A stretch of 64,000 nt of DNA from the IMG/VR virus record IMGVR_UViG_3300034072_000758, positions 124,001 to 188,000 of that record, one strand, 5' to 3'. This document shows, piece after piece, positions 1-64,000 of the stretch. The notes beneath the pieces were generated by a model. That model saw only the letters and a program-made list of their open reading frames with translations. It had not been told where the DNA came from and did no database searches. How positions within the stretch are numbered: position 1 is the stretch's first letter; the number at the start of each line of letters is the position of its first letter. The translations under genes were made by a program, and so were the position numbers.

Positions 1-3000
1 AGGTCTTCCCGGCCTCTGGGATCAATCCCGTAGAGGTGGTTATGAATGGAGCTAATGCCGAAGGTGATCTGAATACAATATCGTTGTCCATATTCTCAAC
101 AACGTAAGAACTATTTGTGGTCAGAACGAGGTTAGCCGTGTTCCAATATGTTGTGGAGTTATTGTATACGCCGACGAAATACCACTGTGTATCCAATGGT
201 GTAAGCCCACGACTAGCATCAACGGAGTGGACCCAAACGGTGTCCCCAGCCGATATATGTGTCAGCGTTTGAATGTCTTCATACGAGAAAACGATGTTGT
301 TGACTTCGTTTGTTCGAACATATCCGCTGACCGGGAGATCGGTATCTCTCGGAGCGTAAGTCGTGCGAGTTTGGAAGACGTTCAGTGGATCGTCTGCGCG
401 TTCGACCCAACGTGTATCAACCGTCGTGTTGTCGTATATTTCAATCATGTCGTTTCCGATGGTATTACCCACCGAGAAATGAACGATCTCGGAATCACTA
501 GACATATCCGATTGTTGAATGAGGAACGATGCCGTTTTATTGCGGGCTACCCCGCCATATTGATCTATCTTGAAGGCCCATTCTTCACGGAAGGCAAGCT
601 CTCGGTTTTGATCCACATAATCGCTTCTCAGCAGTTTATCGAATGTTCCAACAGAACCCTTTTGCTGGATCATGCCCTGATAGAACTCGAACTGTTGAAT
701 TTCGTTGATGGCGAGGTTGCTCAAATAGTCGCGCTTGCTATAGCCGATATTATGACGAGCTTGTGTTGCGAATGTTGCGTTATTGTGGTCTTCGATGTCA
801 TACATGTTCAAGAAATCATCTGTTGATTTCATGAAGTTTGGCACGATTTCATTATTGGCGATTACGTAACCCGGAGCATCCAGACGCCCCGTCCAGTCCA
901 CCGAACGCTTACCCAAAATACGAATGCGAGGTTGTCTCAGATTGAACAGTGGGTTGTAAATCAAATTACCAAAGATAGTTTGATTACTGAACAAAATTGC
1001 GTGTTCGATTTCACGAACTTTAACTCGGATACCGTAGATGTCGCCATCGGTCGATTGGAATACAGTTTCGTCTTCACGTCTTGAAACAGCGACTTGTTCG
1101 GATGTCTTGGATACACCGGTATATCCGACAATGTTCTTTTTGCCGTTCACCGAAGTCATGACGCTGGATACGAGGCCGTGATCGGTCTTGTACTTCGCTT
1201 TATATGTTGATGGTGAGAAAAATATAGATTCGCCAGCTTCATATTCGACACTGGACCATTCCAAGAACTCTTTTACCGAGAGTTTCCAGTTGATTACGAG
1301 TTCATTTTCAACTTCATCAAACAACCATCCACGACTTTCAAGGTAACGCTCATAACCAAGGATAAAGTCGGTGACTTCTTGTGGTGTATAGAAAGTTGTA
1401 CCATATGGAATTTTAATAACTTCATCTTCGCCCTGACTGTAAACAAGAACACTTACGTTGTCGGATGCTGTAACCGTTCCAACTTCATCCCAGAATGCTG
1501 ATTCGAACACAGCCGAAGATAAATGGCTTCTCAGGGCCACATAAATCTTTCCGTTGTAAGAAATCTTGGTGTTGATCGCATAGTTGGTCGAAGCTCTCCA
1601 ATCATTATATGTGATTTCTTCCGAAGTCCCGGTTGTAATTTTATAACGAGGGCTTGTTATCATTGGTGGAATAATATTGAACCAAGGCTGGCTATCATCG
1701 TAACCGCTCATGGTCCAACCAGAACCATTCCAAGTGACAATGATCCCGCTATAGAAATCACTTTTTATTGGAGCCGATTGATACAAAACAAGGTTCACAT
1801 CGTCCGATGGGATGATGCCAAAATTGTCAGTTGTTGTGACCATATCAGAAACGGACGTGAACCCGCCCATCTTGTGACCGAGCATAACATTCAAACCGCG
1901 AACGGCATTACCAAAGATCGCCGGATCAGCACCAAGCGAAATAATATATTCACCGATGAATTGCTGAATACCACAGGCGTAAACCCGTTCACGATCCAAG
2001 AACTCTCCATGAACATAAAGTTCGGAGTTCTTTGGGCGATTTCCGGTTGTCAGGTTGATATATTGTCCATTATCGATCTTGCGGTTGTTGATTGTATCCC
2101 AGCCTTCTTCGATGAACTTTGCTGGCTTCAACAGGAAGCTTGCGATAGCTTGTGCGTAGGCATAAGCCGATGACAAACGCCACAAGTTTTCAACAGGGCT
2201 ACAATCACCATAAACCCATTCACTTGCGGCATCAGACATGATCGGAAGAACGATAACAATACGTGCTTCAACAGGATCGAGCAATGCGCCTTCTTCACTT
2301 ACTGGCAATATGTTTAGAATGTTAGGACGAGCATATCGCGCCGACAAGCCCGCGCGCTGCCCTTGGCGAATGCGACCTTCTTCAATGTCGGTCCACATCT
2401 TCGTGTTACCACGGGTGTATGGCGCAGCCCCATATTCAATATCCCACCAGACTGGCTTATCGGTGAAACCGAGCATTTCCCAAGGATGGGAATGCGGGCG
2501 GGTTGTATCGAAATATTTGAGATAAATCCCACGCCAGTTACCGGCCAATTGCGAACCATCAAACGCACCGCCATTAGTCATGTTCCATGTGAAATAATCG
2601 TCGGGATCGAACGAGTTGTTATCACGATAGTCGAGATTGTTTTCACTGGCCCACTTGTAGAAGCTGGATTCCATGACATTTAGGTATTCGTCTCTCGAAT
2701 ATTCCCCACCGATATAAACATGCTCCGTGATGTCAAAAACCGGGCGCTCAGTCAGCAGCGCCGGTTCAATTGCGTTATACAATTGATGTTCCAGTTCGAG
2801 AATAATATCATCGCGGAAATCGTTGAATGCGGGTGTGCGGCTTCCATCATGACCGATGATGAACTTGATTCCACCCATAGTGTCGTCAAAGAAGAAATCT
2901 GGCTTGCGCGTTATACCCACACCAATGCTGGCTGGTGTAATAGGGATATAGAACTGACCCCCACCCATCTTTGACAAAGAGAACGGGCTATCGGATGTTT

Positions 3001-5422
3001 TGTTCAGACGAATATTATACAGAACCTTCTCAACCCATGTTGCTGGTGGGTCGATTTCTGAAAGAGTTCCGTTTTCCAAGAAAGTTAAGATCGTTTGATT
3101 AAACTTGTTTTTGAAATATGTGTATTCGTGCTCAACAAAATTTATAGCTGCCACAACATCGAAACGAGAGTCACTGGCTACAAGCATAGTCTTCAACAGA
3201 GGGTTTCTGTGTTGAATGATGTAGTCACCATATCCGAAATACTTTTCAGTATCGCGGTAGTTGTTGATGCTATATGCGCTTCCGGCGAAGTTCGACTGTC
3301 CGGTCATGATCGAATTGAAATGATCGAACCACTTGTTTTTGTCGATAAATTCAACTTCTTCGTTATTTGGGTTAGCTTGTAGGTTCAGGGGTGTTGAGTA
3401 AACGCCATTAGCAATCTTTGTCTGGGAACTGAAATCCGGGTTCAAAAACCAATTATTCGAAAACTCATTTGTATTCCAGATGCGGTGATAGTAATAACCA
3501 ACGATCTCTTCGTTCTCAGCATATGTCACGCGATCCGTCATCGAATAGACTTGGAAAATATGTTTGTCGTATTCATTTAATACGGTCGGGAAACCAAGAA
3601 CGGAATCAGCCACACCATTCCCAATCTCATATCCGAATAGTTTGTTCCCGGCGAACGAAGATGTTGGATAAGTTAGTTCATCATCCAACTTGTTTTTGTT
3701 CGAATCATAGAGTTGGAACAGTGGCGGCACACCCGAATTATAAGCTTGGGCCAAGACCCATTGTGTTCCGGTGAAGCGGTATTCGTTGTAGTGATGGAAG
3801 TCCGAATAAACTTGTGGAATAGCTACACCATTGGCGTCACGCACTCCATTTCCCGGTACGAGACGAACGATGTCACCCAATTGTGGAGCGCCTTCGGAAA
3901 TCAGTTCAATAACCGCTGCGTTACCCCCCGTAGGCAATTCGATTTCTTCGTTGGATACGACACGATAGATACGTTGGTTCAAACCAACTTCAACGGTCGA
4001 GTTGGACTGAACGACCAAAAGGCGATCATTCGGTTGAAGAACATATGAGTCGGTTGTGCCGGGATTGACCACGATACTACCAACATATTCACCATTTATT
4101 TCCCCGAAGAACTTACCATTGATGTGTGACAGAGTAACTTGTTCTTCGTCCCATACGTTGTTGTCATATGGGTACAAATCCCAATGGTCAATAACATCGA
4201 GATCATCCGTGAGCATGATTGCTTGAACGTCTGGTAGACGATTTGTACCATAATCATAGAGTTCTATATTCGGAAGGAACTCGATAATAGGACGCACGGC
4301 TTTCTTGGCATTTAGATCAAGGTCGGACCACTTCAAAGAATTTTGGTGTATCCATAGGTTTTTGAGAGACCAAGCATTGCGATCCAGAGAGCGTCTGTCG
4401 TTCAAAACATAAACGGGTGTCTCTGAACCAGCATCTTGTGTGTGATCATCTGTAAAAACAATCGATGTCCCAACTCCGTCAACGATGAACACCTTACCCA
4501 AGGATACCCCATCATTCAGACGAAGGCGCATACCCGAAGTGATCTCAACTTGGTCGATTTCTTTCCAGTATTCGGGGTTGAATGTATCGGTCGCTGTATG
4601 TTGTGTGATACAGAGATAATTGCGGGTTCCATAGTAAACGACTTCCCCAACGTTGTAGACGCGGCTTGAACGCACGTAGGACGCCCCAGAGAAGCCGTAA
4701 GAGTAGGCTTCCCAATATTGGAATGGGTGGAGTGCTTCGGCGGTCTTACCCTCGTATACGGCTTTTAAATCGCCATAACGGATGACTTCAATAATCGACC
4801 CAGCAGCCGGGGTAGCGATCTGTGCCTGACCGTTCACGATGTCGGCGGTGACTTCTTCACCGTTGACCAAAACGGACGGATGCTCGTCATCACCACCAAA
4901 GCCTAGAATGACCGATGGGAGTGTGAAGCGATTTTGAACGCCATCGCCGGTATAAACGTTTCTCGGCGCTTTCAAATTCAGCAGGGTCTTTTCATATTCG
5001 TCATCTGTCAAGCCACCCATCCAAATGTATTGGTTCGGGTTATTGATAGCATCCAGATTGATCGGCGGTGACCAAGAGTAATAATCCCCGGAAAAGAGGC
5101 GCGAATGATCTTCGACGTTTCCGCCCATGCTGTCGAGATAGTTGATCAGATCATCGTAGAACAGGGTATAGGCGACGTTACCATTCACCTTGCTGATCAT
5201 GGTTGGTTCGAGTTGATAATACTCGCGCTTGATGTCCTTCTCAGGAATGTAAAAGTCTTTTGTTGAGTCGAAATACGATGGCTTCTGTCCGATATAACCG
5301 GTCAAGGTTTCAGACGCACCACTTTGAAAGAGGTGATCGACCGTTGCGGAGAAGAAGTTCTTAAGAGTTTCGGTCTGATTGACAACCGGAAGGCTCTCAA
5401 CGAAAAAACGTTTCTTTGTCAT
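1..5422 (-). CDS. Giant virion structural protein (baseplate/tail-associated), >1800 aa, truncated by the left window edge
   Basis: Hand translation from ATG at 5422 gives MTKKRFFVESLPVVNQTETLKNFFSATVDHLFQSG...YYQLEPTM...RLFSGDYYSWSPPINLD. The frame is also open at the window edge and where spot-checked. No complete minus-strand ORF is in the track, consistent with run-off. Contains a CBM5/12-like motif near 1490-1603 (DWRASTNYAINTKISYNGKIYVALRSHLSSAVFESAFW). Preceded by TAAATA-N5-ATG. Confidence 0.85.
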   Translation of the reverse strand, partial: MTKKRFFVESLPVVNQTETLKNFFSATVDHLFQSGASETLTGYIGQKPSYFDSTKDFYIPEKDIKREYYQLEPTMISKVNGNVAYTLFYDDLINYLDSMGGNVEDHSRLFSGDYYSWSPPINLDAINNPNQYIWMGGLTDDEYEKTLLNLKAPRNVYTGDGVQNRFTLPSVILGFGGDDEHPSVLVNGEEVTADIVNGQAQIATPAAGSIIEVIRYGDLKAVYEGKTAEALHPFQYWEAYSYGFSGASYVRSSRVYNVGEVVYYGTRNYLCITQHTATDTFNPEYWKEIDQVEITSGMRLRLNDGVSLGKVFIVDGVGTSIVFTDDHTQDAGSETPVYVLNDRRSLDRNAWSLKNLWIHQNSLKWSDLDLNAKKAVRPIIEFLPNIELYDYGTNRLPDVQAIMLTDDLDVIDHWDLYPYDNNVWDEEQVTLSHINGKFFGEINGEYVGSIVVNPGTTDSYVLQPNDRLLVVQSNSTVEVGLNQRIYRVVSNEEIELPTGGNAAVIELISEGAPQLGDIVRLVPGNGVRDANGVAIPQVYSDFHHYNEYRFTGTQWVLAQAYNSGVPPLFQLYDSNKNKLDDELTYPTSSFAGNKLFGYEIGNGVADSVLGFPTVLNEYDKHIFQVYSMTDRVTYAENEEIVGYYYHRIWNTNEFSNNWFLNPDFSSQTKIANGVYSTPLNLQANPNNEEVEFIDKNKWFDHFNSIMTGQSNFAGSAYSINNYRDTEKYFGYGDYIIQHRNPLLKTMLVASDSRFDVVAAINFVEHEYTYFKNKFNQTILTFLENGTLSEIDPPATWVEKVLYNIRLNKTSDSPFSLSKMGGGQFYIPITPASIGVGITRKPDFFFDDTMGGIKFIIGHDGSRTPAFNDFRDDIILELEHQLYNAIEPALLTERPVFDITEHVYIGGEYSRDEYLNVMESSFYKWASENNLDYRDNNSFDPDDYFTWNMTNGGAFDGSQLAGNWRGIYLKYFDTTRPHSHPWEMLGFTDKPVWWDIEYGAAPYTRGNTKMWTDIEEGRIRQGQRAGLSARYARPNILNILPVSEEGALLDPVEARIVIVLPIMSDAASEWVYGDCSPVENLWRLSSAYAYAQAIASFLLKPAKFIEEGWDTINNRKIDNGQYINLTTGNRPKNSELYVHGEFLDRERVYACGIQQFIGEYIISLGADPAIFGNAVRGLNVMLGHKMGGFTSVSDMVTTTDNFGIIPSDDVNLVLYQSAPIKSDFYSGIIVTWNGSGWTMSGYDDSQPWFNIIPPMITSPRYKITTGTSEEITYNDWRASTNYAINTKISYNGKIYVALRSHLSSAVFESAFWDEVGTVTASDNVSVLVYSQGEDEVIKIPYGTTFYTPQEVTDFILGYERYLESRGWLFDEVENELVINWKLSVKEFLEWSSVEYEAGESIFFSPSTYKAKYKTDHGLVSSVMTSVNGKKNIVGYTGVSKTSEQVAVSRREDETVFQSTDGDIYGIRVKVREIEHAILFSNQTIFGNLIYNPLFNLRQPRIRILGKRSVDWTGRLDAPGYVIANNEIVPNFMKSTDDFLNMYDIEDHNNATFATQARHNIGYSKRDYLSNLAINEIQQFEFYQGMIQQKGSVGTFDKLLRSDYVDQNRELAFREEWAFKIDQYGGVARNKTASFLIQQSDMSSDSEIVHFSVGNTIGNDMIEIYDNTTVDTRWVERADDPLNVFQTRTTYAPRDTDLPVSGYVRTNEVNNIVFSYEDIQTLTHISAGDTVWVHSVDASRGLTPLDTQWYFVGVYNNSTTYWNTANLVLTTNSSYVVENMDNDIVFRSPSALAPFITTSTGLIPEAGKT

Positions 5423-5427
5423 AAGTG

Positions 5428-5433
5428 TATTTA
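5428..5433 (-). promoter_or_regulatory. T4-like late promoter box TAAATA, 5 nt before ATG 5422
   Basis: Minus strand reads TAAATA-CACTT-ATG. Confidence 0.75.
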
Positions 5434-5551
5434 AGGACTCTATAAAGTGCGTATATTATATTTATCCCCGTGAAAAACAGCATATTTAAAGTAAAAATTG
5501 ACCTCAATATTTTTATTATGCTATCGTCAATAGTAGATAAGGATTATACCG

Positions 5552-5758
5552 ATGGAATTAATTACTACAAATCTTCACATTATTGCCAGCGCAATATTGC
5601 TGTTGTTTTCGGCACTCAATGTTTTCTTTTATTATCGCAAGAAAACATCACTGAACCTTCAAGTTGCCGCATGGTTGTTCTTCGCAGCCATCATAGCATT
5701 CTATATTTTACAAGGGACGTTTACCTTCACCCTCTCGTTTGGAACAGGTGCCATCTAA
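5552..5758 (+). CDS. Small two-TM membrane protein
   Basis: 68 aa with two hydrophobic segments separated by YYRKK. Confidence 0.6.
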   Translation: MELITTNLHIIASAILLLFSALNVFFYYRKKTSLNLQVAAWLFFAAIIAFYILQGTFTFTLSFGTGAI

Positions 5759-5803
5759 AAATATAGATAAATATCTATAGATAAATTTTTCGGAGTGAAG
5801 GCT

Positions 5804-6148
5804 ATGACCGAAGAAGATAAAATCGTCTGGAATGAATTTGTTCAAAATATGAACAAATATGCTCCAACTGTTTCGTATTTCCCACCAGTTAAGCGCGCTT
5901 ATCGTTTGGACCTTCATGGTATGACGGTCGATAGCGCTCACAAGACTACTATCGACTTCATTGAAAAGTCTAAGGTGTCTGGTTTAAAGCATATCACGAT
6001 TGTGACCGGCCTCAGCGGAAACATCAAGAAAGAGTTTCCGTACTGGCTGGAACGCAATCCACATATTGCTAAGATCGAGCAAAAAAGCGGTGGTGGAGCC
6101 TACAAGCTTTATCTGAAAAAGAATCAGGCTAACAGCAGTAGAAGATAG
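5804..6148 (+). CDS. Smr/MutS2 C-terminal domain protein
   Basis: RLDLHGMTVDSAH...ITIVTG...GGGAY are Smr motifs; N-terminal EEDKIVW resembles alphaproteobacterial Smr proteins. Confidence 0.85.
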   Translation: MTEEDKIVWNEFVQNMNKYAPTVSYFPPVKRAYRLDLHGMTVDSAHKTTIDFIEKSKVSGLKHITIVTGLSGNIKKEFPYWLERNPHIAKIEQKSGGGAYKLYLKKNQANSSRR

Positions 6149-6462
6149 ATCGCATCTTCGGCTTGCTGTTTATGAAATAACCGATACCAACCTTGGATAA
6201 TATCGGCCCCTTCTCGGCGTCTATACTCAGGCCGAATGTGATATTTGAAATACAAAGTTTCACCTTCGACAGTAATAAGTATATCGCCGCTTTGATATGT
6301 TTCACTTCTGACTTTAAATGACATACCATTTATCTCAGTGTTCCATATACTTACGGACCCACTGTTATAAGACACGCTGTAAATAGGACACATCTTTTGG
6401 CTATTCAAAAAGATTGAATAGTGAGGGACGTTCCTTTCAACAATAGGCCGCTTAAGAAGCAT
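6124..6462 (-). CDS. Hypothetical protein with C-terminal acidic-hydrophobic motif
   Basis: Ends QQAEDAIYLLLLLA*. Confidence 0.65.
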   Translation of the reverse strand: MLLKRPIVERNVPHYSIFLNSQKMCPIYSVSYNSGSVSIWNTEINGMSFKVRSETYQSGDILITVEGETLYFKYHIRPEYRRREGADIIQGWYRLFHKQQAEDAIYLLLLLA

Positions 6463-6466
6463 AACC

Positions 6467-6931
6467 TTACCAGTAGTGATTGAACAGATAGAACTTGAAG
6501 TTGCCGCGCTTCAAGATTTCGGGATAGTCCGCGAATATCTCGTTGATCTTTTCCCAGATGCCTTCGGGATCGGGGAGACTTTTCGGATCAAGATGTACGG
6601 GATCGTCAGTGTCATTGATGACTTTGAGCCATCCGAGATAGTAATCATCTTCGCCATAATTACTCAAGACGCCTTCCCAGCCGTTCGGAAGTTTGATCCC
6701 ATTTAGCTCGCCATCTTCGTGGACGAACTCGCCAAACAAGTTGCGAAATTCATCCCACCGAGGACGAGACGCAGTTTGTGTAACTGCGACCTTCTTACCG
6801 CAATGTGGACAGAACTTAGCAGTCTCGTCTTTTTCGCATTCGCAGGATTTGACGGAAATGATTTCCTTCGGGAAAGAGCCGATTCCGAACTTGAGTGCGA
6901 AACCAGCATGAACGTATCTCGAAGTACCCAT
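6467..6931 (-). CDS. Zinc-ribbon-containing hypothetical protein
   Basis: CECEKDETAKFCPHCG; AAGGA SD upstream. Confidence 0.7.
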   Translation of the reverse strand: MGTSRYVHAGFALKFGIGSFPKEIISVKSCECEKDETAKFCPHCGKKVAVTQTASRPRWDEFRNLFGEFVHEDGELNGIKLPNGWEGVLSNYGEDDYYLGWLKVINDTDDPVHLDPKSLPDPEGIWEKINEIFADYPEILKRGNFKFYLFNHYW

Positions 6932-6973
6932 TGTTTATCCTTTGTGCTTTCGAAGCACCATACAACAAATGGC

Positions 6974-7294
6974 TTATACCGCAAGCATCAATTTGATTAG
7001 CACTTCATCTGGATCAACATTATCCGGCGTCGTTACGATCACCTTATGTAAATATCTCAGTCTGATAGGATCGGCATTAGGGATGTATGGGTCAGAATCT
7101 CGAACGCCACGAAAAGTAAATCTAAGTTCAATACCATCGCCCTTGATAAAAATATCCCCGCCGCGCGCCATACCGGTTCTAAATTTATATTCAGTGATTT
7201 CAAAATAGTCTGGTTGCTTCCACAATTCATTGAGCTTGTAAGCAAAATTATACAATTCATCATTATGGCCGTTGGTTTCATATTCTTTGATCAT
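6974..7294 (-). CDS. Hypothetical protein with C-terminal motif
   Basis: Ends VDPDEVLIKLMLAV*; ATGA-coupled to the upstream gene. Confidence 0.7.
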   Translation of the reverse strand: MIKEYETNGHNDELYNFAYKLNELWKQPDYFEITEYKFRTGMARGGDIFIKGDGIELRFTFRGVRDSDPYIPNADPIRLRYLHKVIVTTPDNVDPDEVLIKLMLAV

Positions 7295-8037
7295 CGGGTT
7301 TCAAATCGCAAACGCAGATAGGTTTGAACTTCATCGTCCTCGGCGACATGAGCACAAAACATGAGGGCGATGGGGTGAGAAATATCGCGGTAAATACGAG
7401 ACACGACATCATTTGTTATGAACTTGCGGTTCACATGAATAATTAAGTTGGGATCGATGTCAATGATATACCCCAGCATATTTTCTGGGACCACATCGAA
7501 ACAGTGCGCTCGACCTTTGTTTAATAAAAATTTGATTGTTCTTTTCCAAAATCGATCTGGAAAAACTAAACCACGTTTACTCGCCTCATATATGTAACTC
7601 CAAGCGTCATTCTTGACTATCATGTAATACATTAAAGCGGGAGTAATTTTATCCTTCATATTATCAAAGAAAAAAACATCGTCTTCTCGGAAATTATAAT
7701 CCTTCATTCTATCAATACAGGCCAGCAGCGCAGCACGACATGGATTTTTTATGTATTCTATCGCATAACCATTGTATGAATTTTCAATTGCTATCAATTG
7801 TAATTCGGGAGACGGGTCTTCAACATAAGCGATAAATTTAGGCGAGACTTCACCAACCAATTTTTTGATTAATTCATAATCGGTTGTTTTCGATAATCGC
7901 TCAAGAACAATACGCTCATATTCAAATCGCCAATTGCCATCATACTTATCTTGGTTTCTCCCAAGATAGTCCTCTGTTTCTTTGATGATTTTAACAACTT
8001 GTGCTGGCTCAAGCCCATCGAAATCTATGCGAAACAT
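7291..8037 (-). CDS. Helical-repeat (DUF4116-like) protein with C-terminal motif
   Basis: YVEDPSPELQLIAIE / AIEYIKNPCRAALLACI repeats; ends EDDEVQTYLRLRFETR*. Confidence 0.65.
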   Translation of the reverse strand: MFRIDFDGLEPAQVVKIIKETEDYLGRNQDKYDGNWRFEYERIVLERLSKTTDYELIKKLVGEVSPKFIAYVEDPSPELQLIAIENSYNGYAIEYIKNPCRAALLACIDRMKDYNFREDDVFFFDNMKDKITPALMYYMIVKNDAWSYIYEASKRGLVFPDRFWKRTIKFLLNKGRAHCFDVVPENMLGYIIDIDPNLIIHVNRKFITNDVVSRIYRDISHPIALMFCAHVAEDDEVQTYLRLRFETR

Positions 8038-8222
8038 TAACGTACTCGACGGTTATTCATGTGAAGCAACCGAAGTACCAAAATTATCAGCATTGCGAAC
8101 AGATTGAATGGTGGCGGAAATAACAAGTACACGACCACAAATGGACCAAAGAATGTCAGGAAGCGCCAAGGCTCTTTTAGCCGGTCATACTTATCTAAAA
8201 GCTTGAAAACAGGCTCTAACAT
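8037..8222 (-). CDS. Small membrane protein
   Basis: Hydrophobic 61-aa ORF coupled to its neighbour. Confidence 0.55.
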   Translation of the reverse strand: MLEPVFKLLDKYDRLKEPWRFLTFFGPFVVVYLLFPPPFNLFAMLIILVLRLLHMNNRRVR

Positions 8223-8232
8223 GCTGTCACAC

Positions 8233-8451
8233 CTATAAATGAGAGAAGATATAAATCAACCCTAAGATAGCTCCGCCACATACTAAAAACAGAGCACCAC
8301 ATGCGAATAGTATTACGAAACCCACTACAACACCGGAAACAAGATCACCGCCGCCGGAACTTGATTCAAAACCATTATAGTTAGAGCGATAGCTTCTTCT
8401 TGTATCAACCTTAATTTCAAAAAAAGGCCGTTTACTTGAATCTGGCATCAT
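8233..8451 (-). CDS. Small membrane protein
   Basis: C-terminal TM segment; start moved to ATG 8451 because the track start overlaps the tRNA. Confidence 0.55.
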   Translation of the reverse strand: MMPDSSKRPFFEIKVDTRRSYRSNYNGFESSSGGGDLVSGVVVGFVILFACGALFLVCGGAILGLIYIFSHL

Positions 8452-8471
8452 CTTATTCCCTATGATAGTTG

Positions 8472-8545
8472 TGACCACGGCAGGATTCGAACCTGCGACC
8501 GTCCGCTTAGAAGGCGGATGCTCTATCCATCTGAGCTACGTAGCC
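8472..8545 (-). tRNA. tRNA-Arg (anticodon UCU)
   Basis: GGCTACG-TA-GCTC-AGATGGATA-GAGC-A-TCCGC-CTTCTAA-GCGGA-CGGTC-GCAGG-TTCGAAT-CCTGC-CGTGGTC-A folds as a cloverleaf; followed by CAA, so CCA is not encoded. Confidence 0.95.
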
Positions 8546-8553
8546 ATAAGGCA

Positions 8554-8583
8554 ACTATATGCATTGCGGTTATGATCTGTCAA
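8554..8583 (-). promoter_or_regulatory. Sigma70-like promoter for the tRNA/minus-strand cluster
   Basis: TTGACA-N18-TATAGT ending about 9 nt before the tRNA 5' end. Confidence 0.55.
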
Positions 8584-8654
8584 TTTATTTTGACAATTGA
8601 CATTATGTTTATTGGTGATAATGTATAAGCAGAGCAATTAATAGGAGATATTTT

Positions 8655-8879
8655 ATGATTTGGATTATATTCCCACTGATGGTTCAGCTTATGATGGTCT
8701 TCGTCGGTATTCCGTGGTTGATCGCGCTGGCTGCTATGTGGAATAATGAAGAGGCATACAAGTATTTCATCGGTTTGTGGAAATTATACGTGTGGATGGC
8801 TTTGGTGACATCGCCGATTCTTATTTCGCACGTTTACTACTTCGGCTTCGCCATCGGCGGAGAAGTTATTAGGGGTTAA
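8655..8879 (+). CDS. Small membrane protein
   Basis: AGGAG SD; two hydrophobic segments. Confidence 0.65.
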   Translation: MIWIIFPLMVQLMMVFVGIPWLIALAAMWNNEEAYKYFIGLWKLYVWMALVTSPILISHVYYFGFAIGGEVIRG

Positions 8880-8881
8880 TC

Positions 8882-10006
8882 ATGACGAATACGGTTTTTG
8901 CATCGACATGGGTGCGCTCTAGGTCACCAATCGAATCCACACATTCTTTCATTACCCCCACGGATGAAGTTCTGGCGGTGGTGAAATACAATATGATCAA
9001 CGGTGTTATCGCGGTTATCGATGATGCCAATAATGGGTCATACAAAATCACTCTTCAATCCAAGCCCAAACATGATACGGAAAACAGCGCCCTGACCCGC
9101 GCTGACACTATGATCGGTGACGATAATCACGTACTCAAGAAGCTAATGGATGCTGCCTTCTCTGATGATGATTACGAAAAGTATGATCCGTATCAGGGAA
9201 AGCGTCGTAATACCGTGTCGATGCCATTTGGGATGATGATACCTCCGCAAATTCGCGCTCAAATAGCTTTGGTGGATGATCGCGCCAATACTATAATAGA
9301 GAAAATAAAAACCGGTATCCAAAATACCTATTTCCAAAAGCTGTACGATACCGGCCAGCGCGCAAATGTCGATGATCTAATCTCTGATCTCAAGCTCAGA
9401 AAATACAGCGGTCAGTTAACCTTGGAGCAATCCAAAGATTATTATAGCCGCACCAAGTATCAACTCGGTCGCGGGTTTTTGGAAGTGGCTACGCTCGATG
9501 AAACGCTTGCTGGTAGAGTCGTATACTATACACCCGAACTAATGGCCCACGAGAAGGTAATTCCCTTCGTCACGCGCAAGCAATATATTGAATTTCTTTC
9601 ACGGTACGATCAATCGCGCGACGGCGTATTGACGGAAAGCGCAAGCAAGTTGATTGAGAAATTCGGCCTGACTGACGCGGAAATGGGTGAATTGCTCCTT
9701 CATCGACCAGTCCTTCTTCCCATGATTATGAAGCTGATGCCCGTACCAGAAAGCATTTTGGTTGAAGTCTTCAAAGGTCATCCTTCGGTATTTCATAGCA
9801 TCGACGCCACGCTGGAACAGTTTCAGCTATTCGTGAGTGCCAACAGCGTCAATTACACACTCAAGGTACTCAAGGATTTCAAATCGGAATGGCTCGAATG
9901 GCTTAACACCGAACTTCAAAAACACCGGGGCAGTCTGTTATACGCAGCGGACGATCATGCCAAGGTCAAGAAGCTGATGAAATCACCCCTCACCCAGCAA
10001 GCGTAA
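8882..10006 (+). CDS. Hypothetical protein (helical-repeat C-terminal half)
   Basis: 374-aa ORF with no recognised catalytic motif. Confidence 0.7.
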   Translation: MTNTVFASTWVRSRSPIESTHSFITPTDEVLAVVKYNMINGVIAVIDDANNGSYKITLQSKPKHDTENSALTRADTMIGDDNHVLKKLMDAAFSDDDYEKYDPYQGKRRNTVSMPFGMMIPPQIRAQIALVDDRANTIIEKIKTGIQNTYFQKLYDTGQRANVDDLISDLKLRKYSGQLTLEQSKDYYSRTKYQLGRGFLEVATLDETLAGRVVYYTPELMAHEKVIPFVTRKQYIEFLSRYDQSRDGVLTESASKLIEKFGLTDAEMGELLLHRPVLLPMIMKLMPVPESILVEVFKGHPSVFHSIDATLEQFQLFVSANSVNYTLKVLKDFKSEWLEWLNTELQKHRGSLLYAADDHAKVKKLMKSPLTQQA

Positions 10007-10369
10007 ATCATTCTCACGATCCAAGAACTTCCATTCGACTTTCGATGGGTCAAAGAATTGGAGTTCTTGGATCACTTGCTCTACGTCCAGATCGGAGCAT
10101 GTATAAAGGTCAAGTTGAAGAATCGCCGGATCACATTCATCCCATGAATGAATTACGAAATGACTGGTCTCGATAATGGCATCGGCAGTCATTCCGCGAT
10201 TGCCTTCAACGGCGCAATAACGAGCGCGCGGCGCGGCCAATTCCTTCATTCCGATGTTCTTGATCAACGCGGACATCCACGCGCACACAGCGTCACAATC
10301 CTCAGCCAACGGCGGTCTTTTTATTTCGGCACGAACGATTAGATGCTTGTGGCGGTTGTCTGGTGTCAT
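9983..10369 (-). CDS. speD: S-adenosylmethionine decarboxylase proenzyme (pyruvoyl-dependent) family
   Basis: GMTADAIIETSHFVIHSWDE...LQLDLYTCS matches AdoMetDC motifs. Confidence 0.8.
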   Translation of the reverse strand: MTPDNRHKHLIVRAEIKRPPLAEDCDAVCAWMSALIKNIGMKELAAPRARYCAVEGNRGMTADAIIETSHFVIHSWDECDPAILQLDLYTCSDLDVEQVIQELQFFDPSKVEWKFLDRENDLRLLGEG

Positions 10370-10429
10370 CGAAATATTCCCCTGAAATAAGTGTAGGAAT
10401 ATTTATAATAAAACCGTCCTTATGAAAAA

Positions 10430-10792
10430 TTATTCCACTCCCATCACAAGCATGGTGACATGAAGATCGACATCTGAGTCAGATAAAAGCTCATGCCGCT
10501 TCTGAACGCGAATAATACCACCCGGTAATTCGGTGATGGACACATGTGATGATACGATACCTACCAAAATTGGTAGGTAACAGTTCTCATAACGATACGA
10601 GAAGAAGTATTCAATACCAAAAATTTCTACACGATGAATAAGCAATCTATTGCTGAAATATATTGTCTCTTTCTTCGGTATTTTTTTGCGGCCCGTACCA
10701 GTATACCCATAGTGTTTGAAGAAGAAGGCATCAACTTCTTCTTTTCTATATTGTGTAAATTTCAGCCAAATTCGTTCGTCATATAAATTCAT
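10430..10792 (-). CDS. Hypothetical protein with C-terminal motif
   Basis: Ends SDSDVDLHVTMLVMGVE*. Confidence 0.6.
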   Translation of the reverse strand: MNLYDERIWLKFTQYRKEEVDAFFFKHYGYTGTGRKKIPKKETIYFSNRLLIHRVEIFGIEYFFSYRYENCYLPILVGIVSSHVSITELPGGIIRVQKRHELLSDSDVDLHVTMLVMGVE

Positions 10793-11205
10793 AACTGATC
10801 CGAAAGTAATACAATTGACATCATATCACTTTCTACGGTCTCAAGGGAAATATTATCTACAAGCTCGTCAATATAAAACATGAGCGTATTTGAGAATAGA
10901 CCTCGGCTCACCCAAGTAAATATCCAGTCGGGTGAGTAAATCTTGAACAACTCAGTGGTACGTTTACTGTTATCGGATTCCCACTTCCAAATCAATTCAA
11001 AGTTATACGGAACACCGTTGATGTAACGATACTCATATGAATGACTATCGTAATCACCTTTCAATTTATATGAAAAGTTTTTGCGCCCGTGCTCTACACA
11101 AAAATCCTCTAAAGTCTCGTCAACATAGTAATTTGTTGTCAAATTATCTTTGATCTTGTGGACGAACTTCCACATATCACTATTCTGATCGAGACTATAG
11201 AGCAT
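10789..11205 (-). CDS. Hypothetical protein with C-terminal motif
   Basis: Ends LETVESDMMSIVLLSDQL*. Confidence 0.65.
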   Translation of the reverse strand: MLYSLDQNSDMWKFVHKIKDNLTTNYYVDETLEDFCVEHGRKNFSYKLKGDYDSHSYEYRYINGVPYNFELIWKWESDNSKRTTELFKIYSPDWIFTWVSRGLFSNTLMFYIDELVDNISLETVESDMMSIVLLSDQL

Positions 11206-12569
11206 TAGTACGCCGCGTAAACCTTGATGAAGTCTTCGACCGTTTCAGCAGCCGAATCCATTTCCTTGACAGGAATATAGCTCGAAGGCCCCATCTTGTT
11301 CAAGACGGCATCGACATAGCACGAGAATTTTCCTTCGGGTGAAGTTGTCAGAACACGGTGGATACCAGCCATGTCAAGCAAACGCTGATGACGATCAACA
11401 AATGCGGTATCGACCGAAACAGAAACCTTTTGCTGGTCGAACAGCAGTTTCATGATCGTGGCATCATCTTCAACATTTCCAAAATCGAAACGTTCTTTGC
11501 CTTTACCGAAGCCCACCTCCTTGTAACCCAGCAGAAGGATTGGGAATTTTTGAGCCGCAGCTTCACGCAAGATGTTGGCGGTGTCCGAGATCGGAACAGA
11601 CCCGAAGACGTGTTGGATCATCACCTTCCGGTCTTGGTAATAAGACGGAAAGATGTTGCGAATGTTGATAGCCGTCTCGAAGTCAGCCATTGAGTGAACC
11701 GACACGCCGATAGCACCGATCTTCCACATGATGTTCTTGACCAATTCCACGTCTTGCACCCACTTATCAGTGTAAGTGGTGAAGTTCGGAACAATATTTT
11801 TGGAAACGATGTAGTCGATAATTGCGCCGAAGTCCGGGTGAGCGGTCGTTTCTCCGCCACCGAGAGCAATTTCGAACACACCCATTTCCGCCAGAATATC
11901 GACATGCTTCTTGATGGCATCAAGAGGGGCATGTTTACCCTTCAATGTGGATGATTGGTAGCAAAACGAACAACCCGCATCACACCAATTGGTGATCTTC
12001 AAATCAACCAATTCAGGCATAGTGGATTTGGTATATTCGTTTGTTTCCCCACCGTTATCCAGTCGGACACGAATTTTTGTACCATCGGTGGTATCGAAGA
12101 GGACAATGTAATCACCATCAATACGAACCTTTTTTGAGTAGCCTGATGTGTTGATTGCCGTTTCGGGGGTGTAACGAGAAAAAGTATCGCACACAGTTTC
12201 ATCGCTGTTGTCATTACCCCCAACAACCACGATATTTTTATGTGAAAGAAGATTTACCCGGAACCGAAGTTCAGCCTCAGTGTCGATAGATTTATGGCTT
12301 TGGTGATCGACGTACATTTCGGTACGCAGCTTGTCGAGACCTACACTCTTGGCGAACTCAGTATCAAACAGAGCTTCATTGATAACTTGCGCAGCAACAT
12401 AGCGCAGCTTTTCTTCGGTCGAAACCAGAGAGAAATCTTGCCATCCATAATCACAAGGGATGTCGTCATACATTTTCGCAAGGTCTTCATTCGGGACAAC
12501 AATGATCGAATGTGATGATGACGAATTGGTTGCGAAGCCAAGACGAATGTTGTCAACGATGAAGTCCAT
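11205..12569 (-). CDS. Radical SAM protein with N-terminal 'GFATNSSSSHS' domain
   Basis: CDAGCSFC (CxxxCxxC) and IALGGGE. Confidence 0.88.
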   Translation of the reverse strand: MDFIVDNIRLGFATNSSSSHSIIVVPNEDLAKMYDDIPCDYGWQDFSLVSTEEKLRYVAAQVINEALFDTEFAKSVGLDKLRTEMYVDHQSHKSIDTEAELRFRVNLLSHKNIVVVGGNDNSDETVCDTFSRYTPETAINTSGYSKKVRIDGDYIVLFDTTDGTKIRVRLDNGGETNEYTKSTMPELVDLKITNWCDAGCSFCYQSSTLKGKHAPLDAIKKHVDILAEMGVFEIALGGGETTAHPDFGAIIDYIVSKNIVPNFTTYTDKWVQDVELVKNIMWKIGAIGVSVHSMADFETAINIRNIFPSYYQDRKVMIQHVFGSVPISDTANILREAAAQKFPILLLGYKEVGFGKGKERFDFGNVEDDATIMKLLFDQQKVSVSVDTAFVDRHQRLLDMAGIHRVLTTSPEGKFSCYVDAVLNKMGPSSYIPVKEMDSAAETVEDFIKVYAAY

Positions 12570-12672
12570 AACGCACCTTTTTTACACTTTGTTAACTATC
12601 CCTATCAAAGTGAATTTCGCTCGTCAACCATTTTTGTTCACCATACTAAATACTTTTAAGCGAGGGTAGGAA

Positions 12673-13140
12673 ATGCGTTATGATGATTTCAACTCCTACG
12701 ATATAATAAAATTATTGTTGGAAGACGATGATGAAAATCTTCCGAGAATAGTTAAGTGTTTTGTGTTACTTCTTTCAATATATTCCGATCCTTTCGAAGC
12801 ACGTTCTATTAAAAATATTCAAAAATATATTGATACCAACAATCTTTATATTATTTGGGATGAAATGCCAAACGCCCCCAATATTCGTATTGAAAATCTA
12901 ATCTACGGTATAGCAACAAAGAACCCGGCATACTTTCATTATTGCTATGGTTTTGTAGTAGGTATGATTGTAGCCGATGATGCTTGCTCCACAGTCTATC
13001 AATTTCTAAAGCCATCTAAGGCTATTGAATCCGATCCAACTAGATGCGCATGTTTTAGAAACATATTAGACATGGAGTTCGGCAAAGCCTTCTTGGACCA
13101 CCATTACAAAATTATTGACGAAACTTTAGATACAGTGTAA
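12673..13140 (+). CDS. Hypothetical protein
   Basis: 155 aa; GAGG/AGGA SD. Confidence 0.6.
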   Translation: MRYDDFNSYDIIKLLLEDDDENLPRIVKCFVLLLSIYSDPFEARSIKNIQKYIDTNNLYIIWDEMPNAPNIRIENLIYGIATKNPAYFHYCYGFVVGMIVADDACSTVYQFLKPSKAIESDPTRCACFRNILDMEFGKAFLDHHYKIIDETLDTV

Positions 13141-13143
13141 TCT
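13115..13143 (+). promoter_or_regulatory. Sigma70-like promoter upstream of the BI-1 gene
   Basis: TTGACG-N17-TAATCT. Confidence 0.5.
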
Positions 13144-13169
13144 CTGCTTCTCTTTCTTTGGAGAAGAAA

Positions 13170-13871
13170 ATGTTTAATCAAGCTACCGCATCCCCCACCG
13201 TCGAAGATAGCGGCCTTCGTTCGTATATGATCGGCATCTATAATAAGATGGGTCTAGGTCTCGTCCTGACTGCTATCCTATCGTGGCTGTTCGCATACAA
13301 TCCGAACCTGACGGCACTTCTGTACACGACCAATCCGAAGGGCGCGCTGACCTACACCATTCTCGGCTGGATCGTCGCATTCGCACCGCTGGCGGTCATT
13401 TTCATGCGAAGCTTTCTCGGCTCGACCGTGGCATACTGGCTGGTCGTCGTTCTGTTCGGTATCTCGCTCAGTTCTGTCGCCATGCTTTATACCGTGTCTT
13501 CGCTGGCATCCACCTTCCTGATCACCGCCGCCGCCTTCGGAGGACTTAGCCTCTTTGGTTATACGACCAAGAAGAACCTGTCGGGCGTTGGCAACTTCGC
13601 GGTTATGGCCTTGATTGGCCTGATCATCGCAATGATAGTTAACCTGTTCCTGCGCAGTTCGATGTTCGATCTGATCATCAGCGCAGCCGGTGTGCTGATC
13701 TTCTCGGCCCTGATTGCCTACGATACGCAAAACCTCAAGAACCTCTACAGCCCCGGCTTGTCGGGTAAAGAGCTTGACGAGCGCACGAGCGAGGGTGCTT
13801 TGTCCCTTTACCTCGACTTCATCAACCTCATGCTGTTCCTCTTGCGCTTCTTAGGCGTCAAAAAGGATTAA
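13170..13871 (+). CDS. Bax inhibitor-1/YccA family membrane protein
   Basis: GLRSYMIGIYNKMGLGL...FGYTTKKNLS...IAYDTQNLK...GALSLYLDFINLMLFLLR; 7 TM; GGAG SD. Confidence 0.92.
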   Translation: MFNQATASPTVEDSGLRSYMIGIYNKMGLGLVLTAILSWLFAYNPNLTALLYTTNPKGALTYTILGWIVAFAPLAVIFMRSFLGSTVAYWLVVVLFGISLSSVAMLYTVSSLASTFLITAAAFGGLSLFGYTTKKNLSGVGNFAVMALIGLIIAMIVNLFLRSSMFDLIISAAGVLIFSALIAYDTQNLKNLYSPGLSGKELDERTSEGALSLYLDFINLMLFLLRFLGVKKD

Positions 13872-13874
13872 CGG

Positions 13875-13902
13875 AAAAGCCCCTCGAAAGAGGGGCTTTT
13901 TT
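13875..13902 (+). terminator. Rho-independent terminator
   Basis: AAAAGCCCCTC-GAAA-GAGGGGCTTTTTT. Confidence 0.9.
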
Positions 13903-13969
13903 CATACCAATTTTTTACTGGCACAACTCTTGAAGGTGTGTAAGCATCTGAGAACGGAGGGAGCTAAAG

Positions 13970-14338
13970 ATGGTCAGCAGAGAAGCCTTACAGGATGTCC
14001 TTTACGAAATTATCGTCAAGGATAACGACCTGTTCATGACGACCATCCCCGAAGGGTGTGACGCGGAGATCATGGGAAATGCCATGTTCCATCCTCGCTA
14101 TGAACCACCCTTCTCCCATATCGTCATGATTGTCCACTACGTTGTCCAGACGTTCGAAGGAGTTAATCTCCAATCACAAATAGACCTCGCGCGCATCTAT
14201 GATCGTCTGAAAAGAGATCGTGATCTCTTAAAAACTTGTGTGGCTATTTTGGTGAAGTATCGTGCCAAGGCTCAACGTAGCCCAGACATCGACAATTACT
14301 TGAATTGCATCAAAGTATTTCTTGAAACAGCTATGTAG
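13970..14338 (+). CDS. Hypothetical protein
   Basis: GGAGG SD; 122 aa. Confidence 0.65.
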   Translation: MVSREALQDVLYEIIVKDNDLFMTTIPEGCDAEIMGNAMFHPRYEPPFSHIVMIVHYVVQTFEGVNLQSQIDLARIYDRLKRDRDLLKTCVAILVKYRAKAQRSPDIDNYLNCIKVFLETAM

Positions 14339-14402
14339 ATAGCTTGACAACATATGGATATATGATACTCTCTATTTAAGTTTCATATTAATGGAGTGCG
14401 AT

Positions 14403-14813
14403 ATGTCTGAGACACCGCCTATTAAATCTGAGGAAGACGTTTTCGAATCGGAAGCGGTAAAGCTTCTGAACTACATGATCGACCGCAAGGCTCAAGAACT
14501 GATCATGTGGGGCAATATTCTCAAGAGCCAAGCGACTGAGAACGAAACCAGCAAATATCCAGATACGGTCGGCGTCCGCACCTACAATGAGGGCAAGCGC
14601 GGCCACGGTCCCGAAAAGAATGTCCCCATTCCGGTGAGCAAGCATCAGGCCGAAAAGATGCTAGTAACCTGCCAGAAGATCATCGCTTTGGAAACCGAAA
14701 TCAACGAGCTTCAACGCACGAAGCTGCGCGCTGCGCGCGACTACGATTTCGATGACGGCGGCGCGCTTCAAGAAGCTCTGTGGGGCGAGACAAAGACCTC
14801 AGTAGAGAGCTAA
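14403..14813 (+). CDS. Hypothetical protein
   Basis: GGAG SD before MSETPP; TTGACA upstream. Confidence 0.65.
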   Translation: MSETPPIKSEEDVFESEAVKLLNYMIDRKAQELIMWGNILKSQATENETSKYPDTVGVRTYNEGKRGHGPEKNVPIPVSKHQAEKMLVTCQKIIALETEINELQRTKLRAARDYDFDDGGALQEALWGETKTSVES

Positions 14814-14814
14814 A

Positions 14815-15024
14815 ATGCTTACATTCATACCAACAACCGACATAGATATAGGCCGCGCCGACCTACTGATTGGCGAATTTCCGGTGGATGAAAACGGAAA
14901 TCCTCAAGCTGTCAAAGTGGGTGACGTTCTAAACGTTAATGGCGTATCCCGCCACGTGATCGGAATAGAAGACCCACGCTTCCATTCGAAAGGAACCTGT
15001 GGGCTGGTATTCGGTAAACTTTAA
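14815..15024 (+). CDS. Hypothetical protein
   Basis: 69 aa, directly after the upstream stop. Confidence 0.55.
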   Translation: MLTFIPTTDIDIGRADLLIGEFPVDENGNPQAVKVGDVLNVNGVSRHVIGIEDPRFHSKGTCGLVFGKL

Positions 15025-15527
15025 GACTGGAAGAACAGGCCAGTGTCGCCAGCTAAGAACTTTGACAGCGGCACAAACACATAGCTGCCGTATCTGACCG
15101 AAGCATTACCATTCACTAGAGGGTCGTCGTGGCTAATCACGGCGACCTCTTCTACATTATTGAACTTCATAATAACCAGAACGCGCTTACCACAAGCCGT
15201 AGCGTCTTGCTCGGCCTGTGAGAGCCAATCATTCAGTTGCTTGTAGTCTTGCTTCATGATTGACGCGAATGAAGGCGGCGTCTTGTAGTGCTTACATTCG
15301 ATGCTGTAGGCAAACGTGTCCGGGGTTATGATGTCACCAAATGTTGCCTTGGATAGGTCGTGCGTCTCTGTACGCGCCTTGTTGGTGCCTCCGAAGAACG
15401 AACCGCTATCACTCGCTCGCCTAAAACCTTTGGTTATACCAAGATGTTCAGCGAAACGATCTGAGAAGAGATTCGAGATTTTGCGTTCGAAGGTATTCCC
15501 CTTCGCTTTTGAATTTATACCGGCCAT
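15021..15527 (-). CDS. Holliday junction resolvase-like PD-(D/E)xK nuclease
   Basis: NSKAKGNTFER...GDII...IECKHYK. Confidence 0.8.
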   Translation of the reverse strand: MAGINSKAKGNTFERKISNLFSDRFAEHLGITKGFRRASDSGSFFGGTNKARTETHDLSKATFGDIITPDTFAYSIECKHYKTPPSFASIMKQDYKQLNDWLSQAEQDATACGKRVLVIMKFNNVEEVAVISHDDPLVNGNASVRYGSYVFVPLSKFLAGDTGLFFQS

Positions 15528-15532
15528 GATAG

Positions 15533-15538
15533 TATTTA
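15533..15538 (-). promoter_or_regulatory. Late promoter TAAATA box
   Basis: TAAATA-CTATC-ATG(15527). Confidence 0.75.
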
Positions 15539-15550
15539 TTAAGGCCGGTG

Positions 15551-16000
15551 TTAATCCCCTAGAAAATCGAGCACTTGGGTTTGGAACGCCATGTGGGCGG
15601 GATCACGGTTGAAGTATTTGCGCTCATGTCCACTCAAAATGATCTGGAAACAATTGTCGATGTAAATGTCGCCTTCATTGGGTTTGTAGACTGTTGCTTT
15701 AAACAGATTGTAGGCGAAGAGATAGTCGCTGTATTCCTGTCCAGTGGAAGAATTGGTTCGTTGAAGAATGGTGTTTTTGAATAGTGCTATTTCAAGCATT
15801 TGGAAATCGAACACTTCTTCATTGTAAATTGTGTTTTTTTCCAAATATTCTTTTATCTTGCCTTTGATCTGTTTGATCAAATTAATCTCGGTGTTCAAGT
15901 ATTCGCTAAGATGAAGAATGATCAATACTTTATTTTCGACAAAATGCTGCCGAAAAACTTCAAACCATTTCTTATCATCCACAAGCTTGTTACTGAACAT
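15551..16000 (-). CDS. Hypothetical protein
   Basis: 149-aa AT-rich ORF. Confidence 0.55.
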   Translation of the reverse strand: MFSNKLVDDKKWFEVFRQHFVENKVLIILHLSEYLNTEINLIKQIKGKIKEYLEKNTIYNEEVFDFQMLEIALFKNTILQRTNSSTGQEYSDYLFAYNLFKATVYKPNEGDIYIDNCFQIILSGHERKYFNRDPAHMAFQTQVLDFLGD

Positions 16001-16031
16001 GTCTCATTATTACACAATAGTTAATATGAAA

Positions 16032-16037
16032 TAAATA
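16032..16037 (+). promoter_or_regulatory. Late promoter TAAATA box
   Basis: TAAATA-TTAAA-ATG(16043). Confidence 0.7.
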
Positions 16038-16042
16038 TTAAA

Positions 16043-16676
16043 ATGCGTTACTCAGAACTTTTCGCTTCATGAAGAAGAACCCGATCTGTTCTATAAGCTT
16101 CCGGCGAATGTTCAAGAAGAAATGAAAGAAGACGTACTCAACAAGATCATGAGTGATGATCCGGCTGATGCTCCGACAACCGCCCACATGAGCTTCAACA
16201 AACAAATGAAGCGCAACACATGGCTTGTTCACTTTTCAGACAACGCGAGACAAATCTGGTATGAAGGTTTCAAGTACGGTGTAGACCGTATGGACAAGCT
16301 CGGCCTGACAACCTATCTGAATAATAAAGAGAAGGAAGAGGGTGGCTACAATTTCGCATTCGAGGCCAATTCGCGCTATGCGTCGAATGCTGCCCGTAAC
16401 CATAAGTACGGACGTGATGCCGTGATCTTCCAGAGTGCTGGCATCAATTGTGAGCACTATGGCGATGAAGAAGATCAAGTCGTATTCTGGGGCGAAGACG
16501 TTGATTGGCACAGCATCATCTACATTCGTTACGAAGATGGCGACTGGTGCCTGATTTCCCGACGCGATCTGAGGAACGGTAATGACGTATTGCTTCGTTC
16601 AGAGAACTTCGAATCTATTGTCAAGTGGGTAGCGAAGAACCATCAGCAATATCGCAAATACCTTTACGGTAAGTGA
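16043..16676 (+). CDS. Probable ADP-ribosyltransferase-fold internal virion protein, split by a +1 frameshift near its 5' end
   Basis: ATG 16043 gives MRYSELFAS*; the +1 frame is open (SLHEEEPDLFYKLP...) into track ORF 16122-16676, which has WLVHFSDNARQIWYEGF...YNFAF...GDEEDQVVF. Confidence 0.55.
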
Positions 16677-16922
16677 TCAGTGATGCGAAATATGATTATG
16701 ATTAATCGGTTTTTTCTTTAGACTTGCAATACCGATCACGATCAAGACAATGATTTGACCCAATATAAATACCGGGATTTCCCACCATTTATTGAGAAAT
16801 GTCTGTACCAAACTTGTTTTTAACCATAGGTCCGCGATAACAGAGCCGACAAAATAGCCTATGGGAAAGGTGAACCAACCTCTATCTATATAGAAACGAA
16901 AGGCCCATTCAACATATTTCAT
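16677..16922 (-). CDS. Small membrane protein
   Basis: Two hydrophobic segments. Confidence 0.55.
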   Translation of the reverse strand: MKYVEWAFRFYIDRGWFTFPIGYFVGSVIADLWLKTSLVQTFLNKWWEIPVFILGQIIVLIVIGIASLKKKPINHNHISHH

Positions 16923-17152
16923 CGACCTTTACCCCAATCCTCGATAAAATATTCCCAATTTTCTTTGCCATTACGGAGATCGGCGTAATCGATGTAGGCG
17001 TGAGGGTTTTGTCCCGCAGCTATACACGCGGCCTTGGCTTCGGCCTCAGTGCGAATAATTGGCTTCCGGTGCGCCCGGTCGAGCTTCATGGGACGCACGG
17101 TCACACCGCGCAATGATTGTTTTGGCTTGAGCTTGAGCTTGTTCATACCCAA
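16919..17152 (-). CDS. Hypothetical basic protein
   Basis: 77 aa; ATGA-coupled to the next gene. Confidence 0.55.
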   Translation of the reverse strand: MGMNKLKLKPKQSLRGVTVRPMKLDRAHRKPIIRTEAEAKAACIAAGQNPHAYIDYADLRNGKENWEYFIEDWGKGR

Positions 17153-17182
17153 TGGATATGTCGAATATACTTTACTGTCAAC

Positions 17183-17188
17183 TAAATA
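17183..17188 (+). promoter_or_regulatory. Late promoter TAAATA box
   Basis: TAAATA-TCTTC-ATG(17194). Confidence 0.75.
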
Positions 17189-17193
17189 TCTTC

Positions 17194-17619
17194 ATGTCTC
17201 ACTGGTATAGAACAATCATCGAAAATATGGAAGAGGCCGTCATTAAATTGCGCGGTTTTGGCTCTGCCTCAAACACGGAAGAGTTTATGGAAGATTGGGA
17301 AAACATTACGGAAGAACATCCGTGGACGCCGAACATGCGTGTTTTCAACGATGCCGTGATGGTCAAGCTCGTCAAGTGGGGTGGAGCAATCCACATCGAA
17401 GATATTCAGTCACACGAGGGTAATCCAAAGGGAGAAGGCTCCAAGGCCCTACAAGCCATTTGTGACCTCGCTGACAAGCATCATGTGACTTTGGACCTTA
17501 CGGCTCAGGGAGACCGTGGAACGCCCACAGAGGCCCTTGTGAAGTGGTATACGCGCTTTGGTTTCACCATCACAGCCGACGATGAACGTGGTCCTGACAT
17601 GGAGCGCAAGCCGCGTTAA
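17194..17619 (+). CDS. GNAT-family acetyltransferase-like protein
   Basis: KGEGSKALQAICDLAD...LDLTA...LVKWYTRFGF; start reassigned by the late box. Confidence 0.72.
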   Translation: MSHWYRTIIENMEEAVIKLRGFGSASNTEEFMEDWENITEEHPWTPNMRVFNDAVMVKLVKWGGAIHIEDIQSHEGNPKGEGSKALQAICDLADKHHVTLDLTAQGDRGTPTEALVKWYTRFGFTITADDERGPDMERKPR

Positions 17620-17797
17620 GCTTCTCGAATACTTGTGACTGTTTCGACCTCAAGATCGAAATAATCTGAAAGATTTGCTTCCAGATGCTCTTGGCTTTTT
17701 GACCATATCCGCTGTTTATTCGGAGTATGTTCCTGTTTCGGATAGTGATAGGTGACTATGAAACATTTGTTTTGATCGGTCATATTTTATCTTCCTT

Positions 17798-18202
17798 TCA
17801 ACCTTTCAGATAACGGATATTATCGCCGAAGTAGCGAAGTTCGGACGGAGACAATGAACCATTGAAGCCCGAAGTTGTGAACATGGACATGCTGGACCCA
17901 AACGCCGTGCCGGGTATCGTGGCGAGATATTCATCCGCCGCATTTTGAAGCGGGTTGCTGGACTTCCGATAACGGTCACACATGCGCTCGAAAAAATCCA
18001 CGCCATCGTTACCCAGATGAAGATCGAAGAAGAAGGCCATAGCAAAGACGTGGCGCGAAGGTGAGACATACCATAGGCCATAGATGCGATCATAGACGAA
18101 CGGGCTGTTATCGAAATCGCGCAGGGAGATCGCTTCTCGACCAGTACCGCATTCGCCCATCATGACGGCGAGTTGTTCGGGGGTGGGCTTAAAGCGAGGC
18201 AT
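17798..18202 (-). CDS. Hypothetical protein
   Basis: 134 aa; overlaps the upstream gene's stop. Confidence 0.6.
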   Translation of the reverse strand: MPRFKPTPEQLAVMMGECGTGREAISLRDFDNSPFVYDRIYGLWYVSPSRHVFAMAFFFDLHLGNDGVDFFERMCDRYRKSSNPLQNAADEYLATIPGTAFGSSMSMFTTSGFNGSLSPSELRYFGDNIRYLKG

Positions 18203-18482
18203 GGTCGGCCATCAGCTTGTTGAATTGATCCATAGCTCCGTTTTCAGTCAGACCTTCGTAGTCGGTATGAGTGAAGTGACCGCCATTCTTGTCGCCGTTC
18301 CAGACGTTCAGACGAACGATATATTCGTCGGCGGCAGGACGCCACAGGATCGACAAATAATTATCGTTGGGGAAGTTATGCTCGACCAGAGCGAATACCG
18401 GGGTTTTGGCTTTTGACTCTTCAATCTGGGCGAGCGTGACGGGCTTGTCCACGAAGAATTTGTGATAATGAATGACGTGCAT
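18189..18482 (-). CDS. Hypothetical protein
   Basis: GGAG SD; TTGACA at 18543-18548 upstream. Confidence 0.6.
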   Translation of the reverse strand: MHVIHYHKFFVDKPVTLAQIEESKAKTPVFALVEHNFPNDNYLSILWRPAADEYIVRLNVWNGDKNGGHFTHTDYEGLTENGAMDQFNKLMADHASL

Positions 18483-18550
18483 ATTTTATCTCCATGTATA
18501 GCCATGAGTAGGTACTTATAGCTATAACATAGATTAGAATATTGTCAAGC

Positions 18551-19441
18551 TTACACTACCCAGATTTCACCCTTAGCGCTATTCAATATTTTGTTGAATT
18601 TACTACCCATGAGTCTTGGGAAATTAGCCCAAGCCTTTTGAGCATGAGCGAGCTTCTTTTCATCTGTGGTCAACTTTTCATCGGGGTGAATTTCGGGAGG
18701 CAATTCTTTTAACGTGATCTTACCCTTGATCATCCATTGCGTGAAGGTTTCAACATACCATTCGTATGGTGTCGCCAACCTGTTATTTCGAGCACTCGCC
18801 ATTGTCCCCAGATGTGGTCCCAAAATTTTTTGGTATATCTCCTGCCACTCATCACGTTGCATTGTACCAAAATAGCTATAATCTCTTTTGGACGGCCATA
18901 TGGTCCCGTAAGCATAAGAAGTAATCTTCTCTACGAAATTCTCAAAGTAATGAGCCGCATCAAATATCGCCTCATGTTCGTGAGACTTTGCGGTTAGAAA
19001 GCAATGTCCCAGACGATGCGCAATCATCCACGGACTGCGTAAGTTTATCTTGTCAATGTCCGAGAGATTGTTCGTAAAGATAACCGTAATAACATCCGGC
19101 GTATGATTTGCCGCGATCCGCCCCCAAACCTTCTCGCCCATCATGTCCTTGATCCATTCTTCTTTGACTGGACCGATGTTCATAGTCGGATCGTAATTTG
19201 GATTGGTGCTTTGCCAGAAGTACATGTCGAATGTGGTTGGTACTTTCAGAAATGCCGACTTCACCCGCTGGATGGTCGGCTCATGAGTTATGGCGCGTTT
19301 GTCACTGTCGGACCAATGCTTTCGCTCTTGGCGGTATGTCCCACTAAATTTGCTTATCATCTGGTCTTCATTGTCACGAAGATCAGGATCAACATTCCAG
19401 TTTCGGATTGGCATTTCGGAAATTATTTCGTGATAGCGCAT
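18551..19441 (-). CDS. Probable internal head protein with zincin-like HxxxH motif
   Basis: N-terminus MRYHEIISE resembles the T4 capsid-targeting sequence; PWMIAHRLGH...EWYVE. Confidence 0.6.
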   Translation of the reverse strand: MRYHEIISEMPIRNWNVDPDLRDNEDQMISKFSGTYRQERKHWSDSDKRAITHEPTIQRVKSAFLKVPTTFDMYFWQSTNPNYDPTMNIGPVKEEWIKDMMGEKVWGRIAANHTPDVITVIFTNNLSDIDKINLRSPWMIAHRLGHCFLTAKSHEHEAIFDAAHYFENFVEKITSYAYGTIWPSKRDYSYFGTMQRDEWQEIYQKILGPHLGTMASARNNRLATPYEWYVETFTQWMIKGKITLKELPPEIHPDEKLTTDEKKLAHAQKAWANFPRLMGSKFNKILNSAKGEIWVV

Positions 19442-19446
19442 GAAGA

Positions 19447-19452
19447 TATTTA
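19447..19452 (-). promoter_or_regulatory. Late promoter TAAATA box
   Basis: TAAATA-TCTTC-ATG(19441). Confidence 0.75.
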
Positions 19453-19467
19453 GGACGTATCATGCCC

Positions 19468-21351
19468 TTACTTTCGCATCAAGAAATTATGTCCACCGAT
19501 CTTACCGATCAATCGCAAACTTGAAGCCCAAGACGGACTTGATGTCGATGGGTTATAGAACCACATAGCGCTCTTACGATTGGCGTTAATGATGTTATAC
19601 GAATTGTTGGTGCTCTTGTAAGTACCAGCCATAACTTGTCGGCAAACTTCTTCAATTTTCTTGTAGAGCGCGGTGCTCTTGTTCTTGGTGTAAACCTCAA
19701 TACCGCGCTTCTCAGCCGTTGCGTAATCACCCTTCTTTACCGAACCTCTATTGTACGCATTCGGGAACCAGAAGTGAGAGAAAGCGTTTTGTGCGAGAAC
19801 ATATTTCTTTACACCCGCAAATTTATCGTTCATGTTGTTCTCACGGAAATTATGCTGATAACGATTCAGAACTGTTCGAGCAACAGCCGCTCGACCATCA
19901 TCATTTTCTCCACGCGATTCCGTCCATACGCATATCGTCAGCCATGTCAGATCGTCATCCGTGAAATTCTCATTGAGCGTTGAAGTTACCACGGATGAAT
20001 TACCATTCTCGATTACATTCTCACGATCATCAGCGCTTGCCACTTCGGACGGCTGAATTGGATCAGGCGATGGGTTGGACCCGGTTGGATGACCGGCGAA
20101 TGGTTCGTGTGTTGGTAACCTAGTGGTGATCGTAGGGCGTGATCCTTGCTGATAACAAGGCGCATCACCCTGCGTCTCGGCCAAAGTGTTAGGTTGGGCC
20201 ACAGAAGCCTTCACAGGGCTTACAGAGGCACTTGCGCCCGTATTATGGAGCAATTTACCAGCGGAGATAATATGGTCCCCACCAGCCCCGTTGTAGATCG
20301 TTCCAGAGGCTCCTAATTGAATATCGCCACCAGAACCCAGAACCAAGCGACTCCCACCCGTTCCAGACAGAACACCACCGAACTCCAAAGCCAAATCACC
20401 ATTTCCGGCGAAGTGAGTATGGTTGGCCGATTGGAAAGTCAGATTGCCGCCCGCGCGCAGGTTTAAATTACCATCGGCTTCGATGTTCAACGAACCATCG
20501 GCATGTAGGTTCAGAGAGCCTTCGGCGCGCATCGAAATCGCACCACGACTATAAGCGTCGATACCCTTGTCGGAAATAGACAACCAAGAGTCGCCATTCT
20601 TCGAATTGATGTATACAAAACCAGTAGTATCGTTGATAAGAACCTGAGCACCTTGGCGCGTTCTCATACGGATGTATTCGTTACCTTCTTCTTCATCCAC
20701 ATAGATCGTGTGCCCGCGCGGTGTGTTCCAACCGTATACATTCGAGATCGGAGCACGTCTTGCTGATGCTTGTGAAACACCGCGAGACGGGTCTTGGAAC
20801 AAACCCTGTTTAGCAATACCTTCGGCTAGTGGTGTGAAGATTGGGCGCTTAGGAGCGTTTTGATTTTCCTTGGAAAATTTGTTGTACTCAACCACAGGGG
20901 GATTTGAACCACAGGCGTCAAACGTCTCAGCCGGGGTGCCACCAGCGATCCCCGGAACCATGTGATTCATGTTCTGTTGATAAACACAGCCGATCCAAAA
21001 TGCTTGAGCGGTGTCACCGTTCGCAAAGCATACCAGCACTTCGGTATCAATATGTGGCGGAACGAACCACATACCATAGGACGACTGACTACCCTCCATG
21101 TTGGTAGCATCTTCGACCAGATTACCGCGAGGGGTTACCCCAGCAAACGGAGAGCCATAGCTACAGATGATCCACGAAGCCTCTTGTGTGGGATCGCCAC
21201 ATATTTCTGGAATCCACACAGCAAGACGGCCCATACATTGTGGGTCTTCGTTGGCCTTCACAATGGCGCGATAGATACCATTATATCGAACACGACCAGC
21301 AAAACTATCGGTGCTGTAATTATCTGGAAGTTTTCTAATATCACGTACCAC
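19468..21351 (-). CDS. Baseplate central spike (gp5/VgrG-like) fused to a C-terminal SleB/Hydrolase_2 cell-wall hydrolase
   Basis: DPQCMGRLAVWIP and PPHIDTEVLVCFANGD OB-fold motifs; Gly-rich beta-helix repeats; C-terminal VWTESRGE..GRAAVARTVLNR...FS...FYNP...IGGHNF. Confidence 0.85.
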   Translation of the reverse strand: MVRDIRKLPDNYSTDSFAGRVRYNGIYRAIVKANEDPQCMGRLAVWIPEICGDPTQEASWIICSYGSPFAGVTPRGNLVEDATNMEGSQSSYGMWFVPPHIDTEVLVCFANGDTAQAFWIGCVYQQNMNHMVPGIAGGTPAETFDACGSNPPVVEYNKFSKENQNAPKRPIFTPLAEGIAKQGLFQDPSRGVSQASARRAPISNVYGWNTPRGHTIYVDEEEGNEYIRMRTRQGAQVLINDTTGFVYINSKNGDSWLSISDKGIDAYSRGAISMRAEGSLNLHADGSLNIEADGNLNLRAGGNLTFQSANHTHFAGNGDLALEFGGVLSGTGGSRLVLGSGGDIQLGASGTIYNGAGGDHIISAGKLLHNTGASASVSPVKASVAQPNTLAETQGDAPCYQQGSRPTITTRLPTHEPFAGHPTGSNPSPDPIQPSEVASADDRENVIENGNSSVVTSTLNENFTDDDLTWLTICVWTESRGENDDGRAAVARTVLNRYQHNFRENNMNDKFAGVKKYVLAQNAFSHFWFPNAYNRGSVKKGDYATAEKRGIEVYTKNKSTALYKKIEEVCRQVMAGTYKSTNNSYNIINANRKSAMWFYNPSTSSPSWASSLRLIGKIGGHNFLMRK

Positions 21352-23689
21352 TTGTTGTTCCCTCTTCCGACGAACCCTTCTTCTTCAATACCGGGGCAAT
21401 CAATTCCAGTTTAATAGCAGTCAATGTTTGCTTGAACTCACCTTTGTCGAAACGGCTGACCACATTCGTAACTCGATATACACCCAAGAACACATCGTCT
21501 GGTCGGATGATTAGGTTACCGTCATCGCCAACTTTTAATGGGAACCGGAAATTGAAAGCAAAGGTGTTATCGCCTTCGGCAAAGTTCGGCAAATTGCGAG
21601 CGCGGACACCCTCTGCGTTTAGAAGAACACGACGCTCTATAGATGAATATCCCAACCAGTATGGATCGCCCTTAATATCCATCGTGATATTGATCATAGC
21701 ATTTGTGAGCGGGGCATATTGCTGGTTATAGAGAGCGCCTACCAGAGACGCCCCACGATGCCATTGTGCGGCATATCCAGAGCCAGCCGCATAGTCTTCC
21801 CCAGCGCGCTGATTATAGGTCGCAATGTATGGTAACGCGAATGGCTTGTCGAAATCCTCGGCATACGATTCCAAAGGCAGCACATCCTTCATACGATCCA
21901 TCTGGATTTGATTTTCCAGATTTGTATCAGTTCTAATCTGGTTGGCGTTAAAACGAAGGTCCGTTCTCTGTTGTTCAAGATTTGCGATACGACCTTGAAT
22001 TTCAGTCTTTTTGGCTTCGTCAGTCGTCGCTTCCATTTCGCTAGTAAGATTGCTTATCTCGCCGTTAATACCTGAAAGCTTTTTACGAATTTCAGACGGT
22101 GAAAGTTCAACATTTTTCTTCTGATCGGAATAGGTGCCTGAGTTGATAGCGCTACTTGGATTATGCTTCTCGTGATCAGTCACGGCAGCATTTTTTGTAC
22201 GCCATCCACCAAGTTGAGGAAGCAATGATGAAAAGGCAAAGTTGAACTCAGTGTCGAGATTAATCACTTCGGTATTCATACCAGTGAAGCGATACTCATA
22301 CTTCTTCTTGAGATAATTATTATCCAATAATGTTTGAACCATATCCGTGGTTACTTGTTCATCAGACGTGTTTTCATATTGCGAAGGCGCAAGGTTAGCA
22401 CCCAATGTTCTAAAGCCCCAAATATGATAGGTTACCTCTTTCATATAGTTACCGGTGATCGGATCGTAACCTGTTATCTTGATCTCAGGCTCAATGACGG
22501 GTACGACCGCCAGACGATATTTCTTACCCTTATAGAGACCGCCTTCATCCTCGATGTCCAGTGGAGTAGAAGTATCCAGCATAAGCATCTGCATCGACTC
22601 GCAATGCGCATACATTGCTGTGATGATGTCCGTTAAAGTCGCACCTCTTGGAATTTCAGCGGAAATGTATTGATTCGACGTTCCCTGAGAAAATGGGATA
22701 TTGCGAATAGGACTGTGCTCCGGGTTCGTGAGATCAGGACTTAGAACAAAGTTATTCGGGTCATATTCCTTATCAGATGTTACGATGCTTCGCGCCTTGA
22801 TTTTAAATTTGTAAATTTCCCCAGCATACATTTCATCCCATGCTCTTGTGAGCTTGGCCGCTAGATCATCAAGGAATGTTTTTACGGTATTTCCACCGAT
22901 ATTCAATTTTTCAGGAATACGCCCACATGTTTCATCATTGAAACCCTCCATGTCATAAGGCATACATGTCAGAATATGACGCGCACCAGCTACGTCGATG
23001 TTGGTCTTGATATTACTAATCGAGATTTGATAAATCCATCGCCCGCCATTATCCAAATCCATCTTCTCGCATGGATTGTAATTGACATCCCCGTTTTCAT
23101 TGTAGCCAATAAAGGTGAGTTCGAGGAAGTACCAGAACTTCATATAATTCTGAACGTTCAAGTCCTGCGCCGAAATGATCATCGATTCCAGCAATGACGA
23201 TCCCACAGGTTCGGTGATGACGATCTCGAAGCTAGATGAATACGAACTTCTCGTTCGCCATCCCGGCGCGGTCATTTGGTTGATCTCAACACTCTCGATA
23301 TTGATACCCGCTGTTACGCCCGTCTCAGCAATAGTGATTTTGGGAATGGCGTCGATGATCTTGTAAATCTCTTGCGTGTCATAGCTTGTCACACGATCCA
23401 TGATGTCGCGTTCGGTTGTCATGAACAATCGGAAACGATAGTTCGACATCGGCATTTCGGATAGAACGTTTGGAAGGAAATTGCTTTCATCTTCCAAGAG
23501 CCTTGAGATTGCATTGTTTTGCGCAAGCTGTTTCTTCTGAGCGCGCTGGAACGCCGCCTCGTTTTCGGCTTTCTTATCCGCCTCAGCCTTCTTCTCTTCC
23601 GCTGTCTGAGGGGCCTCAGCAACAGACATAGTTGTGTTAGCAGTCTGGTTCGGAACGTAAGGTCTGTTTGGATTATTTGTAATAGCCAT
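21341..23689 (-). CDS. Baseplate hub-like structural protein (gp27-like)
   Basis: IKGDPYWLG and FLGVYRVTNVVSRFDKGEFKQTL; lies between the gp53-like and gp5-like genes. Confidence 0.7.
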   Translation of the reverse strand: MAITNNPNRPYVPNQTANTTMSVAEAPQTAEEKKAEADKKAENEAAFQRAQKKQLAQNNAISRLLEDESNFLPNVLSEMPMSNYRFRLFMTTERDIMDRVTSYDTQEIYKIIDAIPKITIAETGVTAGINIESVEINQMTAPGWRTRSSYSSSFEIVITEPVGSSLLESMIISAQDLNVQNYMKFWYFLELTFIGYNENGDVNYNPCEKMDLDNGGRWIYQISISNIKTNIDVAGARHILTCMPYDMEGFNDETCGRIPEKLNIGGNTVKTFLDDLAAKLTRAWDEMYAGEIYKFKIKARSIVTSDKEYDPNNFVLSPDLTNPEHSPIRNIPFSQGTSNQYISAEIPRGATLTDIITAMYAHCESMQMLMLDTSTPLDIEDEGGLYKGKKYRLAVVPVIEPEIKITGYDPITGNYMKEVTYHIWGFRTLGANLAPSQYENTSDEQVTTDMVQTLLDNNYLKKKYEYRFTGMNTEVINLDTEFNFAFSSLLPQLGGWRTKNAAVTDHEKHNPSSAINSGTYSDQKKNVELSPSEIRKKLSGINGEISNLTSEMEATTDEAKKTEIQGRIANLEQQRTDLRFNANQIRTDTNLENQIQMDRMKDVLPLESYAEDFDKPFALPYIATYNQRAGEDYAAGSGYAAQWHRGASLVGALYNQQYAPLTNAMINITMDIKGDPYWLGYSSIERRVLLNAEGVRARNLPNFAEGDNTFAFNFRFPLKVGDDGNLIIRPDDVFLGVYRVTNVVSRFDKGEFKQTLTAIKLELIAPVLKKKGSSEEGTTSGT

Positions 23690-23694
23690 ACCTG

Positions 23695-23700
23695 TATTTA
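23695..23700 (-). promoter_or_regulatory. Late promoter TAAATA box
   Basis: TAAATA-CAGGT-ATG(23689). Confidence 0.75.
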
Positions 23701-23727
23701 TGGCTTATTAAAACCGTATTTTATTAA

Positions 23728-24033
23728 TCAGAGGCTCAGAGCTTGCTTTAGTGTAGCAAATGTTGGAACCATGATTACTGTACCAGTCGTCATATCCCAA
23801 ACCGGGTCTTTGAGGATGTTTCTGTTTCTCACAGAAAAAATCCACCAATATTCTGGCGAACCGTAAAGGTCCAGCGACAATTTGTCGGGGCGATTTTCAT
23901 AGAGCTTAGTGATGGTGAACTCGGTATCGTCGGTCGATTCTGGGATAGGGCGGTGAACATAGTTCTTGATGTACCAAGACGCTTGTGGCGTGGAAACATA
24001 AGGCGACGATGCTGTATAATTAACCTTGCTCAT
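23728..24033 (-). CDS. Baseplate wedge protein, T4 gp53/LysM-like
   Basis: YENRPDKLSLDLYGSPEYWWIFSVRN; start reassigned to ATG 24033. Confidence 0.8.
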   Translation of the reverse strand: MSKVNYTASSPYVSTPQASWYIKNYVHRPIPESTDDTEFTITKLYENRPDKLSLDLYGSPEYWWIFSVRNRNILKDPVWDMTTGTVIMVPTFATLKQALSL

Positions 24034-24038
24034 ACGTA

Positions 24039-24044
24039 TATTTA
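24039..24044 (-). promoter_or_regulatory. Late promoter TAAATA box
   Basis: TATAAATA-TACGT-ATG(24033). Confidence 0.75.
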
Positions 24045-24080
24045 TATTGAAAAAATTAACTACAATTCGTATCATCCCAT

Positions 24081-24728
24081 ATGTTCAGAGAAAATGACAA
24101 CGGCCCCATCATCCTCGATCCTCGCACAATAGAATACGTTAGAGAAGACCAATTGGACAAGGTGCGTGAAATCAACGAATGCGTTGCTTTCAATATGGAC
24201 GATCTGGAAAAGTGGAAGGATGAATTAACCGACGATATGATCGCGGCCCTTATCCTGAATGATCCCTACACCATAATCAAATACTACGATGAACCAAAAG
24301 AAGAATGGCAGATCATATCGATTTCTCAATCGCCGATCATGGTGTTCTATATAAGACCCTCGGCTATAAGCGACAAGGTTCTTCGTCTTGCGCTAGACCA
24401 ACTCAAACTAAAGAACGCCTATGGGATGTCAGTAGATTGGTTGACGCATTTTCTGAAATTATATCCAAAAGATTTCCATGAAGAAATTATTGATTGGTAT
24501 GTGTGCTCAATTGATTATTATTTCAATAACAAGAACAAGATAGATGCGGTAAGAAGTTATTGGACGAAAATTCACTTCTATTTGGCACATTCCATCCCCG
24601 AATACAAAATCAGCACTATCGAAGAAACGCTCTATCCTGTCCTGACACGGGGAGACCATAAATCTATCCTTGATCACTGGATCGTTTTAGAAAAAGTCGG
24701 TATTCCATTCGATACACAAACCTCTTGA
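24081..24728 (+). CDS. Helical-repeat (DUF4116-like) hypothetical protein
   Basis: DEPKEEWQIISISQSPIMVFYIRP resembles the repeats of 7291-8037. Confidence 0.55.
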   Translation: MFRENDNGPIILDPRTIEYVREDQLDKVREINECVAFNMDDLEKWKDELTDDMIAALILNDPYTIIKYYDEPKEEWQIISISQSPIMVFYIRPSAISDKVLRLALDQLKLKNAYGMSVDWLTHFLKLYPKDFHEEIIDWYVCSIDYYFNNKNKIDAVRSYWTKIHFYLAHSIPEYKISTIEETLYPVLTRGDHKSILDHWIVLEKVGIPFDTQTS

Positions 24729-24783
24729 CAATTTATGGACAATATGTAAATATTGTCTATGTGTCAATATAGGAGACGGTATC

Positions 24784-25149
24784 ATGGAACTTCAAAACTA
24801 CCCTGCTGTCCAAAGTTGGACACGCAAGGTCTACATCTTCACCGGCAATCTTATCATCGCCACCGGCACGGTTCATGGTGGTGTGGATTGTTTCGTCAAC
24901 ATCGATCCCGATGACGGGTTGTTCCGCCATCTGATCAAGGACGATGTGGATCACATCAAGGCCCTGCGCAGACTGAATACCGGCCTTCGTTTCGACAAGT
25001 ACGGCGGGAAGTTCGTCAATACGTGGGAAGACTACATTCCATCCCCGGCCATGCTCGAACTTCAAATCGTCTGTAAGACATCGTTCGATGTCGGCATCGC
25101 GGGTGATCGCTACGCCAGCTTGACTGGTGACGATTCGTTCGCCGCTTAA
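24784..25149 (+). CDS. Hypothetical protein
   Basis: AGGAG SD; TTGACA at 24725. Confidence 0.65.
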   Translation: MELQNYPAVQSWTRKVYIFTGNLIIATGTVHGGVDCFVNIDPDDGLFRHLIKDDVDHIKALRRLNTGLRFDKYGGKFVNTWEDYIPSPAMLELQIVCKTSFDVGIAGDRYASLTGDDSFAA

Positions 25150-26084
25150 TCCAGCGAAAAGAAACTGGCTGGTAGTGGCTTAACCAGAACGAGGTTTGCC
25201 GGTAGACCATGTGAACTATTCAGTTCATCATCAACCGTCTTGCCTACACCATCTTCCGGGTCAACGCGAAGATACTCTTTTGGGATGTTGGTGAGCTTCA
25301 CTATCGTCCCATTATCTTTTTCGTCAGCATACCACTGAGCATTGTCTGGGGTATTGGTGACATAAAGATAGCGGCGCTGCCCCATTTGACCGCCCTGCGC
25401 CCACTTATTCGGCTCCCAACCATTCTTGAGTAAGCTATCAGCCGACTCTCTCGAAGTACCGTGATAGAGTGCCGGGATCACATCAGCATTTTCGTCTAGG
25501 TTGATTTTGAGGTCGTATTCGTCGGTCGGGACATCTTTCCATTTGATGATTTCGACCTTCTTGATTTTCTTTGGGTTGACGAGAACCACCATCGTATTAC
25601 GCCCCCCACCGTAATTATTCGACACGGTATAATCCACACCTTGCTCGACTAGCCATCGGCGGAAATCGGCTGTCTTCGATGGCTTAAGTAAATCATAATT
25701 CAAAATGAGATTGGTGAATTGTTCGGCAGTGATGCCTTCTCCGTTCTTTCTCTGTACCGAAATCTTATACGATTCCCAGAATGCTTCTTGTGTTCTCTTG
25801 TCTCTAGGAAGATTGCGCTTGCCCCATTCTAAGCAAACCTCGTTTGATAGCACAACCTGATCGGCGCGATTACCTTTCTCGAAAGTGACGCGGTACATCT
25901 TGTTGCCGCCCTTGGCAAATTTGGCTGCGATCTCGATGTCAGAGATCAGATACAAACCGACGCCATGAACGATTTGTCCACTCTTGTTTCCTAAGATTTC
26001 GTTGTAATCGGATTCGAGATTACGCCCACCATGATACATGGTGATCAAGTTAGAACTCTCAGTCAGAAACTCGTTTAATAGCAT
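25146..26084 (-). CDS. Tandem two-domain ADP-ribosyltransferase-fold protein, probable internal virion protein
   Basis: Domain 1 MYHGG...HGVGLYLISD...KFA; domain 2 LYHGTSRESADSLLKNGW...LYVTNTPDNAQWYA; N-terminus MLLNEFLTE. Confidence 0.65.
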   Translation of the reverse strand: MLLNEFLTESSNLITMYHGGRNLESDYNEILGNKSGQIVHGVGLYLISDIEIAAKFAKGGNKMYRVTFEKGNRADQVVLSNEVCLEWGKRNLPRDKRTQEAFWESYKISVQRKNGEGITAEQFTNLILNYDLLKPSKTADFRRWLVEQGVDYTVSNNYGGGRNTMVVLVNPKKIKKVEIIKWKDVPTDEYDLKINLDENADVIPALYHGTSRESADSLLKNGWEPNKWAQGGQMGQRRYLYVTNTPDNAQWYADEKDNGTIVKLTNIPKEYLRVDPEDGVGKTVDDELNSSHGLPANLVLVKPLPASFFSLD

Positions 26085-26087
26085 ACA

Positions 26088-26501
26088 TTATTTAGGTTTT
26101 TTGTTATTCACAGACAGATATGACAATTCTATTGTGACTTTAGTGCGTTCCCACCCACTATTATCGCCTCGTTTATCTATTTCAGATAATTCAATTTTTT
26201 CTATCAAGCATCCAAGAACATTCAATTCAGAAACAACAGTTCTATTCTTCTGTTCCTTATATTCAATCGTTATATGTAATGGTTGCTGATCATGTTTGAG
26301 CGGTGTTAAACGACTCATAAATGTATCGAGAACCAAGCTTTCAGCATCATCGAAAAACGCTAATACTATATTTTCCCATTGAAGTCGCCCACTAACATAT
26401 TTGGCTTTAGGCGGCTTACAATATTCAATCATAGCATTCACTTGTTCAGGAACGTCATGTACAATAACATTGAAGTTAGTAGTAGATTTGATCATGAGCA
26501 A
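26088..26501 (-). CDS. Tail-tube (T4 gp19)-like protein, divergent
   Basis: YVSGRLQWENIVLAFFDD...LGCLIEKIELSEID...KVTIELSY pattern. Confidence 0.5.
   Translation of the reverse strand: MLMIKSTTNFNVIVHDVPEQVNAMIEYCKPPKAKYVSGRLQWENIVLAFFDDAESLVLDTFMSRLTPLKHDQQPLHITIEYKEQKNRTVVSELNVLGCLIEKIELSEIDKRGDNSGWERTKVTIELSYLSVNNKKPK
26089..26094 (-). promoter_or_regulatory. Late promoter TAAATA box (4-nt spacer)
   Basis: TAAATA-ATGT-ATG(26084). Confidence 0.65.
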
Positions 26502-26533
26502 AGTTTAACACAATACTCAAGCTCGACCAATTT

Positions 26534-27310
26534 TTAAATCCAACCCTTGTTCTTACGCATCAATTCGCCAGTTCTAAACTTATCAAGTGAGAACTCGGTG
26601 CGTTGAAGTGTTGGTGTTTGCTGTATGACCACTTTTATATTCACAGTGAATTTCGCAGGAACATACATGGTGATACCAGCGGACTCACATAGAACCATGT
26701 TGATCTGATCATCGAACGACCATCCGTGCGATTGGACGATGACTGGAAGCTCGTTGAACATACCATTACCGTAGCCTTCGAGAAGAAGCACGGGTGGTGG
26801 AAGACCGGCCAGCTTATTAGCCTTGTCTTGCTCACCAAAATACATTTTGGATACGGTTCTCAAGAAGTGTAGCACAGCAATAGCATACGCGCCTTCTCTC
26901 TGGTTCTGAACCGTGAAGGTTGCGTTGATGTCAATCGAGGCATTCGGTGTTCCGGTATAATGCGAATATCCATAGTTGGTATGGACCAATGCGGCCTCAG
27001 AATAATTAACGCCCTGACTGAACGTGATGACCGGGGTATATGGGAATAGCAATCCATTGGTCCCATCGGTCATATCTGGATGCATGATCGAGAGCACATT
27101 ATCCTGCGCCACTTTCCCGTAAATCTGATCTGCTTGACCATCCTTGGCACGAAGACGCAAACGAATATCCGTATTCGTTGTAGCCACCGGGCTAGAGACA
27201 ACACCAAAACTTTCATCATCCGCAGCCGATGAAATATCAACGATGGTGTTGGACGAATTAACTGCCAACGCCGCGCCAGCAAAGGATGCGAGAGGATTAT
27301 AATAGACCAT
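26534..27310 (-). CDS. Baseplate/tail-tube initiator-like structural protein
   Basis: LLFPYTPVI...HFLRTVSKMYFG...PPPVLLLEGYGNGMFNELPVIV. Confidence 0.65.
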   Translation of the reverse strand: MVYYNPLASFAGAALAVNSSNTIVDISSAADDESFGVVSSPVATTNTDIRLRLRAKDGQADQIYGKVAQDNVLSIMHPDMTDGTNGLLFPYTPVITFSQGVNYSEAALVHTNYGYSHYTGTPNASIDINATFTVQNQREGAYAIAVLHFLRTVSKMYFGEQDKANKLAGLPPPVLLLEGYGNGMFNELPVIVQSHGWSFDDQINMVLCESAGITMYVPAKFTVNIKVVIQQTPTLQRTEFSLDKFRTGELMRKNKGWI

Positions 27311-27315
27311 ATTTT

Positions 27316-27321
27316 TATTTA
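27316..27321 (-). promoter_or_regulatory. Late promoter TAAATA box
   Basis: TATAAATA-AAAAT-ATG(27310). Confidence 0.75.
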
Positions 27322-27361
27322 TAGTGTTGATAAAGGATGGGTTTTATAATACGTTGCTGGG

Positions 27362-27916
27362 ATGGAATTTCTTTATAGACCCGAATTTTGGCTGGTGACC
27401 TTGCTATTAGTTTTAGCAGTCATCACGCTATCTAATCTATGGTCCGATTTCGCATTTATGTATTATACCCGCAAAGGCCGCTATCGCAGCAAATACTATG
27501 AATTTCCCAATGTGTTCAAATACATATTCTTTAAGAAGAAATTCAATCCAAAAGTTTACAACCTACCAAGAAAGCTTGAGGAAACATTCTCACCTCTCGC
27601 GGCTTATCACGGTCGGTTCAGGAGTCTGGAAATTATTGGTGGAGTTCATATCGAACTATCCGGCGTCGGTGAGTACCATCCAAACATTCTAACGGTTGAA
27701 GGTGACCGATGGATTTTATCTAATGATCCAAACGTGATGATGCCGATTCCGTTTTTTGATCGCTGGCGCGCGATCTACGGGAAATATCAATATATTTACG
27801 TAGGCAATAGCTTTTTCTTCAAGGGTGATGTAAAGTGTTTCGAAGAGGATTTGACCATTATCCTCATGTGTATTGATGACCACATAAAAGAAAAATTTAG
27901 GCCCATTTCATTATGA
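27362..27916 (+). CDS. Membrane-anchored C-terminal-motif protein (G-N/D-xxx-FExD subfamily)
   Basis: N-terminal TM; FFKGDVKCFEEDLTIILMC. Confidence 0.7.
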   Translation: MEFLYRPEFWLVTLLLVLAVITLSNLWSDFAFMYYTRKGRYRSKYYEFPNVFKYIFFKKKFNPKVYNLPRKLEETFSPLAAYHGRFRSLEIIGGVHIELSGVGEYHPNILTVEGDRWILSNDPNVMMPIPFFDRWRAIYGKYQYIYVGNSFFFKGDVKCFEEDLTIILMCIDDHIKEKFRPISL

Positions 27917-28668
27917 TACTCGGAAGCCGCGCCCGCACTGATGAATTTTTCAAAACCTCTGGGATTAAAGCCCATGAGTTGCTGACACGCATGGCTGATC
28001 GGAGAGACGGTCTTGAAGCCGAAACGCTTGAGCACAATCGATACGGAACAGTCCGGGTAATCAATCTGGATGGCGTCTATATCCTGATTGAACTTGGTAA
28101 CGATAAGTCTTTGGCGCGGGGTAGAAACAAGCATGAGGTAGAAGTCCTACCCCTGATCATTCACGATTATGGTCCAGACAAAAATACCCTCAAGCGCCAT
28201 GTTCAACCAGAATTAGTCTATGAGCCTATTCGCTCGAAGGGCTATCGAGCCAACGTATATGGTTCTTACACTGTTGCGACCAATCGCTTATTCTATTTCA
28301 GAGGGCAATACGAAAATGATCATGACGGTTATCGTTTGGTAGAGTTTCACAAACCCCCGATTCTACATTACAAAAATGATGATGTCATGGATGCCATACA
28401 ACGCATCGCCATCCATCTAAGGTATGAGGATAGAGGGAACGTTCGGCAGACAAGGTATCAACACGAGCGTTGGAATTTTGCTATGAATTTTGGCGCACGA
28501 TACGTATTTACCGAATACGACAATATGCCATTATATAATGCGCTGACATTCAAACAACCGGATTACGAAATCATCTTTGACAATGATTTTAATCAATTCT
28601 CGGCATTCTTGTGGGGAAATAAAGAGGATTTCGATGAAACCCTCACGCTGTCGATCCTCACCAACTGA
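27913..28668 (+). CDS. C-terminal-motif protein (G-N/D-xxx-FExD subfamily)
   Basis: Ends LWGNKEDFDETLTLSILTN*. Confidence 0.7.
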   Translation: MILGSRARTDEFFKTSGIKAHELLTRMADRRDGLEAETLEHNRYGTVRVINLDGVYILIELGNDKSLARGRNKHEVEVLPLIIHDYGPDKNTLKRHVQPELVYEPIRSKGYRANVYGSYTVATNRLFYFRGQYENDHDGYRLVEFHKPPILHYKNDDVMDAIQRIAIHLRYEDRGNVRQTRYQHERWNFAMNFGARYVFTEYDNMPLYNALTFKQPDYEIIFDNDFNQFSAFLWGNKEDFDETLTLSILTN

Positions 28669-28915
28669 GGTGAATGTCACACGTTAGGACATAATCAGGT
28701 TGCCAGCCGTCGATGGTGAAGCCGCGATCTTCCAGTATGGCGACCACTTCGCTCGCATTGTGTGGATCATCGATGTAGACCCTGACCCAGCCGGAAGAGA
28801 GGTCGAAACGTCGAGCGTTATGAGCCTCGGCTTCCAGCCGCTTGTCGAGATAGCTTTCGATTGACAAGGGTTCGTCGTCGCTGATGAAATCCCTCATGTT
28901 TTGAGCGGTGATCAT
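28658..28915 (-). CDS. Hypothetical protein
   Basis: 85 aa, ATGA-coupled. Confidence 0.6.
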   Translation of the reverse strand: MITAQNMRDFISDDEPLSIESYLDKRLEAEAHNARRFDLSSGWVRVYIDDPHNASEVVAILEDRGFTIDGWQPDYVLTCDIHLSW

Positions 28916-29244
28916 TTAGGAGCCTTATGTTTGAGGATTACATCGTCGCTGACCTTGTAAGCCAGCACGGCGAGTTGATCGTAGTAATCCAGCGTCATGT
29001 CAACGATCTTGTCGATTTGAGCGCGGGTACATACGATCCTAACCGGGATCATGCGTTCCTCGAACAGTTCACCTTCCCTCGAAATCCACTGGCCTTTGGC
29101 CGGGGATAGGATCGTGAGACCACCACTTACGGCCCGAACCTTCTTGTCCCAGACTTTGTGGAAGCGAGTGCGAATCGGCTTACCGTCCAACCGGCGAATG
29201 GTCGGAACGAGAATTTCCCACATATACAATTTCGGCTGGGTCAT
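28912..29244 (-). CDS. Conserved phage hypothetical protein
   Basis: AGGAG SD; TTGACA-N16-TACAAT promoter at 29273-29300. Confidence 0.7.
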   Translation of the reverse strand: MTQPKLYMWEILVPTIRRLDGKPIRTRFHKVWDKKVRAVSGGLTILSPAKGQWISREGELFEERMIPVRIVCTRAQIDKIVDMTLDYYDQLAVLAYKVSDDVILKHKAPK

Positions 29245-29296
29245 AAGAGGCTCCTATATTTTATACAGGAGTATTGTATCATACGTTGAGTATATG

Positions 29297-29650
29297 TCAA
29301 GATAAGCTTAGAGCTATTCTCATCAGTATCTCATCTACTTCATTTCGAGAGAATTTGGGATTGAAGAAATATTTCTCGCGCTTACTACCAGTCATGATGT
29401 TTAATAAATTCTCTCTGGTATCGTGCCACATTATTTGTTGTAGCGCATATTGATTATCTGTATTCAACATACCTATGATAAAAAATTCACCAACATTGGT
29501 TCGAACAACGGTTTCTCGACCCAGACTAATACGCTTACTATAACGTTCACGAGCCTCGTTCGCCAGAAGCTCAATTAAGCCGTCTATGTCTTTACGATTA
29601 ATATATCTGGACATGAAAGAATTGATGTTGGTTACAGTGATATATTTCAC
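29297..29650 (-). CDS. C-terminal-motif protein
   Basis: Ends RNEVDEILMRIALSLS*. Confidence 0.7.
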   Translation of the reverse strand: MKYITVTNINSFMSRYINRKDIDGLIELLANEARERYSKRISLGRETVVRTNVGEFFIIGMLNTDNQYALQQIMWHDTRENLLNIMTGSKREKYFFNPKFSRNEVDEILMRIALSLS

Positions 29651-29901
29651 GATAAAACCAACATAGCTTTCATAAGCACTTCATCCAGACGCTCCGACGA
29701 AGCGTTCGACATATATTTCACATTTTTGTCGCAACCGAATGGCTCAATAATAACTTCCTCATAACGAAGACGATGAAGAACAGCCGAAAAAGAGTCCCAA
29801 GTAAAATCCCCAGCTTCAAAAGTTGGCCAACGTTTCCTAGTCAATTTATCTAATTGTTCCCAGACCTCGCGCGGCACTTCGCTGTGATAGGTTGGTCTCA
29901 T
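29647..29901 (-). CDS. C-terminal-motif protein
   Basis: Ends ERLDEVLMKAMLVLS*. Confidence 0.7.
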   Translation of the reverse strand: MRPTYHSEVPREVWEQLDKLTRKRWPTFEAGDFTWDSFSAVLHRLRYEEVIIEPFGCDKNVKYMSNASSERLDEVLMKAMLVLS

Positions 29902-30218
29902 GACATCGCCAATTTCAAAGTTATCAAAACATCATCGAAATGCTTTGGACGACAGTTGATGTAATAGAATGACCGAAGCTGGATTTTAATATCGCCATAG
30001 TCCAAACTGGACAGGACCGGAACGTAATCCATCTTTGGAAACCTTTCCCTATTGAGCCAAGTGCCAGTCAGCAACGCTTTACCAACAGGTAAAGGGTTCA
30101 GACGACTACCCACATCATTTGTCAGAATGCTTTGACGCTCGTACAATGGCTGTATGACTGGTAAGAAGCGTTCGCTCCATACGCGGTTCGGAATTTTGTA
30201 AAACCCCTCGCCGCGCAT
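29898..30218 (-). CDS. C-terminal-motif protein
   Basis: Ends KHFDDVLITLKLAMS*; start uncertain (30218 or 30251). Confidence 0.6.
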   Translation of the reverse strand: MRGEGFYKIPNRVWSERFLPVIQPLYERQSILTNDVGSRLNPLPVGKALLTGTWLNRERFPKMDYVPVLSSLDYGDIKIQLRSFYYINCRPKHFDDVLITLKLAMS

Positions 30219-30231
30219 AAGCTGGTCAATG

Positions 30232-31791
30232 CTAATTGAGATCGTCCCCATCGGGCCAAGTATCCGTGATCAATGGTGTGTCGGAATAAGCCATCCGAAT
30301 ACGCTCAGTAATGAACGGAATAAACGGATGACTCATACGAAGTGTCTGGTCCAAAGCCCACATCAAAGTGTTAATAGCTTCGGGATCACCATTGTAAAGT
30401 CTTTGCTTGGATATTTCAAGATAGAACCCGCAAAGATCATCGAACAAAAACTTTCTGAAACACATAGCCGCATCACTATAACGCAGATTAGCCAAATGCT
30501 CAGAAATCTCATTAGAAGCCCGTAGAGCCGTTTTATAGATCATCCGGTCACACTCTTGGGCCAAGGTCAACTTACCCGTCTCTGGCCTTCCTGCGCGGTC
30601 CCACTGACCCAATGTGAACTTAGATGCGTTCCACAACTTCGTACACAAAGATTTGGCCCCTTTGAACTTCTCGTCCCACAGCTTCATATCCATCGCTGGG
30701 GTTGTGTTCTCGGCCAACGCAAATCGCATCGTGTCGCAACCATACGTCTCGATAAGTTCAAGCGGATCGATACCATTACCCTCGCTCTTGGACATCTTCT
30801 TTCCATCTTTGTCGAGGATCAATCCGTGAAGGTAGATCGTCTTGAACGGAAGCTGATCGGTCAGGAACAAGCCCATCATCAGCATACGAGCACACCAGAA
30901 GAAGAGAATGTCCGAAGCCGTCTCGATCATATTGGCTGGATAGAACTTCTTATAGTCCTCGGTCTGTTCCGGCCACCCCAAGGTTGCGAATGGCCATAAA
31001 GCTGAACTGAACCACGTATCCAGACAGCCCTCAGCTTGGGTCCAGCCGCCATCAAGAAATTCCAGATACTTCCATTTTTCGGAAGTATCGAGAATTTTTA
31101 TCTCACCGTTTTTGGTGAAGATCGGAAGACGATGGCCCCACTTGATCTGGCGAGAAATACACCAAGGCTCAATACGATACAGGAAATCACGGATCGTGCC
31201 TTCCTGCCCTTTTGGATGAATATTGATGTTGCCTTGATCAAGCTCACCTAGCAATCGGTTGGCCAACAACGTCATGTCGAGATACCATTGACCCTCGGCC
31301 TCGTAAAGCATTCCCTGTTCGTGGCAACGTTTTAGGGCTTCGGTAGTAGCCTTGGAGTAACGGTCGTCCAGAGTAAACGTTTCCCGGCTCCAATCAGCCG
31401 AAGCACCGCAACGGCGTAATTGTCCGGTGATGGTAGATTTGAGGTTCTGTTTATAGTTCTGGGAATATGGGTAGAACTGTGTGTCGTCGGTCGGGTCAAG
31501 CCCTTCGGCGAGCATGGCTTCTTCAAGCTTACGCTGCGTGGCAAGGCCAGCATGATCCGTACCGGGAAGCCAAAGAGTATCGAACCCTTTCATCCGGTGG
31601 TAGCGTGTAGAAATGTCTTGAAGGGTGGCGAACATCGCATGGCCCATATGAAGGATGCCGGTGATGTTCGGGGGAGGCATTGGGATGAAATATGGAGTCC
31701 CGGTGCCAGATGGTTTGAAGTGGTTATTTTGTTCCCAACGGGAATAGATCAAAGCTTCGTCATTCGCATGATCGAAAAACTTTGATGTCAG
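30232..31791 (-). CDS. valS: Valyl-tRNA synthetase, minimal (no CP1 editing domain, no C-terminal coiled coil)
   Basis: PPPNITGILHMGHA, PGTDHAGLATQ, WCISRQIKWGH, LDTWFSSALWPF, KMSKS. Homology extends upstream of the track start (LTSKFFDHANDEALIYSRWE); start codon uncertain (CTG 31791 or TTG 31752). Confidence 0.92.
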   Translation of the reverse strand: MTSKFFDHANDEALIYSRWEQNNHFKPSGTGTPYFIPMPPPNITGILHMGHAMFATLQDISTRYHRMKGFDTLWLPGTDHAGLATQRKLEEAMLAEGLDPTDDTQFYPYSQNYKQNLKSTITGQLRRCGASADWSRETFTLDDRYSKATTEALKRCHEQGMLYEAEGQWYLDMTLLANRLLGELDQGNINIHPKGQEGTIRDFLYRIEPWCISRQIKWGHRLPIFTKNGEIKILDTSEKWKYLEFLDGGWTQAEGCLDTWFSSALWPFATLGWPEQTEDYKKFYPANMIETASDILFFWCARMLMMGLFLTDQLPFKTIYLHGLILDKDGKKMSKSEGNGIDPLELIETYGCDTMRFALAENTTPAMDMKLWDEKFKGAKSLCTKLWNASKFTLGQWDRAGRPETGKLTLAQECDRMIYKTALRASNEISEHLANLRYSDAAMCFRKFLFDDLCGFYLEISKQRLYNGDPEAINTLMWALDQTLRMSHPFIPFITERIRMAYSDTPLITDTWPDGDDLN

Positions 31792-31811
31792 ATTACGTCC
31801 AACAGGGTCAT
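31788..31811 (-). other. Possible 7-codon upstream ORF (MTLLDVI) overlapping the valS start region
   Basis: GGAGG-N8-ATG; its TGA overlaps the in-frame CTG of valS (CTGA). Confidence 0.4.
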
Positions 31812-31893
31812 TTGATTATCCTCCAAAGGATTAAGGGTTGAAATATTTTAATACATTATTTAGAATGCTAAGGTCAAGCCAAATGGTATTTTC

Positions 31894-32256
31894 GTGCTCC
31901 CATTTAACTCTTTCGTCACAATACTAAAAACCGCTCCATACAAAGAGTATGTCAAGGGTGGCGCGGGTTACGACATGGTTAATGGTAACTTTACTGTAGA
32001 ATTGCGAACTTACGATTATAGAAATAATCAATTCCTACAGTCGTACAAGATGAGTATTTACTGGAAAGGGCTGGAAATATATCAAGGCATATTGACGCTG
32101 GACACTGGTAATATTAGAATCGATGGTGATACTGTTGTCGGAGGAAGATTTCTCCACATAGGACCAAGTGGTTATGATATTAAACCCCACCGCATAGGGT
32201 TCTTGGGCGAAGACTCGCACGAAGAAATGATGATCGAAATTTTGAGGATGATGTGA
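31894..32256 (+). CDS. C-terminal-motif protein
   Basis: Ends DSHEEMMIEILRMM*. Confidence 0.6.
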   Translation: MLPFNSFVTILKTAPYKEYVKGGAGYDMVNGNFTVELRTYDYRNNQFLQSYKMSIYWKGLEIYQGILTLDTGNIRIDGDTVVGGRFLHIGPSGYDIKPHRIGFLGEDSHEEMMIEILRMM

Positions 32257-32897
32257 TGGGTGATGATCATATTGACGCAAGAAACAGCGTATGGTGGGCT
32301 TGGATCATGGTGTTGGTCGGAATTGTCGGATTAGCTGGTATCGGTTTTCGGGTATATAAAATAATTACCGGGATAGCTCCACTCAAATCATTTTGGTATG
32401 AGTTTTGGACCGTAACACCAATGCTTATTAGTACAATGCTTGGTTTATTTTTTGCTGTATTGCTCTATCATTATTATACCTATTACCAATACGAATTGCC
32501 ATATTCGGATAAGTATCCTCGCAATATATATCCATTTCCAAAAAGGAACGAGTTTAAGAAACTTATCCTGCGCAAAAACGATACGTTGGATGTTCAGTGG
32601 TTCTTGAAGAAAGCCATTGACGCCGCCCCATATTTCCACACACCGGACCCACGCCTTCCCCACAGGCTTTTTCACGATGTCGGAAAAATTGGATCAATTG
32701 ATCTCGATTTTTATGGAAGCATTCTGTACACAAAATATGTCCAAGGTAACGGCTGGCAGATCGTCTTTTGTAATGATCCCGAAATACAAGATTTTTTCAA
32801 AGGACAAGGTTATTATTTTGTCAATTCAAAGATGATAGTGTATGGTGATCTCGAACAGTTAGAGAACGACCTTATTACTATGAGGTTGTCTATGTAA
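32256..32897 (+). CDS. Membrane-anchored C-terminal-motif protein (G-N/D subfamily)
   Basis: Two N-terminal TMs; ends VYGDLEQLENDLITMRLSM*. Confidence 0.72.
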   Translation: MGDDHIDARNSVWWAWIMVLVGIVGLAGIGFRVYKIITGIAPLKSFWYEFWTVTPMLISTMLGLFFAVLLYHYYTYYQYELPYSDKYPRNIYPFPKRNEFKKLILRKNDTLDVQWFLKKAIDAAPYFHTPDPRLPHRLFHDVGKIGSIDLDFYGSILYTKYVQGNGWQIVFCNDPEIQDFFKGQGYYFVNSKMIVYGDLEQLENDLITMRLSM

Positions 32898-32913
32898 CAA
32901 CATTGAGCGTACC

Positions 32914-33210
32914 GTGGACGTATCTTTTCTTGTAAATCATTTTATAGAACTCACTCCATTTCGGGATGACGAGAACTATATTTCAACTACCCTGATCGGC
33001 AACACACCATGCGCCTATTATCGGTCTTTTACTAACACCAGTACCTTAGTCACAGTCTTCACACAGGACTGGATTATTGCGCCAGCACCCATAGAAGATA
33101 CACTTGATGATTCTACAAAATGGGTGTATCTTGGTGGGGAATATTATTTTAAGGGAAACGCGGAACAGTTTGAAAACGACATGATTGTCTTTAGGCTGGT
33201 GTTACAATAA
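32914..33210 (+). CDS. C-terminal-motif protein (G-N/D subfamily)
   Basis: Ends YYFKGNAEQFENDMIVFRLVLQ*. Confidence 0.72.
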   Translation: MDVSFLVNHFIELTPFRDDENYISTTLIGNTPCAYYRSFTNTSTLVTVFTQDWIIAPAPIEDTLDDSTKWVYLGGEYYFKGNAEQFENDMIVFRLVLQ

Positions 33211-33722
33211 TGGCTACAGGTCTCCAACTCGTATTGTTAATCCTCTTTTCGTCCCTCGCAATATTCGTCTTAAAGACGTTGACGAAGGGTAAGCTGTTGT
33301 TCGCCTCAAAGGATCGCCAGAAAGCTTACGCCGAATATATGATCCATAAGGGTTATATTTACAGTAAATATCAGGACCAGCGCCAGCTTCCATCCTTCAA
33401 CGTCTGGGAAAAGATGTCAAAGAAGTATATGGATTTGGAATTTATTGACGATTATTTTTCGGGCAATAGGCGCGGTGCTGATTGGTATGACGCCAACACT
33501 TTTCATTATACCTTCCCCGAATACGGTATGTTGGCCGTGGCCACGCGCGATGATGACCGAATGCTGCTGTTTTTTTCCGGTTCGGATTGGCGATTGGTTT
33601 ATCGTCTCAAGTTTGTGAACAACCTCAGCCGTGCCATATATCTCGGCGAAGGGCTGTACTTCGAGGGTAACCCGGAACAGTTCGAAAACACAATGTCGAT
33701 CATCAAGCTGAAAGCGTCATGA
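33210..33722 (+). CDS. Membrane-anchored C-terminal-motif protein (G-N/D subfamily)
   Basis: N-terminal TM; ends LYFEGNPEQFENTMSIIKLKAS*. Confidence 0.72.
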   Translation: MATGLQLVLLILFSSLAIFVLKTLTKGKLLFASKDRQKAYAEYMIHKGYIYSKYQDQRQLPSFNVWEKMSKKYMDLEFIDDYFSGNRRGADWYDANTFHYTFPEYGMLAVATRDDDRMLLFFSGSDWRLVYRLKFVNNLSRAIYLGEGLYFEGNPEQFENTMSIIKLKAS

Positions 33723-34120
33723 ACGTAAGAGACGATATTGCGTTCTGGGCTAAAATCTTAAACGCTTCTGATGTTGATCGAGTAGTCAAACTCAATGGCT
33801 ATCAGTTTAAAGCTAAGTATAACGCCAATGGTTTAGTTCAAAGTTTTGTTTCGAGATCACATAACGAGTGGCGTAGCAGTCTTATGTTGATTTTTGAAAA
33901 CAGCTTATTTCGTTTTACCGTAAACGCTGTAATCAATATTGTGGATTCAAATCGTCCGCCCTCTGATTTTCATGAACTTCCAATGTTACATACCAAACCG
34001 TTCAATCCAATAGTATTTCGGATAGAACAATATGGTTCACATAAACTCGAATTATTCGACTGGACAGAAGACGAGTTCGATAGTATGGTTATGTCTCTTT
34101 ATTTGAAGTTGAAAGACTGA
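33719..34120 (+). CDS. C-terminal-motif protein (DxxFW subfamily)
   Basis: Starts MNVRDDIAFW; ends TEDEFDSMVMSLYLKLKD*. Confidence 0.72.
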   Translation: MNVRDDIAFWAKILNASDVDRVVKLNGYQFKAKYNANGLVQSFVSRSHNEWRSSLMLIFENSLFRFTVNAVINIVDSNRPPSDFHELPMLHTKPFNPIVFRIEQYGSHKLELFDWTEDEFDSMVMSLYLKLKD

Positions 34121-34638
34121 TGTATATCACAATCATCGCCGTTTTCATGACTGTGTTGTCTTTGGTACGAATGTATCAGGAGATCATAGCTTATTGCACC
34201 ACTCGGATCATATCGCTTGTTGATGTTGAAAACCGCAACTTCGGTATTTTTAACATCAACATTATTCGGAATAGCTGGGTGCGCAAGATTGCGAAGCCGC
34301 GCAATTTTGATGAACGCCTTATCGACATTCTGATCAACAAGTTCCCCGAAAAGCTGGACAAGAACGGCTCGGCCAAGATGTCGAAGAATGGGACCATTCT
34401 CGAACTCCAAGGTTCGTTCAACGATGACCATTATCATTTCCGACGCCTCGGCGGTCGAAAGCCTTGGGTCGAAGTGAAAACCGCCAAGTGGGTTCTGACC
34501 AAGGCTCCCTTTATTCATCCCACACTTAACCCAACACCCAAAGGTAATTGGGTGAAGATTGGCGACAATTATTTCGTCGGTGGCGACATCGCGCGGTTTG
34601 AAGACGATGTTGCGATTATCGCTCTCACACACAATTAA
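34120..34638 (+). CDS. Membrane-anchored C-terminal-motif protein (G-N/D subfamily)
   Basis: Ends YFVGGDIARFEDDVAIIALTHN*. Confidence 0.72.
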   Translation: MYITIIAVFMTVLSLVRMYQEIIAYCTTRIISLVDVENRNFGIFNINIIRNSWVRKIAKPRNFDERLIDILINKFPEKLDKNGSAKMSKNGTILELQGSFNDDHYHFRRLGGRKPWVEVKTAKWVLTKAPFIHPTLNPTPKGNWVKIGDNYFVGGDIARFEDDVAIIALTHN

Positions 34639-34645
34639 GCGGCAA

Positions 34646-35011
34646 ATGGAACCAGATGCCTTCCGTGCCCCGAAAGATGATGAAGTCGTAATCGCCCCGA
34701 AATACGACCACGAACTCCTGCGACAAGAGTTCATCAAGATCGCCAAAATTCTCACGGAACATAATTTATTCACGGAATATGGCGATCTTTACGATTACCG
34801 GGTTGGTAGTCGGGGATACTCAGTTTATATAAGCGGAGATTTTGTCGAATTTTCATTATACGAATACGCCGATACTGGACACCGATTTATGAAAACCCCG
34901 ATCTATTCGGCGTCATATATAAAGTGTAAAATATTGTCATATTCTGTCGTAGACATGACACAAGACGAAATCATCGAACAATTGCTTTTATTTGTGTTGA
35001 TGCTGAAATGA
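34646..35011 (+). CDS. C-terminal-motif protein
   Basis: Ends TQDEIIEQLLLFVLMLK*. Confidence 0.68.
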   Translation: MEPDAFRAPKDDEVVIAPKYDHELLRQEFIKIAKILTEHNLFTEYGDLYDYRVGSRGYSVYISGDFVEFSLYEYADTGHRFMKTPIYSASYIKCKILSYSVVDMTQDEIIEQLLLFVLMLK

Positions 35012-35343
35012 CAATTATGCGCGCAATACCACTGGATAAAGCTGATCTATCTCGGCCATTCCTGTATGCGCGCTTTATCGGCGTCCGCCATTTCGATGGC
35101 GAGTGGATAGAAGCCATGCGCCACATATGCTTCCAATGGTATGAAACTGATTTCTCCAATTTGCCACCACTCGCCGTCCACCATTGCTTCTTTCGTATGA
35201 TCAGCGGAACATGTATGTTCGATCCTGCCGTCAGCTTATCGATCATCGCAGCCCACCGCAAAAATTTGACCCGGCGTGAGCAACGTATATTGGGTAATGA
35301 CATTCTGTTTTTCGATCAAGCCAAGAAGGTGTCTGATGGCTAA
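35008..35343 (+). CDS. Hypothetical protein
   Basis: ATGA-coupled, 111 aa. Confidence 0.6.
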   Translation: MTIMRAIPLDKADLSRPFLYARFIGVRHFDGEWIEAMRHICFQWYETDFSNLPPLAVHHCFFRMISGTCMFDPAVSLSIIAAHRKNLTRREQRILGNDILFFDQAKKVSDG

Positions 35344-35734
35344 GGATATGCCAACATACAAGATACCCTTCCAACCAGTCATCGATCTCTTTAATAAGGG
35401 TGTAGAGGACGGGGAGATCAAACAGTTCCCCGGCGCTGAACAGATTGATATGCGCGGTGAGCTTGGAACGTTTAAAATCACGTTTCGCAATCAATGGGTC
35501 CAGCTTACTTCATTCATCGCCTGTAGCCATGTTTTGCGTCTTCGTGGTGGATCGGTTGACGTGAGGTTCTATTTGACCTCCTGCGTCCCACAGGCGGCTG
35601 ACGCCTATTTGTTAAATTTGGGCCTTCCTTACTATCCTCGGTATCATTTGATACAATATAGCGTTCATGCGCGAAAGAATATCAAGAAGGCCGAAGACGA
35701 ACTTGCTATCTTCCTATTAACAAACGGACTATAG
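35336..35734 (+). CDS. C-terminal-motif protein
   Basis: Ends KKAEDELAIFLLTNGL*. Confidence 0.68.
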   Translation: MAKDMPTYKIPFQPVIDLFNKGVEDGEIKQFPGAEQIDMRGELGTFKITFRNQWVQLTSFIACSHVLRLRGGSVDVRFYLTSCVPQAADAYLLNLGLPYYPRYHLIQYSVHARKNIKKAEDELAIFLLTNGL

Positions 35735-35745
35735 GGAACAAACCA

Positions 35746-36087
35746 ATGGTCAAGAAAAAAGGCGGCTACCACATTCCATTTGATAAGAATGGGAATCAAC
35801 TTCACTATCCCGATCCGTCCTATGACTTTTCTTCGGGGTCTCGCGTCCAAGTGGGGCCGATCTGGAAAAACAACGATCCCTTTAGCGATACATTAACTTT
35901 TGAGTCGTATAGTCGCGGTCGGTCGGCAGCGTATTTTCGGTTCCGCCGATCTGATAACACTCAAGTATGTATGTTCCTGAGTGACATGACCGATGCTATC
36001 CCGCATATGGTCAACGGTAAGCTTACTGGAAATTTCCAGTTTACTAAACGTGGCATGAATTACGGAGTCCAGCTTCAAAAACCATAG
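35746..36087 (+). CDS. Hypothetical phage protein
   Basis: 113 aa; SRGRSAAYF. Confidence 0.65.
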   Translation: MVKKKGGYHIPFDKNGNQLHYPDPSYDFSSGSRVQVGPIWKNNDPFSDTLTFESYSRGRSAAYFRFRRSDNTQVCMFLSDMTDAIPHMVNGKLTGNFQFTKRGMNYGVQLQKP

Positions 36088-36098
36088 GAGATTTGCTA

Positions 36099-36206
36099 AT
36101 GACCATCAGTACCCTACTTCGAGTGATAGCGTATCCTGTTCGTTACCTTCGTACCCGTTATCTTATGGCCCAAGTCTCGGCTAAGCTGGCAAATTATCAT
36201 GCCTAA
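36099..36206 (+). CDS. Small 35-aa protein (below track cutoff)
   Basis: AGGAG SD; MTISTLLRVIAYPVRYLRTRYLMAQVSAKLANYHA*. Confidence 0.5.
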   Translation: MTISTLLRVIAYPVRYLRTRYLMAQVSAKLANYHA

Positions 36207-36210
36207 GATG

Positions 36211-36239
36211 TTGACGAGTTGATTTGTTTCAATTATACT
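36211..36239 (+). promoter_or_regulatory. Sigma70-like (early) promoter
   Basis: TTGACG-N17-TATACT. Confidence 0.6.
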
Positions 36240-36508
36240 CGTCAACATGAATCAATTCACTCTTTCCATTATCTCGATCTGTGTATCCAGCTTTACACTT
36301 CTGTGTTCGCTGACGCTCATAGGTCTGACGGCGTGGAACCGCCGCCTATCGAAGGAATTGGACGGATGATGTTTACCATCGCTCTCATAGCTACCAATGT
36401 TCTTCTGAGCATCATAGTCCTAACTGTTATAGGTCTGACGATCCGAGACATAGTTGCGAAGCGCAAGCTTATTCGTACTCGTTGTGAGCGCGACTGGCGT
36501 TTAAATTG

Positions 36509-36850
36509 ATGATTCGGGTCACTGAGCTTCTACACAAGATGCTTCGTGTCCATAGACACAATTTCAATAGCGTCAATTGGCCTCAAATTCATAGAATACA
36601 TCGAGGTGAAAATTTTATGCTTGAAATGATCATACCATTTCATGCGACGATTGATATAAAATACACCAGCCCTAATCTAATTCTGAGGTCAAATCTTAAA
36701 CATGCGACCGATTTCAGCCAACATGCTATTCGCTGGTACGCGCTGCTGGGGCCGCTCGAACAATGCTACAACATCGTCGCAGAAGAAACTCAGTTCCTCA
36801 GTGATCAAGCAGACTGTGAACTTGCTACACTGGTGTTAAAGTATTCATGA
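36509..36850 (+). CDS. C-terminal-motif protein
   Basis: Ends SDQADCELATLVLKYS*. Confidence 0.65.
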   Translation: MIRVTELLHKMLRVHRHNFNSVNWPQIHRIHRGENFMLEMIIPFHATIDIKYTSPNLILRSNLKHATDFSQHAIRWYALLGPLEQCYNIVAEETQFLSDQADCELATLVLKYS

Positions 36851-37248
36851 CTAACATCGATCTCTTCTTCATGATCTGCACCCTCATAAACAAGTATGAG
36901 GATAAGCTTACCCTAACGGAAGCTGGTAGTGGAGACTTTAGCTTTAGACAACTCAAAGGAAGAGTTTTGATAGGTGGGGTTTACACCAATCTTGAATATT
37001 CTGCGCCTAACCCAATATACGTCTCGTTGAAGACGACGAACATCCACATTTATTGTGGAATGACGACCGTTAGTATGTTGAGTAATATCTCCCTAGAAGA
37101 TTACTTGAGAGCACCACTCAATATTTTAGAATCTTATTATTTTATAAACGCATATTTACACAACCCAGAGAAAAATGTTACAGTCAGTTACAAGAGCAAA
37201 GATCGCGCAGAAGATCATCTTATGATTCTCAGGCTGGCAGCATCATGA
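36847..37248 (+). CDS. C-terminal-motif protein
   Basis: Ends KDRAEDHLMILRLAAS*. Confidence 0.7.
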   Translation: MTNIDLFFMICTLINKYEDKLTLTEAGSGDFSFRQLKGRVLIGGVYTNLEYSAPNPIYVSLKTTNIHIYCGMTTVSMLSNISLEDYLRAPLNILESYYFINAYLHNPEKNVTVSYKSKDRAEDHLMILRLAAS

Positions 37249-37652
37249 CCGACATAACAGAAGACATTGAGTGGTGGGGAACTTTGTTTTCCGACATCGC
37301 GGCTCGATATAAAGTCGAAGAGACCTCTGATAAAATGCTGCTGTCGATTCCACTATCGAACCACAGTGTTGTGGAATGCTCGGCCTATCAACGCAAGAAC
37401 CCACCTATCGGTATGGAGTTCGTGGACATGAAATTCTCGTCCAGAAACTTCACCTTTTCATTCAATCTGTCTCGTCCCTATAAGGATAACGGGATGACTA
37501 TCGACCGACTGCGTTCAGGAGGCTTCGGCGAAGGGGTGATCATGTTCGATGATAACCAATTCCTGTACTATGACGTGAAGATGTTCGAGCACGGCACCAC
37601 CGCCGAAATCGATGAAGACCTCATGTTGCTGCGGCTGGCGTTCGCTTCCTGA
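37245..37652 (+). CDS. C-terminal-motif protein (DxxFW subfamily)
   Basis: Starts MTDITEDIEWW; ends TAEIDEDLMLLRLAFAS*. Confidence 0.72.
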   Translation: MTDITEDIEWWGTLFSDIAARYKVEETSDKMLLSIPLSNHSVVECSAYQRKNPPIGMEFVDMKFSSRNFTFSFNLSRPYKDNGMTIDRLRSGGFGEGVIMFDDNQFLYYDVKMFEHGTTAEIDEDLMLLRLAFAS

Positions 37653-38071
37653 TGCTTAGTATAACGGATCATATTTTCCAAGATTTTAAGTTCTGGGACT
37701 CTATCGTAGACCGGGGAGACGAATTAATTTCATGGGGCGTTCATGTTGAAGAGTTGGACAATACCAACAAATATCAATTCTATAGTAACACACATAAGGT
37801 TAGACTAACGAGTACAGATTATAATTGCTTCTCGTATAGTATAGAAGCTTCTTGTTTCGTCTTCCAATATGAGATCATTGGGTCTATGTTGTCTTTGAGT
37901 GAAGAGAAACAATTCTGGACGCGATATTACTCTGAATTTCCATACTCCCCAAAAAACATCATCGAACTTTACCCCGGCGTATATTATGATTGCCACGCAT
38001 ATCATCTTGAAGTAAAATCCGAACCAGACGCAATTGACCTAATCACTCGCCTGAGATTGACCTATGTATGA
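37652..38071 (+). CDS. C-terminal-motif protein (DxxFW subfamily)
   Basis: QDFKFW near the start; ends EPDAIDLITRLRLTYV*. Confidence 0.7.
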   Translation: MLSITDHIFQDFKFWDSIVDRGDELISWGVHVEELDNTNKYQFYSNTHKVRLTSTDYNCFSYSIEASCFVFQYEIIGSMLSLSEEKQFWTRYYSEFPYSPKNIIELYPGVYYDCHAYHLEVKSEPDAIDLITRLRLTYV

Positions 38072-38843
38072 CGATACCACCGACAAATTCTGGAAGCTGT
38101 ACGGCGATGATCTATGCGAGCAATTGAGTGAACAATCCTGCGATCCAGACAATAAGATGTATGACCATATCGGGGTCATCAATTATGATCGCATCAACAT
38201 GCTCAATATCCGAATGTTTGTTGAAGTGACCTTGGAAGGTCAGGAGCCGTTTTGCGTGGAATACGAAAGCGGTAACAACAACGGCTTCGCCATCCATAAA
38301 TTTGGCCCAAATATCCAGTTCGAAGAATACGAACCAGATGTTCGTTACTTCGCGCCGACGCATATTGACACCTATGTTCGAAATCTAACGTATATCCGCG
38401 AGCAAGAGCGGAAGATGAACTACGATTTTCACTTCGACCCCTCATCGAGGATTTTTAAATATTATAATGATTGGGCCAGCAACAATGCTTGCGCCATATC
38501 AACACGCGAACCCTATAAGATTCTGAAATACGAACATGCTCAAAAAATGGTCCTGACCGTCATGGATCATAAAGACGATGGTGTGAAACTATCCAAGTTT
38601 ACTCAAGCCTACAGATTGTTTCACCAAATCGCCGAAGCGGCTACTTGGACTTTGTATTGGCAACACTGTCCTACCGAAATCGAACGCTATGACGAATATA
38701 TTCCCTCGGCGGGGCATCTATCGCCACCACGCTATCGTATCGAGTACCGATTTGGCGATAACAAAGGGACGGCTGTGTATCTTCGCGGAAACGTGGCTGA
38801 CTTTGAAGACTATGCGATGCGGGCTATACTAATGTCAAAATAA
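38064..38843 (+). CDS. C-terminal-motif protein (G-N/D subfamily), two-domain
   Basis: Ends YLRGNVADFEDYAMRAILMSK*. Confidence 0.7.
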   Translation: MYDDTTDKFWKLYGDDLCEQLSEQSCDPDNKMYDHIGVINYDRINMLNIRMFVEVTLEGQEPFCVEYESGNNNGFAIHKFGPNIQFEEYEPDVRYFAPTHIDTYVRNLTYIREQERKMNYDFHFDPSSRIFKYYNDWASNNACAISTREPYKILKYEHAQKMVLTVMDHKDDGVKLSKFTQAYRLFHQIAEAATWTLYWQHCPTEIERYDEYIPSAGHLSPPRYRIEYRFGDNKGTAVYLRGNVADFEDYAMRAILMSK

Positions 38844-39210
38844 GGGTGGATAGATCGCATTCCATTTGTTCGCGGTCACCCTTGTATCTGCGTGTGCCCC
38901 AATCCAATTCCCAACCGAGGCCCTTCATAGCCAGAACAAAAATCTGACTAGCTGTCCCGTTGAAGAAACAGACGTTGAGTGTGATGCTCATGGTTATACC
39001 ACTGATTTCAAATGGTATAAAAATCTTGCGGCGGGACGACCCCATCTTAAGCCCGGTATCTCTTGACATCCGAGCGAAATTCACATGCTCCTGATCAGCA
39101 AGTCCACGCACCGAAGTTTCTATGCTTTTGATCTTTACCAGATTATCCCATTCTAACGCTTTGGTCAGTGTCTTAGGATCATTCGGATAGGGTTTGCTGA
39201 ACCACATCAT
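38824..39210 (-). CDS. C-terminal-motif protein (G-N/D subfamily)
   Basis: Ends RYKGDREQMECDLSTLILTLV*. Confidence 0.7.
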   Translation of the reverse strand: MMWFSKPYPNDPKTLTKALEWDNLVKIKSIETSVRGLADQEHVNFARMSRDTGLKMGSSRRKIFIPFEISGITMSITLNVCFFNGTASQIFVLAMKGLGWELDWGTRRYKGDREQMECDLSTLILTLV

Positions 39211-39641
39211 ACTGTCACTTCCGATAGCAGCAAGACAATCGTTGTGACATCTTCTTCAAAACGAGCCGCGTTACCTTTGAACTGGTACTTGCTTCGTTTT
39301 CCGATATTCACCCCGGCGGTATTGTGCTTCAATATCCATTCGGGAGAAATAACAGAGTCGATTACAAAATCACGACGCAAATCACCGCCAAAAAAAGTGT
39401 GTAGCGCTTCCACCGCGATCTTCACAGAACTAAACTCAAGCTGATGCTTGTGAAGAAGGGTGAATTTATTTTGTGCGAACTCAGGCACGTGACCCAAATA
39501 CTGAATCTCGATTACTTCCTTCATTTTGCGTATACTATCCTGCATTTGTGCGGATTCACGCAAAAGCCTCAGCGCCTTTTCGACAACCGTAGCATCATGA
39601 ACCGTCTTGAAAGGAAGAAGGGGTAAGAATAGGGTTTTCAT
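39207..39641 (-). CDS. C-terminal-motif protein (G-N/D subfamily)
   Basis: Ends QFKGNAARFEEDVTTIVLLLSEVTV*. Confidence 0.7.
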   Translation of the reverse strand: MKTLFLPLLPFKTVHDATVVEKALRLLRESAQMQDSIRKMKEVIEIQYLGHVPEFAQNKFTLLHKHQLEFSSVKIAVEALHTFFGGDLRRDFVIDSVISPEWILKHNTAGVNIGKRSKYQFKGNAARFEEDVTTIVLLLSEVTV

Positions 39642-39738
39642 TTGACTATAATACGCAATGAAAATAAATTACGCAATATATCTTTACATTTTACGATTTG
39701 ATGATATGGTGTAAACATATCAACATCGGGAGACAAAT

Positions 39739-39987
39739 ATGTACACTCTCGCGCAATTAGCTCTCTTTGATCGCTGTCTGTTTCCAGATGACTTTTACAA
39801 CGCTTTGCTTAAGCATGGTTGCCAACCCACCCTTGCTATGTTCATTCGTTCGTGGTTGATCGAAGGAAAAGGGAAGCGTGGTATCGTGTCTGTATATCAA
39901 GAGTGGGTAGAAACATCCTCTGATGGGCGTCCTCTCGCAGCTACTATAGACGCCATCCTACAAGAATTTTTCGAGGGGAAAAACTGA
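39739..39987 (+). CDS. Hypothetical protein
   Basis: GGAG SD; 82 aa. Confidence 0.6.
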   Translation: MYTLAQLALFDRCLFPDDFYNALLKHGCQPTLAMFIRSWLIEGKGKRGIVSVYQEWVETSSDGRPLAATIDAILQEFFEGKN

Positions 39988-40181
39988 TGCTCGATCTCAT
40001 TATTCACGAATGGCGGTTGTTCGTCACTTGTGCGGTTCAGGCCAGCGCAGTTTACATCGTCATTCGCATCAATCTTCCAGCAAGTGATGGTGAGCGTTTC
40101 CCCGGTGGGCGTAGGGCCATGCTGTCGGCGTTCATTCTGTTTCTAGTCTTCTTCTTGTGCGGAGTATCCCATGTTGCCTGA
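39987..40181 (+). CDS. Small membrane protein
   Basis: Two TM segments; coupled. Confidence 0.6.
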   Translation: MLDLIIHEWRLFVTCAVQASAVYIVIRINLPASDGERFPGGRRAMLSAFILFLVFFLCGVSHVA

Positions 40182-40488
40182 TTACGCTACAATCGGTCCT
40201 TGGGCGATGGTGTCCTCCATATCACTTCTGGTCTATTTCTCAGTCGTCACGTTCATGATGATCTTCAACATGGTGCGGCGCGAGAAGGCATCCGTTCTGG
40301 TGGCAATCTTCCTGTCTACCGGTGCTGCTATCGGCATCTTCGCTTTCGTTCATATCGTTTTTATGATCGTTCACTTTGGTAAGCTTACCCCTATTTTCAC
40401 GGCGGCTGTCTGGATTTGCCAAATCGTCGTGTTGACAAAATATCGCTCGGCGTTCTTCGCCATATTCGGAAAGGATGTACACCAATGA
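40171..40488 (+). CDS. Small membrane protein
   Basis: Three TM segments. Confidence 0.65.
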   Translation: MLPDYATIGPWAMVSSISLLVYFSVVTFMMIFNMVRREKASVLVAIFLSTGAAIGIFAFVHIVFMIVHFGKLTPIFTAAVWICQIVVLTKYRSAFFAIFGKDVHQ

Positions 40489-40775
40489 TCGACATTACTC
40501 CCTTGGAAACCTACATTTTCGGTATGGTGGGTTTCGCTTCGTTCGTCATCGCCTTCGCGTCATCACTGATCATGTTTAAAAATCATGTCCCCGATTTCCC
40601 GTTCATGCTGTCGGGGCTGATTTCGATGGTACTTGCTACGCTTACCCTCATTTTCGTTATGTTTGTCGTGGGTGCGCTATTCATCACCGGTCTTTCCAAA
40701 CTGGCCTTCATCGGGTTCGTGGTATCCCTCGCGGTCGGTGCGGGTATCTGGTGGAATATGAAGGTATCCCAATGA
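40485..40775 (+). CDS. Small membrane protein
   Basis: Three TM segments; ATGA-coupled. Confidence 0.65.
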   Translation: MIDITPLETYIFGMVGFASFVIAFASSLIMFKNHVPDFPFMLSGLISMVLATLTLIFVMFVVGALFITGLSKLAFIGFVVSLAVGAGIWWNMKVSQ

Positions 40776-41077
40776 TCGAATCCATCCTCAACGGCCTTCT
40801 GTGGTACTATGCTGCGCTGTCGGCTCTGGCCACCCCGATCCTGCTGTCGATCATCGCCGGGGCGAACTACGCCGTATCGCTGAACCATCTGTTCACACAC
40901 GCCAAACCACCGATGGCAGATCGTAACCTCAACGAATGGCCGCTGGTCGCCGGTCAAGCGTTTTTGGCAATGATCATCCTGACCATCGTTATCATCGCGT
41001 GTGCGGTCCTCCTACCCTTCATCGCTGTCGCATACGCTATGTATTTCCCGTTTTCTCTCGTTTTTAAGAAGACGTAA
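40772..41077 (+). CDS. Small membrane protein
   Basis: Hydrophobic; ATGA-coupled. Confidence 0.65.
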   Translation: MIESILNGLLWYYAALSALATPILLSIIAGANYAVSLNHLFTHAKPPMADRNLNEWPLVAGQAFLAMIILTIVIIACAVLLPFIAVAYAMYFPFSLVFKKT

Positions 41078-41361
41078 TGTTCGAATTATTCGAAAAATAT
41101 GTCGAGTGGGCTAGGTCTTTCGAGGTAGTAAAACCCGCAAGTTTAGTCGTCTTGGTGATCACGGGGTTCCTTATCGTCCCCATGCGTAATTTACTCATTA
41201 ATGAAATGAGTGATATGGTCATCATGAGTTGGATACTGGCTTTCCTTATTGGTATAGCAGCATTCCTTACTGGAATGCTGATCTTCTTGTTCCTTCCCTT
41301 CGCAATGGTAATCATGGTGGGTATTTCTATCTTTTATGCGGTGTGGCGATGGAAACCATGA
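41077..41361 (+). CDS. Small membrane protein
   Basis: Three TM segments; resembles 41358-41672. Confidence 0.65.
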   Translation: MFELFEKYVEWARSFEVVKPASLVVLVITGFLIVPMRNLLINEMSDMVIMSWILAFLIGIAAFLTGMLIFLFLPFAMVIMVGISIFYAVWRWKP

Positions 41362-41672
41362 ATATTTTTATTGCGTGGGATAAAATATACAACAGCATCC
41401 CGATAGAATATGTTATCGCCCCTTCTGTTTTGATTGCTGCGATAACAGCCCCCATCGTGTTTCTTCGGGTAAAAGAAGAAAATGATGATTTTTCTATGAT
41501 CATGGTGTCATGTTTAATGACTGCGGCGAGCGCGTTCTGCACTGTTGTGGTTTTGGCTGGCGTTGTTAAATTCTTGCCATATACCATTTGTGTAATCGTG
41601 GGTCTTTCCATTTTCGCAGTGTTCTGGCGAGCTTATGGAAAGAAGTTCCTAGCTTTTTTCGGCATTAACTGA
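41358..41672 (+). CDS. Small membrane protein
   Basis: Three TM segments; ATGA-coupled. Confidence 0.65.
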   Translation: MNIFIAWDKIYNSIPIEYVIAPSVLIAAITAPIVFLRVKEENDDFSMIMVSCLMTAASAFCTVVVLAGVVKFLPYTICVIVGLSIFAVFWRAYGKKFLAFFGIN

Positions 41673-41719
41673 CAACAAAATAATTGTGCGCTTGATCAAC
41701 TTTGTGCTAAGTTGTCACC

Positions 41720-42754
41720 ATGCGTATGAATGACCTGATCTTCTGTAATGATGGCGTACTGAGAGTACGATACAACGATGAACTCCCGTTGGTCGATCTC
41801 AAGTCTTTTCAAGACCTCAGTGGCGATGATGACCTGAACTTCATCACCGGCTGGTGGGAAGAAAATGTCGTCTTCGAAGAAGGTCTGACCATCGCCAAGT
41901 TTCTCATGTGCCTTGAGCCTTGGGCGAAGCTGTGGTCAATCATAACCAAGAAAGACATTGCTGCTTATATCAAAGAAAGCCGCAAGCCCACCATCGTCAA
42001 AGAGACTGATAAAAAATGGTACGCGGTGATCGGCTACTTCACTGATGTCGAGCCAGAGCTTCAACACAGCACCTCAGCGTCGGACTTCACTTCGTTTGAA
42101 GATTTCTTGAATAATCGTACCCCACCGACACTCAAGCCAAAATGGAATTTCCACGGCCACTATAAACTAAATGGCCATGTTCAGGGTGAGGTTGAACACT
42201 ATTCCTTGGACTATTCGCCTATGAACGAAATGGCGAACTATCCATTGTATCTTTCGCCAAATCATATGGTCAACGTCTCCAAGTTCTACGTCGAAAAGTA
42301 CGGCGATGCTGAGACGGTCGATCTGTTCAATTATGATGGGTTGGGTATGCGTTCGGTAACACATGAGGACCGCACACACCACTACATCATTGGCGATAAG
42401 AGCCACAATCTGCGTGATGTGGTTGAAGCCTTCTTTTGGTGGCTCCCACACAGCCCAACCAGCCGTGATGCGTTCAACGCCAAGCTCAAGGAAGATTTGG
42501 ATCGTCTGGACATCGACGTGTCTAAAGTGGTTGAGAAAACGGTTGATGACGAGACCGAAATCAAGATTGTTGTGGCCGATGGTGCCTTTGATGGTCTCAC
42601 GTCGCAATGGGAGGCTGAGAAGAAGTATTTCTTAGACGGTCTGGAACAAGCTAAGAAAGCCAAGATTTGTAAGCTTCGGGTGGGCGGTGCGAAAGAAGGT
42701 AAGGTGCCAGAAAAGCGCGTCTCCTTGTGGCTCGTAGATGACGAGGACTTGTAA
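41720..42754 (+). CDS. Hypothetical protein (acidic, 344 aa)
   Basis: Long ORF with no recognised motif. Confidence 0.75.
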   Translation: MRMNDLIFCNDGVLRVRYNDELPLVDLKSFQDLSGDDDLNFITGWWEENVVFEEGLTIAKFLMCLEPWAKLWSIITKKDIAAYIKESRKPTIVKETDKKWYAVIGYFTDVEPELQHSTSASDFTSFEDFLNNRTPPTLKPKWNFHGHYKLNGHVQGEVEHYSLDYSPMNEMANYPLYLSPNHMVNVSKFYVEKYGDAETVDLFNYDGLGMRSVTHEDRTHHYIIGDKSHNLRDVVEAFFWWLPHSPTSRDAFNAKLKEDLDRLDIDVSKVVEKTVDDETEIKIVVADGAFDGLTSQWEAEKKYFLDGLEQAKKAKICKLRVGGAKEGKVPEKRVSLWLVDDEDL

Positions 42755-43113
42755 TGTTGGATGTTGTTAGCTTCTATCTGACCCTCTATATTGGCGCGGC
42801 TTTAACTGGCTGGCTGTTTTGGATTTGGGTCGTCGTTACGGCAATTGGTCTGTATGTCGCATTTGTCAACGAAAACCTCTATGAGTTCAGACAAGCGTGT
42901 TCAATTGGTTGGTGGAGCCTCGTTGCTATACTAGCAGTGCCGATTGTCGTGCCACTCGTCATCATCGTTGGTCTAGGCTACAGTCTGTTGGCTTATATAG
43001 ATCATGTTTATGTTCGCAAGACCACCACCCACAAAAAGATCGGTGAAACGATAAAGGCATACTTTGCTCAGATCGATGCCGAAGTCGAACAGAATAATAA
43101 GAATAAAAAATGA
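42754..43113 (+). CDS. Membrane protein
   Basis: Two TM segments; coupled. Confidence 0.65.
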   Translation: MLDVVSFYLTLYIGAALTGWLFWIWVVVTAIGLYVAFVNENLYEFRQACSIGWWSLVAILAVPIVVPLVIIVGLGYSLLAYIDHVYVRKTTTHKKIGETIKAYFAQIDAEVEQNNKNKK

Positions 43114-43397
43114 TTTTTGACAAAACTCTTGTATATACGTTGTATATGCGCGCTACCGTTGAAGTCGAAGGCCCTCCCGAAATAAAAGTTTTGAATGTGA
43201 ATGATACACTTGTTCGGTTCGAAACTTGGGGCAAGCATGATTGGCATCGAACAATGTCTATCTATACCGATGACTTTAAGATAGACTACGACTTCCAAAG
43301 TATTAACAACTGGAATATGCTGAGACAATTTCCACCCAAGGTCTATAATCAGGAACAAGCTGAAACGACATGGATGTTGATGAAAATACTCGCCTAG
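43110..43397 (+). CDS. C-terminal-motif protein
   Basis: Ends QEQAETTWMLMKILA*. Confidence 0.65.
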   Translation: MIFDKTLVYTLYMRATVEVEGPPEIKVLNVNDTLVRFETWGKHDWHRTMSIYTDDFKIDYDFQSINNWNMLRQFPPKVYNQEQAETTWMLMKILA

Positions 43398-43753
43398 ACT
43401 TCGTTCGTCTTTACAACAAATGTAAAGATAAAAAGAGTCGTACCACGATGGCGGTAGGTGATCATATTCTGCGCTTTCATGTTGTCGGCCAAGAAAATGC
43501 CACGGTCGTAAAGTTTCGAGTCAGCGTTTCAAAATTATTCTCTTATGAGTTCCGCGCTCAACTTACCTGTATGGTGAAGAACGAGCAATCTCTTAAGGGA
43601 ACGCCTTTCATTAAGCTCTATTACTATAGTGGTTACTTTCATTACCGCGTAATGCATTCTGTGCTATCGAGCACTTTTACATCATCAAAGTCTTTCGTAA
43701 AAGATGATCTTGAATCCATTATCGCTATGGCCAAAATTCAGCATATGTGCTAA
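43370..43753 (+). CDS. C-terminal-motif protein
   Basis: Ends KDDLESIIAMAKIQHMC*. Confidence 0.6.
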   Translation: MDVDENTRLDFVRLYNKCKDKKSRTTMAVGDHILRFHVVGQENATVVKFRVSVSKLFSYEFRAQLTCMVKNEQSLKGTPFIKLYYYSGYFHYRVMHSVLSSTFTSSKSFVKDDLESIIAMAKIQHMC

Positions 43754-43762
43754 CGATTGATT

Positions 43763-44308
43763 ATGGAATTTTTGACTTCGCCCTTGTTTACTATGTTAGT
43801 GACCTGCGGGTTCATCTTTCTCGTGGTATTCGGCTCACAGTTGAAACAAATTCTGCGGGATTATCATCCCCGGTATAAAGACTATCTTTTTGACCGGGCC
43901 AAGCATATGAAAGCCACCACAAAACCCGCTCAGTATCCTTTGCCGGGGGTGTATCCTCTTGCTGCGGTCCCACTTGAACTAAGTATCACGTATCCATCGT
44001 TCAGTAAATGGCTACGCATGGAGCATATCAGCGAGCCAATGAACCTCGATTTTACTAATACTATCGGCGGTCAAGTGGATGCGGACTATGTGTTTACTTA
44101 CTACTTCAACAAGTCGAACATAATAGTCATGTACCGTGACCTAGAGCGTTATCTACAGTTCAAGACCGAAAAGTGGAATTGCAATCTCAGCTATATGCTC
44201 ATTGAGAAGCCAAGCAAGAAGACTTACCTGATCGATGGAAAATATTTCGTTCAAGGCGATCTGGCTCAATTCGAAGAAGATATGATGTCTCTAAGGTTAT
44301 TGAACTGA
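43763..44308 (+). CDS. Membrane-anchored C-terminal-motif protein (G-N/D subfamily)
   Basis: N-terminal TM; ends YFVQGDLAQFEEDMMSLRLLN*. Confidence 0.72.
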   Translation: MEFLTSPLFTMLVTCGFIFLVVFGSQLKQILRDYHPRYKDYLFDRAKHMKATTKPAQYPLPGVYPLAAVPLELSITYPSFSKWLRMEHISEPMNLDFTNTIGGQVDADYVFTYYFNKSNIIVMYRDLERYLQFKTEKWNCNLSYMLIEKPSKKTYLIDGKYFVQGDLAQFEEDMMSLRLLN

Positions 44309-44769
44309 TGGAACTCAATCTTCGCCAATTGACAATTATTATGAATAAGATCGCGGACAATGCCATTGATATTAGGGAAAGTGGCGGAAGCAACAGTCCA
44401 AACTTTTCCGGTAAAGATTACGCCAATCGCGCATTGTCTCGATTTAAATTTATTATCACTGGTGATATAAAGGCTGGGATTTGTTACAATCTTCGTGCCG
44501 GGAATTGGGATTGCTCGGCTCCACCTTTCCATGTAGTACATACAAACTGGTTGGTCATTTTGATCCACCATCCTAAATTCAGACTCCGATACAAAGTGGA
44601 TATGCCAGAGTTTAACAGAAACAAGTTAAATGGTCCTTTTGCTATGAAAATTAAAGACCATTATGCCACCGCCGAATGTTATTGTGAGGGGACCATTGTT
44701 GGTTACCGCCTCACCCCATTAGCTTCGATTGAAGAAGTCGAAGAAGAGTTAGTAAAGCTTCTCCTATGA
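44308..44769 (+). CDS. C-terminal-motif protein
   Basis: Ends SIEEVEEELVKLLL*. Confidence 0.7.
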   Translation: MELNLRQLTIIMNKIADNAIDIRESGGSNSPNFSGKDYANRALSRFKFIITGDIKAGICYNLRAGNWDCSAPPFHVVHTNWLVILIHHPKFRLRYKVDMPEFNRNKLNGPFAMKIKDHYATAECYCEGTIVGYRLTPLASIEEVEEELVKLLL

Positions 44770-45347
44770 TCGATCCATACGACATCACCAATTTCAATCG
44801 TACCAACGCGGAACTCGAAGAGTTCTGGCTGTTCTCGATCTGCGTAGCCGGAAAAGGCGCGGATCAGCAACGTATCAAGCTGGACGCCTTTCTGAGCGAG
44901 GTTACTGGTGATCTGTCGCCGTTCCAGAAGATCGAAGCCATGATCAAGGCCGGAACCTTCGAAGATAACCTCCGTAAGCACAAGCTGGGGCAATACAGCC
45001 GCATTGCCCGCGCCTTTACCGAGAGCTTGCCCTTGAACCTCTACGTAGCCTCTCTGGACGATCTGGAAGGCATATTCGGCGTGAGCTTCAAGACCTCCCG
45101 GTTCTTCCTGATGCATTCCCGTCCGAACCTCAAGGTAGCAGCGTTGGACACGCATATCCTCAAATACCTAAACGACAATGGTATCGAGGCTCCAAAGAAC
45201 ACGCCATCCAGCCCCAAGCTGTACCGGGCGCTGGAAGAACAATTCATTCGATTGGCAGAAAGCGTTCCAAACCGGACTATCGCCGAAATCGATCTGATGA
45301 TATGGTCGCACTACGCTTCTAAACAAGAAGGGTCGGTGGTCCTGTGA
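44766..45347 (+). CDS. HhH-GPD superfamily DNA glycosylase/AP lyase (OGG-like)
   Basis: LEGIFGVSFKTSRFFL (HhH with Lys) and AALDTHILKYL (catalytic Asp). Confidence 0.75.
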   Translation: MIDPYDITNFNRTNAELEEFWLFSICVAGKGADQQRIKLDAFLSEVTGDLSPFQKIEAMIKAGTFEDNLRKHKLGQYSRIARAFTESLPLNLYVASLDDLEGIFGVSFKTSRFFLMHSRPNLKVAALDTHILKYLNDNGIEAPKNTPSSPKLYRALEEQFIRLAESVPNRTIAEIDLMIWSHYASKQEGSVVL

Positions 45348-45793
45348 CCTTTTCAATACAGCATTCTCTCGATTACCAACGAGTAAACACCGCTCGTAAA
45401 GTAATGGATATTGTTCGCCCTAAGCCGTTCTCGGATCATGTCATCACCGATGAAAAATTGATCAAAGCGATCAATGCTCGTCTGTGGGAAATTCTTGATA
45501 ATAATTGCGTAGGAAACTGTTCAGAAAGTCTACACGAATATGTCGTGTGGAAAGACGAACCCATGAGCGAAACAATTAAAATCGCTATCGCCAAATTCGC
45601 AATTAACGAATACGATAAATCCAACATAATCGTCTATGCTAAGGGTAGCGGATTTGAATATTACGTGAATAGAATGTTTGTCACTGATAGATTTGTTGAT
45701 CGACGGGCTTTGAACATCACTCATGCGGAAGTTTATTTTGTAAGCTCCGAAGGCGAAGAAAATTTTACAAAGTTTGTCCTGTGCCTAAACTAA
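45344..45793 (+). CDS. C-terminal-motif protein
   Basis: Ends EGEENFTKFVLCLN*. Confidence 0.65.
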   Translation: MTFSIQHSLDYQRVNTARKVMDIVRPKPFSDHVITDEKLIKAINARLWEILDNNCVGNCSESLHEYVVWKDEPMSETIKIAIAKFAINEYDKSNIIVYAKGSGFEYYVNRMFVTDRFVDRRALNITHAEVYFVSSEGEENFTKFVLCLN

Positions 45794-46143
45794 TCTACGA
45801 GTCTACCCCTGAGCTTACTTCCGTCCTAGAAGACATTGTTTTCTGGGTGACAATGGCTAACACGATGGGTGTGTGGATTCAACGCGATAATTTCTATGCC
45901 AAGAAGCGAGGCATCAAGCTTAAGTTCGATACACGCGATTGGAAACTCAGCGTGTCATCCGCGCGCTTTCATTTGGTCTTACCCTTCGCCGTCTATAACA
46001 AAGCTGATCAGAAATACTATTTACATAATAGCGGCATCTTCATCTTGCCGAATGATCGAGTCAATGCTAAAACCGTATGTCGTCTTTATCTTCCCCCGGA
46101 AGAGATCGAGGAATTTCTTCTGACTGCCAAGCTGACCATATGA
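45781..46143 (+). CDS. C-terminal-motif protein (DxxFW subfamily)
   Basis: EDIVFW; ends PEEIEEFLLTAKLTI*. Confidence 0.7.
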   Translation: MPKLIYESTPELTSVLEDIVFWVTMANTMGVWIQRDNFYAKKRGIKLKFDTRDWKLSVSSARFHLVLPFAVYNKADQKYYLHNSGIFILPNDRVNAKTVCRLYLPPEEIEEFLLTAKLTI

Positions 46144-46508
46144 TCTCCGAACAACTGTTAATCAATTTAATCAATCCGAAAAACTGGCTAAAGATCGTAG
46201 CCAAGTTTGATCTCGTAATAACGAGCGATATATATTACCATTTGAAATTCGACGGCTTTGAAATGGCTATCGACACCAAGCCAAAAGAACTTTCATACAC
46301 CGACAAAATTACTGAGATTATGATTAAATCCAGTGATGTCAAAATAATGATCACCATCCCCTCTAAACGCAATTATGACGTTCTAGCTACGGAACCTTTT
46401 ATATTGTCTACCGATTGTGTTGAGTTCTATTCTATTCGTTTTCTGAACAATAAGCCCGATCTCACCAAGATAGAGGATGCACTATTCAATGCTATCCTCG
46501 GCACGTAG
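46140..46508 (+). CDS. C-terminal-motif protein
   Basis: Ends TKIEDALFNAILGT*. Confidence 0.65.
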   Translation: MISEQLLINLINPKNWLKIVAKFDLVITSDIYYHLKFDGFEMAIDTKPKELSYTDKITEIMIKSSDVKIMITIPSKRNYDVLATEPFILSTDCVEFYSIRFLNNKPDLTKIEDALFNAILGT

Positions 46509-46911
46509 TAATTTATTAAATAACTTCTCGCATTGGCGAGGATTCCTCAAATATGCCACGATTTCTGGTAGTGCCAGCCCGTATACTCTAATGGGATCGT
46601 TTTATGTCGGGGAACACCAAGGCGAAATCATCATTGATGGATACGAGCGCGCCACCGGAAAGCATTTGCGTAAAGTGATGGTCCGAATTAGCTTCAACCA
46701 CACGGTTTATACGCTCAATACGATTGGTGTAGTCCCTATGTCTATAGAGGCGTTTAACATTTATGAGCGTGAAGATCGTTTTTATAAACTACCTCTTTTG
46801 GATGTTAGAACCTATCTGTATGACCAAAGCATCCAATCCACCAAGTTCATAACCACGCTCTCGCAAGATGAACTGGACGAGTTAGAAATCTTATTGAAGT
46901 TACACACATGA
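46477..46911 (+). CDS. C-terminal-motif protein
   Basis: Ends SQDELDELEILLKLHT*. Confidence 0.65.
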   Translation: MHYSMLSSARSNLLNNFSHWRGFLKYATISGSASPYTLMGSFYVGEHQGEIIIDGYERATGKHLRKVMVRISFNHTVYTLNTIGVVPMSIEAFNIYEREDRFYKLPLLDVRTYLYDQSIQSTKFITTLSQDELDELEILLKLHT

Positions 46912-47243
46912 TCCCAGCTTTGATGAAAACGAACTTTTGGGCGAGCCTGTGGAAAAATGCCGCCGCCACAAGTCATCCCACCCAGAAGATAGTAAATACG
47001 CCTTACGGAGACGTTACGGTTCAGTTTTGTTACGGATCGGTGAGCGCGGTCCACGAAGCGTTCTCGTACCGTGGGCGGGTGCGTACAGCCGTTGATGATA
47101 GTGAACATGTTGAGGTGTTCTGGACAGAAACCGCTTCGAACAAATACGAGCCGGACATCTGGAATATGGCCTCAAAGATTTTTGACAAAGAGGTTGCCGA
47201 AAACGTGATCACCATCCTTGTTCTTAAATATGTCCCAGAGTAA
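46908..47243 (+). CDS. C-terminal-motif protein (DxxFW subfamily)
   Basis: KTNFW; ends KEVAENVITILVLKYVPE*. Confidence 0.68.
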   Translation: MIPALMKTNFWASLWKNAAATSHPTQKIVNTPYGDVTVQFCYGSVSAVHEAFSYRGRVRTAVDDSEHVEVFWTETASNKYEPDIWNMASKIFDKEVAENVITILVLKYVPE

Positions 47244-47679
47244 GCCGTCATATTATACCACTAAATTCTGGTCGGACGTTTTGATAGCGTCCGAGCAAAC
47301 GACCACGCCGTTTAATGGCAAACAACATCAATCCGTGGCAACGTATCTCGATCTTACCATCACGATCACTTTCCCCATCGTGACAAATAAAAGCCCGATC
47401 CCCATAATCCATTTTAGAGTTAAGAAGGCCGGAAAATACCTGATCAAATTCAAATTGACCCGTAAGCGTGATTTACCCAATCTTATACTGGATAGTCGTG
47501 GTAGGGTTCTTAAAAGCAAGAACCGCGTTACTACAACATTGTTACCGATTAAAAACAGCTTCATTCGCAAGCCGGTCGGTCTGACGGTCGAGGATTTCAA
47601 ATTTAAACTCTATAAAAAAATGACTTTTGAACAGTTTGAAGACGATTTGACCCTCCTTAAGCTATTGACCAGCCAGTGA
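47230..47679 (+). CDS. C-terminal-motif protein (DxxFW subfamily)
   Basis: TTKFW; ends TFEQFEDDLTLLKLLTSQ*. Confidence 0.7.
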   Translation: MSQSKPSYYTTKFWSDVLIASEQTTTPFNGKQHQSVATYLDLTITITFPIVTNKSPIPIIHFRVKKAGKYLIKFKLTRKRDLPNLILDSRGRVLKSKNRVTTTLLPIKNSFIRKPVGLTVEDFKFKLYKKMTFEQFEDDLTLLKLLTSQ

Positions 47680-47719
47680 TTTTGTATAAAGATTTAACAA
47701 ACGTTAATAAGAGGCCGCT

Positions 47720-48148
47720 GTGAAGTATCTTACCGATTTGTCTTTTTGGTCGAAAATTATTGATGGTTGTAATGAACCGTCTCCGAATCCCTATAAAAAT
47801 CCATATGGTAAGAATCCTCCCGTAAAACGAAGTGATAAAAATAACCTTCGGGTGAGTTTCAAGATTTACGGAACCGTTGGTAAGCATCTTGGTTCGGTAA
47901 CTGTTACTATACATCTTCTAGGTAAGTTCAAGTTAGTCTTACATACTAAAAATGAATTAGATACCACTCGATATTTTTCCCGTGGCGAGCAAGCCATTAT
48001 TCCGAAAAACCACACCCCAATATACGTATACGATGATGCTTTCATTATCGCCTACACCAAAGTTGAAACGCACAAATTGACTTTGATGCGAAATATGACT
48101 ATAGAAAAATTCGAAGACGAAGTTCTTAGACTATCGCTGGCCTTATGA
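47720..48148 (+). CDS. C-terminal-motif protein (DxxFW subfamily)
   Basis: TDLSFW; ends TIEKFEDEVLRLSLAL*. Confidence 0.7.
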   Translation: MKYLTDLSFWSKIIDGCNEPSPNPYKNPYGKNPPVKRSDKNNLRVSFKIYGTVGKHLGSVTVTIHLLGKFKLVLHTKNELDTTRYFSRGEQAIIPKNHTPIYVYDDAFIIAYTKVETHKLTLMRNMTIEKFEDEVLRLSLAL

Positions 48149-48477
48149 TCATCACCGACGAACACAAAATCCGACAATTTATCAAAATGATATGGGCCGA
48201 AATTGGCGCTCAATATGATGATGATGAATATGAACCAGATGGCGACTCTATTTATTATTTAGATATGGGTGGTAAAAAGCTAACGATCTTAACTACAGCT
48301 ATTAACACTCAAAAAGGTGGTACACGAGATTGTGTCACAAACGTCATTTGTGATGATTTTTGTCTGGTGTTCAAACCCGCAATTCACCACGGTGATGTTG
48401 TTCAGCGGTCGATGCTCGTACTAAGCAATGATCAGGCGGAAGAACTAACAAAGTTTATGCTCATGATAGGAGACTGA
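48145..48477 (+). CDS. C-terminal-motif protein
   Basis: Ends DQAEELTKFMLMIGD*; paralog of 49853-50227. Confidence 0.68.
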   Translation: MIITDEHKIRQFIKMIWAEIGAQYDDDEYEPDGDSIYYLDMGGKKLTILTTAINTQKGGTRDCVTNVICDDFCLVFKPAIHHGDVVQRSMLVLSNDQAEELTKFMLMIGD

Positions 48478-48479
48478 CT

Positions 48480-48899
48480 GTGACACATCCCGCGATGATG
48501 GGTTATAACTACTCTTCGAAAGAGTATGACAATCTCGGTTTATGGATGGATATTGTCAACTTCACTAAACCTGACACTAAAACCCCAGCGCGCGTGTTGG
48601 GCGATACGTATTTCCATGTTCAGTGGGGAATGTCCAATGGATATTCTAATGTGTTCTACTTGGACATTATAAACCCATTTTTTTCAGCCGCGATTATGGG
48701 GACGCTGTATAAAGAACCAAAGCGCATACAATTTGCTGAGGACGAACCTGAACTGGTGTGGTGCGAAAACAAGAGACTGTCTGTCAGCTACCCGTACTAT
48801 ATAAAAGACGACCGATGCGATTTCAGCGTCAATCCTCTTAAATCAACTTGGGATGAAGTTGATTCGGCGATCATGGCTTTACGATTGTTGGCGAGTTAA
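48480..48899 (+). CDS. C-terminal-motif protein (DxxFW subfamily)
   Basis: DNLGLW; ends TWDEVDSAIMALRLLAS*. Confidence 0.7.
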   Translation: MTHPAMMGYNYSSKEYDNLGLWMDIVNFTKPDTKTPARVLGDTYFHVQWGMSNGYSNVFYLDIINPFFSAAIMGTLYKEPKRIQFAEDEPELVWCENKRLSVSYPYYIKDDRCDFSVNPLKSTWDEVDSAIMALRLLAS

Positions 48900-48988
48900 C
48901 CAAAGAAAATTGTTGACCTGACAAGTAATTAATGGTTGACTGCTACTAAGTATGTCTCGTAATCGTACTTTAACCCCAAGGATACCCA

Positions 48989-49396
48989 ATGGAAAATGTC
49001 TTCGCTCTCTCAAGTCTGGTGAATTACCTGACTTTCTTCGCGGCCTCTTTCGCCGTCTGGCTGGTCGTCTTCTCGATCTATCAAGTGATCACGCCCATCA
49101 AGGAACTAACCGAAATCAAGAATGGCAACACTGCCGTCGCCATCCATTTCCTCGCCGTCGCCGTCGCTCTGGCGCTGCCGCTCCAAGCTATCGGTCATTC
49201 AACCTTCGACATCGCCACACTGGCCCTCTGGGGCTTTATCGGCGGTCTGTCCCAGATCGTTCTTCATCTGGTCGTTCGCATCTTCTTCAAGAACCTCTAC
49301 ACCAGTCTGTCCAGCGGCAATATCGCTGCGGCTCTGGGTATCTCGGCGGTCACGCTGGTTGTCGGTCTCCTGAACTCGACCGCTCTGACCTTCTGA
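48989..49396 (+). CDS. DUF350 (YjfL-like) membrane protein
   Basis: ITPIKELTEIKNGNTAVAI...GNIAAAL; four TM; AAGGA SD. Confidence 0.85.
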   Translation: MENVFALSSLVNYLTFFAASFAVWLVVFSIYQVITPIKELTEIKNGNTAVAIHFLAVAVALALPLQAIGHSTFDIATLALWGFIGGLSQIVLHLVVRIFFKNLYTSLSSGNIAAALGISAVTLVVGLLNSTALTF

Positions 49397-49446
49397 TAAC
49401 GGCACTGCGTAAGCATCCGTATTAAGACCCTACCAAGGGCGCATTC

Positions 49447-49476
49447 AGACGGTCATCTTCGGATGGCCGTCTTTTT
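49447..49476 (+). terminator. Rho-independent terminator
   Basis: AGACGGTCATC-TTCG-GATGGCCGTCT-TTTT. Confidence 0.85.
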
Positions 49477-49490
49477 GTTTGGATTTGATT

Positions 49491-49838
49491 ATGGAAGCGA
49501 TTTATTTTGATTACTTTCCACACAAACTCCGCGACTACATGTGGGGAAAGTCTATTAAAAGAGAACAGAAAGTGCGGTATTGGACACGCACGGGATACCG
49601 ATGGAACAATAAACCGCAAGTATGGGTTTTTACTCAAGGTGAACACACTGTTAATCTATACGTAGAGGATCGCGCGTCGATCCCCGATTTCAAAATATTA
49701 CGTAAGGCAAACATATACAAAATTTGGGGACGGCTTGCGGATGGGAGCGTTGGTGAAATCATGAAAGTGGAACTTATTGGTAAGACCACCAAGGAAGAAG
49801 TTGAAGAAATTCTTACCTTGATTTCTCTCAGTATGTAA
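49491..49838 (+). CDS. C-terminal-motif protein
   Basis: Ends TKEEVEEILTLISLSM*. Confidence 0.7.
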   Translation: MEAIYFDYFPHKLRDYMWGKSIKREQKVRYWTRTGYRWNNKPQVWVFTQGEHTVNLYVEDRASIPDFKILRKANIYKIWGRLADGSVGEIMKVELIGKTTKEEVEEILTLISLSM

Positions 49839-49852
49839 GGTAAACTGCCCGC

Positions 49853-50227
49853 ATGGCCGAAGATAATATGCGCATTACTGATCCACATAAGTTGGCTGAT
49901 CTATATCAGTTCTTCTTGAAGAAAATTGAGGGACGCCTCGGTTTGCCGTCTTCTGCCAACAACATTATTCAGGGTGATCGATCCACCAGAGTCGTTGGCT
50001 TCGTGGTCAAAGACGGCTTCTACAAGTTCAATGCTTCTCTTGTGAGACTTTCCTATGAAATGCGACACTTCTGCCTAATCACCAATGTCGTGTGTAATCA
50101 ATTCGCAATCATCTTCGACATAGGTTTCGTGACCGACAATTTTGAGGTGACCGGAGCAACCATCATTGCTCGCGGCGACGGTGAGGACTTCATGAAGTTT
50201 ATGCTTGAAAAGAATGACATCACATGA
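49853..50227 (+). CDS. C-terminal-motif protein
   Basis: ITDPHK and TNVVC shared with 48145; ends GDGEDFMKFMLEKNDIT*. Confidence 0.65.
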   Translation: MAEDNMRITDPHKLADLYQFFLKKIEGRLGLPSSANNIIQGDRSTRVVGFVVKDGFYKFNASLVRLSYEMRHFCLITNVVCNQFAIIFDIGFVTDNFEVTGATIIARGDGEDFMKFMLEKNDIT

Positions 50228-50550
50228 GACGCAACGATGTGGTCTTTTGCCATTCTGGGGCGACACGCGACCCTCCACACTTTTCGCCGTATGGGCGGAT
50301 AGTAAAGAGAGTCGGCGATAAGTTCGAAGTTATCTTCTGTAACGGAGAGCGTTGGACGCTGGCGGAAGATGACCTGACTATCCATTACTATGGCGGGCGG
50401 ATCGATACGAAAACCAACTGGCATCCGACTAAGATCAGGCCCTTGAAAGAATGGCAGATCGTCGTTCGATTCCCAACACTCCGTAAGCTGAAAGCCATAG
50501 CTGCGCGGTATGAACGGGCTTATGGTAAGAAGAACATGTTTGATGAATGA
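50224..50550 (+). CDS. Hypothetical protein
   Basis: ATGA-coupled, 108 aa. Confidence 0.6.
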   Translation: MRRNDVVFCHSGATRDPPHFSPYGRIVKRVGDKFEVIFCNGERWTLAEDDLTIHYYGGRIDTKTNWHPTKIRPLKEWQIVVRFPTLRKLKAIAARYERAYGKKNMFDE

Positions 50551-50914
50551 TTGGAAAATTTGGGTTCAAATAATCAATAATATGCGGTGGGCTACTTACG
50601 GAAGTAAGTGGCTTAAAACACCTTATGAGTTTATGTATGCAAGTGTTTTCTTTGTGGGTGGCGGAGAAAATATGCTCTATACTTATCGCATCGTCATCAC
50701 TCTTAAATCTAAATTCAAGATAGAATTAACATTTAATTTTCGATTGGACCCATTTTCTACCTTGGAGTTTGATGTTAGGTCTAATGAGGAAGCCCCGTAT
50801 CGTATTGATCCTAGCACCATGACTATGACCGCGCGTCAATATGCGCCCACAATCATCACTCAAGATGAAATGGATGAAATCTTGATAGTCCTAACTCTGA
50901 CTGCTTTCGAGTAA
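50543..50914 (+). CDS. C-terminal-motif protein (DxxFW subfamily)
   Basis: MNDWKIW; ends TQDEMDEILIVLTLTAFE*. Confidence 0.7.
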   Translation: MNDWKIWVQIINNMRWATYGSKWLKTPYEFMYASVFFVGGGENMLYTYRIVITLKSKFKIELTFNFRLDPFSTLEFDVRSNEEAPYRIDPSTMTMTARQYAPTIITQDEMDEILIVLTLTAFE

Positions 50915-50917
50915 CAC

Positions 50918-51334
50918 ATGAAATTGGAAGCTGAAATTTGGGTGAAACTTATAAACACCCTCAATTGGCACGGTAATAACCGTTTCAAGCGCCGCTGGTG
51001 CTCGCAGGGTGTTTGGGAGGCGTATATAATACCTGCTGGTAGCTTCAATAAACGAAAGGGTACATTGTTTCGGGTCGTGATAAGATATATAAGTCTTGAC
51101 CTCGCCACCGAGTATTTCAAGAGCGAAAAAATGTTTGGGGTAACACCATTAAAAGGCCATTCCCCATACGAAGCGTTGTTCGATATTGATTACCAAGAAC
51201 CTCCAATTAAATATAGCACCAAGAGATTGGAGTTCCGCGACGGTTGGACAAAAACATCAATGACCAAAGATGAAATCGAAGAAGCAATAGTGGCTTTCTT
51301 CTTGACACTGGACCCTTATACGTATAACTCTTAA
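50918..51334 (+). CDS. C-terminal-motif protein (DxxFW subfamily)
   Basis: EAEIW; TKDEIEEAIVAFFLTL. Confidence 0.7.
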   Translation: MKLEAEIWVKLINTLNWHGNNRFKRRWCSQGVWEAYIIPAGSFNKRKGTLFRVVIRYISLDLATEYFKSEKMFGVTPLKGHSPYEALFDIDYQEPPIKYSTKRLEFRDGWTKTSMTKDEIEEAIVAFFLTLDPYTYNS

Positions 51335-51360
51335 GCTTAAATTCAAAACTTGAGATACAC

Positions 51361-52593
51361 ATGTCTGACATCGAAAATCCCCATGATCACCGCAACATCG
51401 GTCGTGATCTTGACCTCTTCCACATTCAGGAAGAAGGCAAAGGTATGGTCTTCTGGCACCAGAAGGGATGGCTTGTCTATCGCGCGCTGGAAACCTACAT
51501 TCGCAAGAAGCTCGATCAGCATGGCTATCAAGAGGTCAACACGCCTCTCCTGATGGATCGCGTTCTGTGGGAAAAGTCGGGTCATTGGGAAAAGTTCAAG
51601 AAGAACATGTTCATCTGCGAAACGGATGAAGACGAGTTCCTTGCGCTCAAGCCGATGAATTGCCCGTCGCATATTCAAATTTTCAATGACCGTCAAAAGT
51701 CCTACCGCGATCTCCCAATCCGCATGGCTGAGTTCGGCTCCTGCCATCGTTTCGAGTCATCTGGCGGTCTTCATGGCCTGATGCGTGTTCGCGCCTTCAA
51801 GCAAGATGACGCGCATATCTTCTGCCGTGAAGATCAGGTCGTGTCCGAGGTGGCAGACTTCATCGCCCTTCTCAAGGAAGTGTACGGCGATCTCGGTGTT
51901 AAGCTGGGGAATGTCTATCTGGCTTTGCGTCCTGAGACGCGAGCGGGAACGGATGAAGTATGGGATAAAGCCGAAGCTCAATTAGCCGAAGCTTCAAGGT
52001 TGGCGGGTGTGGAAGCGATTCCCGTAGAAGGTGAAGGCGCATTCTATGGTCCCAAGCTTGAGTTCCATCTGGAAGATTCGCAAGGCCGGTCATGGCAATG
52101 CGGGACGATCCAGCTTGACTTTGTTCTGCCACAAAGACTGGACGCTTCCTACATCAATGAGCAAGGCGAGAAACAAATTCCCGTGATGCTCCACCGCGCC
52201 ATTCTGGGAACGTTTGAACGTTTCCTCGGTATCTATATCGAGCACTGTAAGGGACGCTTCCCACTATGGATGGCCCCGGTCCAATTCTCTGTGCTTCCCA
52301 TCGTCACGGAATGTAATGACTACGGACACGAAGTCGCAGCCATCTTCAAGGAAGCTGGTCTCCGGGTTGAAGTCGATGATCGGTCGGAAACGCTAAATGC
52401 CAAAATCCGCGACAAAGCGGTCCAAAAGGTTCCATATTTGGTGATCATCGGTAAGCGCGAGCGCAATCAACGCACCGTGACGATCAAAGCTCCGGGGGTG
52501 AGCGATGAGCCTGAATCACAATGGACCCGGCCATTGGACGATCTGCCTCAGTGGATCAAAAACAATTACGGCTGGATTAAAAAATTCCAATGA
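51361..52593 (+). CDS. thrS: Threonyl-tRNA synthetase, minimal (no N-terminal TGS/editing domains)
   Basis: Begins at DHRNIGRDLDLF; KPMNCP, HRFESSGGLHGLMRVRAF, GEGAFYGPK, QCGTIQLDF, MLHRAILG; anticodon-binding domain present; 410 aa. Confidence 0.95.
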   Translation: MSDIENPHDHRNIGRDLDLFHIQEEGKGMVFWHQKGWLVYRALETYIRKKLDQHGYQEVNTPLLMDRVLWEKSGHWEKFKKNMFICETDEDEFLALKPMNCPSHIQIFNDRQKSYRDLPIRMAEFGSCHRFESSGGLHGLMRVRAFKQDDAHIFCREDQVVSEVADFIALLKEVYGDLGVKLGNVYLALRPETRAGTDEVWDKAEAQLAEASRLAGVEAIPVEGEGAFYGPKLEFHLEDSQGRSWQCGTIQLDFVLPQRLDASYINEQGEKQIPVMLHRAILGTFERFLGIYIEHCKGRFPLWMAPVQFSVLPIVTECNDYGHEVAAIFKEAGLRVEVDDRSETLNAKIRDKAVQKVPYLVIIGKRERNQRTVTIKAPGVSDEPESQWTRPLDDLPQWIKNNYGWIKKFQ

Positions 52594-52892
52594 GCATCGA
52601 AGAATATATCGCACGAACCAATAGCGATTGGGCCAATGAGGGTAGCGGATACCAGATGTATCGAGTCTGGTACTCGCGCCGCGCTGGCCACAAAGAGTTC
52701 ATGTTCCAAGGTGGGAAATCTCAAGCGGAAGCTGAGGATTTAGCGCAGGATCATTTCGACAATCGGGATGAACATAACCGCCAGCATCATGGTCATGCCA
52801 AGGTTATTCGCACAACGCCCGTGGCCAAGTCTGTGGATGCTCAGGCACCAAAGGCGACATTCGGTGACTGGTTACGTAACCTGTTCCGCTAG
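52590..52892 (+). CDS. Hypothetical protein
   Basis: ATGA-coupled to thrS. Confidence 0.6.
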   Translation: MSIEEYIARTNSDWANEGSGYQMYRVWYSRRAGHKEFMFQGGKSQAEAEDLAQDHFDNRDEHNRQHHGHAKVIRTTPVAKSVDAQAPKATFGDWLRNLFR

Positions 52893-53242
52893 ATCGTTAG
52901 CGCCAGCTTTATTAACATTTCGTCCATAGCTTCCTGATCGTTCGTGTGGTATTCAAGAAGCTTTAGGCTTGTGAACGAGACCATAAAACCGTTACCCGTA
53001 TGTATTGTGTAGAATGGCTCCGGTTGCATTACATATGCCGGGGTCATTTCTATTTTAGCAGATAATAAACTATGCTCTATTTCAAGCATATTTCTGCGTT
53101 TCTCCATAGTAATCGTAATTTTATATTCACCGATATTATATATTGCGGGCGTTATTCCAGCATCATTGCTCCCCATCCATTGCGTATGATCCGCGTCAGA
53201 AACAAGCTTTAGAATGAATTGGGGATTTTCGAGGATATTCAT
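52889..53242 (-). CDS. C-terminal-motif protein
   Basis: Ends DQEAMDEMLIKLALTI*. Confidence 0.7.
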   Translation of the reverse strand: MNILENPQFILKLVSDADHTQWMGSNDAGITPAIYNIGEYKITITMEKRRNMLEIEHSLLSAKIEMTPAYVMQPEPFYTIHTGNGFMVSFTSLKLLEYHTNDQEAMDEMLIKLALTI

Positions 53243-53613
53243 TTCTCAACGTCCGCATACCATTCGTCCAGAGTGTAGACGGTGATATGACCGACATCGA
53301 AGTTCTCGATCAGGAACATGCGTCCGCCGATTGTAAAGCTCTTAGCGTCCATAACTGCGCGGTTACACCGTAACGCATTCTGTTGAGCCTCAAGAGCCTC
53401 CTGCGTATCTTTGTCTTCGAGATATAAACGCATCATTTCCTGAGACGCCTTGGTTGCCGCCTCTCGAAGACTCACCAATTGAGCCGTGCGTCTGGTTACA
53501 ATTTCTGCAATATCCTTGATCAGGGTATCGGCACTCTCGTATATTATCGGAACATCGTGCGTGTCGGATCGTCCGTCACCATTGTCTACCAGAATTTCGA
53601 TTACCAGTCGCAT
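53239..53613 (-). CDS. Hypothetical protein (coiled-coil centre)
   Basis: Coupled ORF. Confidence 0.6.
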   Translation of the reverse strand: MRLVIEILVDNGDGRSDTHDVPIIYESADTLIKDIAEIVTRRTAQLVSLREAATKASQEMMRLYLEDKDTQEALEAQQNALRCNRAVMDAKSFTIGGRMFLIENFDVGHITVYTLDEWYADVEK

Positions 53614-53903
53614 TAGTCTTCCACCCACACATCTTCTTCACCGTGACCATGCCTATTGGCGGTCACCAAGCCGTCACCGTCAACAACCGCTACTCTCAGA
53701 GCATCGGCATACCAGTCTTTGACTTGCGCTGAATTGAAGCGCTTCAAATAAGTGTCTGCGCTTTCGTGGTGAGCCTCGCATACCAGTTGATCATTCTTGA
53801 CCCTGACCTCGAACAGAACGCCTTCTAACAACGTGTCCCCGAAGCTGTAGCCGTCAACATACGCGACTTCGACTTCACCTTTTTCGGTCATCAGTTTAGG
53901 CAT
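53613..53903 (-). CDS. Hypothetical protein
   Basis: GGAG SD before MPKLMTE. Confidence 0.6.
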   Translation of the reverse strand: MPKLMTEKGEVEVAYVDGYSFGDTLLEGVLFEVRVKNDQLVCEAHHESADTYLKRFNSAQVKDWYADALRVAVVDGDGLVTANRHGHGEEDVWVED

Positions 53904-53970
53904 CGGGAACTCCAAATAAATTGTCCTACACATAATATTGATATATAGTGTGTCTATCAAGGAAAAAGTT

Positions 53971-54711
53971 ATGAGAACCATTTACGCCTTTACCGATGTT
54001 CACGGCCATTACGATATTGCCCGTTCCGCCTTTGAGTATATCTTGGCGATGGACGCCGATGCGCGGTTTATCGGGCTGGGTGACTATGTAGATCGCGGCC
54101 CCAGATCGCCCGAACTCGTAGAATATCTTATCGAGAACGAGATCGAATGCCTCATGGGTAATCATGAATCCATGATGATCGGCGCGCATGATGTCGGATA
54201 CTACTCCGGGGCAGGAGCTTACCGTTTCTGGGCCGGGAATGGCGGTTTGGAAACTGAAAAGTCCTACGAGGGACAAGAAGACCTTCGCGCTAAACATGTG
54301 CTATGGATGCGTGGACTTCCTACGTTCATCGAGACAGAAGCAAACATCTTCGTCCATGCTGGGTTGAACCCGGATAAGACTATGGCGGAACAGACGAATG
54401 AAGATCGTATGTGGATACGAAACAAATTCCTGTTCTCTCTCCATGATTTTGGAAAGCATGTCGTTCACGGTCACACACCGCGCGAAGGGATTGAGCTTCG
54501 TCCCAATCGTACCAATCTGGACGTGGGTACACCGTTTGTGCGCCGCATGGCTATCGGAGCGTTCAAGGAGGACGTAAAAGGGCCGGTGGGTATCATTCTC
54601 TTGGAAGCTAAGGACGAGGATAGCGAGTTCACTGTGAGCCGCTACACTCGCACCGATAATGTCTGGTCGGATGGTATCAAAGAGACGATCCCAAATAATT
54701 ATAAGGCTTGA
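53971..54711 (+). CDS. Calcineurin-like metallophosphoesterase (Ser/Thr protein phosphatase-like)
   Basis: DVHG, GDYVDRG, GNHE, FVHAG, HGHTP. Confidence 0.92.
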   Translation: MRTIYAFTDVHGHYDIARSAFEYILAMDADARFIGLGDYVDRGPRSPELVEYLIENEIECLMGNHESMMIGAHDVGYYSGAGAYRFWAGNGGLETEKSYEGQEDLRAKHVLWMRGLPTFIETEANIFVHAGLNPDKTMAEQTNEDRMWIRNKFLFSLHDFGKHVVHGHTPREGIELRPNRTNLDVGTPFVRRMAIGAFKEDVKGPVGIILLEAKDEDSEFTVSRYTRTDNVWSDGIKETIPNNYKA

Positions 54712-55226
54712 TCGTGCCACCGGTAGAAGACGTATTCCATCATCAGCGGAATGATCTAGTTACGCAAATGTATGAAGGTAAAGTTGAGAAGAAAGCCGTA
54801 ATGAGCTTTCTTTTCGACATTATCACGGATATGTATGGTATCATGCGATCCGAAACTGTGCTCCCACCGGAATTTCATCAGGACTACGTTTTTCTCAAAC
54901 TAAATCTCGAACATTATATGAATGATCGGGAAGTTCCCGACGATGTTATTGGTGATCATACTATACCACAAAGGTATGACATGTATGGTCTTCATATGCT
55001 CATATACATTATGACTAAGTTCCAAAAAACACTTAGAGGTGAACATATGTTATTCACCAGTTCTAGCCAATCATTCTTTCGTTTGATCCCTTCGTTCTTT
55101 ACTTACATAAAGCATCGAGGTCAGGACAATTTTAAGATCGATGACATATTGACATCGCGGGTAATGTTGTATTACGATAACGTAAGCAAGTTTCGTTTCG
55201 GATACCCATTAAGGCCCACGAATTGA
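54708..55226 (+). CDS. Hypothetical protein
   Basis: Coupled 172-aa ORF. Confidence 0.6.
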   Translation: MIVPPVEDVFHHQRNDLVTQMYEGKVEKKAVMSFLFDIITDMYGIMRSETVLPPEFHQDYVFLKLNLEHYMNDREVPDDVIGDHTIPQRYDMYGLHMLIYIMTKFQKTLRGEHMLFTSSSQSFFRLIPSFFTYIKHRGQDNFKIDDILTSRVMLYYDNVSKFRFGYPLRPTN

Positions 55227-55642
55227 AAATCGAACAACTCAAAGCTCTGATCTACAAGACACCAATCAACAGGCGCAATCGGGTAACCCCCGATACATTC
55301 ATGGTGTCCACTGATGAATACCAAGTATTCTTGCGCTTGGTACGAAAGCCCGATGGGCTAATCGCCGAAGTCGCGCTCGCAACGAAGACCCTTCATATCA
55401 AATCTCAGATGTCGATCTTCGAGCTACCGGGTGGGGATGTTCTCGAAGCCGCAGATGCACCCAATCGTTTTCCGGTAGCCATCGGCGCTGCGAACAGGAT
55501 GGTATTGAAAGGCGTCGAGCCATCTACGTTTAAGGTTGTCGATTGCCGCGCCCTACGCCAAACCAAAGATGGCGCGCAAAGCTATATCGACCCCGAAGAA
55601 GTCGAGAACGAGCTTATGCTTCTCGTCCTCATGGAACTGTAA
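55223..55642 (+). CDS. C-terminal-motif protein
   Basis: Ends DPEEVENELMLLVLMEL*. Confidence 0.7.
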   Translation: MKIEQLKALIYKTPINRRNRVTPDTFMVSTDEYQVFLRLVRKPDGLIAEVALATKTLHIKSQMSIFELPGGDVLEAADAPNRFPVAIGAANRMVLKGVEPSTFKVVDCRALRQTKDGAQSYIDPEEVENELMLLVLMEL

Positions 55643-56037
55643 TGAACCCAGAATTATTTAAAAAACTAATTGAGCAAGCTACCATCATTGGGTCAAGATA
55701 CGGTTTCATCGCGTCCACCAATGATTATACGATACATGTCAATTCAGCCGACTGGACTAATAAAATCACAGTTCAGCTTCAAACGAATGTCAGTGGCGAT
55801 TTGATCGTCGTTCACGGGTCCGTGCTACGATCCGGCAACGTGACGGGAATGGAGTTTCCAACACACTACTTTTATGTTGATAACAAAATGGCGGTCTCAT
55901 ATGATCCAATCTCTCCCGACTATGGGTTTGCCATATCGGATGCCGTGATCTACTATAATTGTGATTCAAATAATTTCACCAAAGATCGTGATATAATCGG
56001 TGATCATCTGGCGATGCTGATCATCAACCATTTATAA
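55642..56037 (+). CDS. C-terminal-motif protein
   Basis: Ends DRDIIGDHLAMLIINHL*. Confidence 0.62.
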   Translation: MNPELFKKLIEQATIIGSRYGFIASTNDYTIHVNSADWTNKITVQLQTNVSGDLIVVHGSVLRSGNVTGMEFPTHYFYVDNKMAVSYDPISPDYGFAISDAVIYYNCDSNNFTKDRDIIGDHLAMLIINHL

Positions 56038-56079
56038 AAATTTAATAGAAATTAAGGGTATATTTTGATACAACAAAAT

Positions 56080-56574
56080 ATGTCCAGTGATTACATGTTT
56101 GACAAACTTGATGTGTGGTTGGCGCTTTTAGCCAAAGCCAAACCCGTTAGTTCCCAGATAGAAACTCTTGCCGATAAGCGTTTACGCATTCGGTATAAGT
56201 ATCTACCTGACGAGAAGCTGTCGATCCTCGTCCGCGAACCTATCTTCAAATACAAGACCTACCGCAACGGTGGCTTCATCGATTATGAACGATTTCGATA
56301 TTGGGTTGAAAATCCCGGTCGGCCTATGCCCCGTGAAGGTTTCTATGATTTCCTTCATCACCCGATGGAAGTGGTATTCAAGTATCGAAACACTTTTCAG
56401 TTCACGATCAAATTCCAAGCTTGTAAGGGTCGGGCTGCCTTTCCGGTAAGAACGGTTTTAGACAATGGTGAATACCATATGTCCTACTGTATGGAGCAAT
56501 CCCTTCGCCCTATTCGTAAATCGTCTCAAGAAAAAATTGATGAAGCCATGATGCGATTGGCGTTGACGCTATGA
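56080..56574 (+). CDS. C-terminal-motif protein (DxxFW subfamily)
   Basis: DKLDVW; ends SQEKIDEAMMRLALTL*. Confidence 0.7.
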   Translation: MSSDYMFDKLDVWLALLAKAKPVSSQIETLADKRLRIRYKYLPDEKLSILVREPIFKYKTYRNGGFIDYERFRYWVENPGRPMPREGFYDFLHHPMEVVFKYRNTFQFTIKFQACKGRAAFPVRTVLDNGEYHMSYCMEQSLRPIRKSSQEKIDEAMMRLALTL

Positions 56575-56945
56575 GAATCCAAGATGATGTTCAATTCTGG
56601 GCTGCGCTGTGTCATACATGCGATAAATTTGTTGTGCCTTATCCTGTGTCGGTGAAAGGTGTATCGAGATATTGGCCAGTCGAATATCATCATACCGAGC
56701 TACCACTTTCATTTTATATTTTATATAATGTTTCAAAACCCGGCATCATTCGAGTAATATATAAGCACAAATTCATGTGCGTTATGAAAGTACGATTTGG
56801 TGAGGTTCCGTTCACCTTAAACCGCCATGAAGCTGTTGATCTTGAGGACGTATTTCATACAAAAATAAAGCCGTTACGCGGGACTTCTATTGAAGAAGTG
56901 GAAGATATATTGGTTAACCTTCGTTTGTCTGTTGACCTTGTGTAA
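56571..56945 (+). CDS. C-terminal-motif protein (DxxFW subfamily)
   Basis: MRIQDDVQFW; ends SIEEVEDILVNLRLSVDLV*. Confidence 0.72.
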   Translation: MRIQDDVQFWAALCHTCDKFVVPYPVSVKGVSRYWPVEYHHTELPLSFYILYNVSKPGIIRVIYKHKFMCVMKVRFGEVPFTLNRHEAVDLEDVFHTKIKPLRGTSIEEVEDILVNLRLSVDLV

Positions 56946-56960
56946 GTACAAGTATACACT
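56932..56960 (+). promoter_or_regulatory. Sigma70-like (early) promoter
   Basis: TTGACC-N17-TACACT. Confidence 0.5.
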
Positions 56961-56984
56961 ACACCTCTAAGTGGGAGTGATGTT

Positions 56985-57377
56985 GTGCTTAAAGACTTTG
57001 AGTTGTGGCGTGATATTTTCTATATGGCCGAGACGGTCTATGTAGAGGATAAAAATTTTTTTATTTGTAAAAAGCGTTTAGATGCTAGTGACATCAGCAT
57101 GTATATAGAAGTCAAGTTGGATAAAGAACGTCCAGAAGACTTGATTACTATGACCGTCAAGTCGGAGCATTTTGACACCAAAATCATTCTCACACCCGCT
57201 GAGGTGGGTGATTATGAAGAAGACACCATGTTATTTCAAATTACCAGCAATGCGGCTTTATTTATTGATCGGGAAGCTCGTGTTGAATACGAGTTGAATG
57301 ACTGTTCAGAAGCACAGATTATGGAAAAAATCGGCCACTATCGCTTGCTGTCCACACCGTCTCTAGGGACAGCTTGA
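56985..57377 (+). CDS. DxxFW-subfamily protein with a variant C-terminal motif
   Basis: MLKDFELW; SEAQIMEKIGHYRLL. Confidence 0.62.
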   Translation: MLKDFELWRDIFYMAETVYVEDKNFFICKKRLDASDISMYIEVKLDKERPEDLITMTVKSEHFDTKIILTPAEVGDYEEDTMLFQITSNAALFIDREARVEYELNDCSEAQIMEKIGHYRLLSTPSLGTA

Positions 57378-57401
57378 CAAATACTGTATCTATGGTAAGG
57401 T
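57374..57401 (+). promoter_or_regulatory. Sigma70-like promoter
   Basis: TTGACA-N16-TAAGGT. Confidence 0.45.
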
Positions 57402-57444
57402 ATAGTCATCGAATATGACTTTCACTTATTGAAGGATACCAAAT

Positions 57445-57663
57445 ATGAGCAAGCGTCGAGACGACATCTTCAAGCAAAGCCGTTTCTTCACGGTTCAAGA
57501 CGCTGTTCGTGAGCGTCATGCCTATGACGCCATGCTGGAAGAAAAGGCCCGCAAGCGCCAAATCAAGGAACTGGAAGGCCGTCTTAAGCTGGCCTTGAAG
57601 CATGGCTGGGAGCACATCGCCGCCCGCACCCAAGCCCGTCTCGAAAAGCTCAAGGCTGCGTAA
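57445..57663 (+). CDS. Small basic coiled-coil protein
   Basis: AAGGA SD; 72 aa. Confidence 0.7.
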   Translation: MSKRRDDIFKQSRFFTVQDAVRERHAYDAMLEEKARKRQIKELEGRLKLALKHGWEHIAARTQARLEKLKAA

Positions 57664-57944
57664 TGGGTAAGTCTCGTAAAACCAACGTCATGAACGCGGT
57701 CTTTAATGGACGTGAGGGCGATCTCAAGGGCGCTGAAAAAGCGACGTTTGATCGCATGTTCACCAAGATCGACAACGGCGCAAAGCTGTCAGCGGCGACC
57801 GAGGTGAAGGACTTCGATTTCAATGGCGATTTCGGCGCTGGGTTCCGTCATGGGAATAAGCGTAAAGCTATGGCCGCGATGAAAGTCCTCAAGCGCAAAT
57901 CAGATCGCGCCAAGGGCAAGAAGGTCGATTTAAGCGGCGACTAA
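57663..57944 (+). CDS. Small basic protein
   Basis: TAATG-coupled; Lys-rich. Confidence 0.7.
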   Translation: MGKSRKTNVMNAVFNGREGDLKGAEKATFDRMFTKIDNGAKLSAATEVKDFDFNGDFGAGFRHGNKRKAMAAMKVLKRKSDRAKGKKVDLSGD

Positions 57945-58316
57945 CAATATGTTGGTCAGGATGTCTTCAACTTCTTCCCGACGATCAACGTTCGGACGAC
58001 CTTCGATATATGATCCCGATAACATCCAGACAACACCCGTCTCCATCGTAAATTTCATGACAATATATTTGTGGTGATATTTGGGATCATCAATTAGAGT
58101 GAATTTGAAGCCGGAAATATACACGCCCGCTTCGTCTTCTATCTTGACGATACAATGGCTGGCGTTAAACTCGCTCATACTATTTGTCGCGGCAAGTGAT
58201 ATTTTACCCATTGGCGAAATGATCTCGGCCACGGAGACACCATCGTTGATGTCAAACTTCGTCGTGTAACGATTGAACAGATCGATCCAAAAGTTCATAT
58301 GATCGTATTTCATCAC
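57930..58316 (-). CDS. C-terminal-motif protein (DxxFW subfamily)
   Basis: DHMNFW; ends REEVEDILTNILLVAA*. Confidence 0.72.
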   Translation of the reverse strand: MMKYDHMNFWIDLFNRYTTKFDINDGVSVAEIISPMGKISLAATNSMSEFNASHCIVKIEDEAGVYISGFKFTLIDDPKYHHKYIVMKFTMETGVVWMLSGSYIEGRPNVDRREEVEDILTNILLVAA

Positions 58317-58522
58317 ATATTCCGTTCTCTACCGCACTTCTTTTTTACGGTATGGGAGGGTGCTGTGGGCGAGGGTATATTAGAGAGGTACTGTTTTAAT
58401 GCCTCTTGAATGATCTCACTTTTGGTAAGACCATCTTTAAATGATTTTATCCGCAATGCGTCGTCCGTCGCCGAATCGAGGTAGACCGTGCGAAGAATCA
58501 TCCGCTCATTAGTTTCGGCCAT
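58313..58522 (-). CDS. Ribbon-helix-helix (CopG-like) DNA-binding protein
   Basis: RTVYLDSATDDALRIKSFKDGLTKSEIIQEALKQYL. Confidence 0.75.
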   Translation of the reverse strand: MAETNERMILRTVYLDSATDDALRIKSFKDGLTKSEIIQEALKQYLSNIPSPTAPSHTVKKKCGRERNM

Positions 58523-59042
58523 TGCGGATTTCCTCTCTCACCTTCATGAGAGCTTCGCCTAACCAGTTCGTGCCCTGCCAGTTGGCCGGGTCTACAATCT
58601 TGGGATCGTTCCATGCGAGCTTCACGCCCCATACAGCATCGTACCAAGCACCCTCAACCAGATGCTTGTCGCCCGTAGCCAGCAGGAACGCTTGTAGATC
58701 ATCATCCTGTTCAAATTTGGCTAGGTTCCCGCGATACACAATATCGCGCGCATTAGCTTCCCAGACGGCTTGGTCGAAGTTCTTTACTTTGCGACCAAGC
58801 TCCTTACAGCGTTTTGGAGCGTCCTGCCACTTATCGGTCTGTTCGACCTCTAAGATTTCTATGAAAGTCTCTTCATCTTGGAAGAGAGCGGCTTTCCCCG
58901 CCATCATATATTGTTCGGCACAATGAAAATCAAATTGAAAATCGCGGCCAAAATTACCACTAAAGCCACCACGGAAATCGGACGGGAACCATTGGCTGAA
59001 CGGTCCATTCAGGAAAAACAAGTGCGTGTCCGTCTCGGACAT
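58509..59042 (-). CDS. NADAR (YbiA) family hydrolase
   Basis: FSQW...AEQYMMAGKAALFQD...LGRKVKNFD...LVEG...WG...GTNWLGEALMKVRE; alternative start GTG 59072. Confidence 0.9.
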   Translation of the reverse strand: MSETDTHLFFLNGPFSQWFPSDFRGGFSGNFGRDFQFDFHCAEQYMMAGKAALFQDEETFIEILEVEQTDKWQDAPKRCKELGRKVKNFDQAVWEANARDIVYRGNLAKFEQDDDLQAFLLATGDKHLVEGAWYDAVWGVKLAWNDPKIVDPANWQGTNWLGEALMKVREEIRNGRN

Positions 59043-59235
59043 CTTCAATTCGTTATCGATTTTTGTGAACACACGCCTACCCCTGTTACATTCCGCGTTC
59101 ATCATATCATAAAGGTTGAGAAAGGATCAATTGGTATTATGGTTAAAATATAATAAAAATCCTCGTTGACAGGTCTCTAAAAACCGGGTTAGGCTCGATC
59201 ATGCCAAAGTCGGGCATAACAGGGAGTTGAGTATC

Positions 59236-59604
59236 ATGTTCACGGATTCCATCATCGCAGCCTTGTGTAAATTCTATTCTGACAATAATAACTGCCTTCT
59301 GATCGAAGGCGCGACAACAGAAGACAACTATCTCGTAGTAACCACAACCCGACGAACTCACTCCTTTGCTTTTGTTTCGAATCAATATCTCACAGTATAC
59401 GAAGACAATACTTCCAAAGTAGAGCGAATGCGTATCAGCTATACTTCGGACACGGCGAAAATCGGAATGGATTTGACGCCTCTTGAAGACGGTAAGTGGC
59501 GCGCTGAAAACTACACTAGTGTGGTAGATATGGATACTATCATGGATGAATTATGCATCTTACAGTTGATGGGTGGTCAGATGGCATTTCATCTGGCCGC
59601 GTAA
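59236..59604 (+). CDS. C-terminal-motif protein
   Basis: DMDTIMDELCILQLMG. Confidence 0.62.
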   Translation: MFTDSIIAALCKFYSDNNNCLLIEGATTEDNYLVVTTTRRTHSFAFVSNQYLTVYEDNTSKVERMRISYTSDTAKIGMDLTPLEDGKWRAENYTSVVDMDTIMDELCILQLMGGQMAFHLAA

Positions 59605-59980
59605 TTAACCAAATATCATATTGTGCTAGACGAAAAGCGATATGATTGAGACGCTGGGCTATCACATATGCGTGATAGCTTCGGGGCCAGATGATCCGGT
59701 ACTTAATCATTTCGCTGATCTCTTGATAGAAACAGCCGTGGCTTCTTATAAGCGTTGGTGATTGAATTACTGGATACAGTTCGGACCAATGTGAATGAGG
59801 ATAGGGTGAGGCATACTCGTCCGAATTTTCTGTCGCATATTCTACGACGATCTTCTTGAGCGAGGTCTGTAGATGATCGTTCTCAAGGAATGGGTATATG
59901 TCGAACATCCAAGAGTAGGCTTCGGCATCCGAGAACGATAACAGAAATCTCTCGAACCAAACCCGGTCAATAATCATCAT
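59540..59980 (-). CDS. Hypothetical protein
   Basis: Coupled to 59967-60860. Confidence 0.5.
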   Translation of the reverse strand: MMIIDRVWFERFLLSFSDAEAYSWMFDIYPFLENDHLQTSLKKIVVEYATENSDEYASPYPHSHWSELYPVIQSPTLIRSHGCFYQEISEMIKYRIIWPRSYHAYVIAQRLNHIAFRLAQYDIWLITRPDEMPSDHPSTVRCIIHP

Positions 59981-60860
59981 GCGCCGGAACCTCGATCAGA
60001 TCATAGGTCAGGGCTAATGCCATCTGTTCATCTTCGGATAAAGTGTCGAACTCTAAGATGGTCTTCATCATTGCGACACGATTTTTGCCACAGATACTAT
60101 TAATCTTTCTTAATTCATCATCCGGTAGATTGCGGAGCGCCAGAATCATGTCTGGAAGCATCGTATGAAGGGGCGACGTTGAACCAACGCGCTTCCGACA
60201 ACTATCCAACTCCATAATATTTTCTACGGACATTTGGATATAATGGAGCATGGGAGAACTCGATAGATTATTTACCAATTTCTCTCGCAAATCGTCTGGA
60301 ACGTGGAGGCGATTGGGATACTCCGGGGTGAAACCTTCGAGTTGAAGCCAAATGTCAGACTTGTTACCAAATCCAGCCGTCGCTTGAACAATAGCTTCTC
60401 CGAACTCTTGTGAGCTAATAGGATACAGATGCCGGTTCATTAGAATGGGATCGGCGAAGTGCGAGAAGCTACAGTCAAAAGCGTCGTAATATCGAAGAAG
60501 AACCTCCTTTGATTCAATACCACACAGCATTTGACCAGCCGCTCGAAAGAAGGAGTTAGCCTCTGGGAACCAGTCGGGATCACCGATATAATCTCGAACC
60601 TTACTTTCTTTACGCTCTTTTAAGCGAGCCACATGGTCTTTGAGCATTTCAAAGACGTATTCGCGTTGAACAGGGTCGGTGAAGATGAAATTTTCAAAAC
60701 CCTCTATCTGGTAAATCCATTTCGGGACGCGATTGATCTCTGTCTGTTCTTCAAGCGTAAGTATGCGAGGATGCGTGAGTTCCGACGCCATACGTCGATA
60801 CTTCTCCGCAATGATCTTTAGCATCGGGTCTTGTGCGTTGAATATGGATAATACTTTCAT
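59967..60860 (-). CDS. Hypothetical helical protein with motif-like C-terminus
   Basis: 297 aa; LSEDEQMALALTYD. Confidence 0.68.
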   Translation of the reverse strand: MKVLSIFNAQDPMLKIIAEKYRRMASELTHPRILTLEEQTEINRVPKWIYQIEGFENFIFTDPVQREYVFEMLKDHVARLKERKESKVRDYIGDPDWFPEANSFFRAAGQMLCGIESKEVLLRYYDAFDCSFSHFADPILMNRHLYPISSQEFGEAIVQATAGFGNKSDIWLQLEGFTPEYPNRLHVPDDLREKLVNNLSSSPMLHYIQMSVENIMELDSCRKRVGSTSPLHTMLPDMILALRNLPDDELRKINSICGKNRVAMMKTILEFDTLSEDEQMALALTYDLIEVPAHDDY

Positions 60861-60877
60861 ATCGGTATCCTATCACA

Positions 60878-61255
60878 CTATAGCGAAAGCCACAATTTCA
60901 TTAATGCTTCATCCGGGTCTGTCCCATCATGCGTTGATACGCGAACGTATTGGTATTTTACACGATCCAAAATTCCATCCAAAATTTCACTTGGCTTCAA
61001 ATCACTCTCACATGAGGTTTTTGGTGCTACGTTTATTTCGAAATAAAAATCAACACGGTCATCAGATAAAGGCTGGCCGTGGTGAACCGACCAAATGAAA
61101 ATCACACCATCAACAATTTTGGTTATGATGGCAAAATCATACGGGCCGATTTTTAAACGCTTCGTTTCATATTCCGCTTTATACATCAGCGCCCAAGCAA
61201 GGTCATTAGCCTTGTCTGGATAGTATTTCACTTTTTTGCGCTCTAAAAAGTTCAT
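60878..61255 (-). CDS. C-terminal-motif protein
   Basis: Ends TDPDEALMKLWLSL*. Confidence 0.7.
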   Translation of the reverse strand: MNFLERKKVKYYPDKANDLAWALMYKAEYETKRLKIGPYDFAIITKIVDGVIFIWSVHHGQPLSDDRVDFYFEINVAPKTSCESDLKPSEILDGILDRVKYQYVRVSTHDGTDPDEALMKLWLSL

Positions 61256-61578
61256 GACATAAACATGGCCAGAGATATGGCCGCATCATCCAATGATCCG
61301 GCGAAGCCGTCGCTCAACTTGACCCGACCATCTTCGTGGACCGTGGATACGTAATCATGCTTGATGCCGATAACGTACCAACTTTTCCACTCATATTCGT
61401 AAGAAATCGTAGCTGCCGCCGTGGTGTATCTATGTTCCTTGGGCGTGGATACAAGATAGCTTTGAAACGTCACCTTAAGCTCACCGATGATCTTCACCAG
61501 CTTCTCAGGAGATTGTTTATGGATCGGTAAAGCAGCGCGTTTCACAAGCGCAGCACATAGGCTTTGGTAGGGTGTCAT
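61252..61578 (-). CDS. C-terminal-motif protein
   Basis: Ends SLDDAAISLAMFMS*. Confidence 0.65.
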   Translation of the reverse strand: MTPYQSLCAALVKRAALPIHKQSPEKLVKIIGELKVTFQSYLVSTPKEHRYTTAAATISYEYEWKSWYVIGIKHDYVSTVHEDGRVKLSDGFAGSLDDAAISLAMFMS

Positions 61579-61724
61579 TTCTTTTTCTTGTCCTTGCGAT
61601 AAGCCTGATTACCCGGCGCTTTACCCTTCTTATGCGAAGGCGTAGGTTTACCATCGACGCATCGTTGATCCCCAGCACATATGCGGCGATTGTCACACAT
61701 ATCACAGGTCACGAAATCATTCAT
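61575..61724 (-). CDS. Small Cys-rich basic protein (below track cutoff)
   Basis: MNDFVTCDMCDNRRICAGDQRCVDG...KDKKKK*; ATGA overlaps on both sides. Confidence 0.55.
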   Translation of the reverse strand: MNDFVTCDMCDNRRICAGDQRCVDGKPTPSHKKGKAPGNQAYRKDKKKK

Positions 61725-62119
61725 GCGAGCAACTTCATCTGTATGTAAATCTCGTCTGGATCAATTGTCTTGGTGCGAATCGTGGCACCGACACAAACGG
61801 GAGCAAGAAACTTACCATAAGTTTCTCGAAATCCGTGCATATTGAAGCGTTCTTCAATCTTAAGATGATATTCGTATTGGAATTTAATAACGATCTCTCG
61901 ACCATAATTAATCTTGGTAATGACATCATACCATATTGTTTTGTCTTCACCTGTATTCTTCGACGGAAATTCATCTAAGCTTACGCTAAAATCATATCCC
62001 AAAATATCGATATTTGCCCGGTACAGTTTTTCATTAACGAACTTCTTATAATCAAGCTCCTTTTTAGTAATATACTCATGCAGCCAGACAGCCGTATCCC
62101 GATCAAGCTCCTTGAACAT
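61721..62119 (-). CDS. C-terminal-motif protein
   Basis: Ends IDPDEIYIQMKLLA*. Confidence 0.7.
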   Translation of the reverse strand: MFKELDRDTAVWLHEYITKKELDYKKFVNEKLYRANIDILGYDFSVSLDEFPSKNTGEDKTIWYDVITKINYGREIVIKFQYEYHLKIEERFNMHGFRETYGKFLAPVCVGATIRTKTIDPDEIYIQMKLLA

Positions 62120-62224
62120 AAATCACCCGATCAACATAAAGCGCATGGAAAGCATTAGCAGATGGTCCCGCGATGACGGCGCAACCGCTGATCTTCTTAT
62201 AACCATCAACCCAACGTGTATCGA

Positions 62225-62530
62225 TCATGCTGTCAGCGATAAGATCATCACCGCTTCCTCTTCGTCTGTGTTTATGTCAACGCGAGAAATAAACATCTTA
62301 CCACTACCAAAATGAATGATCAATGTGGGTGTGGTGACTTTTATTATCTCATAATTACCTTTACCCTTTAAGCCAATAATGGTCGCAGTACAGAGATCGT
62401 CGCCTATACGAAAATCGATAACTTCTCGTGTTTCTGGTGTCAGCATAATAAGTCCGTACCGTTCGCTCACGCGCCGAACAATTCCATTAGCAATAGGCCA
62501 GTAAGCTGGGTTCGAGCGTTCAAGGATCAT
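62225..62530 (-). CDS. C-terminal-motif protein
   Basis: Ends TDEEEAVMILSLTA*. Confidence 0.7.
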   Translation of the reverse strand: MILERSNPAYWPIANGIVRRVSERYGLIMLTPETREVIDFRIGDDLCTATIIGLKGKGNYEIIKVTTPTLIIHFGSGKMFISRVDINTDEEEAVMILSLTA

Positions 62531-62885
62531 GGCGAGTAATTACCGGCACAGCCTTATCGTCGGGCATATGAAGAGTGAATATCATCAGAGCTTCATCAAG
62601 AGTATATTGCGAGTCACTAAAGTTCACTAAAAAATCGTTAGAAGATATTTCTTCCAGCAAAGAATACACCGAGATCGCTTCGCATTGTAACTCACGGAAA
62701 CGAAGCTTGTTTTCCTTGATGGATACCCGCTCACAAACATAAATTATTTTATATTTACCAATGGTAAAATGAATTTGTGTGCCGGGATGCCAGCCCAATC
62801 CAGTCAATGACAGATGGCTGATAGCGTTCGAAATGGTGTCGATGATTCGCGCACCAAGCTCTCTTGGGACTTCAATACCAATCAT
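62520..62885 (-). CDS. C-terminal-motif protein
   Basis: TLDEALMIFTLHM near the C-terminus. Confidence 0.65.
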   Translation of the reverse strand: MIGIEVPRELGARIIDTISNAISHLSLTGLGWHPGTQIHFTIGKYKIIYVCERVSIKENKLRFRELQCEAISVYSLLEEISSNDFLVNFSDSQYTLDEALMIFTLHMPDDKAVPVITRHDP

Positions 62886-63247
62886 TCGACCACCATCAGT
62901 ATAAGCATCATAGCATCATCCCCGTCATCATACGTGGGATGCCTCATTATAAAATATTCTGTAAAGGGGTCGATTCCAGCCGCTTTATTGATCACTCGTA
63001 TCAAGTGAATGTCACCATATTTTATTTCACGCAGAACCCAGCGACCGCGTATTGGTTCTTCTTTAAAGGGGTTATCATCTGGGAAAAATTGAAATGTCGA
63101 AATAAAACGTCCGGTTTCAAGCGTGACTTGCTGGCCATGTTCTTTCGAGCGCATCATGTCCATGCGCGCCTTACCCTCAATCGTAATGTTCTTCCGAACA
63201 TACGAAAGCACCATATCATGATATTCTTCTTCGATGTAGTAGGTCAT
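62882..63247 (-). CDS. C-terminal-motif protein
   Basis: Ends DDGDDAMMLILMVVE*. Confidence 0.7.
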   Translation of the reverse strand: MTYYIEEEYHDMVLSYVRKNITIEGKARMDMMRSKEHGQQVTLETGRFISTFQFFPDDNPFKEEPIRGRWVLREIKYGDIHLIRVINKAAGIDPFTEYFIMRHPTYDDGDDAMMLILMVVE

Positions 63248-63573
63248 TTATATTTCAAAAGGAATGTCGTAAACTCGGTATCAATTTCAGTGGTACGGTC
63301 TTTAGGGTTTCGATGACTCACCTTAACCGAACTGACCTTACTCTTATCCCACTCAAATTCGAAACGCAGGGCCTCATAGAGAACTTCTTTAATGAAACTA
63401 CCAACCGAAGTATTGATCATTGTGATTTCGATGTCGGGGTCAAAATATAGCGTCTCTTCCCCGCGATTCCACTTAGTAGCAACTTCGCTGTCATAATACA
63501 TTTTGTGGAAATAATTGTATATTTCTGCGCTCTTAGGCGAGTTATAACAAAGGGAAACGATAAACTCATTCAT
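63244..63573 (-). CDS. C-terminal-motif protein
   Basis: Ends TEIDTEFTTFLLKYK*. Confidence 0.65.
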   Translation of the reverse strand: MNEFIVSLCYNSPKSAEIYNYFHKMYYDSEVATKWNRGEETLYFDPDIEITMINTSVGSFIKEVLYEALRFEFEWDKSKVSSVKVSHRNPKDRTTEIDTEFTTFLLKYK

Positions 63574-63905
63574 CGATAGTCACTCTCTATTTTATCACGC
63601 TTCGTCATTGGTTCTTTTTTCAAACTTACAGAGAAACCCAGATGTGGAAGAATGCTTGCGAAATTTCGGATGGTATCACCGTGAATGGTTACGCGACACT
63701 CATATTCCCCGGAGGCCAGCAAGGATGATGCCACCTTGGGAATAATAAAGGGGGGACATCCAAAACTAAACACCACACCAGCCGCATAGTCGGCCTGTTG
63801 CTTGGTTGGGTATCCTTCACCTATCCACTTAATGCGGATCGGAGTGCCATCTGGATAGCCGTAAGGTTTGGGTAAGCTTAACATGGTAAATTTCGTATCA
63901 CACAT
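63570..63905 (-). CDS. Hypothetical protein
   Basis: 111 aa, ATGA-coupled. Confidence 0.55.
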   Translation of the reverse strand: MCDTKFTMLSLPKPYGYPDGTPIRIKWIGEGYPTKQQADYAAGVVFSFGCPPFIIPKVASSLLASGEYECRVTIHGDTIRNFASILPHLGFSVSLKKEPMTKRDKIESDYR

Positions 63906-64000
63906 TTAAGCCATTTAGAAGCCCCTACAGCGATATAAATGAATTTAGTCAACACTTATCGATTATCTTATTAACGCCCGTCCTGAGCCTTGTCTGGGGC

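What the first reader, a model, noticed from the sequence alone, without database searches (positions are those of the whole stretch)
5422..27321. Late genes look leaderless: TAAATA sits exactly 5 nt before the start codon
Seen: TAAATA-N5-ATG precedes eight genes (starts 5422, 15527, 16043, 17194, 19441, 23689, 24033, 27310) and TAAATA-N4-ATG precedes one (26084). The spacers (CACTT, CTATC, TTAAA, TCTTC, TCTTC, CAGGT, TACGT, AAAAT) contain no SD. Established: T4 gp55-dependent late promoters are TATAAATA boxes with the start site a few nt downstream. Inference: transcription starts at or next to the A of AUG, so the late programme uses leaderless mRNA, while many early genes have GGAG-type SDs. 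The phage could then switch translation from SD-led host and early mRNA to its own late mRNA. The rule also corrects several start calls.
Basis: partly seen in the sequence, partly recalled or inferred. Interest (0 to 1): 0.72.

Follow-up and report, generated by a model that had tools for sequence, protein, structure and literature searches.

The report
Late promoters fused to start codons
In this 517-kb uncultured phage, about half of the T4-type late promoter boxes sit exactly 5 bases before an ATG, so those late genes are most likely made from mRNAs with no leader; many uncultured relatives do the same, and no RNA data test it yet.

Summary
TAAATA-N5-ATG occurs 9 times in the window (0.78 expected). 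In the whole 516,805-bp phage genome it occurs 56 times, against about 5 per neighbouring spacing. Only ATG follows the box, and 50 of 56 sites open long ORFs.

The box, (A/C)TAAATA with no -35 element, matches the T4 gp55-type late promoter, and the phage encodes a gp55-family sigma factor. In T4 the box spans -13 to -6, so N5 puts +1 on the A of ATG. Four results support this:
- Position -1 is a pyrimidine in 54 of 60 genes.
- Box-to-start distances are 4-6 nt or at least 18 nt, never 7-17.
- Some divergent gene pairs have only 21-28 nt between their ATGs.
- The first 36 nt of these genes fold more weakly.

About 50 further boxes have 13-50-nt leaders with Shine-Dalgarno sites, among them the tail sheath and major capsid operons. 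Downstream cistrons also use Shine-Dalgarno sites, so a global switch away from such translation is unlikely.

Cultured relatives (PA5oct, Atu_ph07, Phosso, a Rak2-like phage, T4) lack the geometry. Of 80 uncultured IMG/VR relatives, 74 have it. No transcription start site was mapped. I rate it a new variant of known kinds.

The parts
5420..5434 (-). TTAAATA box, 5-nt spacer CACTT, then ATG (A at 5422). It opens a 2423-aa virion structural protein that runs off the window's left edge (G000 122151-129422). A second ATAAATA box lies at 5459-5465, 36 nt upstream.
   Evidence: (phrog_10938, E=0)
15525..15539 (-). ATAAATA-N5-ATG for gene 15021-15527 (168 aa, RusA-like/PDDEXK endonuclease).
16031..16072 (+). 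ATAAATA-N5-ATG opening only a 9-codon ORF (MRYSELFAS*). The +1 frame is open from 16044 to 16676, so this looks like a frame break in a gene with a capsid-targeting-type N-terminus. Alternatively it is a short leaderless upstream ORF before the ORF at 16122-16676.
17182..17196 (+). CTAAATA-N5-ATG for gene 17194-17619 (141 aa, N-terminus MSHWYRTIIENMEE). The longest-ORF start at 17152 is probably wrong.
19439..19453 (-). CTAAATA-N5-ATG for gene 18551-19441 (296 aa, N-terminus MRYHEIISE).
23687..23701 (-). ATAAATA-N5-ATG for gene 21341-23689 (782-aa virion structural protein). The baseplate hub/lysozyme gene 19468-21351 follows in the same direction.
   Evidence: (phrog_11190, phrog_13211)
24031..24045 (-). 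ATAAATA-N5-ATG for gene 23728-24033 (101-aa baseplate wedge subunit). The longest-ORF start at 24075 is probably wrong.
   Evidence: (phrog_7145)
26082..26095 (-). CTAAATA-N4-ATG for gene 25146-26084 (312 aa, weak ART-PolyVal match, N-terminus MLLNEFLTES).
27308..27322 (-). ATAAATA-N5-ATG for gene 26534-27310 (258-aa virion structural protein).
   Evidence: phrog_12050
38455..38469 (+). TTAAATA-N5-ATG opening a 19-codon ORF inside ORF 38064-38843. Probably a chance match and not part of the system.
5767..5806 (+). Leadered late promoter: ATAAATA box, 30 nt containing GGAG, then the ATG of gene 5804-6148.
10367..10406 (-). Leadered late promoter: (T)ATAAATA box, 30 nt containing AGGGGA, then the ATG of gene 9983-10369.
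12646..12675 (+). Leadered late promoter: CTAAATA box, 20 nt containing GAGGG, then the ATG of gene 12673-13140 (N-terminus MRYDD).

Best explanation
(A/C)TAAATA is the late promoter of this phage. It is read by host RNA polymerase carrying the phage's gp55-family sigma factor, and it needs no -35 element.

At about 58-70 genes the box lies 5 nt (sometimes 4) before the ATG. Transcription would then begin at the A of the start codon, and the first cistron would be translated from a leaderless mRNA by direct 5'-AUG recognition. At about 50 other genes the same box lies 18-57 nt upstream and a normal Shine-Dalgarno leader is kept.

The leaderless class holds terminase, baseplate and fibre proteins, very large virion proteins, and many proteins with capsid-targeting-type N-termini. 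The bulk virion proteins I checked, sheath and major capsid, use Shine-Dalgarno sites. My inference is that the two geometries set expression level and compactness within the late class. I do not think they switch the cell's translation mode.

Shown: the motif statistics, the sigma gene, the gene classes and the distance bimodality. Inferred: the start-site position, the leaderless translation and the stoichiometry rationale.
For: - Enrichment and spacing.
- ATG only at N5.
- gp55-family sigma: phrog_12791 E=6e-76 and phrog_234 E=7e-18; 38% identity to the PA5oct late sigma and 29% over 72 aa to T4 gp55.
- T4 box spans -13 to -6 (PMC2988020), so N5 places +1 at A.
- Position -1 is C or T in 54/60 motif genes against 186/308 Shine-Dalgarno genes, Fisher p=3e-6. 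This fits the pyrimidine(-1)/purine(+1) preference of bacterial RNA polymerase.
- No -35 conservation.
- Box-to-start distances are 4 (12 sites), 5 (45), 6 (1), none at 7-17, then about 50 at 18-57 with Shine-Dalgarno sites.
- ATAAATA is 78% intergenic in a genome that is 12.7% intergenic.
- 34 of 60 motif genes sit at divergent junctions.
- Four divergent pairs have only 21-28 nt between ATGs, filled by two back-to-back boxes.
- sigma70-type hexamers and one-base variants of the box show no fixed spacing to ATG.
- The first 36 nt are less structured (p=0.002).
- Late functions of the motif genes.
- Cultured relatives carry the same box 20-45 nt upstream with Shine-Dalgarno sites.
- 80 IMG/VR relatives have 182 N5 sites against about 14 background, with 171 long ORFs and -1 a pyrimidine in 170/182. 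TerL itself is at N4-N6 in 43/80.
Against: - No transcription start site was mapped for this phage or any relative with the geometry. The start site is extrapolated from T4, whose sigma is only distantly related.
- Homologues of the T4 sliding-clamp activator were not detected with Pfam models, and gp33 was not searched for.
- In 8 genes the TAA of the box is the stop codon of the upstream gene. Read-through transcripts and translational coupling could contribute there.
- The host is unknown, so its capacity for leaderless translation is unknown.
- Gene starts come from my own heuristic gene caller.
Confidence: 0.75

Rival explanations
1. The box is the late promoter, but initiation is offset by 1-4 nt within the spacer. 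The mRNAs would then carry a very short leader rather than none.
For: N4 (16) and N6 (9) sites exist beside N5 (56). In IMG/VR relatives N6-N8 are mildly raised (41, 26, 35 against about 14). Start-site choice by bacterial RNA polymerase can vary by about 1 nt (established knowledge).
Against: The spacing peaks sharply at N5. The pyrimidine(-1)/A(+1) signature falls exactly at the ATG. A leader under 6 nt cannot hold a Shine-Dalgarno site, so translation would work as for a leaderless mRNA anyway.
Confidence: 0.12
2. The box works at the RNA level as an A/U-rich translation or re-initiation signal at a fixed distance from AUG. The transcripts would start further upstream.
For: In 8 same-strand cases the box's TAA is the upstream gene's stop codon, 7-8 nt before the ATG. 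That is a geometry compatible with termination-reinitiation.
Against: 34 of 60 motif genes have no same-strand upstream gene. In pairs 21-28 nt apart, any upstream promoter would lie inside the opposing gene. The same box occurs 18-57 nt upstream of starts with a true Shine-Dalgarno site, both here and in relatives. The box matches the gp55 promoter consensus, and the sigma is encoded.
Confidence: 0.07
3. Late infection switches the cell from Shine-Dalgarno-led to leaderless translation, favouring late phage mRNAs.
For: Many late first cistrons have the leaderless geometry. The phage encodes a ribosomal protein bS21 homologue (E=5e-18) in an operon behind a late box. bS21 acts in initiation (established knowledge).
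Against: The tail sheath, the major capsid operon, the long tail fibre, the endolysin and bS21 itself are Shine-Dalgarno-led late genes. Downstream cistrons of leaderless-headed operons carry Shine-Dalgarno sites. No IF3 homologue was found.
Confidence: 0.1
4. The pattern is a chance or compositional artefact, or copies of one repeated element.
For: None beyond the AT-rich nature of the hexamer.
Against: 0 of 100 shuffles reach the observed count. The excess is about 11-fold at one spacing only. The flanks are not conserved. The proteins are mostly unrelated. The pattern recurs in 74 of 80 related loci.
Confidence: 0.01

Closest known systems
T4 gp55/gp33/gp45-dependent late promoters (TATAAATA at -13 to -6)
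   Same: A near-identical box with no -35 element. It precedes head, tail and baseplate genes on either strand. A gp55-family sigma is encoded.
   Different: T4 shows no TAAATA-N5-ATG excess (10 against 5 control). Here about half of the boxes abut the ATG. The first T of the octamer is not conserved (-13 is A or T; -12 is A in 35 and C in 10 of 47). gp45-type clamp not detected and gp33 not searched for.
Predicted ATAAATA late promoters of Rak2-like and related jumbo phages (CBB, GAP32; also seen in PA5oct, Atu_ph07, Phosso, fENko-Kae01)
   Same: The same box before structural genes (PMC5259590). These are the closest cultured relatives by virion proteins, sigma and TerL.
   Different: In those genomes the box lies about 20-45 nt upstream with a Shine-Dalgarno site, and N5 is not enriched.
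Leaderless middle/late transcripts of Thermus phages YS40 and Lalka27a
   Same: Phage late transcripts whose 5' end is the initiator codon, driven by a phage-specific -10-like element (bioRxiv 10.64898/2026.04.20.719267).
   Different: A different promoter consensus (TAGGGT there), a different phage lineage, and hosts in which leaderless mRNAs are common. Those cases were mapped experimentally; this one was not.
-10 motif adjacent to ORFs in Deinococcus-Thermus
   Same: A -10 element a few bp before the start codon serves as a complete promoter for leaderless genes (PMC12340547).
   Different: That is a cellular sigma-A promoter. Here sigma70-type hexamers show no such spacing; only the late box does.
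Poxvirus late promoter TAAATG (my own knowledge, not tested here)
   Same: A late-promoter core fused to the start codon.
   Different: An unrelated polymerase and a eukaryotic virus, and those transcripts gain a poly(A) leader by slippage. This is an analogy only.

Membership tests
T4-type (gp55-dependent) late promoter | The phage encodes a gp55-family late sigma factor. | tested here: met
   G000 307850-308638(-): phrog_12791 E=6e-76 and phrog_234 E=7e-18. BLASTP against T4 gp55 gives E=2e-6 over residues 40-110. 38% identity to the PA5oct late sigma.
T4-type (gp55-dependent) late promoter | A TATAAATA-like box about 10 bp upstream of the start site, with no -35 element. | tested here: met
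   The logo shows (A/C)TAAATA and no information upstream of -13. The first T of the T4 octamer is not conserved.
T4-type (gp55-dependent) late promoter | It precedes late (virion, packaging, lysis) genes. | tested here: met
   TerL, baseplate hub and wedge, fibres, virion proteins, sheath, major capsid operon, endolysin.
T4-type (gp55-dependent) late promoter | A sliding clamp (gp45) acts as activator. | tested here: inconclusive
   T4 gp45, PF02916 and PF09116 found nothing in the genome. A divergent clamp could be missed.
T4-type (gp55-dependent) late promoter | A gp33 co-activator is present. | not tested
   No search was run. gp33 is short and poorly conserved.
Leaderless mRNA | The transcript 5' end coincides with the start codon. 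| not testable with these tools
   No run listed in the first search ('any') was an RNA run.
Leaderless mRNA | A -10-type element lies at start-site distance from the start codon, with no room for a Shine-Dalgarno site. | tested here: met
   N5 (56 sites) and N4 (16 sites); none at 7-17 nt.
Leaderless mRNA | The start codon is AUG, because a 5'-terminal AUG is what the ribosome recognises. | tested here: met
   56 ATG against 1 GTG and 3 TTG at N5. About 17% of Shine-Dalgarno-led genes are called with GTG or TTG.

The most novel reading that the evidence does not exclude
A large, mostly uncultured branch of PA5oct/Atu_ph07-like jumbo phages has rebuilt late expression around leaderless mRNAs from gp55-type promoters. 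The phage-encoded bS21, expressed from a late operon, would retune host ribosomes so that leaderless and Shine-Dalgarno-led late messages are both favoured over host mRNA. That would be a translational takeover layer added to the T4 late-transcription scheme.
Probability: 0.12. Interest if true: 0.85.

Novelty: new variant of a known kind. Interest (0 to 1): 0.62.

Why it matters
- gp55-type late promoters and leaderless phage mRNAs are each known. I found no report of the two fused at a fixed 5-nt spacing.
- The geometry appears in 74 of 80 uncultured relatives but in none of the cultured models. Current model phages may therefore misrepresent how this jumbo-phage group expresses late genes.
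- The rule gives a single-base start-codon predictor. It changed 20 of 61 longest-ORF starts here. It also marks late genes in metagenomic phage genomes without expression data.
- One genome offers about 58-70 leaderless and about 50 Shine-Dalgarno-led late genes behind the same promoter box. That is a natural system for asking what leaderless initiation buys a phage.

Tried and rejected
- Megablast of 10 kb against cultured phages found no match.
- A single-protein search of IMG/VR with the 782-aa virion protein found nothing. The TerL alignment worked instead.
They are near-identical strains at low coverage and cover none of the promoters, so they say nothing about conservation.
- I considered ATGCGTTA after the ATG as a nucleic-acid 'downstream box'. 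I rejected it because it reflects conserved N-terminal peptides (MRYFEILNE and similar) on otherwise unrelated proteins.
- sigma70-like hexamers and one-base variants of the box show no fixed spacing to ATG. The leaderless geometry is therefore specific to the late box.
- IF3 and a gp45 clamp were not found.
- The bS21 homologue search returned only one relative, so it gave no clue to the host.
- The TerL tree shows no clean single origin for the trait, and I make no claim about direction.
Full report
**Where the window lies.** The window is G000:C1:124001-188000 of a 516,805-bp IMG/VR virus record with direct terminal repeats, estimated complete, GC 45%. DNA runs place it in subsurface and soil metagenomes. 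It has no near relative among cultured phages at the DNA level. Its virion proteins, TerL and late sigma are distantly related to Agrobacterium phage Atu_ph07, Sinorhizobium phage Phosso, Pseudomonas phage PA5oct and Rak2-like phages.

**The observation.** TAAATA-N5-ATG occurs 9 times in the window against 0.78 expected, and no shuffle reached 9. Genome-wide the count is 56 at N5 and 16 at N4, against about 5 at other spacings. At N5 only ATG is enriched: 56 ATG, 1 GTG, 3 TTG. Of the 56 N5 sites, 50 open ORFs of at least 65 codons. The logo is (A/C)TAAATA, with -12 being A in 35 and C in 10 of 47 sites. There is no information upstream of -13, no G at -5, and a pyrimidine at -1.

**What the box is.** The genome encodes a gp55-family late sigma factor. 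It matches phrog_12791 at E=6e-76 and phrog_234 at E=7e-18. It is 38% identical to the annotated late sigma of PA5oct, and it aligns with T4 gp55 residues 40-110. T4 late promoters are an 8-bp TATAAATA box without a -35 element, whose first T is at -13 (PMC2988020). An ATAAATA late motif has been predicted for the related jumbo phages CBB and GAP32 (PMC5259590). ATAAATA is 78% intergenic here, in a genome that is 12.7% intergenic. Genes behind the box include:
- terminase large subunit
- baseplate hub/lysozyme neighbourhood and baseplate wedge
- tail fibres and collar fibre
- virion proteins of 2423 and 1773 aa
- tail sheath and endolysin
- the operon holding the gp23-like major capsid protein

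**Why N5 implies leaderless mRNA.** With the box at -13 to -6, five spacer bases put +1 on the A of ATG. Several independent features fit this.
- Position -1 is C or T in 54 of 60 motif genes, against 186 of 308 Shine-Dalgarno-led genes (Fisher p=3e-6). This is the known pyrimidine(-1)/purine(+1) preference of bacterial RNA polymerase.
- Start-codon use is ATG only, as 5'-AUG recognition requires (the Brock et al. 2008 reference cited).
- Box-to-start distances are bimodal: 4 (12 sites), 5 (45), 6 (1), none from 7 to 17, then about 50 between 18 and 57. The ATAAATA subset of that second class (27 sites) mostly carries GGAG, AGGA or GAGG in the leader. This is what one expects if a leader must either hold a Shine-Dalgarno site or be absent.
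- 34 of 60 motif genes sit at divergent junctions and none overlaps an upstream gene.
- Four divergent pairs have only 21-28 nt between their ATGs. That space is filled by two back-to-back boxes, for example CAT-N5-TATTTATAAATA-N5-ATG at G000 262878/262901.
- The first 36 nt of motif genes fold less stably (median -1.55 against -2.6 kcal/mol, p=0.002).
- sigma70-type hexamers and one-base variants of the box show no preferred distance to ATG. The geometry therefore belongs to the late box alone.

**What is not supported.** The late programme is not uniformly leaderless. Late boxes with Shine-Dalgarno leaders head the tail sheath gene, the two-gene operon with the major capsid protein, a long-tail-fibre gene, a 3755-aa virion protein, the endolysin, and an operon containing a bS21 homologue. 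Genes downstream of leaderless first cistrons frequently carry Shine-Dalgarno sites. A general switch away from Shine-Dalgarno-led translation would therefore damage the phage's own bulk protein synthesis. I infer that the two geometries tune expression and save space within the late class. The bulk proteins I checked, sheath and major capsid, keep a Shine-Dalgarno site. Terminase, baseplate proteins and internal proteins go leaderless. This rationale is inference and was not tested.

**Comparative picture.** The whole genomes of Atu_ph07, PA5oct, Phosso, fENko-Kae01, T4, Syn9 and S-PM2 show no N5 excess over the control. In the four jumbo relatives among these, the same box sits 20-45 nt upstream of late genes with a Shine-Dalgarno site. 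Pelagibacter phage HTVC008M shows a mild excess of 14 against 4.

TerL has thousands of metagenomic homologues, many on contigs of 0.3-0.6 Mb. Three contigs at 57-61% TerL identity are mostly leadered, although L051 has three genes at N4 or N5.

The 80 IMG/VR loci found with a TerL profile (45-49% identity, 1.08 Mb) look different:
- TAAATA-N5-ATG occurs 182 times against about 14 background, in 74 of the 80 loci.
- 171 of the 182 sites open long ORFs.
- Position -1 is a pyrimidine in 170 of 182.
- TerL itself is preceded by the box at N4-N6 in 43 loci.

On a TerL tree the geometry appears on both sides of the midpoint root. PA5oct is nested among N5-rich rows, and our phage groups with Phosso, L049, L050 and L051. 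The trait labels rest on short loci, and I draw no conclusion about gains or losses.

**Known precedents.** Most transcripts of Thermus phages YS40 and Lalka27a are leaderless. A -10 motif adjacent to ORFs drives leaderless genes in Deinococcus-Thermus. Full-text searches found no report of gp55-type late promoters fused to start codons. I therefore class this as a new variant of known kinds.

**Limits.** No transcription start site has been mapped. The one RNA run that holds part of a late gene (X6) was found after the single read-laying run had been used on DNA runs, which proved uninformative. Gene calls and start choices come from my own heuristic caller. The host is unknown. gp45 was not detected and gp33 was not searched for.

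**Side findings.**
- At least 22 late proteins share N-termini such as MRYFEILNE and MSNWYRNLVNLIE. These resemble the T4 internal-protein capsid-targeting sequence MKTYQEFIAEA, which I read directly from the T4 record. This explains the recurrent ATGCGTTA after the start codon.
- Window 16043 opens such an N-terminus but hits a stop after 9 codons, while the +1 frame stays open to 16676.
- The genome carries 57 tRNA genes, including a tRNA with anticodon CUA. TAG is the stop codon in 1 of 60 leaderless-geometry genes against 79 of 672 others (p=0.015).
- In 8 genes the TAA of the box is the stop codon of the preceding gene.

Noticed in passing
window 17194-17619(+), 18551-19441(-), 25146-26084(-), 12673-13140(+); genome-wide at least 22 genes: Otherwise unrelated late proteins share N-terminal peptides of two types, MRY(F/H)E(I/L)L(N/T)E and M(S/T)(N/H)WYRN(L/I)(V/I)NL(I/M)E. 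Both types end in L/I-x-E. They resemble the T4 internal-protein capsid-targeting sequence MKTYQEFIAEA, so this is probably a large set of head-packaged, ejected proteins.
   Followed up: partly
window 16043-16676: The ATAAATA-N5-ATG here opens MRYSELFAS* (9 codons), while the +1 frame is open from 16044 through 16676. The two frames overlap between 16044 and 16072. This could be an assembly indel, a pseudogene, or a short leaderless upstream ORF.
   Followed up: partly
G000:C1:501011-501244 (-), outside the window: A ribosomal protein bS21 homologue (PF01165, E=5e-18, 77 aa) with a GGAG Shine-Dalgarno site. It lies in a minus-strand operon headed by a leadered ATAAATA late box at about 503956. 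Only one database relative was found.
   Followed up: partly
G000:C1:117291-117364 (+); stop codons genome-wide: One of the 57 tRNA genes has anticodon CUA, which reads UAG. TAG is the stop codon in 1 of 60 leaderless-geometry late genes against 79 of 672 other genes (Fisher p=0.015). This hints at amber suppression late in infection.
   Followed up: partly
window 8471-8545 (-): A tRNA-Arg(TCT) gene lies in the window. Most other tRNA genes are clustered at G000 345-352 kb, 424-441 kb and 477-479 kb.
   Followed up: no
G000 100709+, 247421-, 291549+, 498951-, 513514+ (gap 8); 223528-, 447487+, 514400+ (gap 7): The TAA inside the TAAATA box is the stop codon of the preceding same-strand gene. 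The promoter, the stop and the next start are packed into 14-15 nt.
   Followed up: partly
G000 10707/10734, 99985/100014, 225596/225618, 262878/262901: Divergent late gene pairs have only 21-28 nt between their two ATGs. The gap consists of two back-to-back boxes; TATTTATAAATA is palindromic. The two promoters cannot be occupied at the same time.
   Followed up: partly
Pelagibacter phage HTVC008M (NC_020484), whole record: A mild excess of TAAATA-N5-ATG (14 against 4 control), mostly with a GTA-type spacer (TAAATAGTAnnATG). A cultured phage may share the geometry.
   Followed up: no
window 25146-26084 (-): A 312-aa late protein has a weak ART-PolyVal (ADP-ribosyltransferase) match, E=7e-5 and below the Pfam cut-off, plus a capsid-targeting-like N-terminus. 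It recalls the packaged T4 Alt enzyme; that comparison is from my own knowledge.
   Followed up: no
TerL homologues P0011, P0016, P0036-P0039, P0041, P0045 and others: Many relatives have TerL proteins of about 860 aa carrying PF14528, presumably an inserted intein or homing-endonuclease domain. Atu_ph07 TerL also matches in two pieces.
   Followed up: no
runs X3/X4 (2025) and X6 (2024 wastewater metatranscriptome): A 98-99% identical strain is present at low depth in two 2025 runs labelled with an organism name. An RNA run holds 8% of the words of the 782-aa late gene.
   Followed up: partly

What the first reader, a model, noticed from the sequence alone, without database searches (positions are those of the whole stretch)
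6124..63573. About 55-58 divergent small proteins share one C-terminal acidic-hydrophobic helix: a candidate docking/targeting-tag system
Seen: most hypothetical ORFs in 27.3-63.6 kb, plus five at 6-11 kb, have unrelated-looking bodies (mostly 85-260 aa) but end in the same pattern, usually within 0-6 residues of the stop. The pattern is an acidic patch followed by h-h-x-h-x-L. Examples: NEVDEILMRIALSLS*, EQFENDMIVFRLVLQ*, AEIDEDLMLLRLAFAS*, AQFEEDMMSLRLLN*, EEIEEFLLTAKLTI*, EQFEDDLTLLKLLTSQ*, EKFEDEVLRLSLAL*, DEVDSAIMALRLLAS*, EEVEEILTLISLSM*, EAMDEMLIKLALTI*, EEVENELMLLVLMEL*, EKIDEAMMRLALTL*, DPDEALMKLWLSL*, DEEEAVMILSLTA*. It occurs on both strands, in ATGA/TAATG-coupled arrays, and on soluble, TM-anchored and larger repeat proteins. 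The recognisable enzymes and structural genes in between lack it. None of these genes has the TAAATA-N5-ATG late signature, while TTGAC-type promoters head several arrays, pointing to early expression. Inference: a variable N-terminal recognition module plus a constant C-terminal helix that docks on one common partner (a host AAA+ protease/chaperone, an RNA polymerase, a phage-encoded hub or a compartment import machine). This is conceptually like poxvirus PRANC/F-box adaptors and would give the phage a large anti-defence or host-takeover repertoire. Alternative: one fold expanded and diverged until only its terminal helix is recognisable. I do not recognise the motif as a described family.
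Basis: partly seen in the sequence, partly recalled or inferred. Interest (0 to 1): 0.93.

Follow-up and report, generated by a model that had tools for sequence, protein, structure and literature searches.

The report
Expanded small-protein family, conserved end helix
About one gene in seven of this 517-kb phage belongs to a single, fast-diverging, undescribed family of small proteins that keeps only its last helix recognisable, and related giant phages carry their own versions (up to ~270 copies), so it is a huge viral multigene family, not a portable tag on unrelated proteins.

Summary
A 13-residue pattern, x-E-h-[DE]-[DE]-x-L-M-x-L-x-L-x, preceded by an S/T/D/N helix cap, ends 80-111 proteins of this 516,805-bp phage; shuffles give 0.1-4.5. 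In the window 41-42 are strong and about 12 are weak. Selection acts on the protein: third codon positions carry no information.

The "portable docking tag on unrelated bodies" reading is not favoured. The helix follows a beta-strand through a 3-4-residue turn, with no linker. AlphaFold2, run on two disjoint paralog alignments, gives the same plan both times: a 5-7-strand antiparallel sheet plus a confident C-terminal helix. One subfamily shares a ~50-residue C-terminal module with two related 0.56-0.58-Mb phages. A sister family ending ..F.[ST]EEDA..FKLKW has ~250-277 copies in one relative, 39 matches in the cultured Sinorhizobium phage Phosso, 52 in another relative and at least 6 in this genome. 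Two-domain relatives carry the helix internally.

Best reading: a lineage-specific, tandemly expanded multigene family whose terminal helix is the core of one small alpha+beta domain. It lacks the presumed late-gene signature and probably serves host interaction.

A shared partner for the helix, such as the phage's own ClpP/ClpX, is not excluded. Pfam, PHROGs, NCBIfam, PADLOC and PDB give no significant match.

The parts
6124..6324 (-). family member, weak (66 aa as called; 9.9 bits)
6974..7294 (-). family member (106 aa, 11.8 bits)
   Evidence: phmmer link to 60878-61255
10430..10792 (-). weak look-alike (120 aa), below 6 bits
   Evidence: C-terminus seen
10789..11205 (-). family member (138 aa, 20.2 bits)
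27458..27916 (+). sub1-type member with a 13-residue extension after the helix (152 aa)
   Evidence: 55.9 bits to the sub1 C-terminal HMM
27913..28668 (+). sub1-type member (251 aa, 20.9 bits)
29297..29650 (-). family member (117 aa, 23.7 bits)
29647..29901 (-). family member (84 aa, 18.8 bits)
29898..30251 (-). family member (117 aa, 10.4 bits)
31894..32256 (+). weak look-alike heading the + strand array (120 aa)
   Evidence: promoter-like site at 31838-31866
32256..32897 (+). sub1-type member with N-terminal TM segment (213 aa)
32914..33210 (+). sub1-type member (98 aa)
33210..33722 (+). sub1-type member with N-terminal TM segment (170 aa)
33719..34120 (+). family member (133 aa, 18.6 bits)
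34120..34638 (+). sub1-type member with N-terminal TM segment (172 aa)
34646..35011 (+). family member (121 aa, 12.7 bits)
35336..35734 (+). family member (132 aa, 18.8 bits)
36617..36850 (+). family member (77 aa as called, 20.3 bits)
36847..37248 (+). family member (133 aa, 22.4 bits)
37245..37652 (+). family member (135 aa, 26.2 bits)
37652..38071 (+). family member (139 aa, 10.5 bits)
38064..38843 (+). sub1-type member (259 aa)
38824..39210 (-). sub1-type member (128 aa, 25.4 bits)
39207..39524 (-). sub1-type member (105 aa, 20.9 bits)
43110..43397 (+). weak look-alike (95 aa)
43907..44308 (+). sub1-type member (133 aa, 26.5 bits). AlphaFold2 model 1: strands 60-117, helix 119-132.
44308..44769 (+). 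weak member (153 aa)
   Evidence: A2 HMM E 0.09
45404..45793 (+). weak look-alike (129 aa)
45781..46143 (+). family member (120 aa, 21.5 bits)
46140..46508 (+). family member (122 aa, 11.4 bits)
46489..46911 (+). family member (140 aa, 16.6 bits)
46908..47243 (+). family member (111 aa, 9.7 bits)
47230..47679 (+). family member (149 aa, 27.2 bits); paralog of its neighbour 47720-48148
47720..48148 (+). family member (142 aa, 20.3 bits)
48145..48477 (+). family member, weak (110 aa, 7.7 bits)
48480..48899 (+). family member (139 aa, 20.9 bits)
49491..49838 (+). family member (115 aa, 24.1 bits). AlphaFold2 model 2: strands 43-96, helix 101-114.
49853..50227 (+). weak look-alike (124 aa)
50543..50914 (+). 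family member (123 aa, 21.9 bits)
50918..51334 (+). family member with an 8-residue tail (138 aa, 17.3 bits)
52889..53242 (-). family member (117 aa, 21.9 bits)
55223..55642 (+). family member (139 aa, 26.8 bits)
55642..56037 (+). weak look-alike (131 aa)
56080..56574 (+). family member (164 aa, 27.8 bits)
56784..56945 (+). family member (53 aa as called, 22.9 bits)
57930..58313 (-). family member (127 aa, 22.5 bits)
60878..61255 (-). family member (125 aa, 22.7 bits)
61252..61578 (-). weak look-alike (108 aa)
61721..62119 (-). weak look-alike (132 aa)
62225..62446 (-). family member (73 aa as called, 19.7 bits)
62520..62885 (-). member whose helix lies 15 residues before the stop (121 aa, 18.7 bits)
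   Evidence: listed as internal
62882..63247 (-). family member (121 aa, 17.3 bits)
63244..63573 (-). family member (109 aa, 10.6 bits)

Best explanation
The ORFs are members of one very large, tandemly duplicated, fast-diverging multigene family of small, mostly soluble proteins (median about 123 aa). The family makes up about 13-14% of this phage's genes.

The shared C-terminal pattern is the last beta-strand, a tight turn and the N-capped terminal alpha-helix of one small alpha+beta domain: an antiparallel sheet of 5-7 strands covered by the helix. The single helix supplies much of the hydrophobic core, so it stays recognisable. The strands only need an alternating hydrophobic pattern, and they and the loops have drifted beyond sequence detection.

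The family is old in this clade of 0.46-0.58-Mb Atu_ph07/Phosso-like phages, and each lineage has expanded its own variant. This genome has the acidic EE-h-[DE][DE]-x-LM-x-L-x-L form. G002 has the ..F.[ST]EEDA..FKLKW form, in about 250-277 copies. Phosso has ..AM.FKL...

Shown: the enrichment, protein-level selection, clustering in arrays, absence from late-signature genes, and presence of the sub1-type and FKL-type families in relatives.

Inferred: the common fold of all members, and descent of the acidic majority from the clade-wide family.

Inferred with less confidence (about 0.4): the proteins are non-structural and made before the late genes. The variable sheet and loops recognise diverse host or competitor targets (host takeover, counter-defence), and the constant helix holds the fold together, possibly also forming a shared oligomerisation or partner surface.
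For: Enrichment and cross-validation.

Protein-level selection.

Arrays at genome positions 140-245 kb, with the detectable paralog pairs mostly adjacent.

No linker. Hydrophobicity alternates at positions -11 to -5, Gly is common at -3 and the S/T/D/N cap sits at -2.

Bodies are compositionally distinct and beta-prone (F, Y, H, I up; A, Q, E down; p = 2e-11).

Two AlphaFold2 models from disjoint alignments share one plan. Model 1 has strands 60-117 and helix 119-132, with pLDDT 83-90. Model 2 has strands 43-96 and helix 101-114, with pLDDT 78-85.

Sub1 shares a module of about 50 residues (W strand, loop, Y.G, hF.G[DN], helix) with G001 (11-13 genes) and G002 (HMM E = 1e-4).

The sister FKL-type family: 277 of 964 genes in G002 (shuffles 0.1), 39 matches in Phosso, 52 in G003, 9 in G001, 6 in G000 and 1 in Atu_ph07.

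Bridging C-termini occur in G000.

Profile-profile register is E.Dm..mkL against eEda..FKL.

Two-domain relatives carry an internal copy of the helix.

The FKL-type profile finds 641 cluster representatives at E <= 0.001, and all 10 looked up are unnamed or 'hypothetical protein'.

None of the 50 genes with the TAAATA-N4-5-ATG signature, which include the 782-aa baseplate protein, is a member.
Against: Body-level homology is not demonstrable by sequence. phmmer links only 2 of 79 bodies. The sub1 body HMM does not separate other members from non-members (p = 0.046). hhalign aligns only the helix, with P between 3e-4 and 0.12.

The AlphaFold2 models are of moderate quality (mean pLDDT 60-62, N-terminal 40-60 residues unmodelled) and rest on paralog-only alignments. 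I could not inspect coordinates to confirm that the helix is buried.

The most conserved positions lie on two helix faces (3, 7, 10, 14 against 1, 4, 5, 8, 12). The acidic pair at positions 4-5 is 95% conserved here but absent in Phosso. This hints at a constraint beyond folding.

The helix is almost always within 1-3 residues of the stop.

Function and timing are inferred, not measured: no RNA data were found.
Confidence: 0.68

Rival explanations
1. Docking tag. The helix is a transferable short motif that brings about 100 different recognition modules to one hub, such as RNA polymerase, a chaperone or a phage-encoded hub.
For: Conservation is extremely asymmetric: the helix carries about 2 bits per position while the bodies are unalignable. 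Conserved residues lie on two faces of the helix, and the acidic patch is shared by all subfamilies of this genome but not by Phosso. The helix is nearly always at the extreme C-terminus.
Against: There is no linker, and a strand and tight turn precede the helix. The helix has high pLDDT in monomer models, whereas an unpartnered docking motif would be expected to score low. It is never attached to a recognisable domain. Paralogy links neighbours. Sister families have the same small size and build. Relatives carry internal copies.
Confidence: 0.15
2. Degradation or timing signal. The C-terminal helix is recognised by the phage's own Clp machinery, so that the whole set of proteins is removed at a set time in infection.
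For: The genome encodes a strong ClpP (255 bits), a ClpX-like AAA+ protein and a 759-aa double-AAA+ Clp protein. Relatives are reported to carry several Clp genes (PMC11242549, read). The pattern is C-terminal and ends in hydrophobic residues.
Against: The last 1-3 residues and the tail length are not conserved in this genome, unlike ssrA-type degrons (established knowledge). The segment is predicted to be a packed helix, not a free peptide. Atu_ph07 gave only one family match.
Confidence: 0.07
3. Oligomerisation helix. The second conserved face (positions 1, 4, 5, 8, 12) pairs helices of two subunits, giving homo-oligomers or mixed oligomers of paralogs.
For: Two hydrophobic stripes on opposite faces appear in both the G000 and the G002 variants. 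This is a helical-wheel inference.
Against: There is no direct evidence. The models are monomeric, and promiscuous mixing of about 100 paralogs seems costly.
Confidence: 0.08
4. Artefact: compositional chance, a conserved DNA/RNA element at gene ends, or spurious ORFs.
For: None after testing.
Against: Enrichment is 25-800-fold over shuffles, and there is none at internal positions. Third codon positions carry no information and all six Leu codons are used. There are no matches in most relatives with the same HMM.
Confidence: 0.01

Closest known systems
Lineage-specific expansions / multigene families of large viruses. Examples: the ~35-copy Zn-ribbon family of Bacillus phage G (PMC7824862, read); ASFV MGF and poxvirus host-range families (own knowledge).
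   Same: Many paralogs lie in tandem arrays. Copy number differs between related genomes. Divergence is fast around a small conserved core. Function is presumed accessory or host-interaction.
   Different: The scale is larger: about 100 copies here and about 250-277 in relative G002 (26-29% of its called genes). The domain has no match in Pfam, PHROGs or NCBIfam. The conserved part is a single terminal helix.
   Same: A variable N-terminal part with a constant C-terminal element, in many copies in a large virus.
   Different: PRANC is a separable three-helix F-box-like domain on recognisable ankyrin repeats that binds Skp1. Here there is no PRANC, F-box or ankyrin match. There is no linker, and the helix appears to be part of the same small domain as the body.
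PH-like folds, especially the Ran-binding domain and EVH1/WH1 last strand plus C-terminal helix
   Same: The G002-type consensus yvleFeseEdaalFKLKWk aligns with LAIRFKTPEEAALFKCKFE of Nup358 RanBD1. The general plan of a beta sheet closed by a C-terminal amphipathic helix with an [ST]xEE cap matches. PF23076 PH_FT_C gives weak hits in 2 of 70 members.
Influenza NS1 effector domain and Mog1/PsbP-like folds (DcrB, PA94, SciW, and the T6SS/T4SS immunity proteins TplEi and Smlt3025)
   Different: All scores lie in the range the tool calls middling, there is no sequence signal, and model 1 gives no such hit.
C-terminal degrons (ssrA-type) recognised by ClpX/ClpA
   Same: C-terminal position and hydrophobic ending. 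The phage encodes ClpP, a ClpX-like protein and a ClpA/B-like protein.
   Different: Degrons are unstructured and depend on the last 2-3 residues. Here the end residues vary, and the segment is a predicted packed helix.

Membership tests
Viral multigene family / lineage-specific expansion | Many paralogs sharing a conserved core motif, far above chance | tested here: met
   80-111 members against 0.1-4.5 expected; cross-validated.
Viral multigene family / lineage-specific expansion | Tandem arrays, with the closest paralogs adjacent | tested here: met
   Members cluster at genome positions 140-245 kb. The phmmer-linked pairs are mostly neighbours.
Viral multigene family / lineage-specific expansion | Copy number and variant differ between related genomes | tested here: met
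   A2 HMM: 54 matches in the own genome, 0-1 in relatives. A8 HMM: G002 ~277 genes (PSSM), G003 52, Phosso 39, G001 9, G000 6, Atu_ph07 1.
Viral multigene family / lineage-specific expansion | All members share one fold (common descent) | tested here: inconclusive
   Two AlphaFold2 models from disjoint alignments have the same plan, and body composition is shifted. No body-level sequence link was found.
PRANC / F-box adaptor proteins | C-terminal F-box-like domain detectable by profile | tested here: not met
   No Pfam match in 34 members.
PRANC / F-box adaptor proteins | Recognisable N-terminal repeat module (ankyrin) separable from the C-terminal element | tested here: not met
   No Pfam, PHROGs or NCBIfam domain in the bodies. 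No linker before the helix.
Short linear docking motif / C-terminal degron (ssrA-like) | Motif lies in a flexible, unstructured tail | tested here: not met
   A strand and tight turn lie directly upstream. The helix has pLDDT 79-90 in monomer models. These are predictions only.
Short linear docking motif / C-terminal degron (ssrA-like) | Last 2-3 residues and the free carboxylate conserved | tested here: not met
   In G000 the tail is 0-8 residues long and its residues vary. Two-domain relatives have the helix internally.
Short linear docking motif / C-terminal degron (ssrA-like) | Transferable: the peptide alone confers binding or degradation | not testable with these tools
   Needs fusion experiments.
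PH-like fold, Ran-binding domain / WH1 | Match to the family profile (Pfam Ran_BP1 PF00638, WH1 PF00568) | tested here: not met
   No match in G000, G001, G002, G003 or Phosso. Only a marginal reverse hit, E = 0.025.
PH-like fold, Ran-binding domain / WH1 | Seven-strand beta sandwich closed by a C-terminal helix, shown by structural similarity | tested here: inconclusive
Mog1/PsbP-like and NS1-effector-like alpha/beta folds | Structural similarity well above background | tested here: inconclusive

The most novel reading that the evidence does not exclude
The terminal helix is both the fold's core and a shared handle. Its second conserved face (E1, [DE]4, [DE]5, M8, L12) would dock about 100 diversified binders onto one phage-specific partner, for example the phage's own ClpX/ClpA-ClpP. 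That would form a phage-encoded, programmable adaptor repertoire that delivers many host or rival proteins to one machine. Each phage lineage would co-evolve its own helix variant with its partner.
Probability: 0.15. Interest if true: 0.88.

Novelty: new variant of a known kind. Interest (0 to 1): 0.62.

Why it matters
Most genes of giant phages have no known function. Here a single undescribed family accounts for about 14% of the genes of one 517-kb phage. A sister family accounts for 26-29% of the called genes of a 561-kb relative. Part of phage 'gigantism' in this clade is therefore explained by runaway tandem expansion of one small domain.

Expansions of this kind in eukaryotic large DNA viruses mark arms-race genes (own knowledge). 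The family is thus a prime candidate for a counter-defence or host-manipulation repertoire.

The sister family is present in a cultured phage, Sinorhizobium phage Phosso, with 39 matches all annotated 'hypothetical protein'. The question can therefore be tested at the bench.

Tried and rejected
DNA-level element at gene ends: rejected, because third codon positions are uninformative.

Chance or composition: rejected.

Known families: Pfam, PHROGs, NCBIfam and PADLOC scans of 34-70 members gave nothing at E <= 0.001.

Homologs of window members elsewhere:
- The word-indexed search of 5.8 billion proteins returned only this genome's own proteins.
- tblastn of one member against 50,697 phage records found nothing.
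- The ESM Atlas gave no usable hit. Its own model of the member at 56080-56574 has pLDDT 0.38.

Close sister genomes: a single-protein scan of IMG/VR with the baseplate protein found none. The alignment scan found relatives only at 45% identity or less.

Fold assignment: Foldseek (PDB, AFDB clusters, BFVD), VIA-align and the Atlas shape search gave no significant match for either model.

RanBD/WH1 membership: rejected at profile level.

Sigma-70-type promoters at array heads: not above shuffles.

RNA evidence: no RNA run holds the region. Only low-coverage DNA contigs of the same strain and of a ~93-95% identical strain were found.

False lead: P0013, an 876-aa hit with 7 matched stretches. 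By eye (no profile check was run) it is a different repeat sharing only a W-C-containing stretch.

Literature: no description of the family in the jumbo-phage comparative paper, the Atu_ph07 or AP-J-162 papers, or a 2026 huge-phage preprint.

Full report
**Context**

The window is bases 124,001-188,000 of a 516,805-bp IMG/VR phage record with direct terminal repeats, judged 100% complete. GC content is 45% and the standard genetic code fits.

The window encodes a gp5/VgrG-type baseplate spike with a cell-wall hydrolase domain, a radical SAM protein, two aminoacyl-tRNA synthetases and a tRNA-Arg.

The 782-aa baseplate protein is 25-28% identical to proteins of Agrobacterium phage Atu_ph07 and Sinorhizobium phage Phosso. 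It is 39-45% identical to proteins of two IMG/VR phages of 578 kb (G001) and 561 kb (G002). Runs holding the sequence come from subsurface and soil metagenomes.

I called 795 genes with a simple codon-score caller. The C-terminal analysis does not depend on the choice of start codon.

A PSSM built from them and iterated over whole proteins converged on 86-87 hits, 79-80 of them within 8 residues of the stop. Shuffles give 0.1-0.5 C-terminal hits.
- At 6 bits or more there are 111 C-terminal hits against 4.5 expected. Mid-protein control segments give 2 of 675.
- Training outside the window and testing inside gives 41 hits against 0.7. The reverse direction gives 57 against 0.8.
- An untrained regex gives 92 C-terminal hits against 2.4, while internal hits are at chance.
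- Third codon positions carry almost no information, and the near-invariant Leu uses all six codons. The signal is therefore protein-level selection.
- The window holds 42 members at 6 bits or more, plus about a dozen weaker ones. Most of the rest lie at genome positions 188-245 kb.

**Anatomy of the motif**

The consensus is [ST/DN]-x-E-E-h-[DE]-[DE]-x-L-M-x-L-x-L-x(1-3)-stop.

- Position -2 is S/T/D/N in 64 of 94 members, which is a helix N-cap.
- Gly is common at position -3.
- Positions -11 to -5 alternate between hydrophobic and polar, as in a beta-strand.
- Gly/Pro and disorder-promoting residues are not enriched upstream.

There is thus no linker. The motif is a strand, a tight turn and a terminal helix.

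On a helical wheel (my inference), positions 3, 7, 10, 11 and 14 form one hydrophobic face. Positions 1, 4, 5, 8 and 12 form a second conserved face of mixed acidic and hydrophobic character.

**Bodies**

- With the motif removed, only 2 of 79 bodies hit another member by phmmer.
- With the motif kept, most of the 111 members are singletons. The few clusters are mostly neighbours, for example 47230/47720, the 32914-34638 run, and pairs at genome positions 210 kb and 270 kb.
- The bodies are compositionally distinct from other small proteins of the phage. F, Y, H and I are raised; A, Q and E are lowered. Beta propensity is higher (p = 2e-11).
- Only 6 of 105 have a TM segment. Five of these are in one subfamily.

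**A subfamily with a longer conserved module**

About 14 members, which I call 'sub1', end in Y/F..G[ND]...FE.D.... They share roughly 50 C-terminal residues: a W-containing strand, a variable loop, Y.G, hF.G[DN] and then the helix. Their N-terminal parts vary and include TM anchors.

**Structure predictions**

- Model 1 is a sub1 member (43907-44305) predicted with a 12-row sub1 alignment. It has strands at 60-67, 70-77, 81-86, 90-93, 106-109 and 113-117, and a helix at 119-132. pLDDT is 83-90 over the last 50 residues.
- Model 2 is a non-sub1 member (49491-49835) predicted with a disjoint 58-row alignment. It has strands at 43-49, 52-58, 67-72, 75-81 and 87-96, and a helix at 101-114. pLDDT is 78-85 over the last 45 residues.

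Both models therefore show an antiparallel meander sheet followed by a confident terminal helix. The N-terminal 40-60 residues are unmodelled in both.

**Relatives**

The G000-type HMM (A2) finds 54 matches in the own genome. It finds 0-1 in Atu_ph07, Phosso, G001, G002, G003, G004 and G005. De novo work on the fetched genomes changed the picture.

- G001 (GC 59%) has 11-13 proteins ending h.G[DN].[DE].F..DM.hhK[ML], with the same upstream W strand as sub1.
- A joint profile (A6) finds three matches in G002, the best at E = 1e-4. The best match lies in an array of four genes that all end in this variant.
- Iterating from those four G002 seeds moved onto a much larger G002 family. 277 of 964 called genes, 249 of them at the C-terminus, end in hF.[ST][ED]EDA.hFKLKW[LG]. 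Shuffles give 0.1. Median length is about 90 aa, and the genes form long tandem arrays. Their bodies are again mostly unalignable: 131 of 199 are singletons and one cluster has 42 members.
- A profile of 70 such proteins (A8) finds 39 matches in Phosso, 52 in G003, 9 in G001, 6 in G000 and 1 in Atu_ph07.
- In Phosso the genes are all annotated 'hypothetical protein' and end ..F..K..AM.FKL.h[SGT].
- G000's own A8-type matches include C-termini that bridge the two variants.
- Profile-profile alignment places E.Dm..mkL on eEda..FKL, but it covers only the helix, with P between 3e-4 and 0.12.
- A body-only A8 model scores G000 members slightly above non-members (p = 1.5e-6). Shared composition could explain this.
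- In 1.84 billion representative proteins, A8 finds 641 at E <= 0.001. All 10 that I looked up are unnamed or 'hypothetical protein', and six of them lie on large contigs (47-561 kb).
- Some relatives are two-domain proteins in which the first helix is internal.

I regard the presence of sub1 in three genomes, and of the FKL-type family across the clade, as shown. Descent of the acidic G000 majority from that family is probable but not proven.

**Known-family checks**

Pfam, PHROGs, NCBIfam and PADLOC gave nothing significant.

The A8 profile's best PDB hit is the Ran-binding domain of Nup358 (E = 0.025). The local match between the last strand and C-terminal helix of that PH-like fold and the family consensus is striking. 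PH_FT_C gives weak hits in 2 of 70 members. However, the Ran_BP1 and WH1 profiles find nothing in five genomes. The PH-like fold is a lead, not a membership.

**Expression**

Fifty genes carry TAAATA 4-5 nt before the start codon, among them the 782-aa baseplate protein. None of the 50 is a family member. TAAATA lies within 60 nt upstream of 3 of 111 members against 116 of 684 other genes.

By analogy with the T4 late promoter TATAAATA (established knowledge), and given the late sigma factor annotated in Atu_ph07, the family is probably not late. Sigma-70-like sites are not enriched. No RNA run was found.

**Interpretation**

The data argue against a portable tag on unrelated folds. They do not exclude an extra role for the helix. 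Three points hint at a shared surface: conservation on two helix faces, the genome-specific acidic patch, and the near-obligatory terminal position. The phage encodes ClpP, a ClpX-like protein and a ClpA/B-like protein that could be partners.

I put about 0.7 on the paralog-fold model. About 0.15 goes to a true docking handle, 0.07 to a degron and 0.08 to an oligomerisation role for the second face. The functional guess, a host-interaction or counter-defence repertoire made before late genes, rests on analogy with multigene families of other large viruses and on the missing late signature.

**Caveats**

- The gene caller is home-made.
- The PSSMs were trained on the data they describe, which is why cross-validation and an untrained regex were added.
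- The AlphaFold2 alignments contain paralogs only.
- The G002 and G001 counts depend on my thresholds.
- The genome search match counts are HMM matches at E <= 1 per genome.

Noticed in passing
Genome-wide. In the window: upstream of 15021-15527(-), 18551-19441(-), 21341-23689(-), 23728-24033(-), 25146-26084(-) and 26534-27310(-): Fifty genes (median 223 aa, including the 782-aa baseplate protein) have TAAATA exactly 4-5 nt before the start codon and no Shine-Dalgarno sequence. This looks like a T4-late-type promoter giving leaderless or near-leaderless mRNAs.
   Followed up: partly
G002 (loci L119-L147), e.g. L137 and L138 (360-400 kb), L125 (120-140 kb), L119 (0-20 kb): A 561-kb relative devotes 249-277 of its 964 called genes to one family of ~90-aa proteins ending ..F.[ST]EEDA..FKLKW[LG]. 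They lie in arrays of dozens of back-to-back genes. A 171-kb Logan contig shows the same layout.
   Followed up: partly
G000:C1:28960-29496(+), 501248-502495(-), ~362-364 kb(+) (outside the window): The phage encodes its own ClpP (255 bits), a ClpX-like 415-aa AAA+ protein and a 759-aa double-AAA+ Clp protein.
   Followed up: partly
window 30232-31752(-), 51361-52593(+), 8471-8545(-): There is a class I aminoacyl-tRNA synthetase (Ile/Leu/Val/Met type; 506 aa, possibly lacking its N-terminal part). There is also a class II synthetase with an HGTP anticodon-binding domain (410 aa) and a tRNA-Arg(TCT).
   Followed up: no
window 11205-12569(-), 25146-26084(-), 8978-10006(+): A radical SAM protein (454 aa), a weak ART-PolyVal ADP-ribosyltransferase match (312 aa, below cut-off) and a weak Xre-like HTH match (342 aa).
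   Followed up: no
window 48759-48803 and 48943-48968: A ~93-95% identical strain seen as low-coverage contigs in three other runs (one a wastewater metagenome) shows clustered substitutions. It also has paired +1/-1 indels just upstream of the helix of gene 48480-48899, that is, a locally shifted reading frame that is restored before the motif.
   Followed up: no
G000 genome positions 57082, 90981, 106280, 141152 (= window 17152-17619), 219888-226277, 255156-260914, 278552, 498670: Another paralog cluster of 13 genes, not carrying the motif, and a second of 7 genes, were found by phmmer. Their function was not examined.
   Followed up: no
L148 (Phosso 6500-14500); L115:30-347: The cultured Sinorhizobium phage Phosso has arrays of ~90-110-aa 'hypothetical protein' genes ending ..AM.FKL.h[SGT]. 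This offers an experimental system for the family.
   Followed up: partly
P0013 (876 aa, on a 356-kb ENA contig): This hit to the A8 profile, with 7 matched stretches, is by eye a different repeat protein (repeats containing F.DWCA.HGG.LPK...ERSLA.W). It shares only a short W-C-containing stretch with the family. No profile check was run.
   Followed up: partly

Follow-up and report, generated by a model that had tools for sequence, protein, structure and literature searches.

In phage T4, the otherwise unrelated late proteins IPI, IPII, IPIII and Alt bear a short N-terminal leader that ends in the pattern hydrophobic-x-Glu (MKTYQEFIAE in IPII and IPIII, ..ITE in IPI and MELITELFDE in Alt). 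This capsid-targeting sequence (CTS) suffices to package foreign proteins (PMC8442874), and proteases of the gp21 type cut after Glu (PMC5694885). Many head-internal or inner-body proteins of phiKZ-like giant phages (SPN3US, phiKZ) are likewise cut after Glu by a gp21 homologue, with the propeptides presumed to guide incorporation (PMC5694885). A further point of reference is provided by the polyvalent proteins that phages and conjugative elements encode (Iyer et al. 2017, PMC5512222), giant polypeptides with ART-PolyVal (PF18760) and GNAT domains for which delivery alongside the DNA, at an early stage of infection, has been predicted.

The phage considered here is uncultured and known from metagenomes only; its record (IMGVR_UViG_3300034072_000758) is complete and comprises 516,805 bp, of which we analysed a stretch of 64,000 nucleotides (the window). 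As in T4, the genome encodes a prohead protease of the Peptidase_S77 family (E 1.5e-21), the capsid protein Gp23 (E 3.8e-91) and a homologue of the gp55-type late sigma factor (E 3.5e-55), and genes for a coiled-coil scaffold-like protein and an acidic core-like protein lie next to the protease and capsid genes. Judging from the sequence, about two dozen unrelated late proteins of this phage carry a short T4-like N-terminal tag ending in hydrophobic-x-Glu. As this common tag occurs on unrelated late proteins that include ADP-ribosyltransferases and an acetyltransferase, it is probable that the head takes them up, that the protease trims them and that they reach the host together with the DNA. 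The relevant features of the window are as follows.

16031-16037, plus strand: late box ATAAATA, 5 nt upstream of ATG 16043
16043-16072, plus strand: leader stub MRYSELFAS, 9 codons, then TGA (16070-16072); from sequence
16122-16676, plus strand: ORF of 184 aa, ART-like-fold body that lost its leader; from homologues, model and fold searches
17182-17188, plus strand: late box CTAAATA, 5 nt upstream of ATG 17194
17194-17223, plus strand: leader MSHWYRTIIE, short form of class 2, ending I-I-E; from class consensus
17194-17619, plus strand: putative AcrVA5-like mini-GNAT acetyltransferase, 141 aa including leader; from family profile
18551-19441, minus strand: 296-aa protein with an HRxxH..Y..E..E set; from homologues, model and fold searches
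19415-19441, minus strand: leader MRYHEIISE of the 296-aa protein; from sequence
19447-19453, minus strand: late box CTAAATA (minus-strand reading), 5 nt upstream of ATG 19441
19468-21351, minus strand: baseplate hub (gp5-like OB domain) fused with a cell-wall hydrolase/lysozyme
21341-23689, minus strand: virion structural protein, 782 aa, late-boxed, without leader
23728-24033, minus strand: gp53-like baseplate wedge protein, late-boxed, without leader
25146-26084, minus strand: 312-aa ADP-ribosyltransferase-like protein; from PF18760 match and Atlas model
26058-26084, minus strand: leader MLLNEFLTE of the 312-aa protein; from sequence
26089-26095, minus strand: late box CTAAATA (minus-strand reading), 4 nt upstream of ATG 26084
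26088-26501, minus strand: tail-tube-like protein
26534-27310, minus strand: virion structural protein, late-boxed, without leader

The leader genes of the window thus lie inside a baseplate/tail module, in agreement with the first-pass annotation, which had placed them among structural genes; the PA5oct homologue of the 782-aa protein was detected in virions by mass spectrometry. T4 alt likewise adjoins baseplate/tail genes (48 and 54 in the T4 record), and such a context has been proposed as a sign of head-packaged ARTs (PMC5512222, PMC9503650). The same annotation had picked out four gene starts with leaders resembling the T4 CTS. The resemblance is upheld, and three of the starts (19441, 26084 and 17194) are as described, with the ATG 4-5 nt after an [AC]TAAATA late box, whereas the fourth (16043) turned out to be a stub rather than a gene.

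Across the six frames of the whole genome, MRYxE[ILVF] occurs 12 times, against 0-1 occurrences in ten shuffles (about 0.2 expected), and the enrichment exists only behind Met: without the leading Met the motif shows no excess (23 versus 15-38 in shuffles). Synonymous codon variation (CGT/CGC/AGA, TAC/TAT, GAA/GAG, ATT/ATA/ATC) indicates that the conservation acts at the protein level. A loose leader test is passed by 25 of the 62 late-boxed ORFs genome-wide but also by 9% of internal Met positions, so that the resulting count of about 25 leaders is approximate. The leaders, 8-13 residues long, form two classes, one with the consensus M-R-Y-x-E-[IL]-[IL]-x-E and the other with M-[ST]-[NH]-W-Y-R-N-[LI]-x-N-L-x-E, the latter, more narrowly written M[ST][NH]WYRN[LI][IV]NL[ILM]E, found in five genes besides 17194. 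They are common to unrelated folds, being present on ART-PolyVal proteins (L004, L006, L007, L012, L023 and 25146-26084 of the window), GNATs (L016, L005 and 17194) and the HRxxH protein, as well as on numerous proteins that have no family assignment; in the late-boxed baseplate and tail genes a leader was looked for and is absent. The consensus here (MRYxEI[IL]xE or MSNWYRNLxNLxE) differs from the T4 MKTYQEFIAE, the likeness being one of pattern, that is, an amphipathic stretch ending in hydrophobic-x-E. Also unlike in T4, where about four genes are tagged, there are some two dozen here, and the late box abuts the ATG.

The junction between leader and body follows a rule that extends beyond this genome. 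In homologues from other metagenomic phages, belonging to three unrelated families, the junction residue is E, P2 varies, and P3 is L/I/V in 11/11 members of the HRxxH family, 48/48 of the ART-like family and 32/44 of the GNAT family. The sites in the T4 record (IAE/A, ITE/A and FDE/D) fit this pattern, the T4 rule being (L/I)-x-E, and two homologue leaders, MKTFKQFIAE (P0151) and MNMKTFKTFVAE (P0061), come near the T4 CTS itself. Both the length and P3 are of the T4 type, unlike the phiKZ-like propeptides, which mostly span 80-130 residues and end in A/S/G-x-E. Among the IMG/VR records with a gene for an HRxxH homologue, all 8 that reach a completeness of at least 50% also encode Peptidase_S77, and the five without it are all fragments (27-43% complete); this co-occurrence is not independent evidence, because the phages probably represent one broad clade. 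Atu_ph07 and PA5oct, two distant relatives in culture, each have only one match to the leader pattern, that of PA5oct (gp213) being without a mass-spectrometry flag.

Two of the proteins carrying leaders can be linked to characterised enzymes. The GNAT-like nature claimed for the 17194 protein, whose start Met lies within the mechanical ORF 17152-17619, is supported by 593 relatives, the family profile of which matches AcrVA5 (PDB 6IUF), a GNAT anti-CRISPR, over nearly the whole chain (E 9.2e-8, compared with 0.2-0.9 for other GNATs); the single sequence without the family profile gave no match to 6IUF. Viral GNATs make up the nearest Atlas clusters (0.94-0.95), matches include 'acetyltransferase' entries of Streptomyces phages, and strain differences in the gene are all synonymous (7/7), which we count as a sign of a real gene. 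The domain also occurs inside multidomain proteins of 2-3 kaa and, in P0093, follows ART-PolyVal in a fusion. The ART-like assignment likewise stands for the 312-aa protein, although its match to PF18760 (E 6.9e-5, 24.1 bits) is under the 31.2 cut-off: residues 16-188 of the Atlas model match an ART-PolyVal cluster (TM 0.81) and an AcrIF11_ADP_ribosyl/ART-PolyVal cluster (TM 0.70), so an ART-PolyVal/AcrIF11-like ADP-ribosyltransferase fold of the N-terminal half is supported by modelling, and the C-terminal half possibly adopts another ART fold, of the KptA-like type (residues 78-312, TM 0.59 to a KptA cluster). An hhalign alignment with paralogues spans the YHG..GxGxY motif but falls short of significance (E 0.023, probability 2%). 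The nearest characterised relative of this protein is the ADP-ribosyltransferase anti-CRISPR AcrIF11; unlike AcrIF11 and AcrVA5, however, the window proteins bear leaders and extra N-terminal segments.

One cargo class is thus an ADP-ribosyltransferase, as in T4, but the cargo here consists mostly of enzymes (HY-type PolyVal ARTs and GNATs), whereas that of T4 comprises small basic proteins plus an R-S-E ART. In contrast to the polyvalent proteins, which they resemble in domains and predicted delivery, the window enzymes are encoded by separate small genes with a leader each; a MuF or portal fusion is absent, and processing by a zincin MPTase would be replaced by the head protease.

The 296-aa protein had been described as zincin-like on account of HxxxH, a view that fared less well. 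The HExxH test failed, the motif being HRxxH with the Arg invariant in 14 homologues; across 13 homologues H142, R143, H146, Y178, E227 and E231 are invariant and E9 is kept in at least 90%. Fold searches with the model (mean pLDDT 85.9, leader residues 1-8 below 50, i.e. unstructured) returned a weak zincin resemblance (Z 3.4-3.8), and the protein may be a derived zincin that lacks the catalytic Glu.

MRYSEL at 16043 was rejected as the start of an intact gene, given the TGA at 16070-16072 and a body ORF in the +1 frame. At the boundary 16064/16065, contigs of a related strain (runs X2 and X3) have 164 letters more, with which, by frame arithmetic, leader and body would share one frame of 265 aa, the usual length among homologues. 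The deleted form was confirmed in X1 and X4, and since X4 is a second sample, it is not an assembly slip; read from these sequences, a frameshifting 164-bp deletion at the junction 16064/16065 separated the leader from the ART-fold body. The 77 homologues of the body, mostly 255-290 aa, begin with a leader plus KYTxxN..FDPY, and the ORF lacks both the leader and the N-domain of about 75 aa present in them. ARTs rank top in both fold searches with its model (pLDDT 92.7; Scabin Z 6.5), and in the family H37, Y76 and N77 are invariant and E117 is kept in at least 90%. Decayed leader remnants are also known from T4 (alt.-1/alt.-2).

We consider it moderately probable that the 8-13-residue N-termini are T4-type capsid-targeting propeptides, and that the cargo is packaged, trimmed and delivered with the DNA. 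Targeting, cleavage, presence in the virion, ejection and targets are steps that we infer. Late transcription would proceed from gp55-type TAAATA boxes 4-5 nt ahead of the ATG, the leader would take the protein into the prohead scaffolding core, and the T4 gp21-like Peptidase_S77 would remove it by cutting after the Glu of (L/I/V)-x-E, leaving the mature enzyme to be retained in the filled head and to exit with the DNA upon infection. In the window, the predicted cargo would comprise the AcrIF11/PolyVal-type ART (25146-26084), the AcrVA5-like GNAT (17194-17619) and the HRxxH protein (18551-19441); a fourth, ART-fold cargo gene (16043/16122-16676) would have lost its tag through the deletion.

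The conserved N-termini might instead be a translation element (a downstream box, or one for ribosome loading) shared by the gene set, with no part in targeting. The leader DNA is indeed A/T-rich, and in 59/66 boxed ORFs genome-wide the spacing between late box and ATG is a constant 4-5 nt, a distance that leaves no space for a Shine-Dalgarno sequence and makes the late mRNAs probably leaderless. We nevertheless regard this as improbable, because most boxed genes, highly expressed structural ones included, lack the motif, the amino acids are kept while the codons vary, E and the P3 L/I/V persist in homologues of other phages despite different sequences and lengths, and the Atu_ph07 gene (MRLSEILEE) has an ordinary spacer with AGGAG. 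Just as improbable, in our opinion, is a pro-sequence that holds the enzymes inactive or destines them for regulated proteolysis during infection, for instance to protect the producer cell from ARTs, without packaging. A hydrophobic-x-E site adjoining potentially cell-harming enzymes, short disordered leaders and a stub gene with the body ORF still open would all suit it, but a disordered tag of 8-10 residues is an unlikely inhibitor of four different folds, S77 proteases are prohead-active in all systems studied (PMC5694885), the leader genes are late and lie in a baseplate module, and the leaders are near the T4 CTS, which packages foreign proteins (PMC8442874).

A slightly smaller chance is given to the shared 5' ends being a recombination cassette of late box and first codons, spread by gene shuffling, with the peptide functionless. 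For conserved promoter modules in T4-like phages, such spread has been suggested before; moreover, the leader never occurs without the late box, leader genes are found in islands (219-226, 255-264 and 508-515 kb), and turnover of 5' ends is seen in the 16043 stub and the T4 remnants. Against this stand the low leader-to-leader DNA identity, with largely synonymous differences, and the P1/P3 rule kept across distant phages; a cassette would also be compatible with targeting, as the T4 CTS does both. It is very unlikely that translation really begins at the downstream Met residues (M10, M12, M16) of public gene callers, which place the starts of three leader genes there, as in P0001 (287 aa), P0092 (130 aa) and the Atlas record, and that the leaders are untranslated: the leader is conserved as protein in homologues without a second Met, the box distance of 4-5 nt fits the upstream ATG and not the downstream one, and the motif excess, 12-fold and more, is bound to Met.

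Delivery of the tagged proteins from the head, the reading that we favour, concerns far more than the four genes originally noticed, as the leaders form two classes and are spread over some two dozen genes of the genome. As two of the cargo proteins have enzymatic anti-CRISPRs for their closest characterised relatives, the cargo would likely serve to modify host proteins of defence or transcription ahead of all phage gene expression.

Three genes of the window begin with a short N-terminal leader that ends in a hydrophobic residue, any residue and glutamate (I-S-E9, L-T-E9 and I-I-E10 in the order listed), and an [AC]TAAATA box lies 4 or 5 nt before each of their start codons:

18551-19441, minus strand, ATG at 19441: 296-aa HRxxH protein, leader MRYHEIISE
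25146-26084, minus strand, ATG at 26084: 312-aa ADP-ribosyltransferase (ART)-like protein, leader MLLNEFLTE
17194-17619, plus strand, ATG at 17194: 141-aa GNAT-like protein, leader MSHWYRTIIE

The first-pass annotation had counted four such late-box N-termini. These three are read directly in the sequence, whereas the fourth, at ATG 16043, is a stub, MRYSELFAS being followed there by TGA, and is not a gene start. Public gene calls begin all three genes at a later methionine, namely M10 for 19441 (P0001), M12 for 17194 (P0092) and M16 for 26084 (ESM Atlas record), and for this reason the leaders are missing from public protein collections. The possibility that the callers are right and the true starts lie downstream is contradicted on two counts, since the leaders are conserved and the spacing of the late box fits the upstream ATG.

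The late box, [ACT]TAAATA, keeps a nearly fixed distance to the start codon throughout the genome: of 66 boxed ORFs, 48 have it exactly 5 nt ahead of the ATG and 11 have it 4 nt ahead, making 59 in all; in the window it precedes the starts at 15527, 17194, 19441, 23689, 24033, 26084 and 27310. Such spacing leaves no room for a Shine-Dalgarno sequence, and the late mRNAs are therefore probably leaderless. The same geometry is found in gp213 of Pseudomonas phage PA5oct, while the T4 ip genes and one gene of Agrobacterium phage Atu_ph07 have ordinary spacers. One might thus suppose that the N-terminal motif is a translation signal for leaderless mRNAs, but most boxed genes do without it, among them the late-boxed baseplate and virion genes of the window (23689, 24033, 27310), and its conservation is at the level of amino acids: the leader codons vary synonymously (Arg CGT/CGC/AGA; Tyr TAC/TAT; Glu GAA/GAG; Ile ATT/ATA/ATC), which argues that the leaders are kept as protein. 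We accordingly regard a translational role as improbable.

The motif is clearly in excess over chance. A six-frame search of the genome finds MRYxE[ILVF] 12 times, as against 0-1 times in ten shuffles, and the same pattern without the preceding methionine shows no excess (23 versus 15-38). Among all late-boxed ORFs, five further genes carry leaders of a second class, M[ST][NH]WYRN[LI][IV]NL[ILM]E, of which MSHWYRTIIE is a short version, and looser variants such as MRDIINIILE, MREYMTILNE and MRFRIIPLLE also exist. A loose rule (E at position 7-14, a hydrophobic residue at the third position before the cut, P3, and at least three hydrophobic or aromatic residues ahead of the E) is passed by 25 of 62 late-boxed ORFs versus 9% of internal Met positions. 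Leader-bearing genes are clustered in islands outside the window (whole-genome 219-226 kb, 255-264 kb and 508-515 kb, with seven, for example, in 255,156-263,665), recalling the hyperplastic internal-protein loci of T4-like phages. Also outside the window, a late-boxed homologue of the anti-CBASS protein Acb1 (PF23474, E 5e-23) has the N-terminus MKFRELLEP, at best a candidate leader with E at position 8 but Pro at 9; its neighbour, 27 bp away and oriented back to back, is a 439-aa gene beginning MRYFEILNE (whole-genome 10707, minus, and 10734, plus; L002 and L003).

The T4 capsid-targeting sequence (CTS) is the textbook route for loading proteins into the head and delivering them with the DNA, to our knowledge documented for no more than a few proteins of T-even phages. 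T4 prefers leucine or isoleucine at P3, in agreement with the sites in the T4 record, where IPII and IPIII begin MKTYQEFIAE|A, IPI MKTFKEFTS...ITE|A and Alt MELITELFDE|D. A single cut removes the 10-residue T4 CTS, which by itself suffices for the packaging of foreign proteins (PMC8442874; PMC5694885); gp21-type proteases cut after glutamate (PMC5694885), and the CTS is the one feature common to the diverse internal proteins of T-even phages (PMC3012670). The leader described here is common to ART-PolyVal, GNAT, HRxxH and family-less proteins, whose bodies have no mutual sequence similarity. When the conserved start of the body was located in homologues from other phages and the preceding residues were read with P3 unconstrained, glutamate stood directly before the junction (P1) with L, I or V at P3 in 11/11 sequences of the HRxxH family, 48/48 of the ART-like family and 32/44 of the GNAT family, the residue between them (P2) being variable in all three. 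Some homologues have leaders close to those of T4 itself, namely MKTFKQFIAE (P0151) and MNMKTFKTFVAE (P0061). The resemblance to the T4 CTS proposed in the first-pass annotation is thus borne out by the hydrophobic-x-E end, by the junction rule and by these near-T4 starts.

The record, of which the window covers bases 124,001-188,000, is a single IMG/VR virus record of 516,805 bp with direct terminal repeats, rated complete, and its head machinery is of the matching type:

Whole-genome 323908-324354: Peptidase_S77 (gp21-type) prohead protease in an open frame of 215 aa (PF03420, E 1.5e-21, 75 bits, cut-off 27)
Adjoining the protease and capsid genes: coiled-coil scaffold-like and acidic core-like proteins
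Gp23-type capsid protein (E 3.8e-91)
Late sigma factor homologue (38% identity to the PA5oct late sigma, E 3.5e-55)

The late-type box and the sigma factor homologue together predict that the leader genes would be expressed late, with the head genes; the sequence was found in none of the RNA runs. An acidic 317-aa core-like protein encoded just upstream of the head protease (whole-genome 322870-323823; 463-1416 of L001) has the N-terminus MMRSILEE|ALAAIIE; a motif of the type carried by the cargo thus also stands at the start of candidate scaffold or core proteins. Among the 14 searchable IMG/VR records with a homologue of the HRxxH protein, Peptidase_S77 is present in all eight that are at least 50% complete, including 4/4 at 90% or more, and the five records without it are all fragments, 27-43% complete; this co-occurrence is a matter of consistency rather than proof, as the phages may be one broad clade. 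Its structural proteins are distant relatives, at 22-28% identity, of those of Atu_ph07, PA5oct and Rak2-like phages. A megablast search of the region against cultured phages found no near relative, nor did tblastn yield cultured-phage matches to the HRxxH protein, the ART or the ART-like body. The leader pattern has one match each in Atu_ph07 and PA5oct, i.e. no excess and no expansion comparable to that in this phage. The PA5oct match, gp213, adjoins the head protease and has no mass-spectrometry flag.

As to the cargo, the reading of 25146-26084 as an ART finds support in the ART fold of its Atlas model, the match of the 312-aa protein to ART-PolyVal (PF18760; E 6.9e-5, 24.1 bits) being short of the Pfam gathering score (cut-off 31.2). 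The model of residues 16-188 resembles two clusters, ART-PolyVal (TM 0.81) and AcrIF11_ADP_ribosyl/ART-PolyVal (TM 0.70), and the C-terminal half resembles KptA-type ARTs (TM 0.59). Leader-bearing paralogues elsewhere in the genome (L004, L006 and L007) pass the PF18760 threshold with 63, 40 and 73 bits, respectively; the YHG..GxGxY motif of the 312-aa protein aligns with the paralogue profile only in a non-significant hhalign match (E 0.023, probability 2%). The gene context parallels that of T4, where alt adjoins genes 48 and 54 for baseplate and tail tube and is succeeded by degenerate copies of its own 5' end, and such a context has been proposed by Iyer and co-workers as a mark of head-packaged ARTs (PMC5512222, PMC9503650).

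The GNAT assignment of 17194-17619 likewise held up, at the level of the family. The single 141-aa sequence has no Pfam match and retrieved nothing useful from the PDB. An exhaustive search gave 593 relatives, some of them domains within multidomain proteins of 2-3 kaa and one fused behind ART-PolyVal. The family profile matches PDB entry 6IUF over nearly the whole chain (E 9.2e-8), other GNATs being weak; 6IUF is AcrVA5, an N-acetyltransferase anti-CRISPR (PMC11021501). The GNAT motif A (R/Q-x-x-G-x-G/A) is present, G80 being invariant in the ..KGEGS.. motif of the family, and the nearest Atlas clusters are viral GNATs. Pairwise BLASTP of this protein against the Pfam-positive GNATs of the genome (L016 and L005) showed no similarity, indicating separate GNAT lineages. 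All seven strain differences in the gene are synonymous third-position changes. An IKLRGF motif directly behind the leader in this family (window 17230-17260) recurs at the extreme C-terminus of several homologues (..IKLRGF-NRPH) and could be a domain-boundary or docking element.

The stub at 16043 has a history of its own. Contigs of four public runs were aligned to window 15800-17700 (1,901 letters), and a closely related strain from another study (contigs X2 and X3) proved to carry 164 extra letters between 16064 and 16065. Since 22 + 164 = 186 is divisible by three and 16065 shares its frame with the 184-aa ORF 16122-16676, which is +1 relative to ATG 16043, leader and body form one 265-aa gene in that strain. 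This is the usual length of 77 homologues, which open with a leader and then a domain of about 75 residues (KYTxxN..FDPY) that is absent here. The deleted form has a depth of 83 in the probable source run and recurs with zero differences in a second sample (X4). The 164-bp deletion is genuine rather than an artefact of assembly. Programmed +1 frameshifting and a homopolymer error at 16058-16062 are out as causes of the stub, given the 164 extra letters in the related strain and the deleted form in the second sample. Between strains, the small gene at 16677-16922 (minus; predicted membrane protein) differs by several substitutions and by three indels that preserve the frame (6 nt out, 3 nt in, 3 nt in), in contrast to the neighbouring GNAT gene with its exclusively synonymous differences.

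Only the body ORF was folded, stub and body never being joined. Its model (pLDDT 92.7) found in two independent searches best matches that are almost all ADP-ribosyltransferases (ScARP, Scabin, MTX, TreX, pertussis S1, pierisin, KptA), with moderate scores (Foldseek E 1.2e-2, probability 0.97; VIA Z 6.5-5.0). All homologues have H37 and Y76, and at least 90% have E117, which makes these residues a candidate H-Y-E-type triad. The body is, to judge from its predicted fold, a second, divergent ART-fold protein, now without its leader. Its family profile (A2) gave only chance matches to PDB sequences (E >0.1; together with the HRxxH profile A1, a glycosylase and haemagglutinin HA2), and hhalign of the ART paralogue profile against it gave nothing.

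The HRxxH protein has fared differently, and its earlier description as zincin-like was not upheld, there being no HExxH motif and the fold matches being too weak. Thirteen homologues were found by word search and 122 in IMG/VR; H142, R143, H146, Y178, E227 and E231 are invariant. An HExxH metallopeptidase was rejected, as the motif is H142-R143-x-x-H146, with the Arg invariant in 14 sequences. In the model (pLDDT 85.9) the leader is the only low-confidence stretch. The Foldseek list is headed by zincins (4l7a, Zmp1/PPEP-1, lethal factor), but with E values of 0.38-3; whole-chain alignment to PPEP-1/Zmp1 reaches no more than Z 3.4-3.8, and in an unbiased fold search the highest Z, 4.5, belonged to helical proteins that are unrelated. 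BFVD yielded only two uncharacterised phage proteins, and profile A1 had only chance matches (E >0.1) among PDB sequences. The zincin reading may be kept as an unproven possibility; a protein so derived would lack the catalytic Glu. In multidomain relatives (IMG/VR loci L047, L055, L058, L066 and L075; about position 3001 in each), the HRxxH domain is preceded by (I/V/T)-D-E | M-A-(L/I). This internal junction is of the cleavage type seen at the leaders and suggests that the head protease processes such proteins as polyproteins.

Polyvalent proteins sensu Iyer et al. 2017 combine 2-15 disparate domains per polypeptide, whereas the window genes encode one or two, and it is their homologues, not the window genes themselves, that occur in giant multidomain proteins. 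A late-boxed ORF of 2,423 aa at window 1-5422 (minus), which runs off the window start, begins MTKKRFFVES, with a V-E junction at position 9, and could be a giant structural or polyvalent-type protein. The window further contains a tRNA-Arg gene with anticodon TCT (8471-8545, minus).

On the evidence of the sequences, a T4-like capsid address seems to us the best explanation of the leaders, and on balance a probable one. The leader could in part be a pro-sequence that has nothing to do with packaging, or a recombination cassette, and both options are compatible with targeting. If the leaders are capsid addresses, late transcription would begin at the boxes abutting the ATG, the leader would dock the protein into the scaffolding core, and the S77 protease would cut after its Glu; the mature enzyme would be retained in the head, leave it with the DNA and, once injected, modify host proteins ahead of phage transcription. 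The last of these steps are modelled on T4 Alt and the internal proteins. Defence proteins may be among the targets, a guess drawn solely from the relationship of two cargoes to AcrVA5 and AcrIF11.

A tag of the T4 kind appears to be present on some two dozen mutually unrelated late proteins of this 517-kb environmental phage, much expanded relative to known CTS systems, and also on their homologues in many other metagenomic phages with the same protease. A practical lesson is that public gene calls clip three leaders and so make the signal invisible in protein databases. If the tag works as in T4, it would offer a simple rule for predicting the injected proteins of uncultured giant phages, and the pre-loaded host-modifying set would consist of ADP-ribosyltransferases, acetyltransferases and one conserved enzyme-like protein. 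More tentatively, a leader of 8-13 residues ending in (L/I/V)-x-E might be a general, sequence-readable capsid address in uncultured huge S77 phages, marking dozens of pre-packaged enzymes per genome, including AcrVA5 and AcrIF11 relatives and multidomain precursors cut at internal (I/V)-D-E|M-A-L junctions. Were this so, sequence alone would suffice to list the injected effectors of phages never brought into culture, and anti-defence enzymes would be at work ahead of the transcription of any phage gene.
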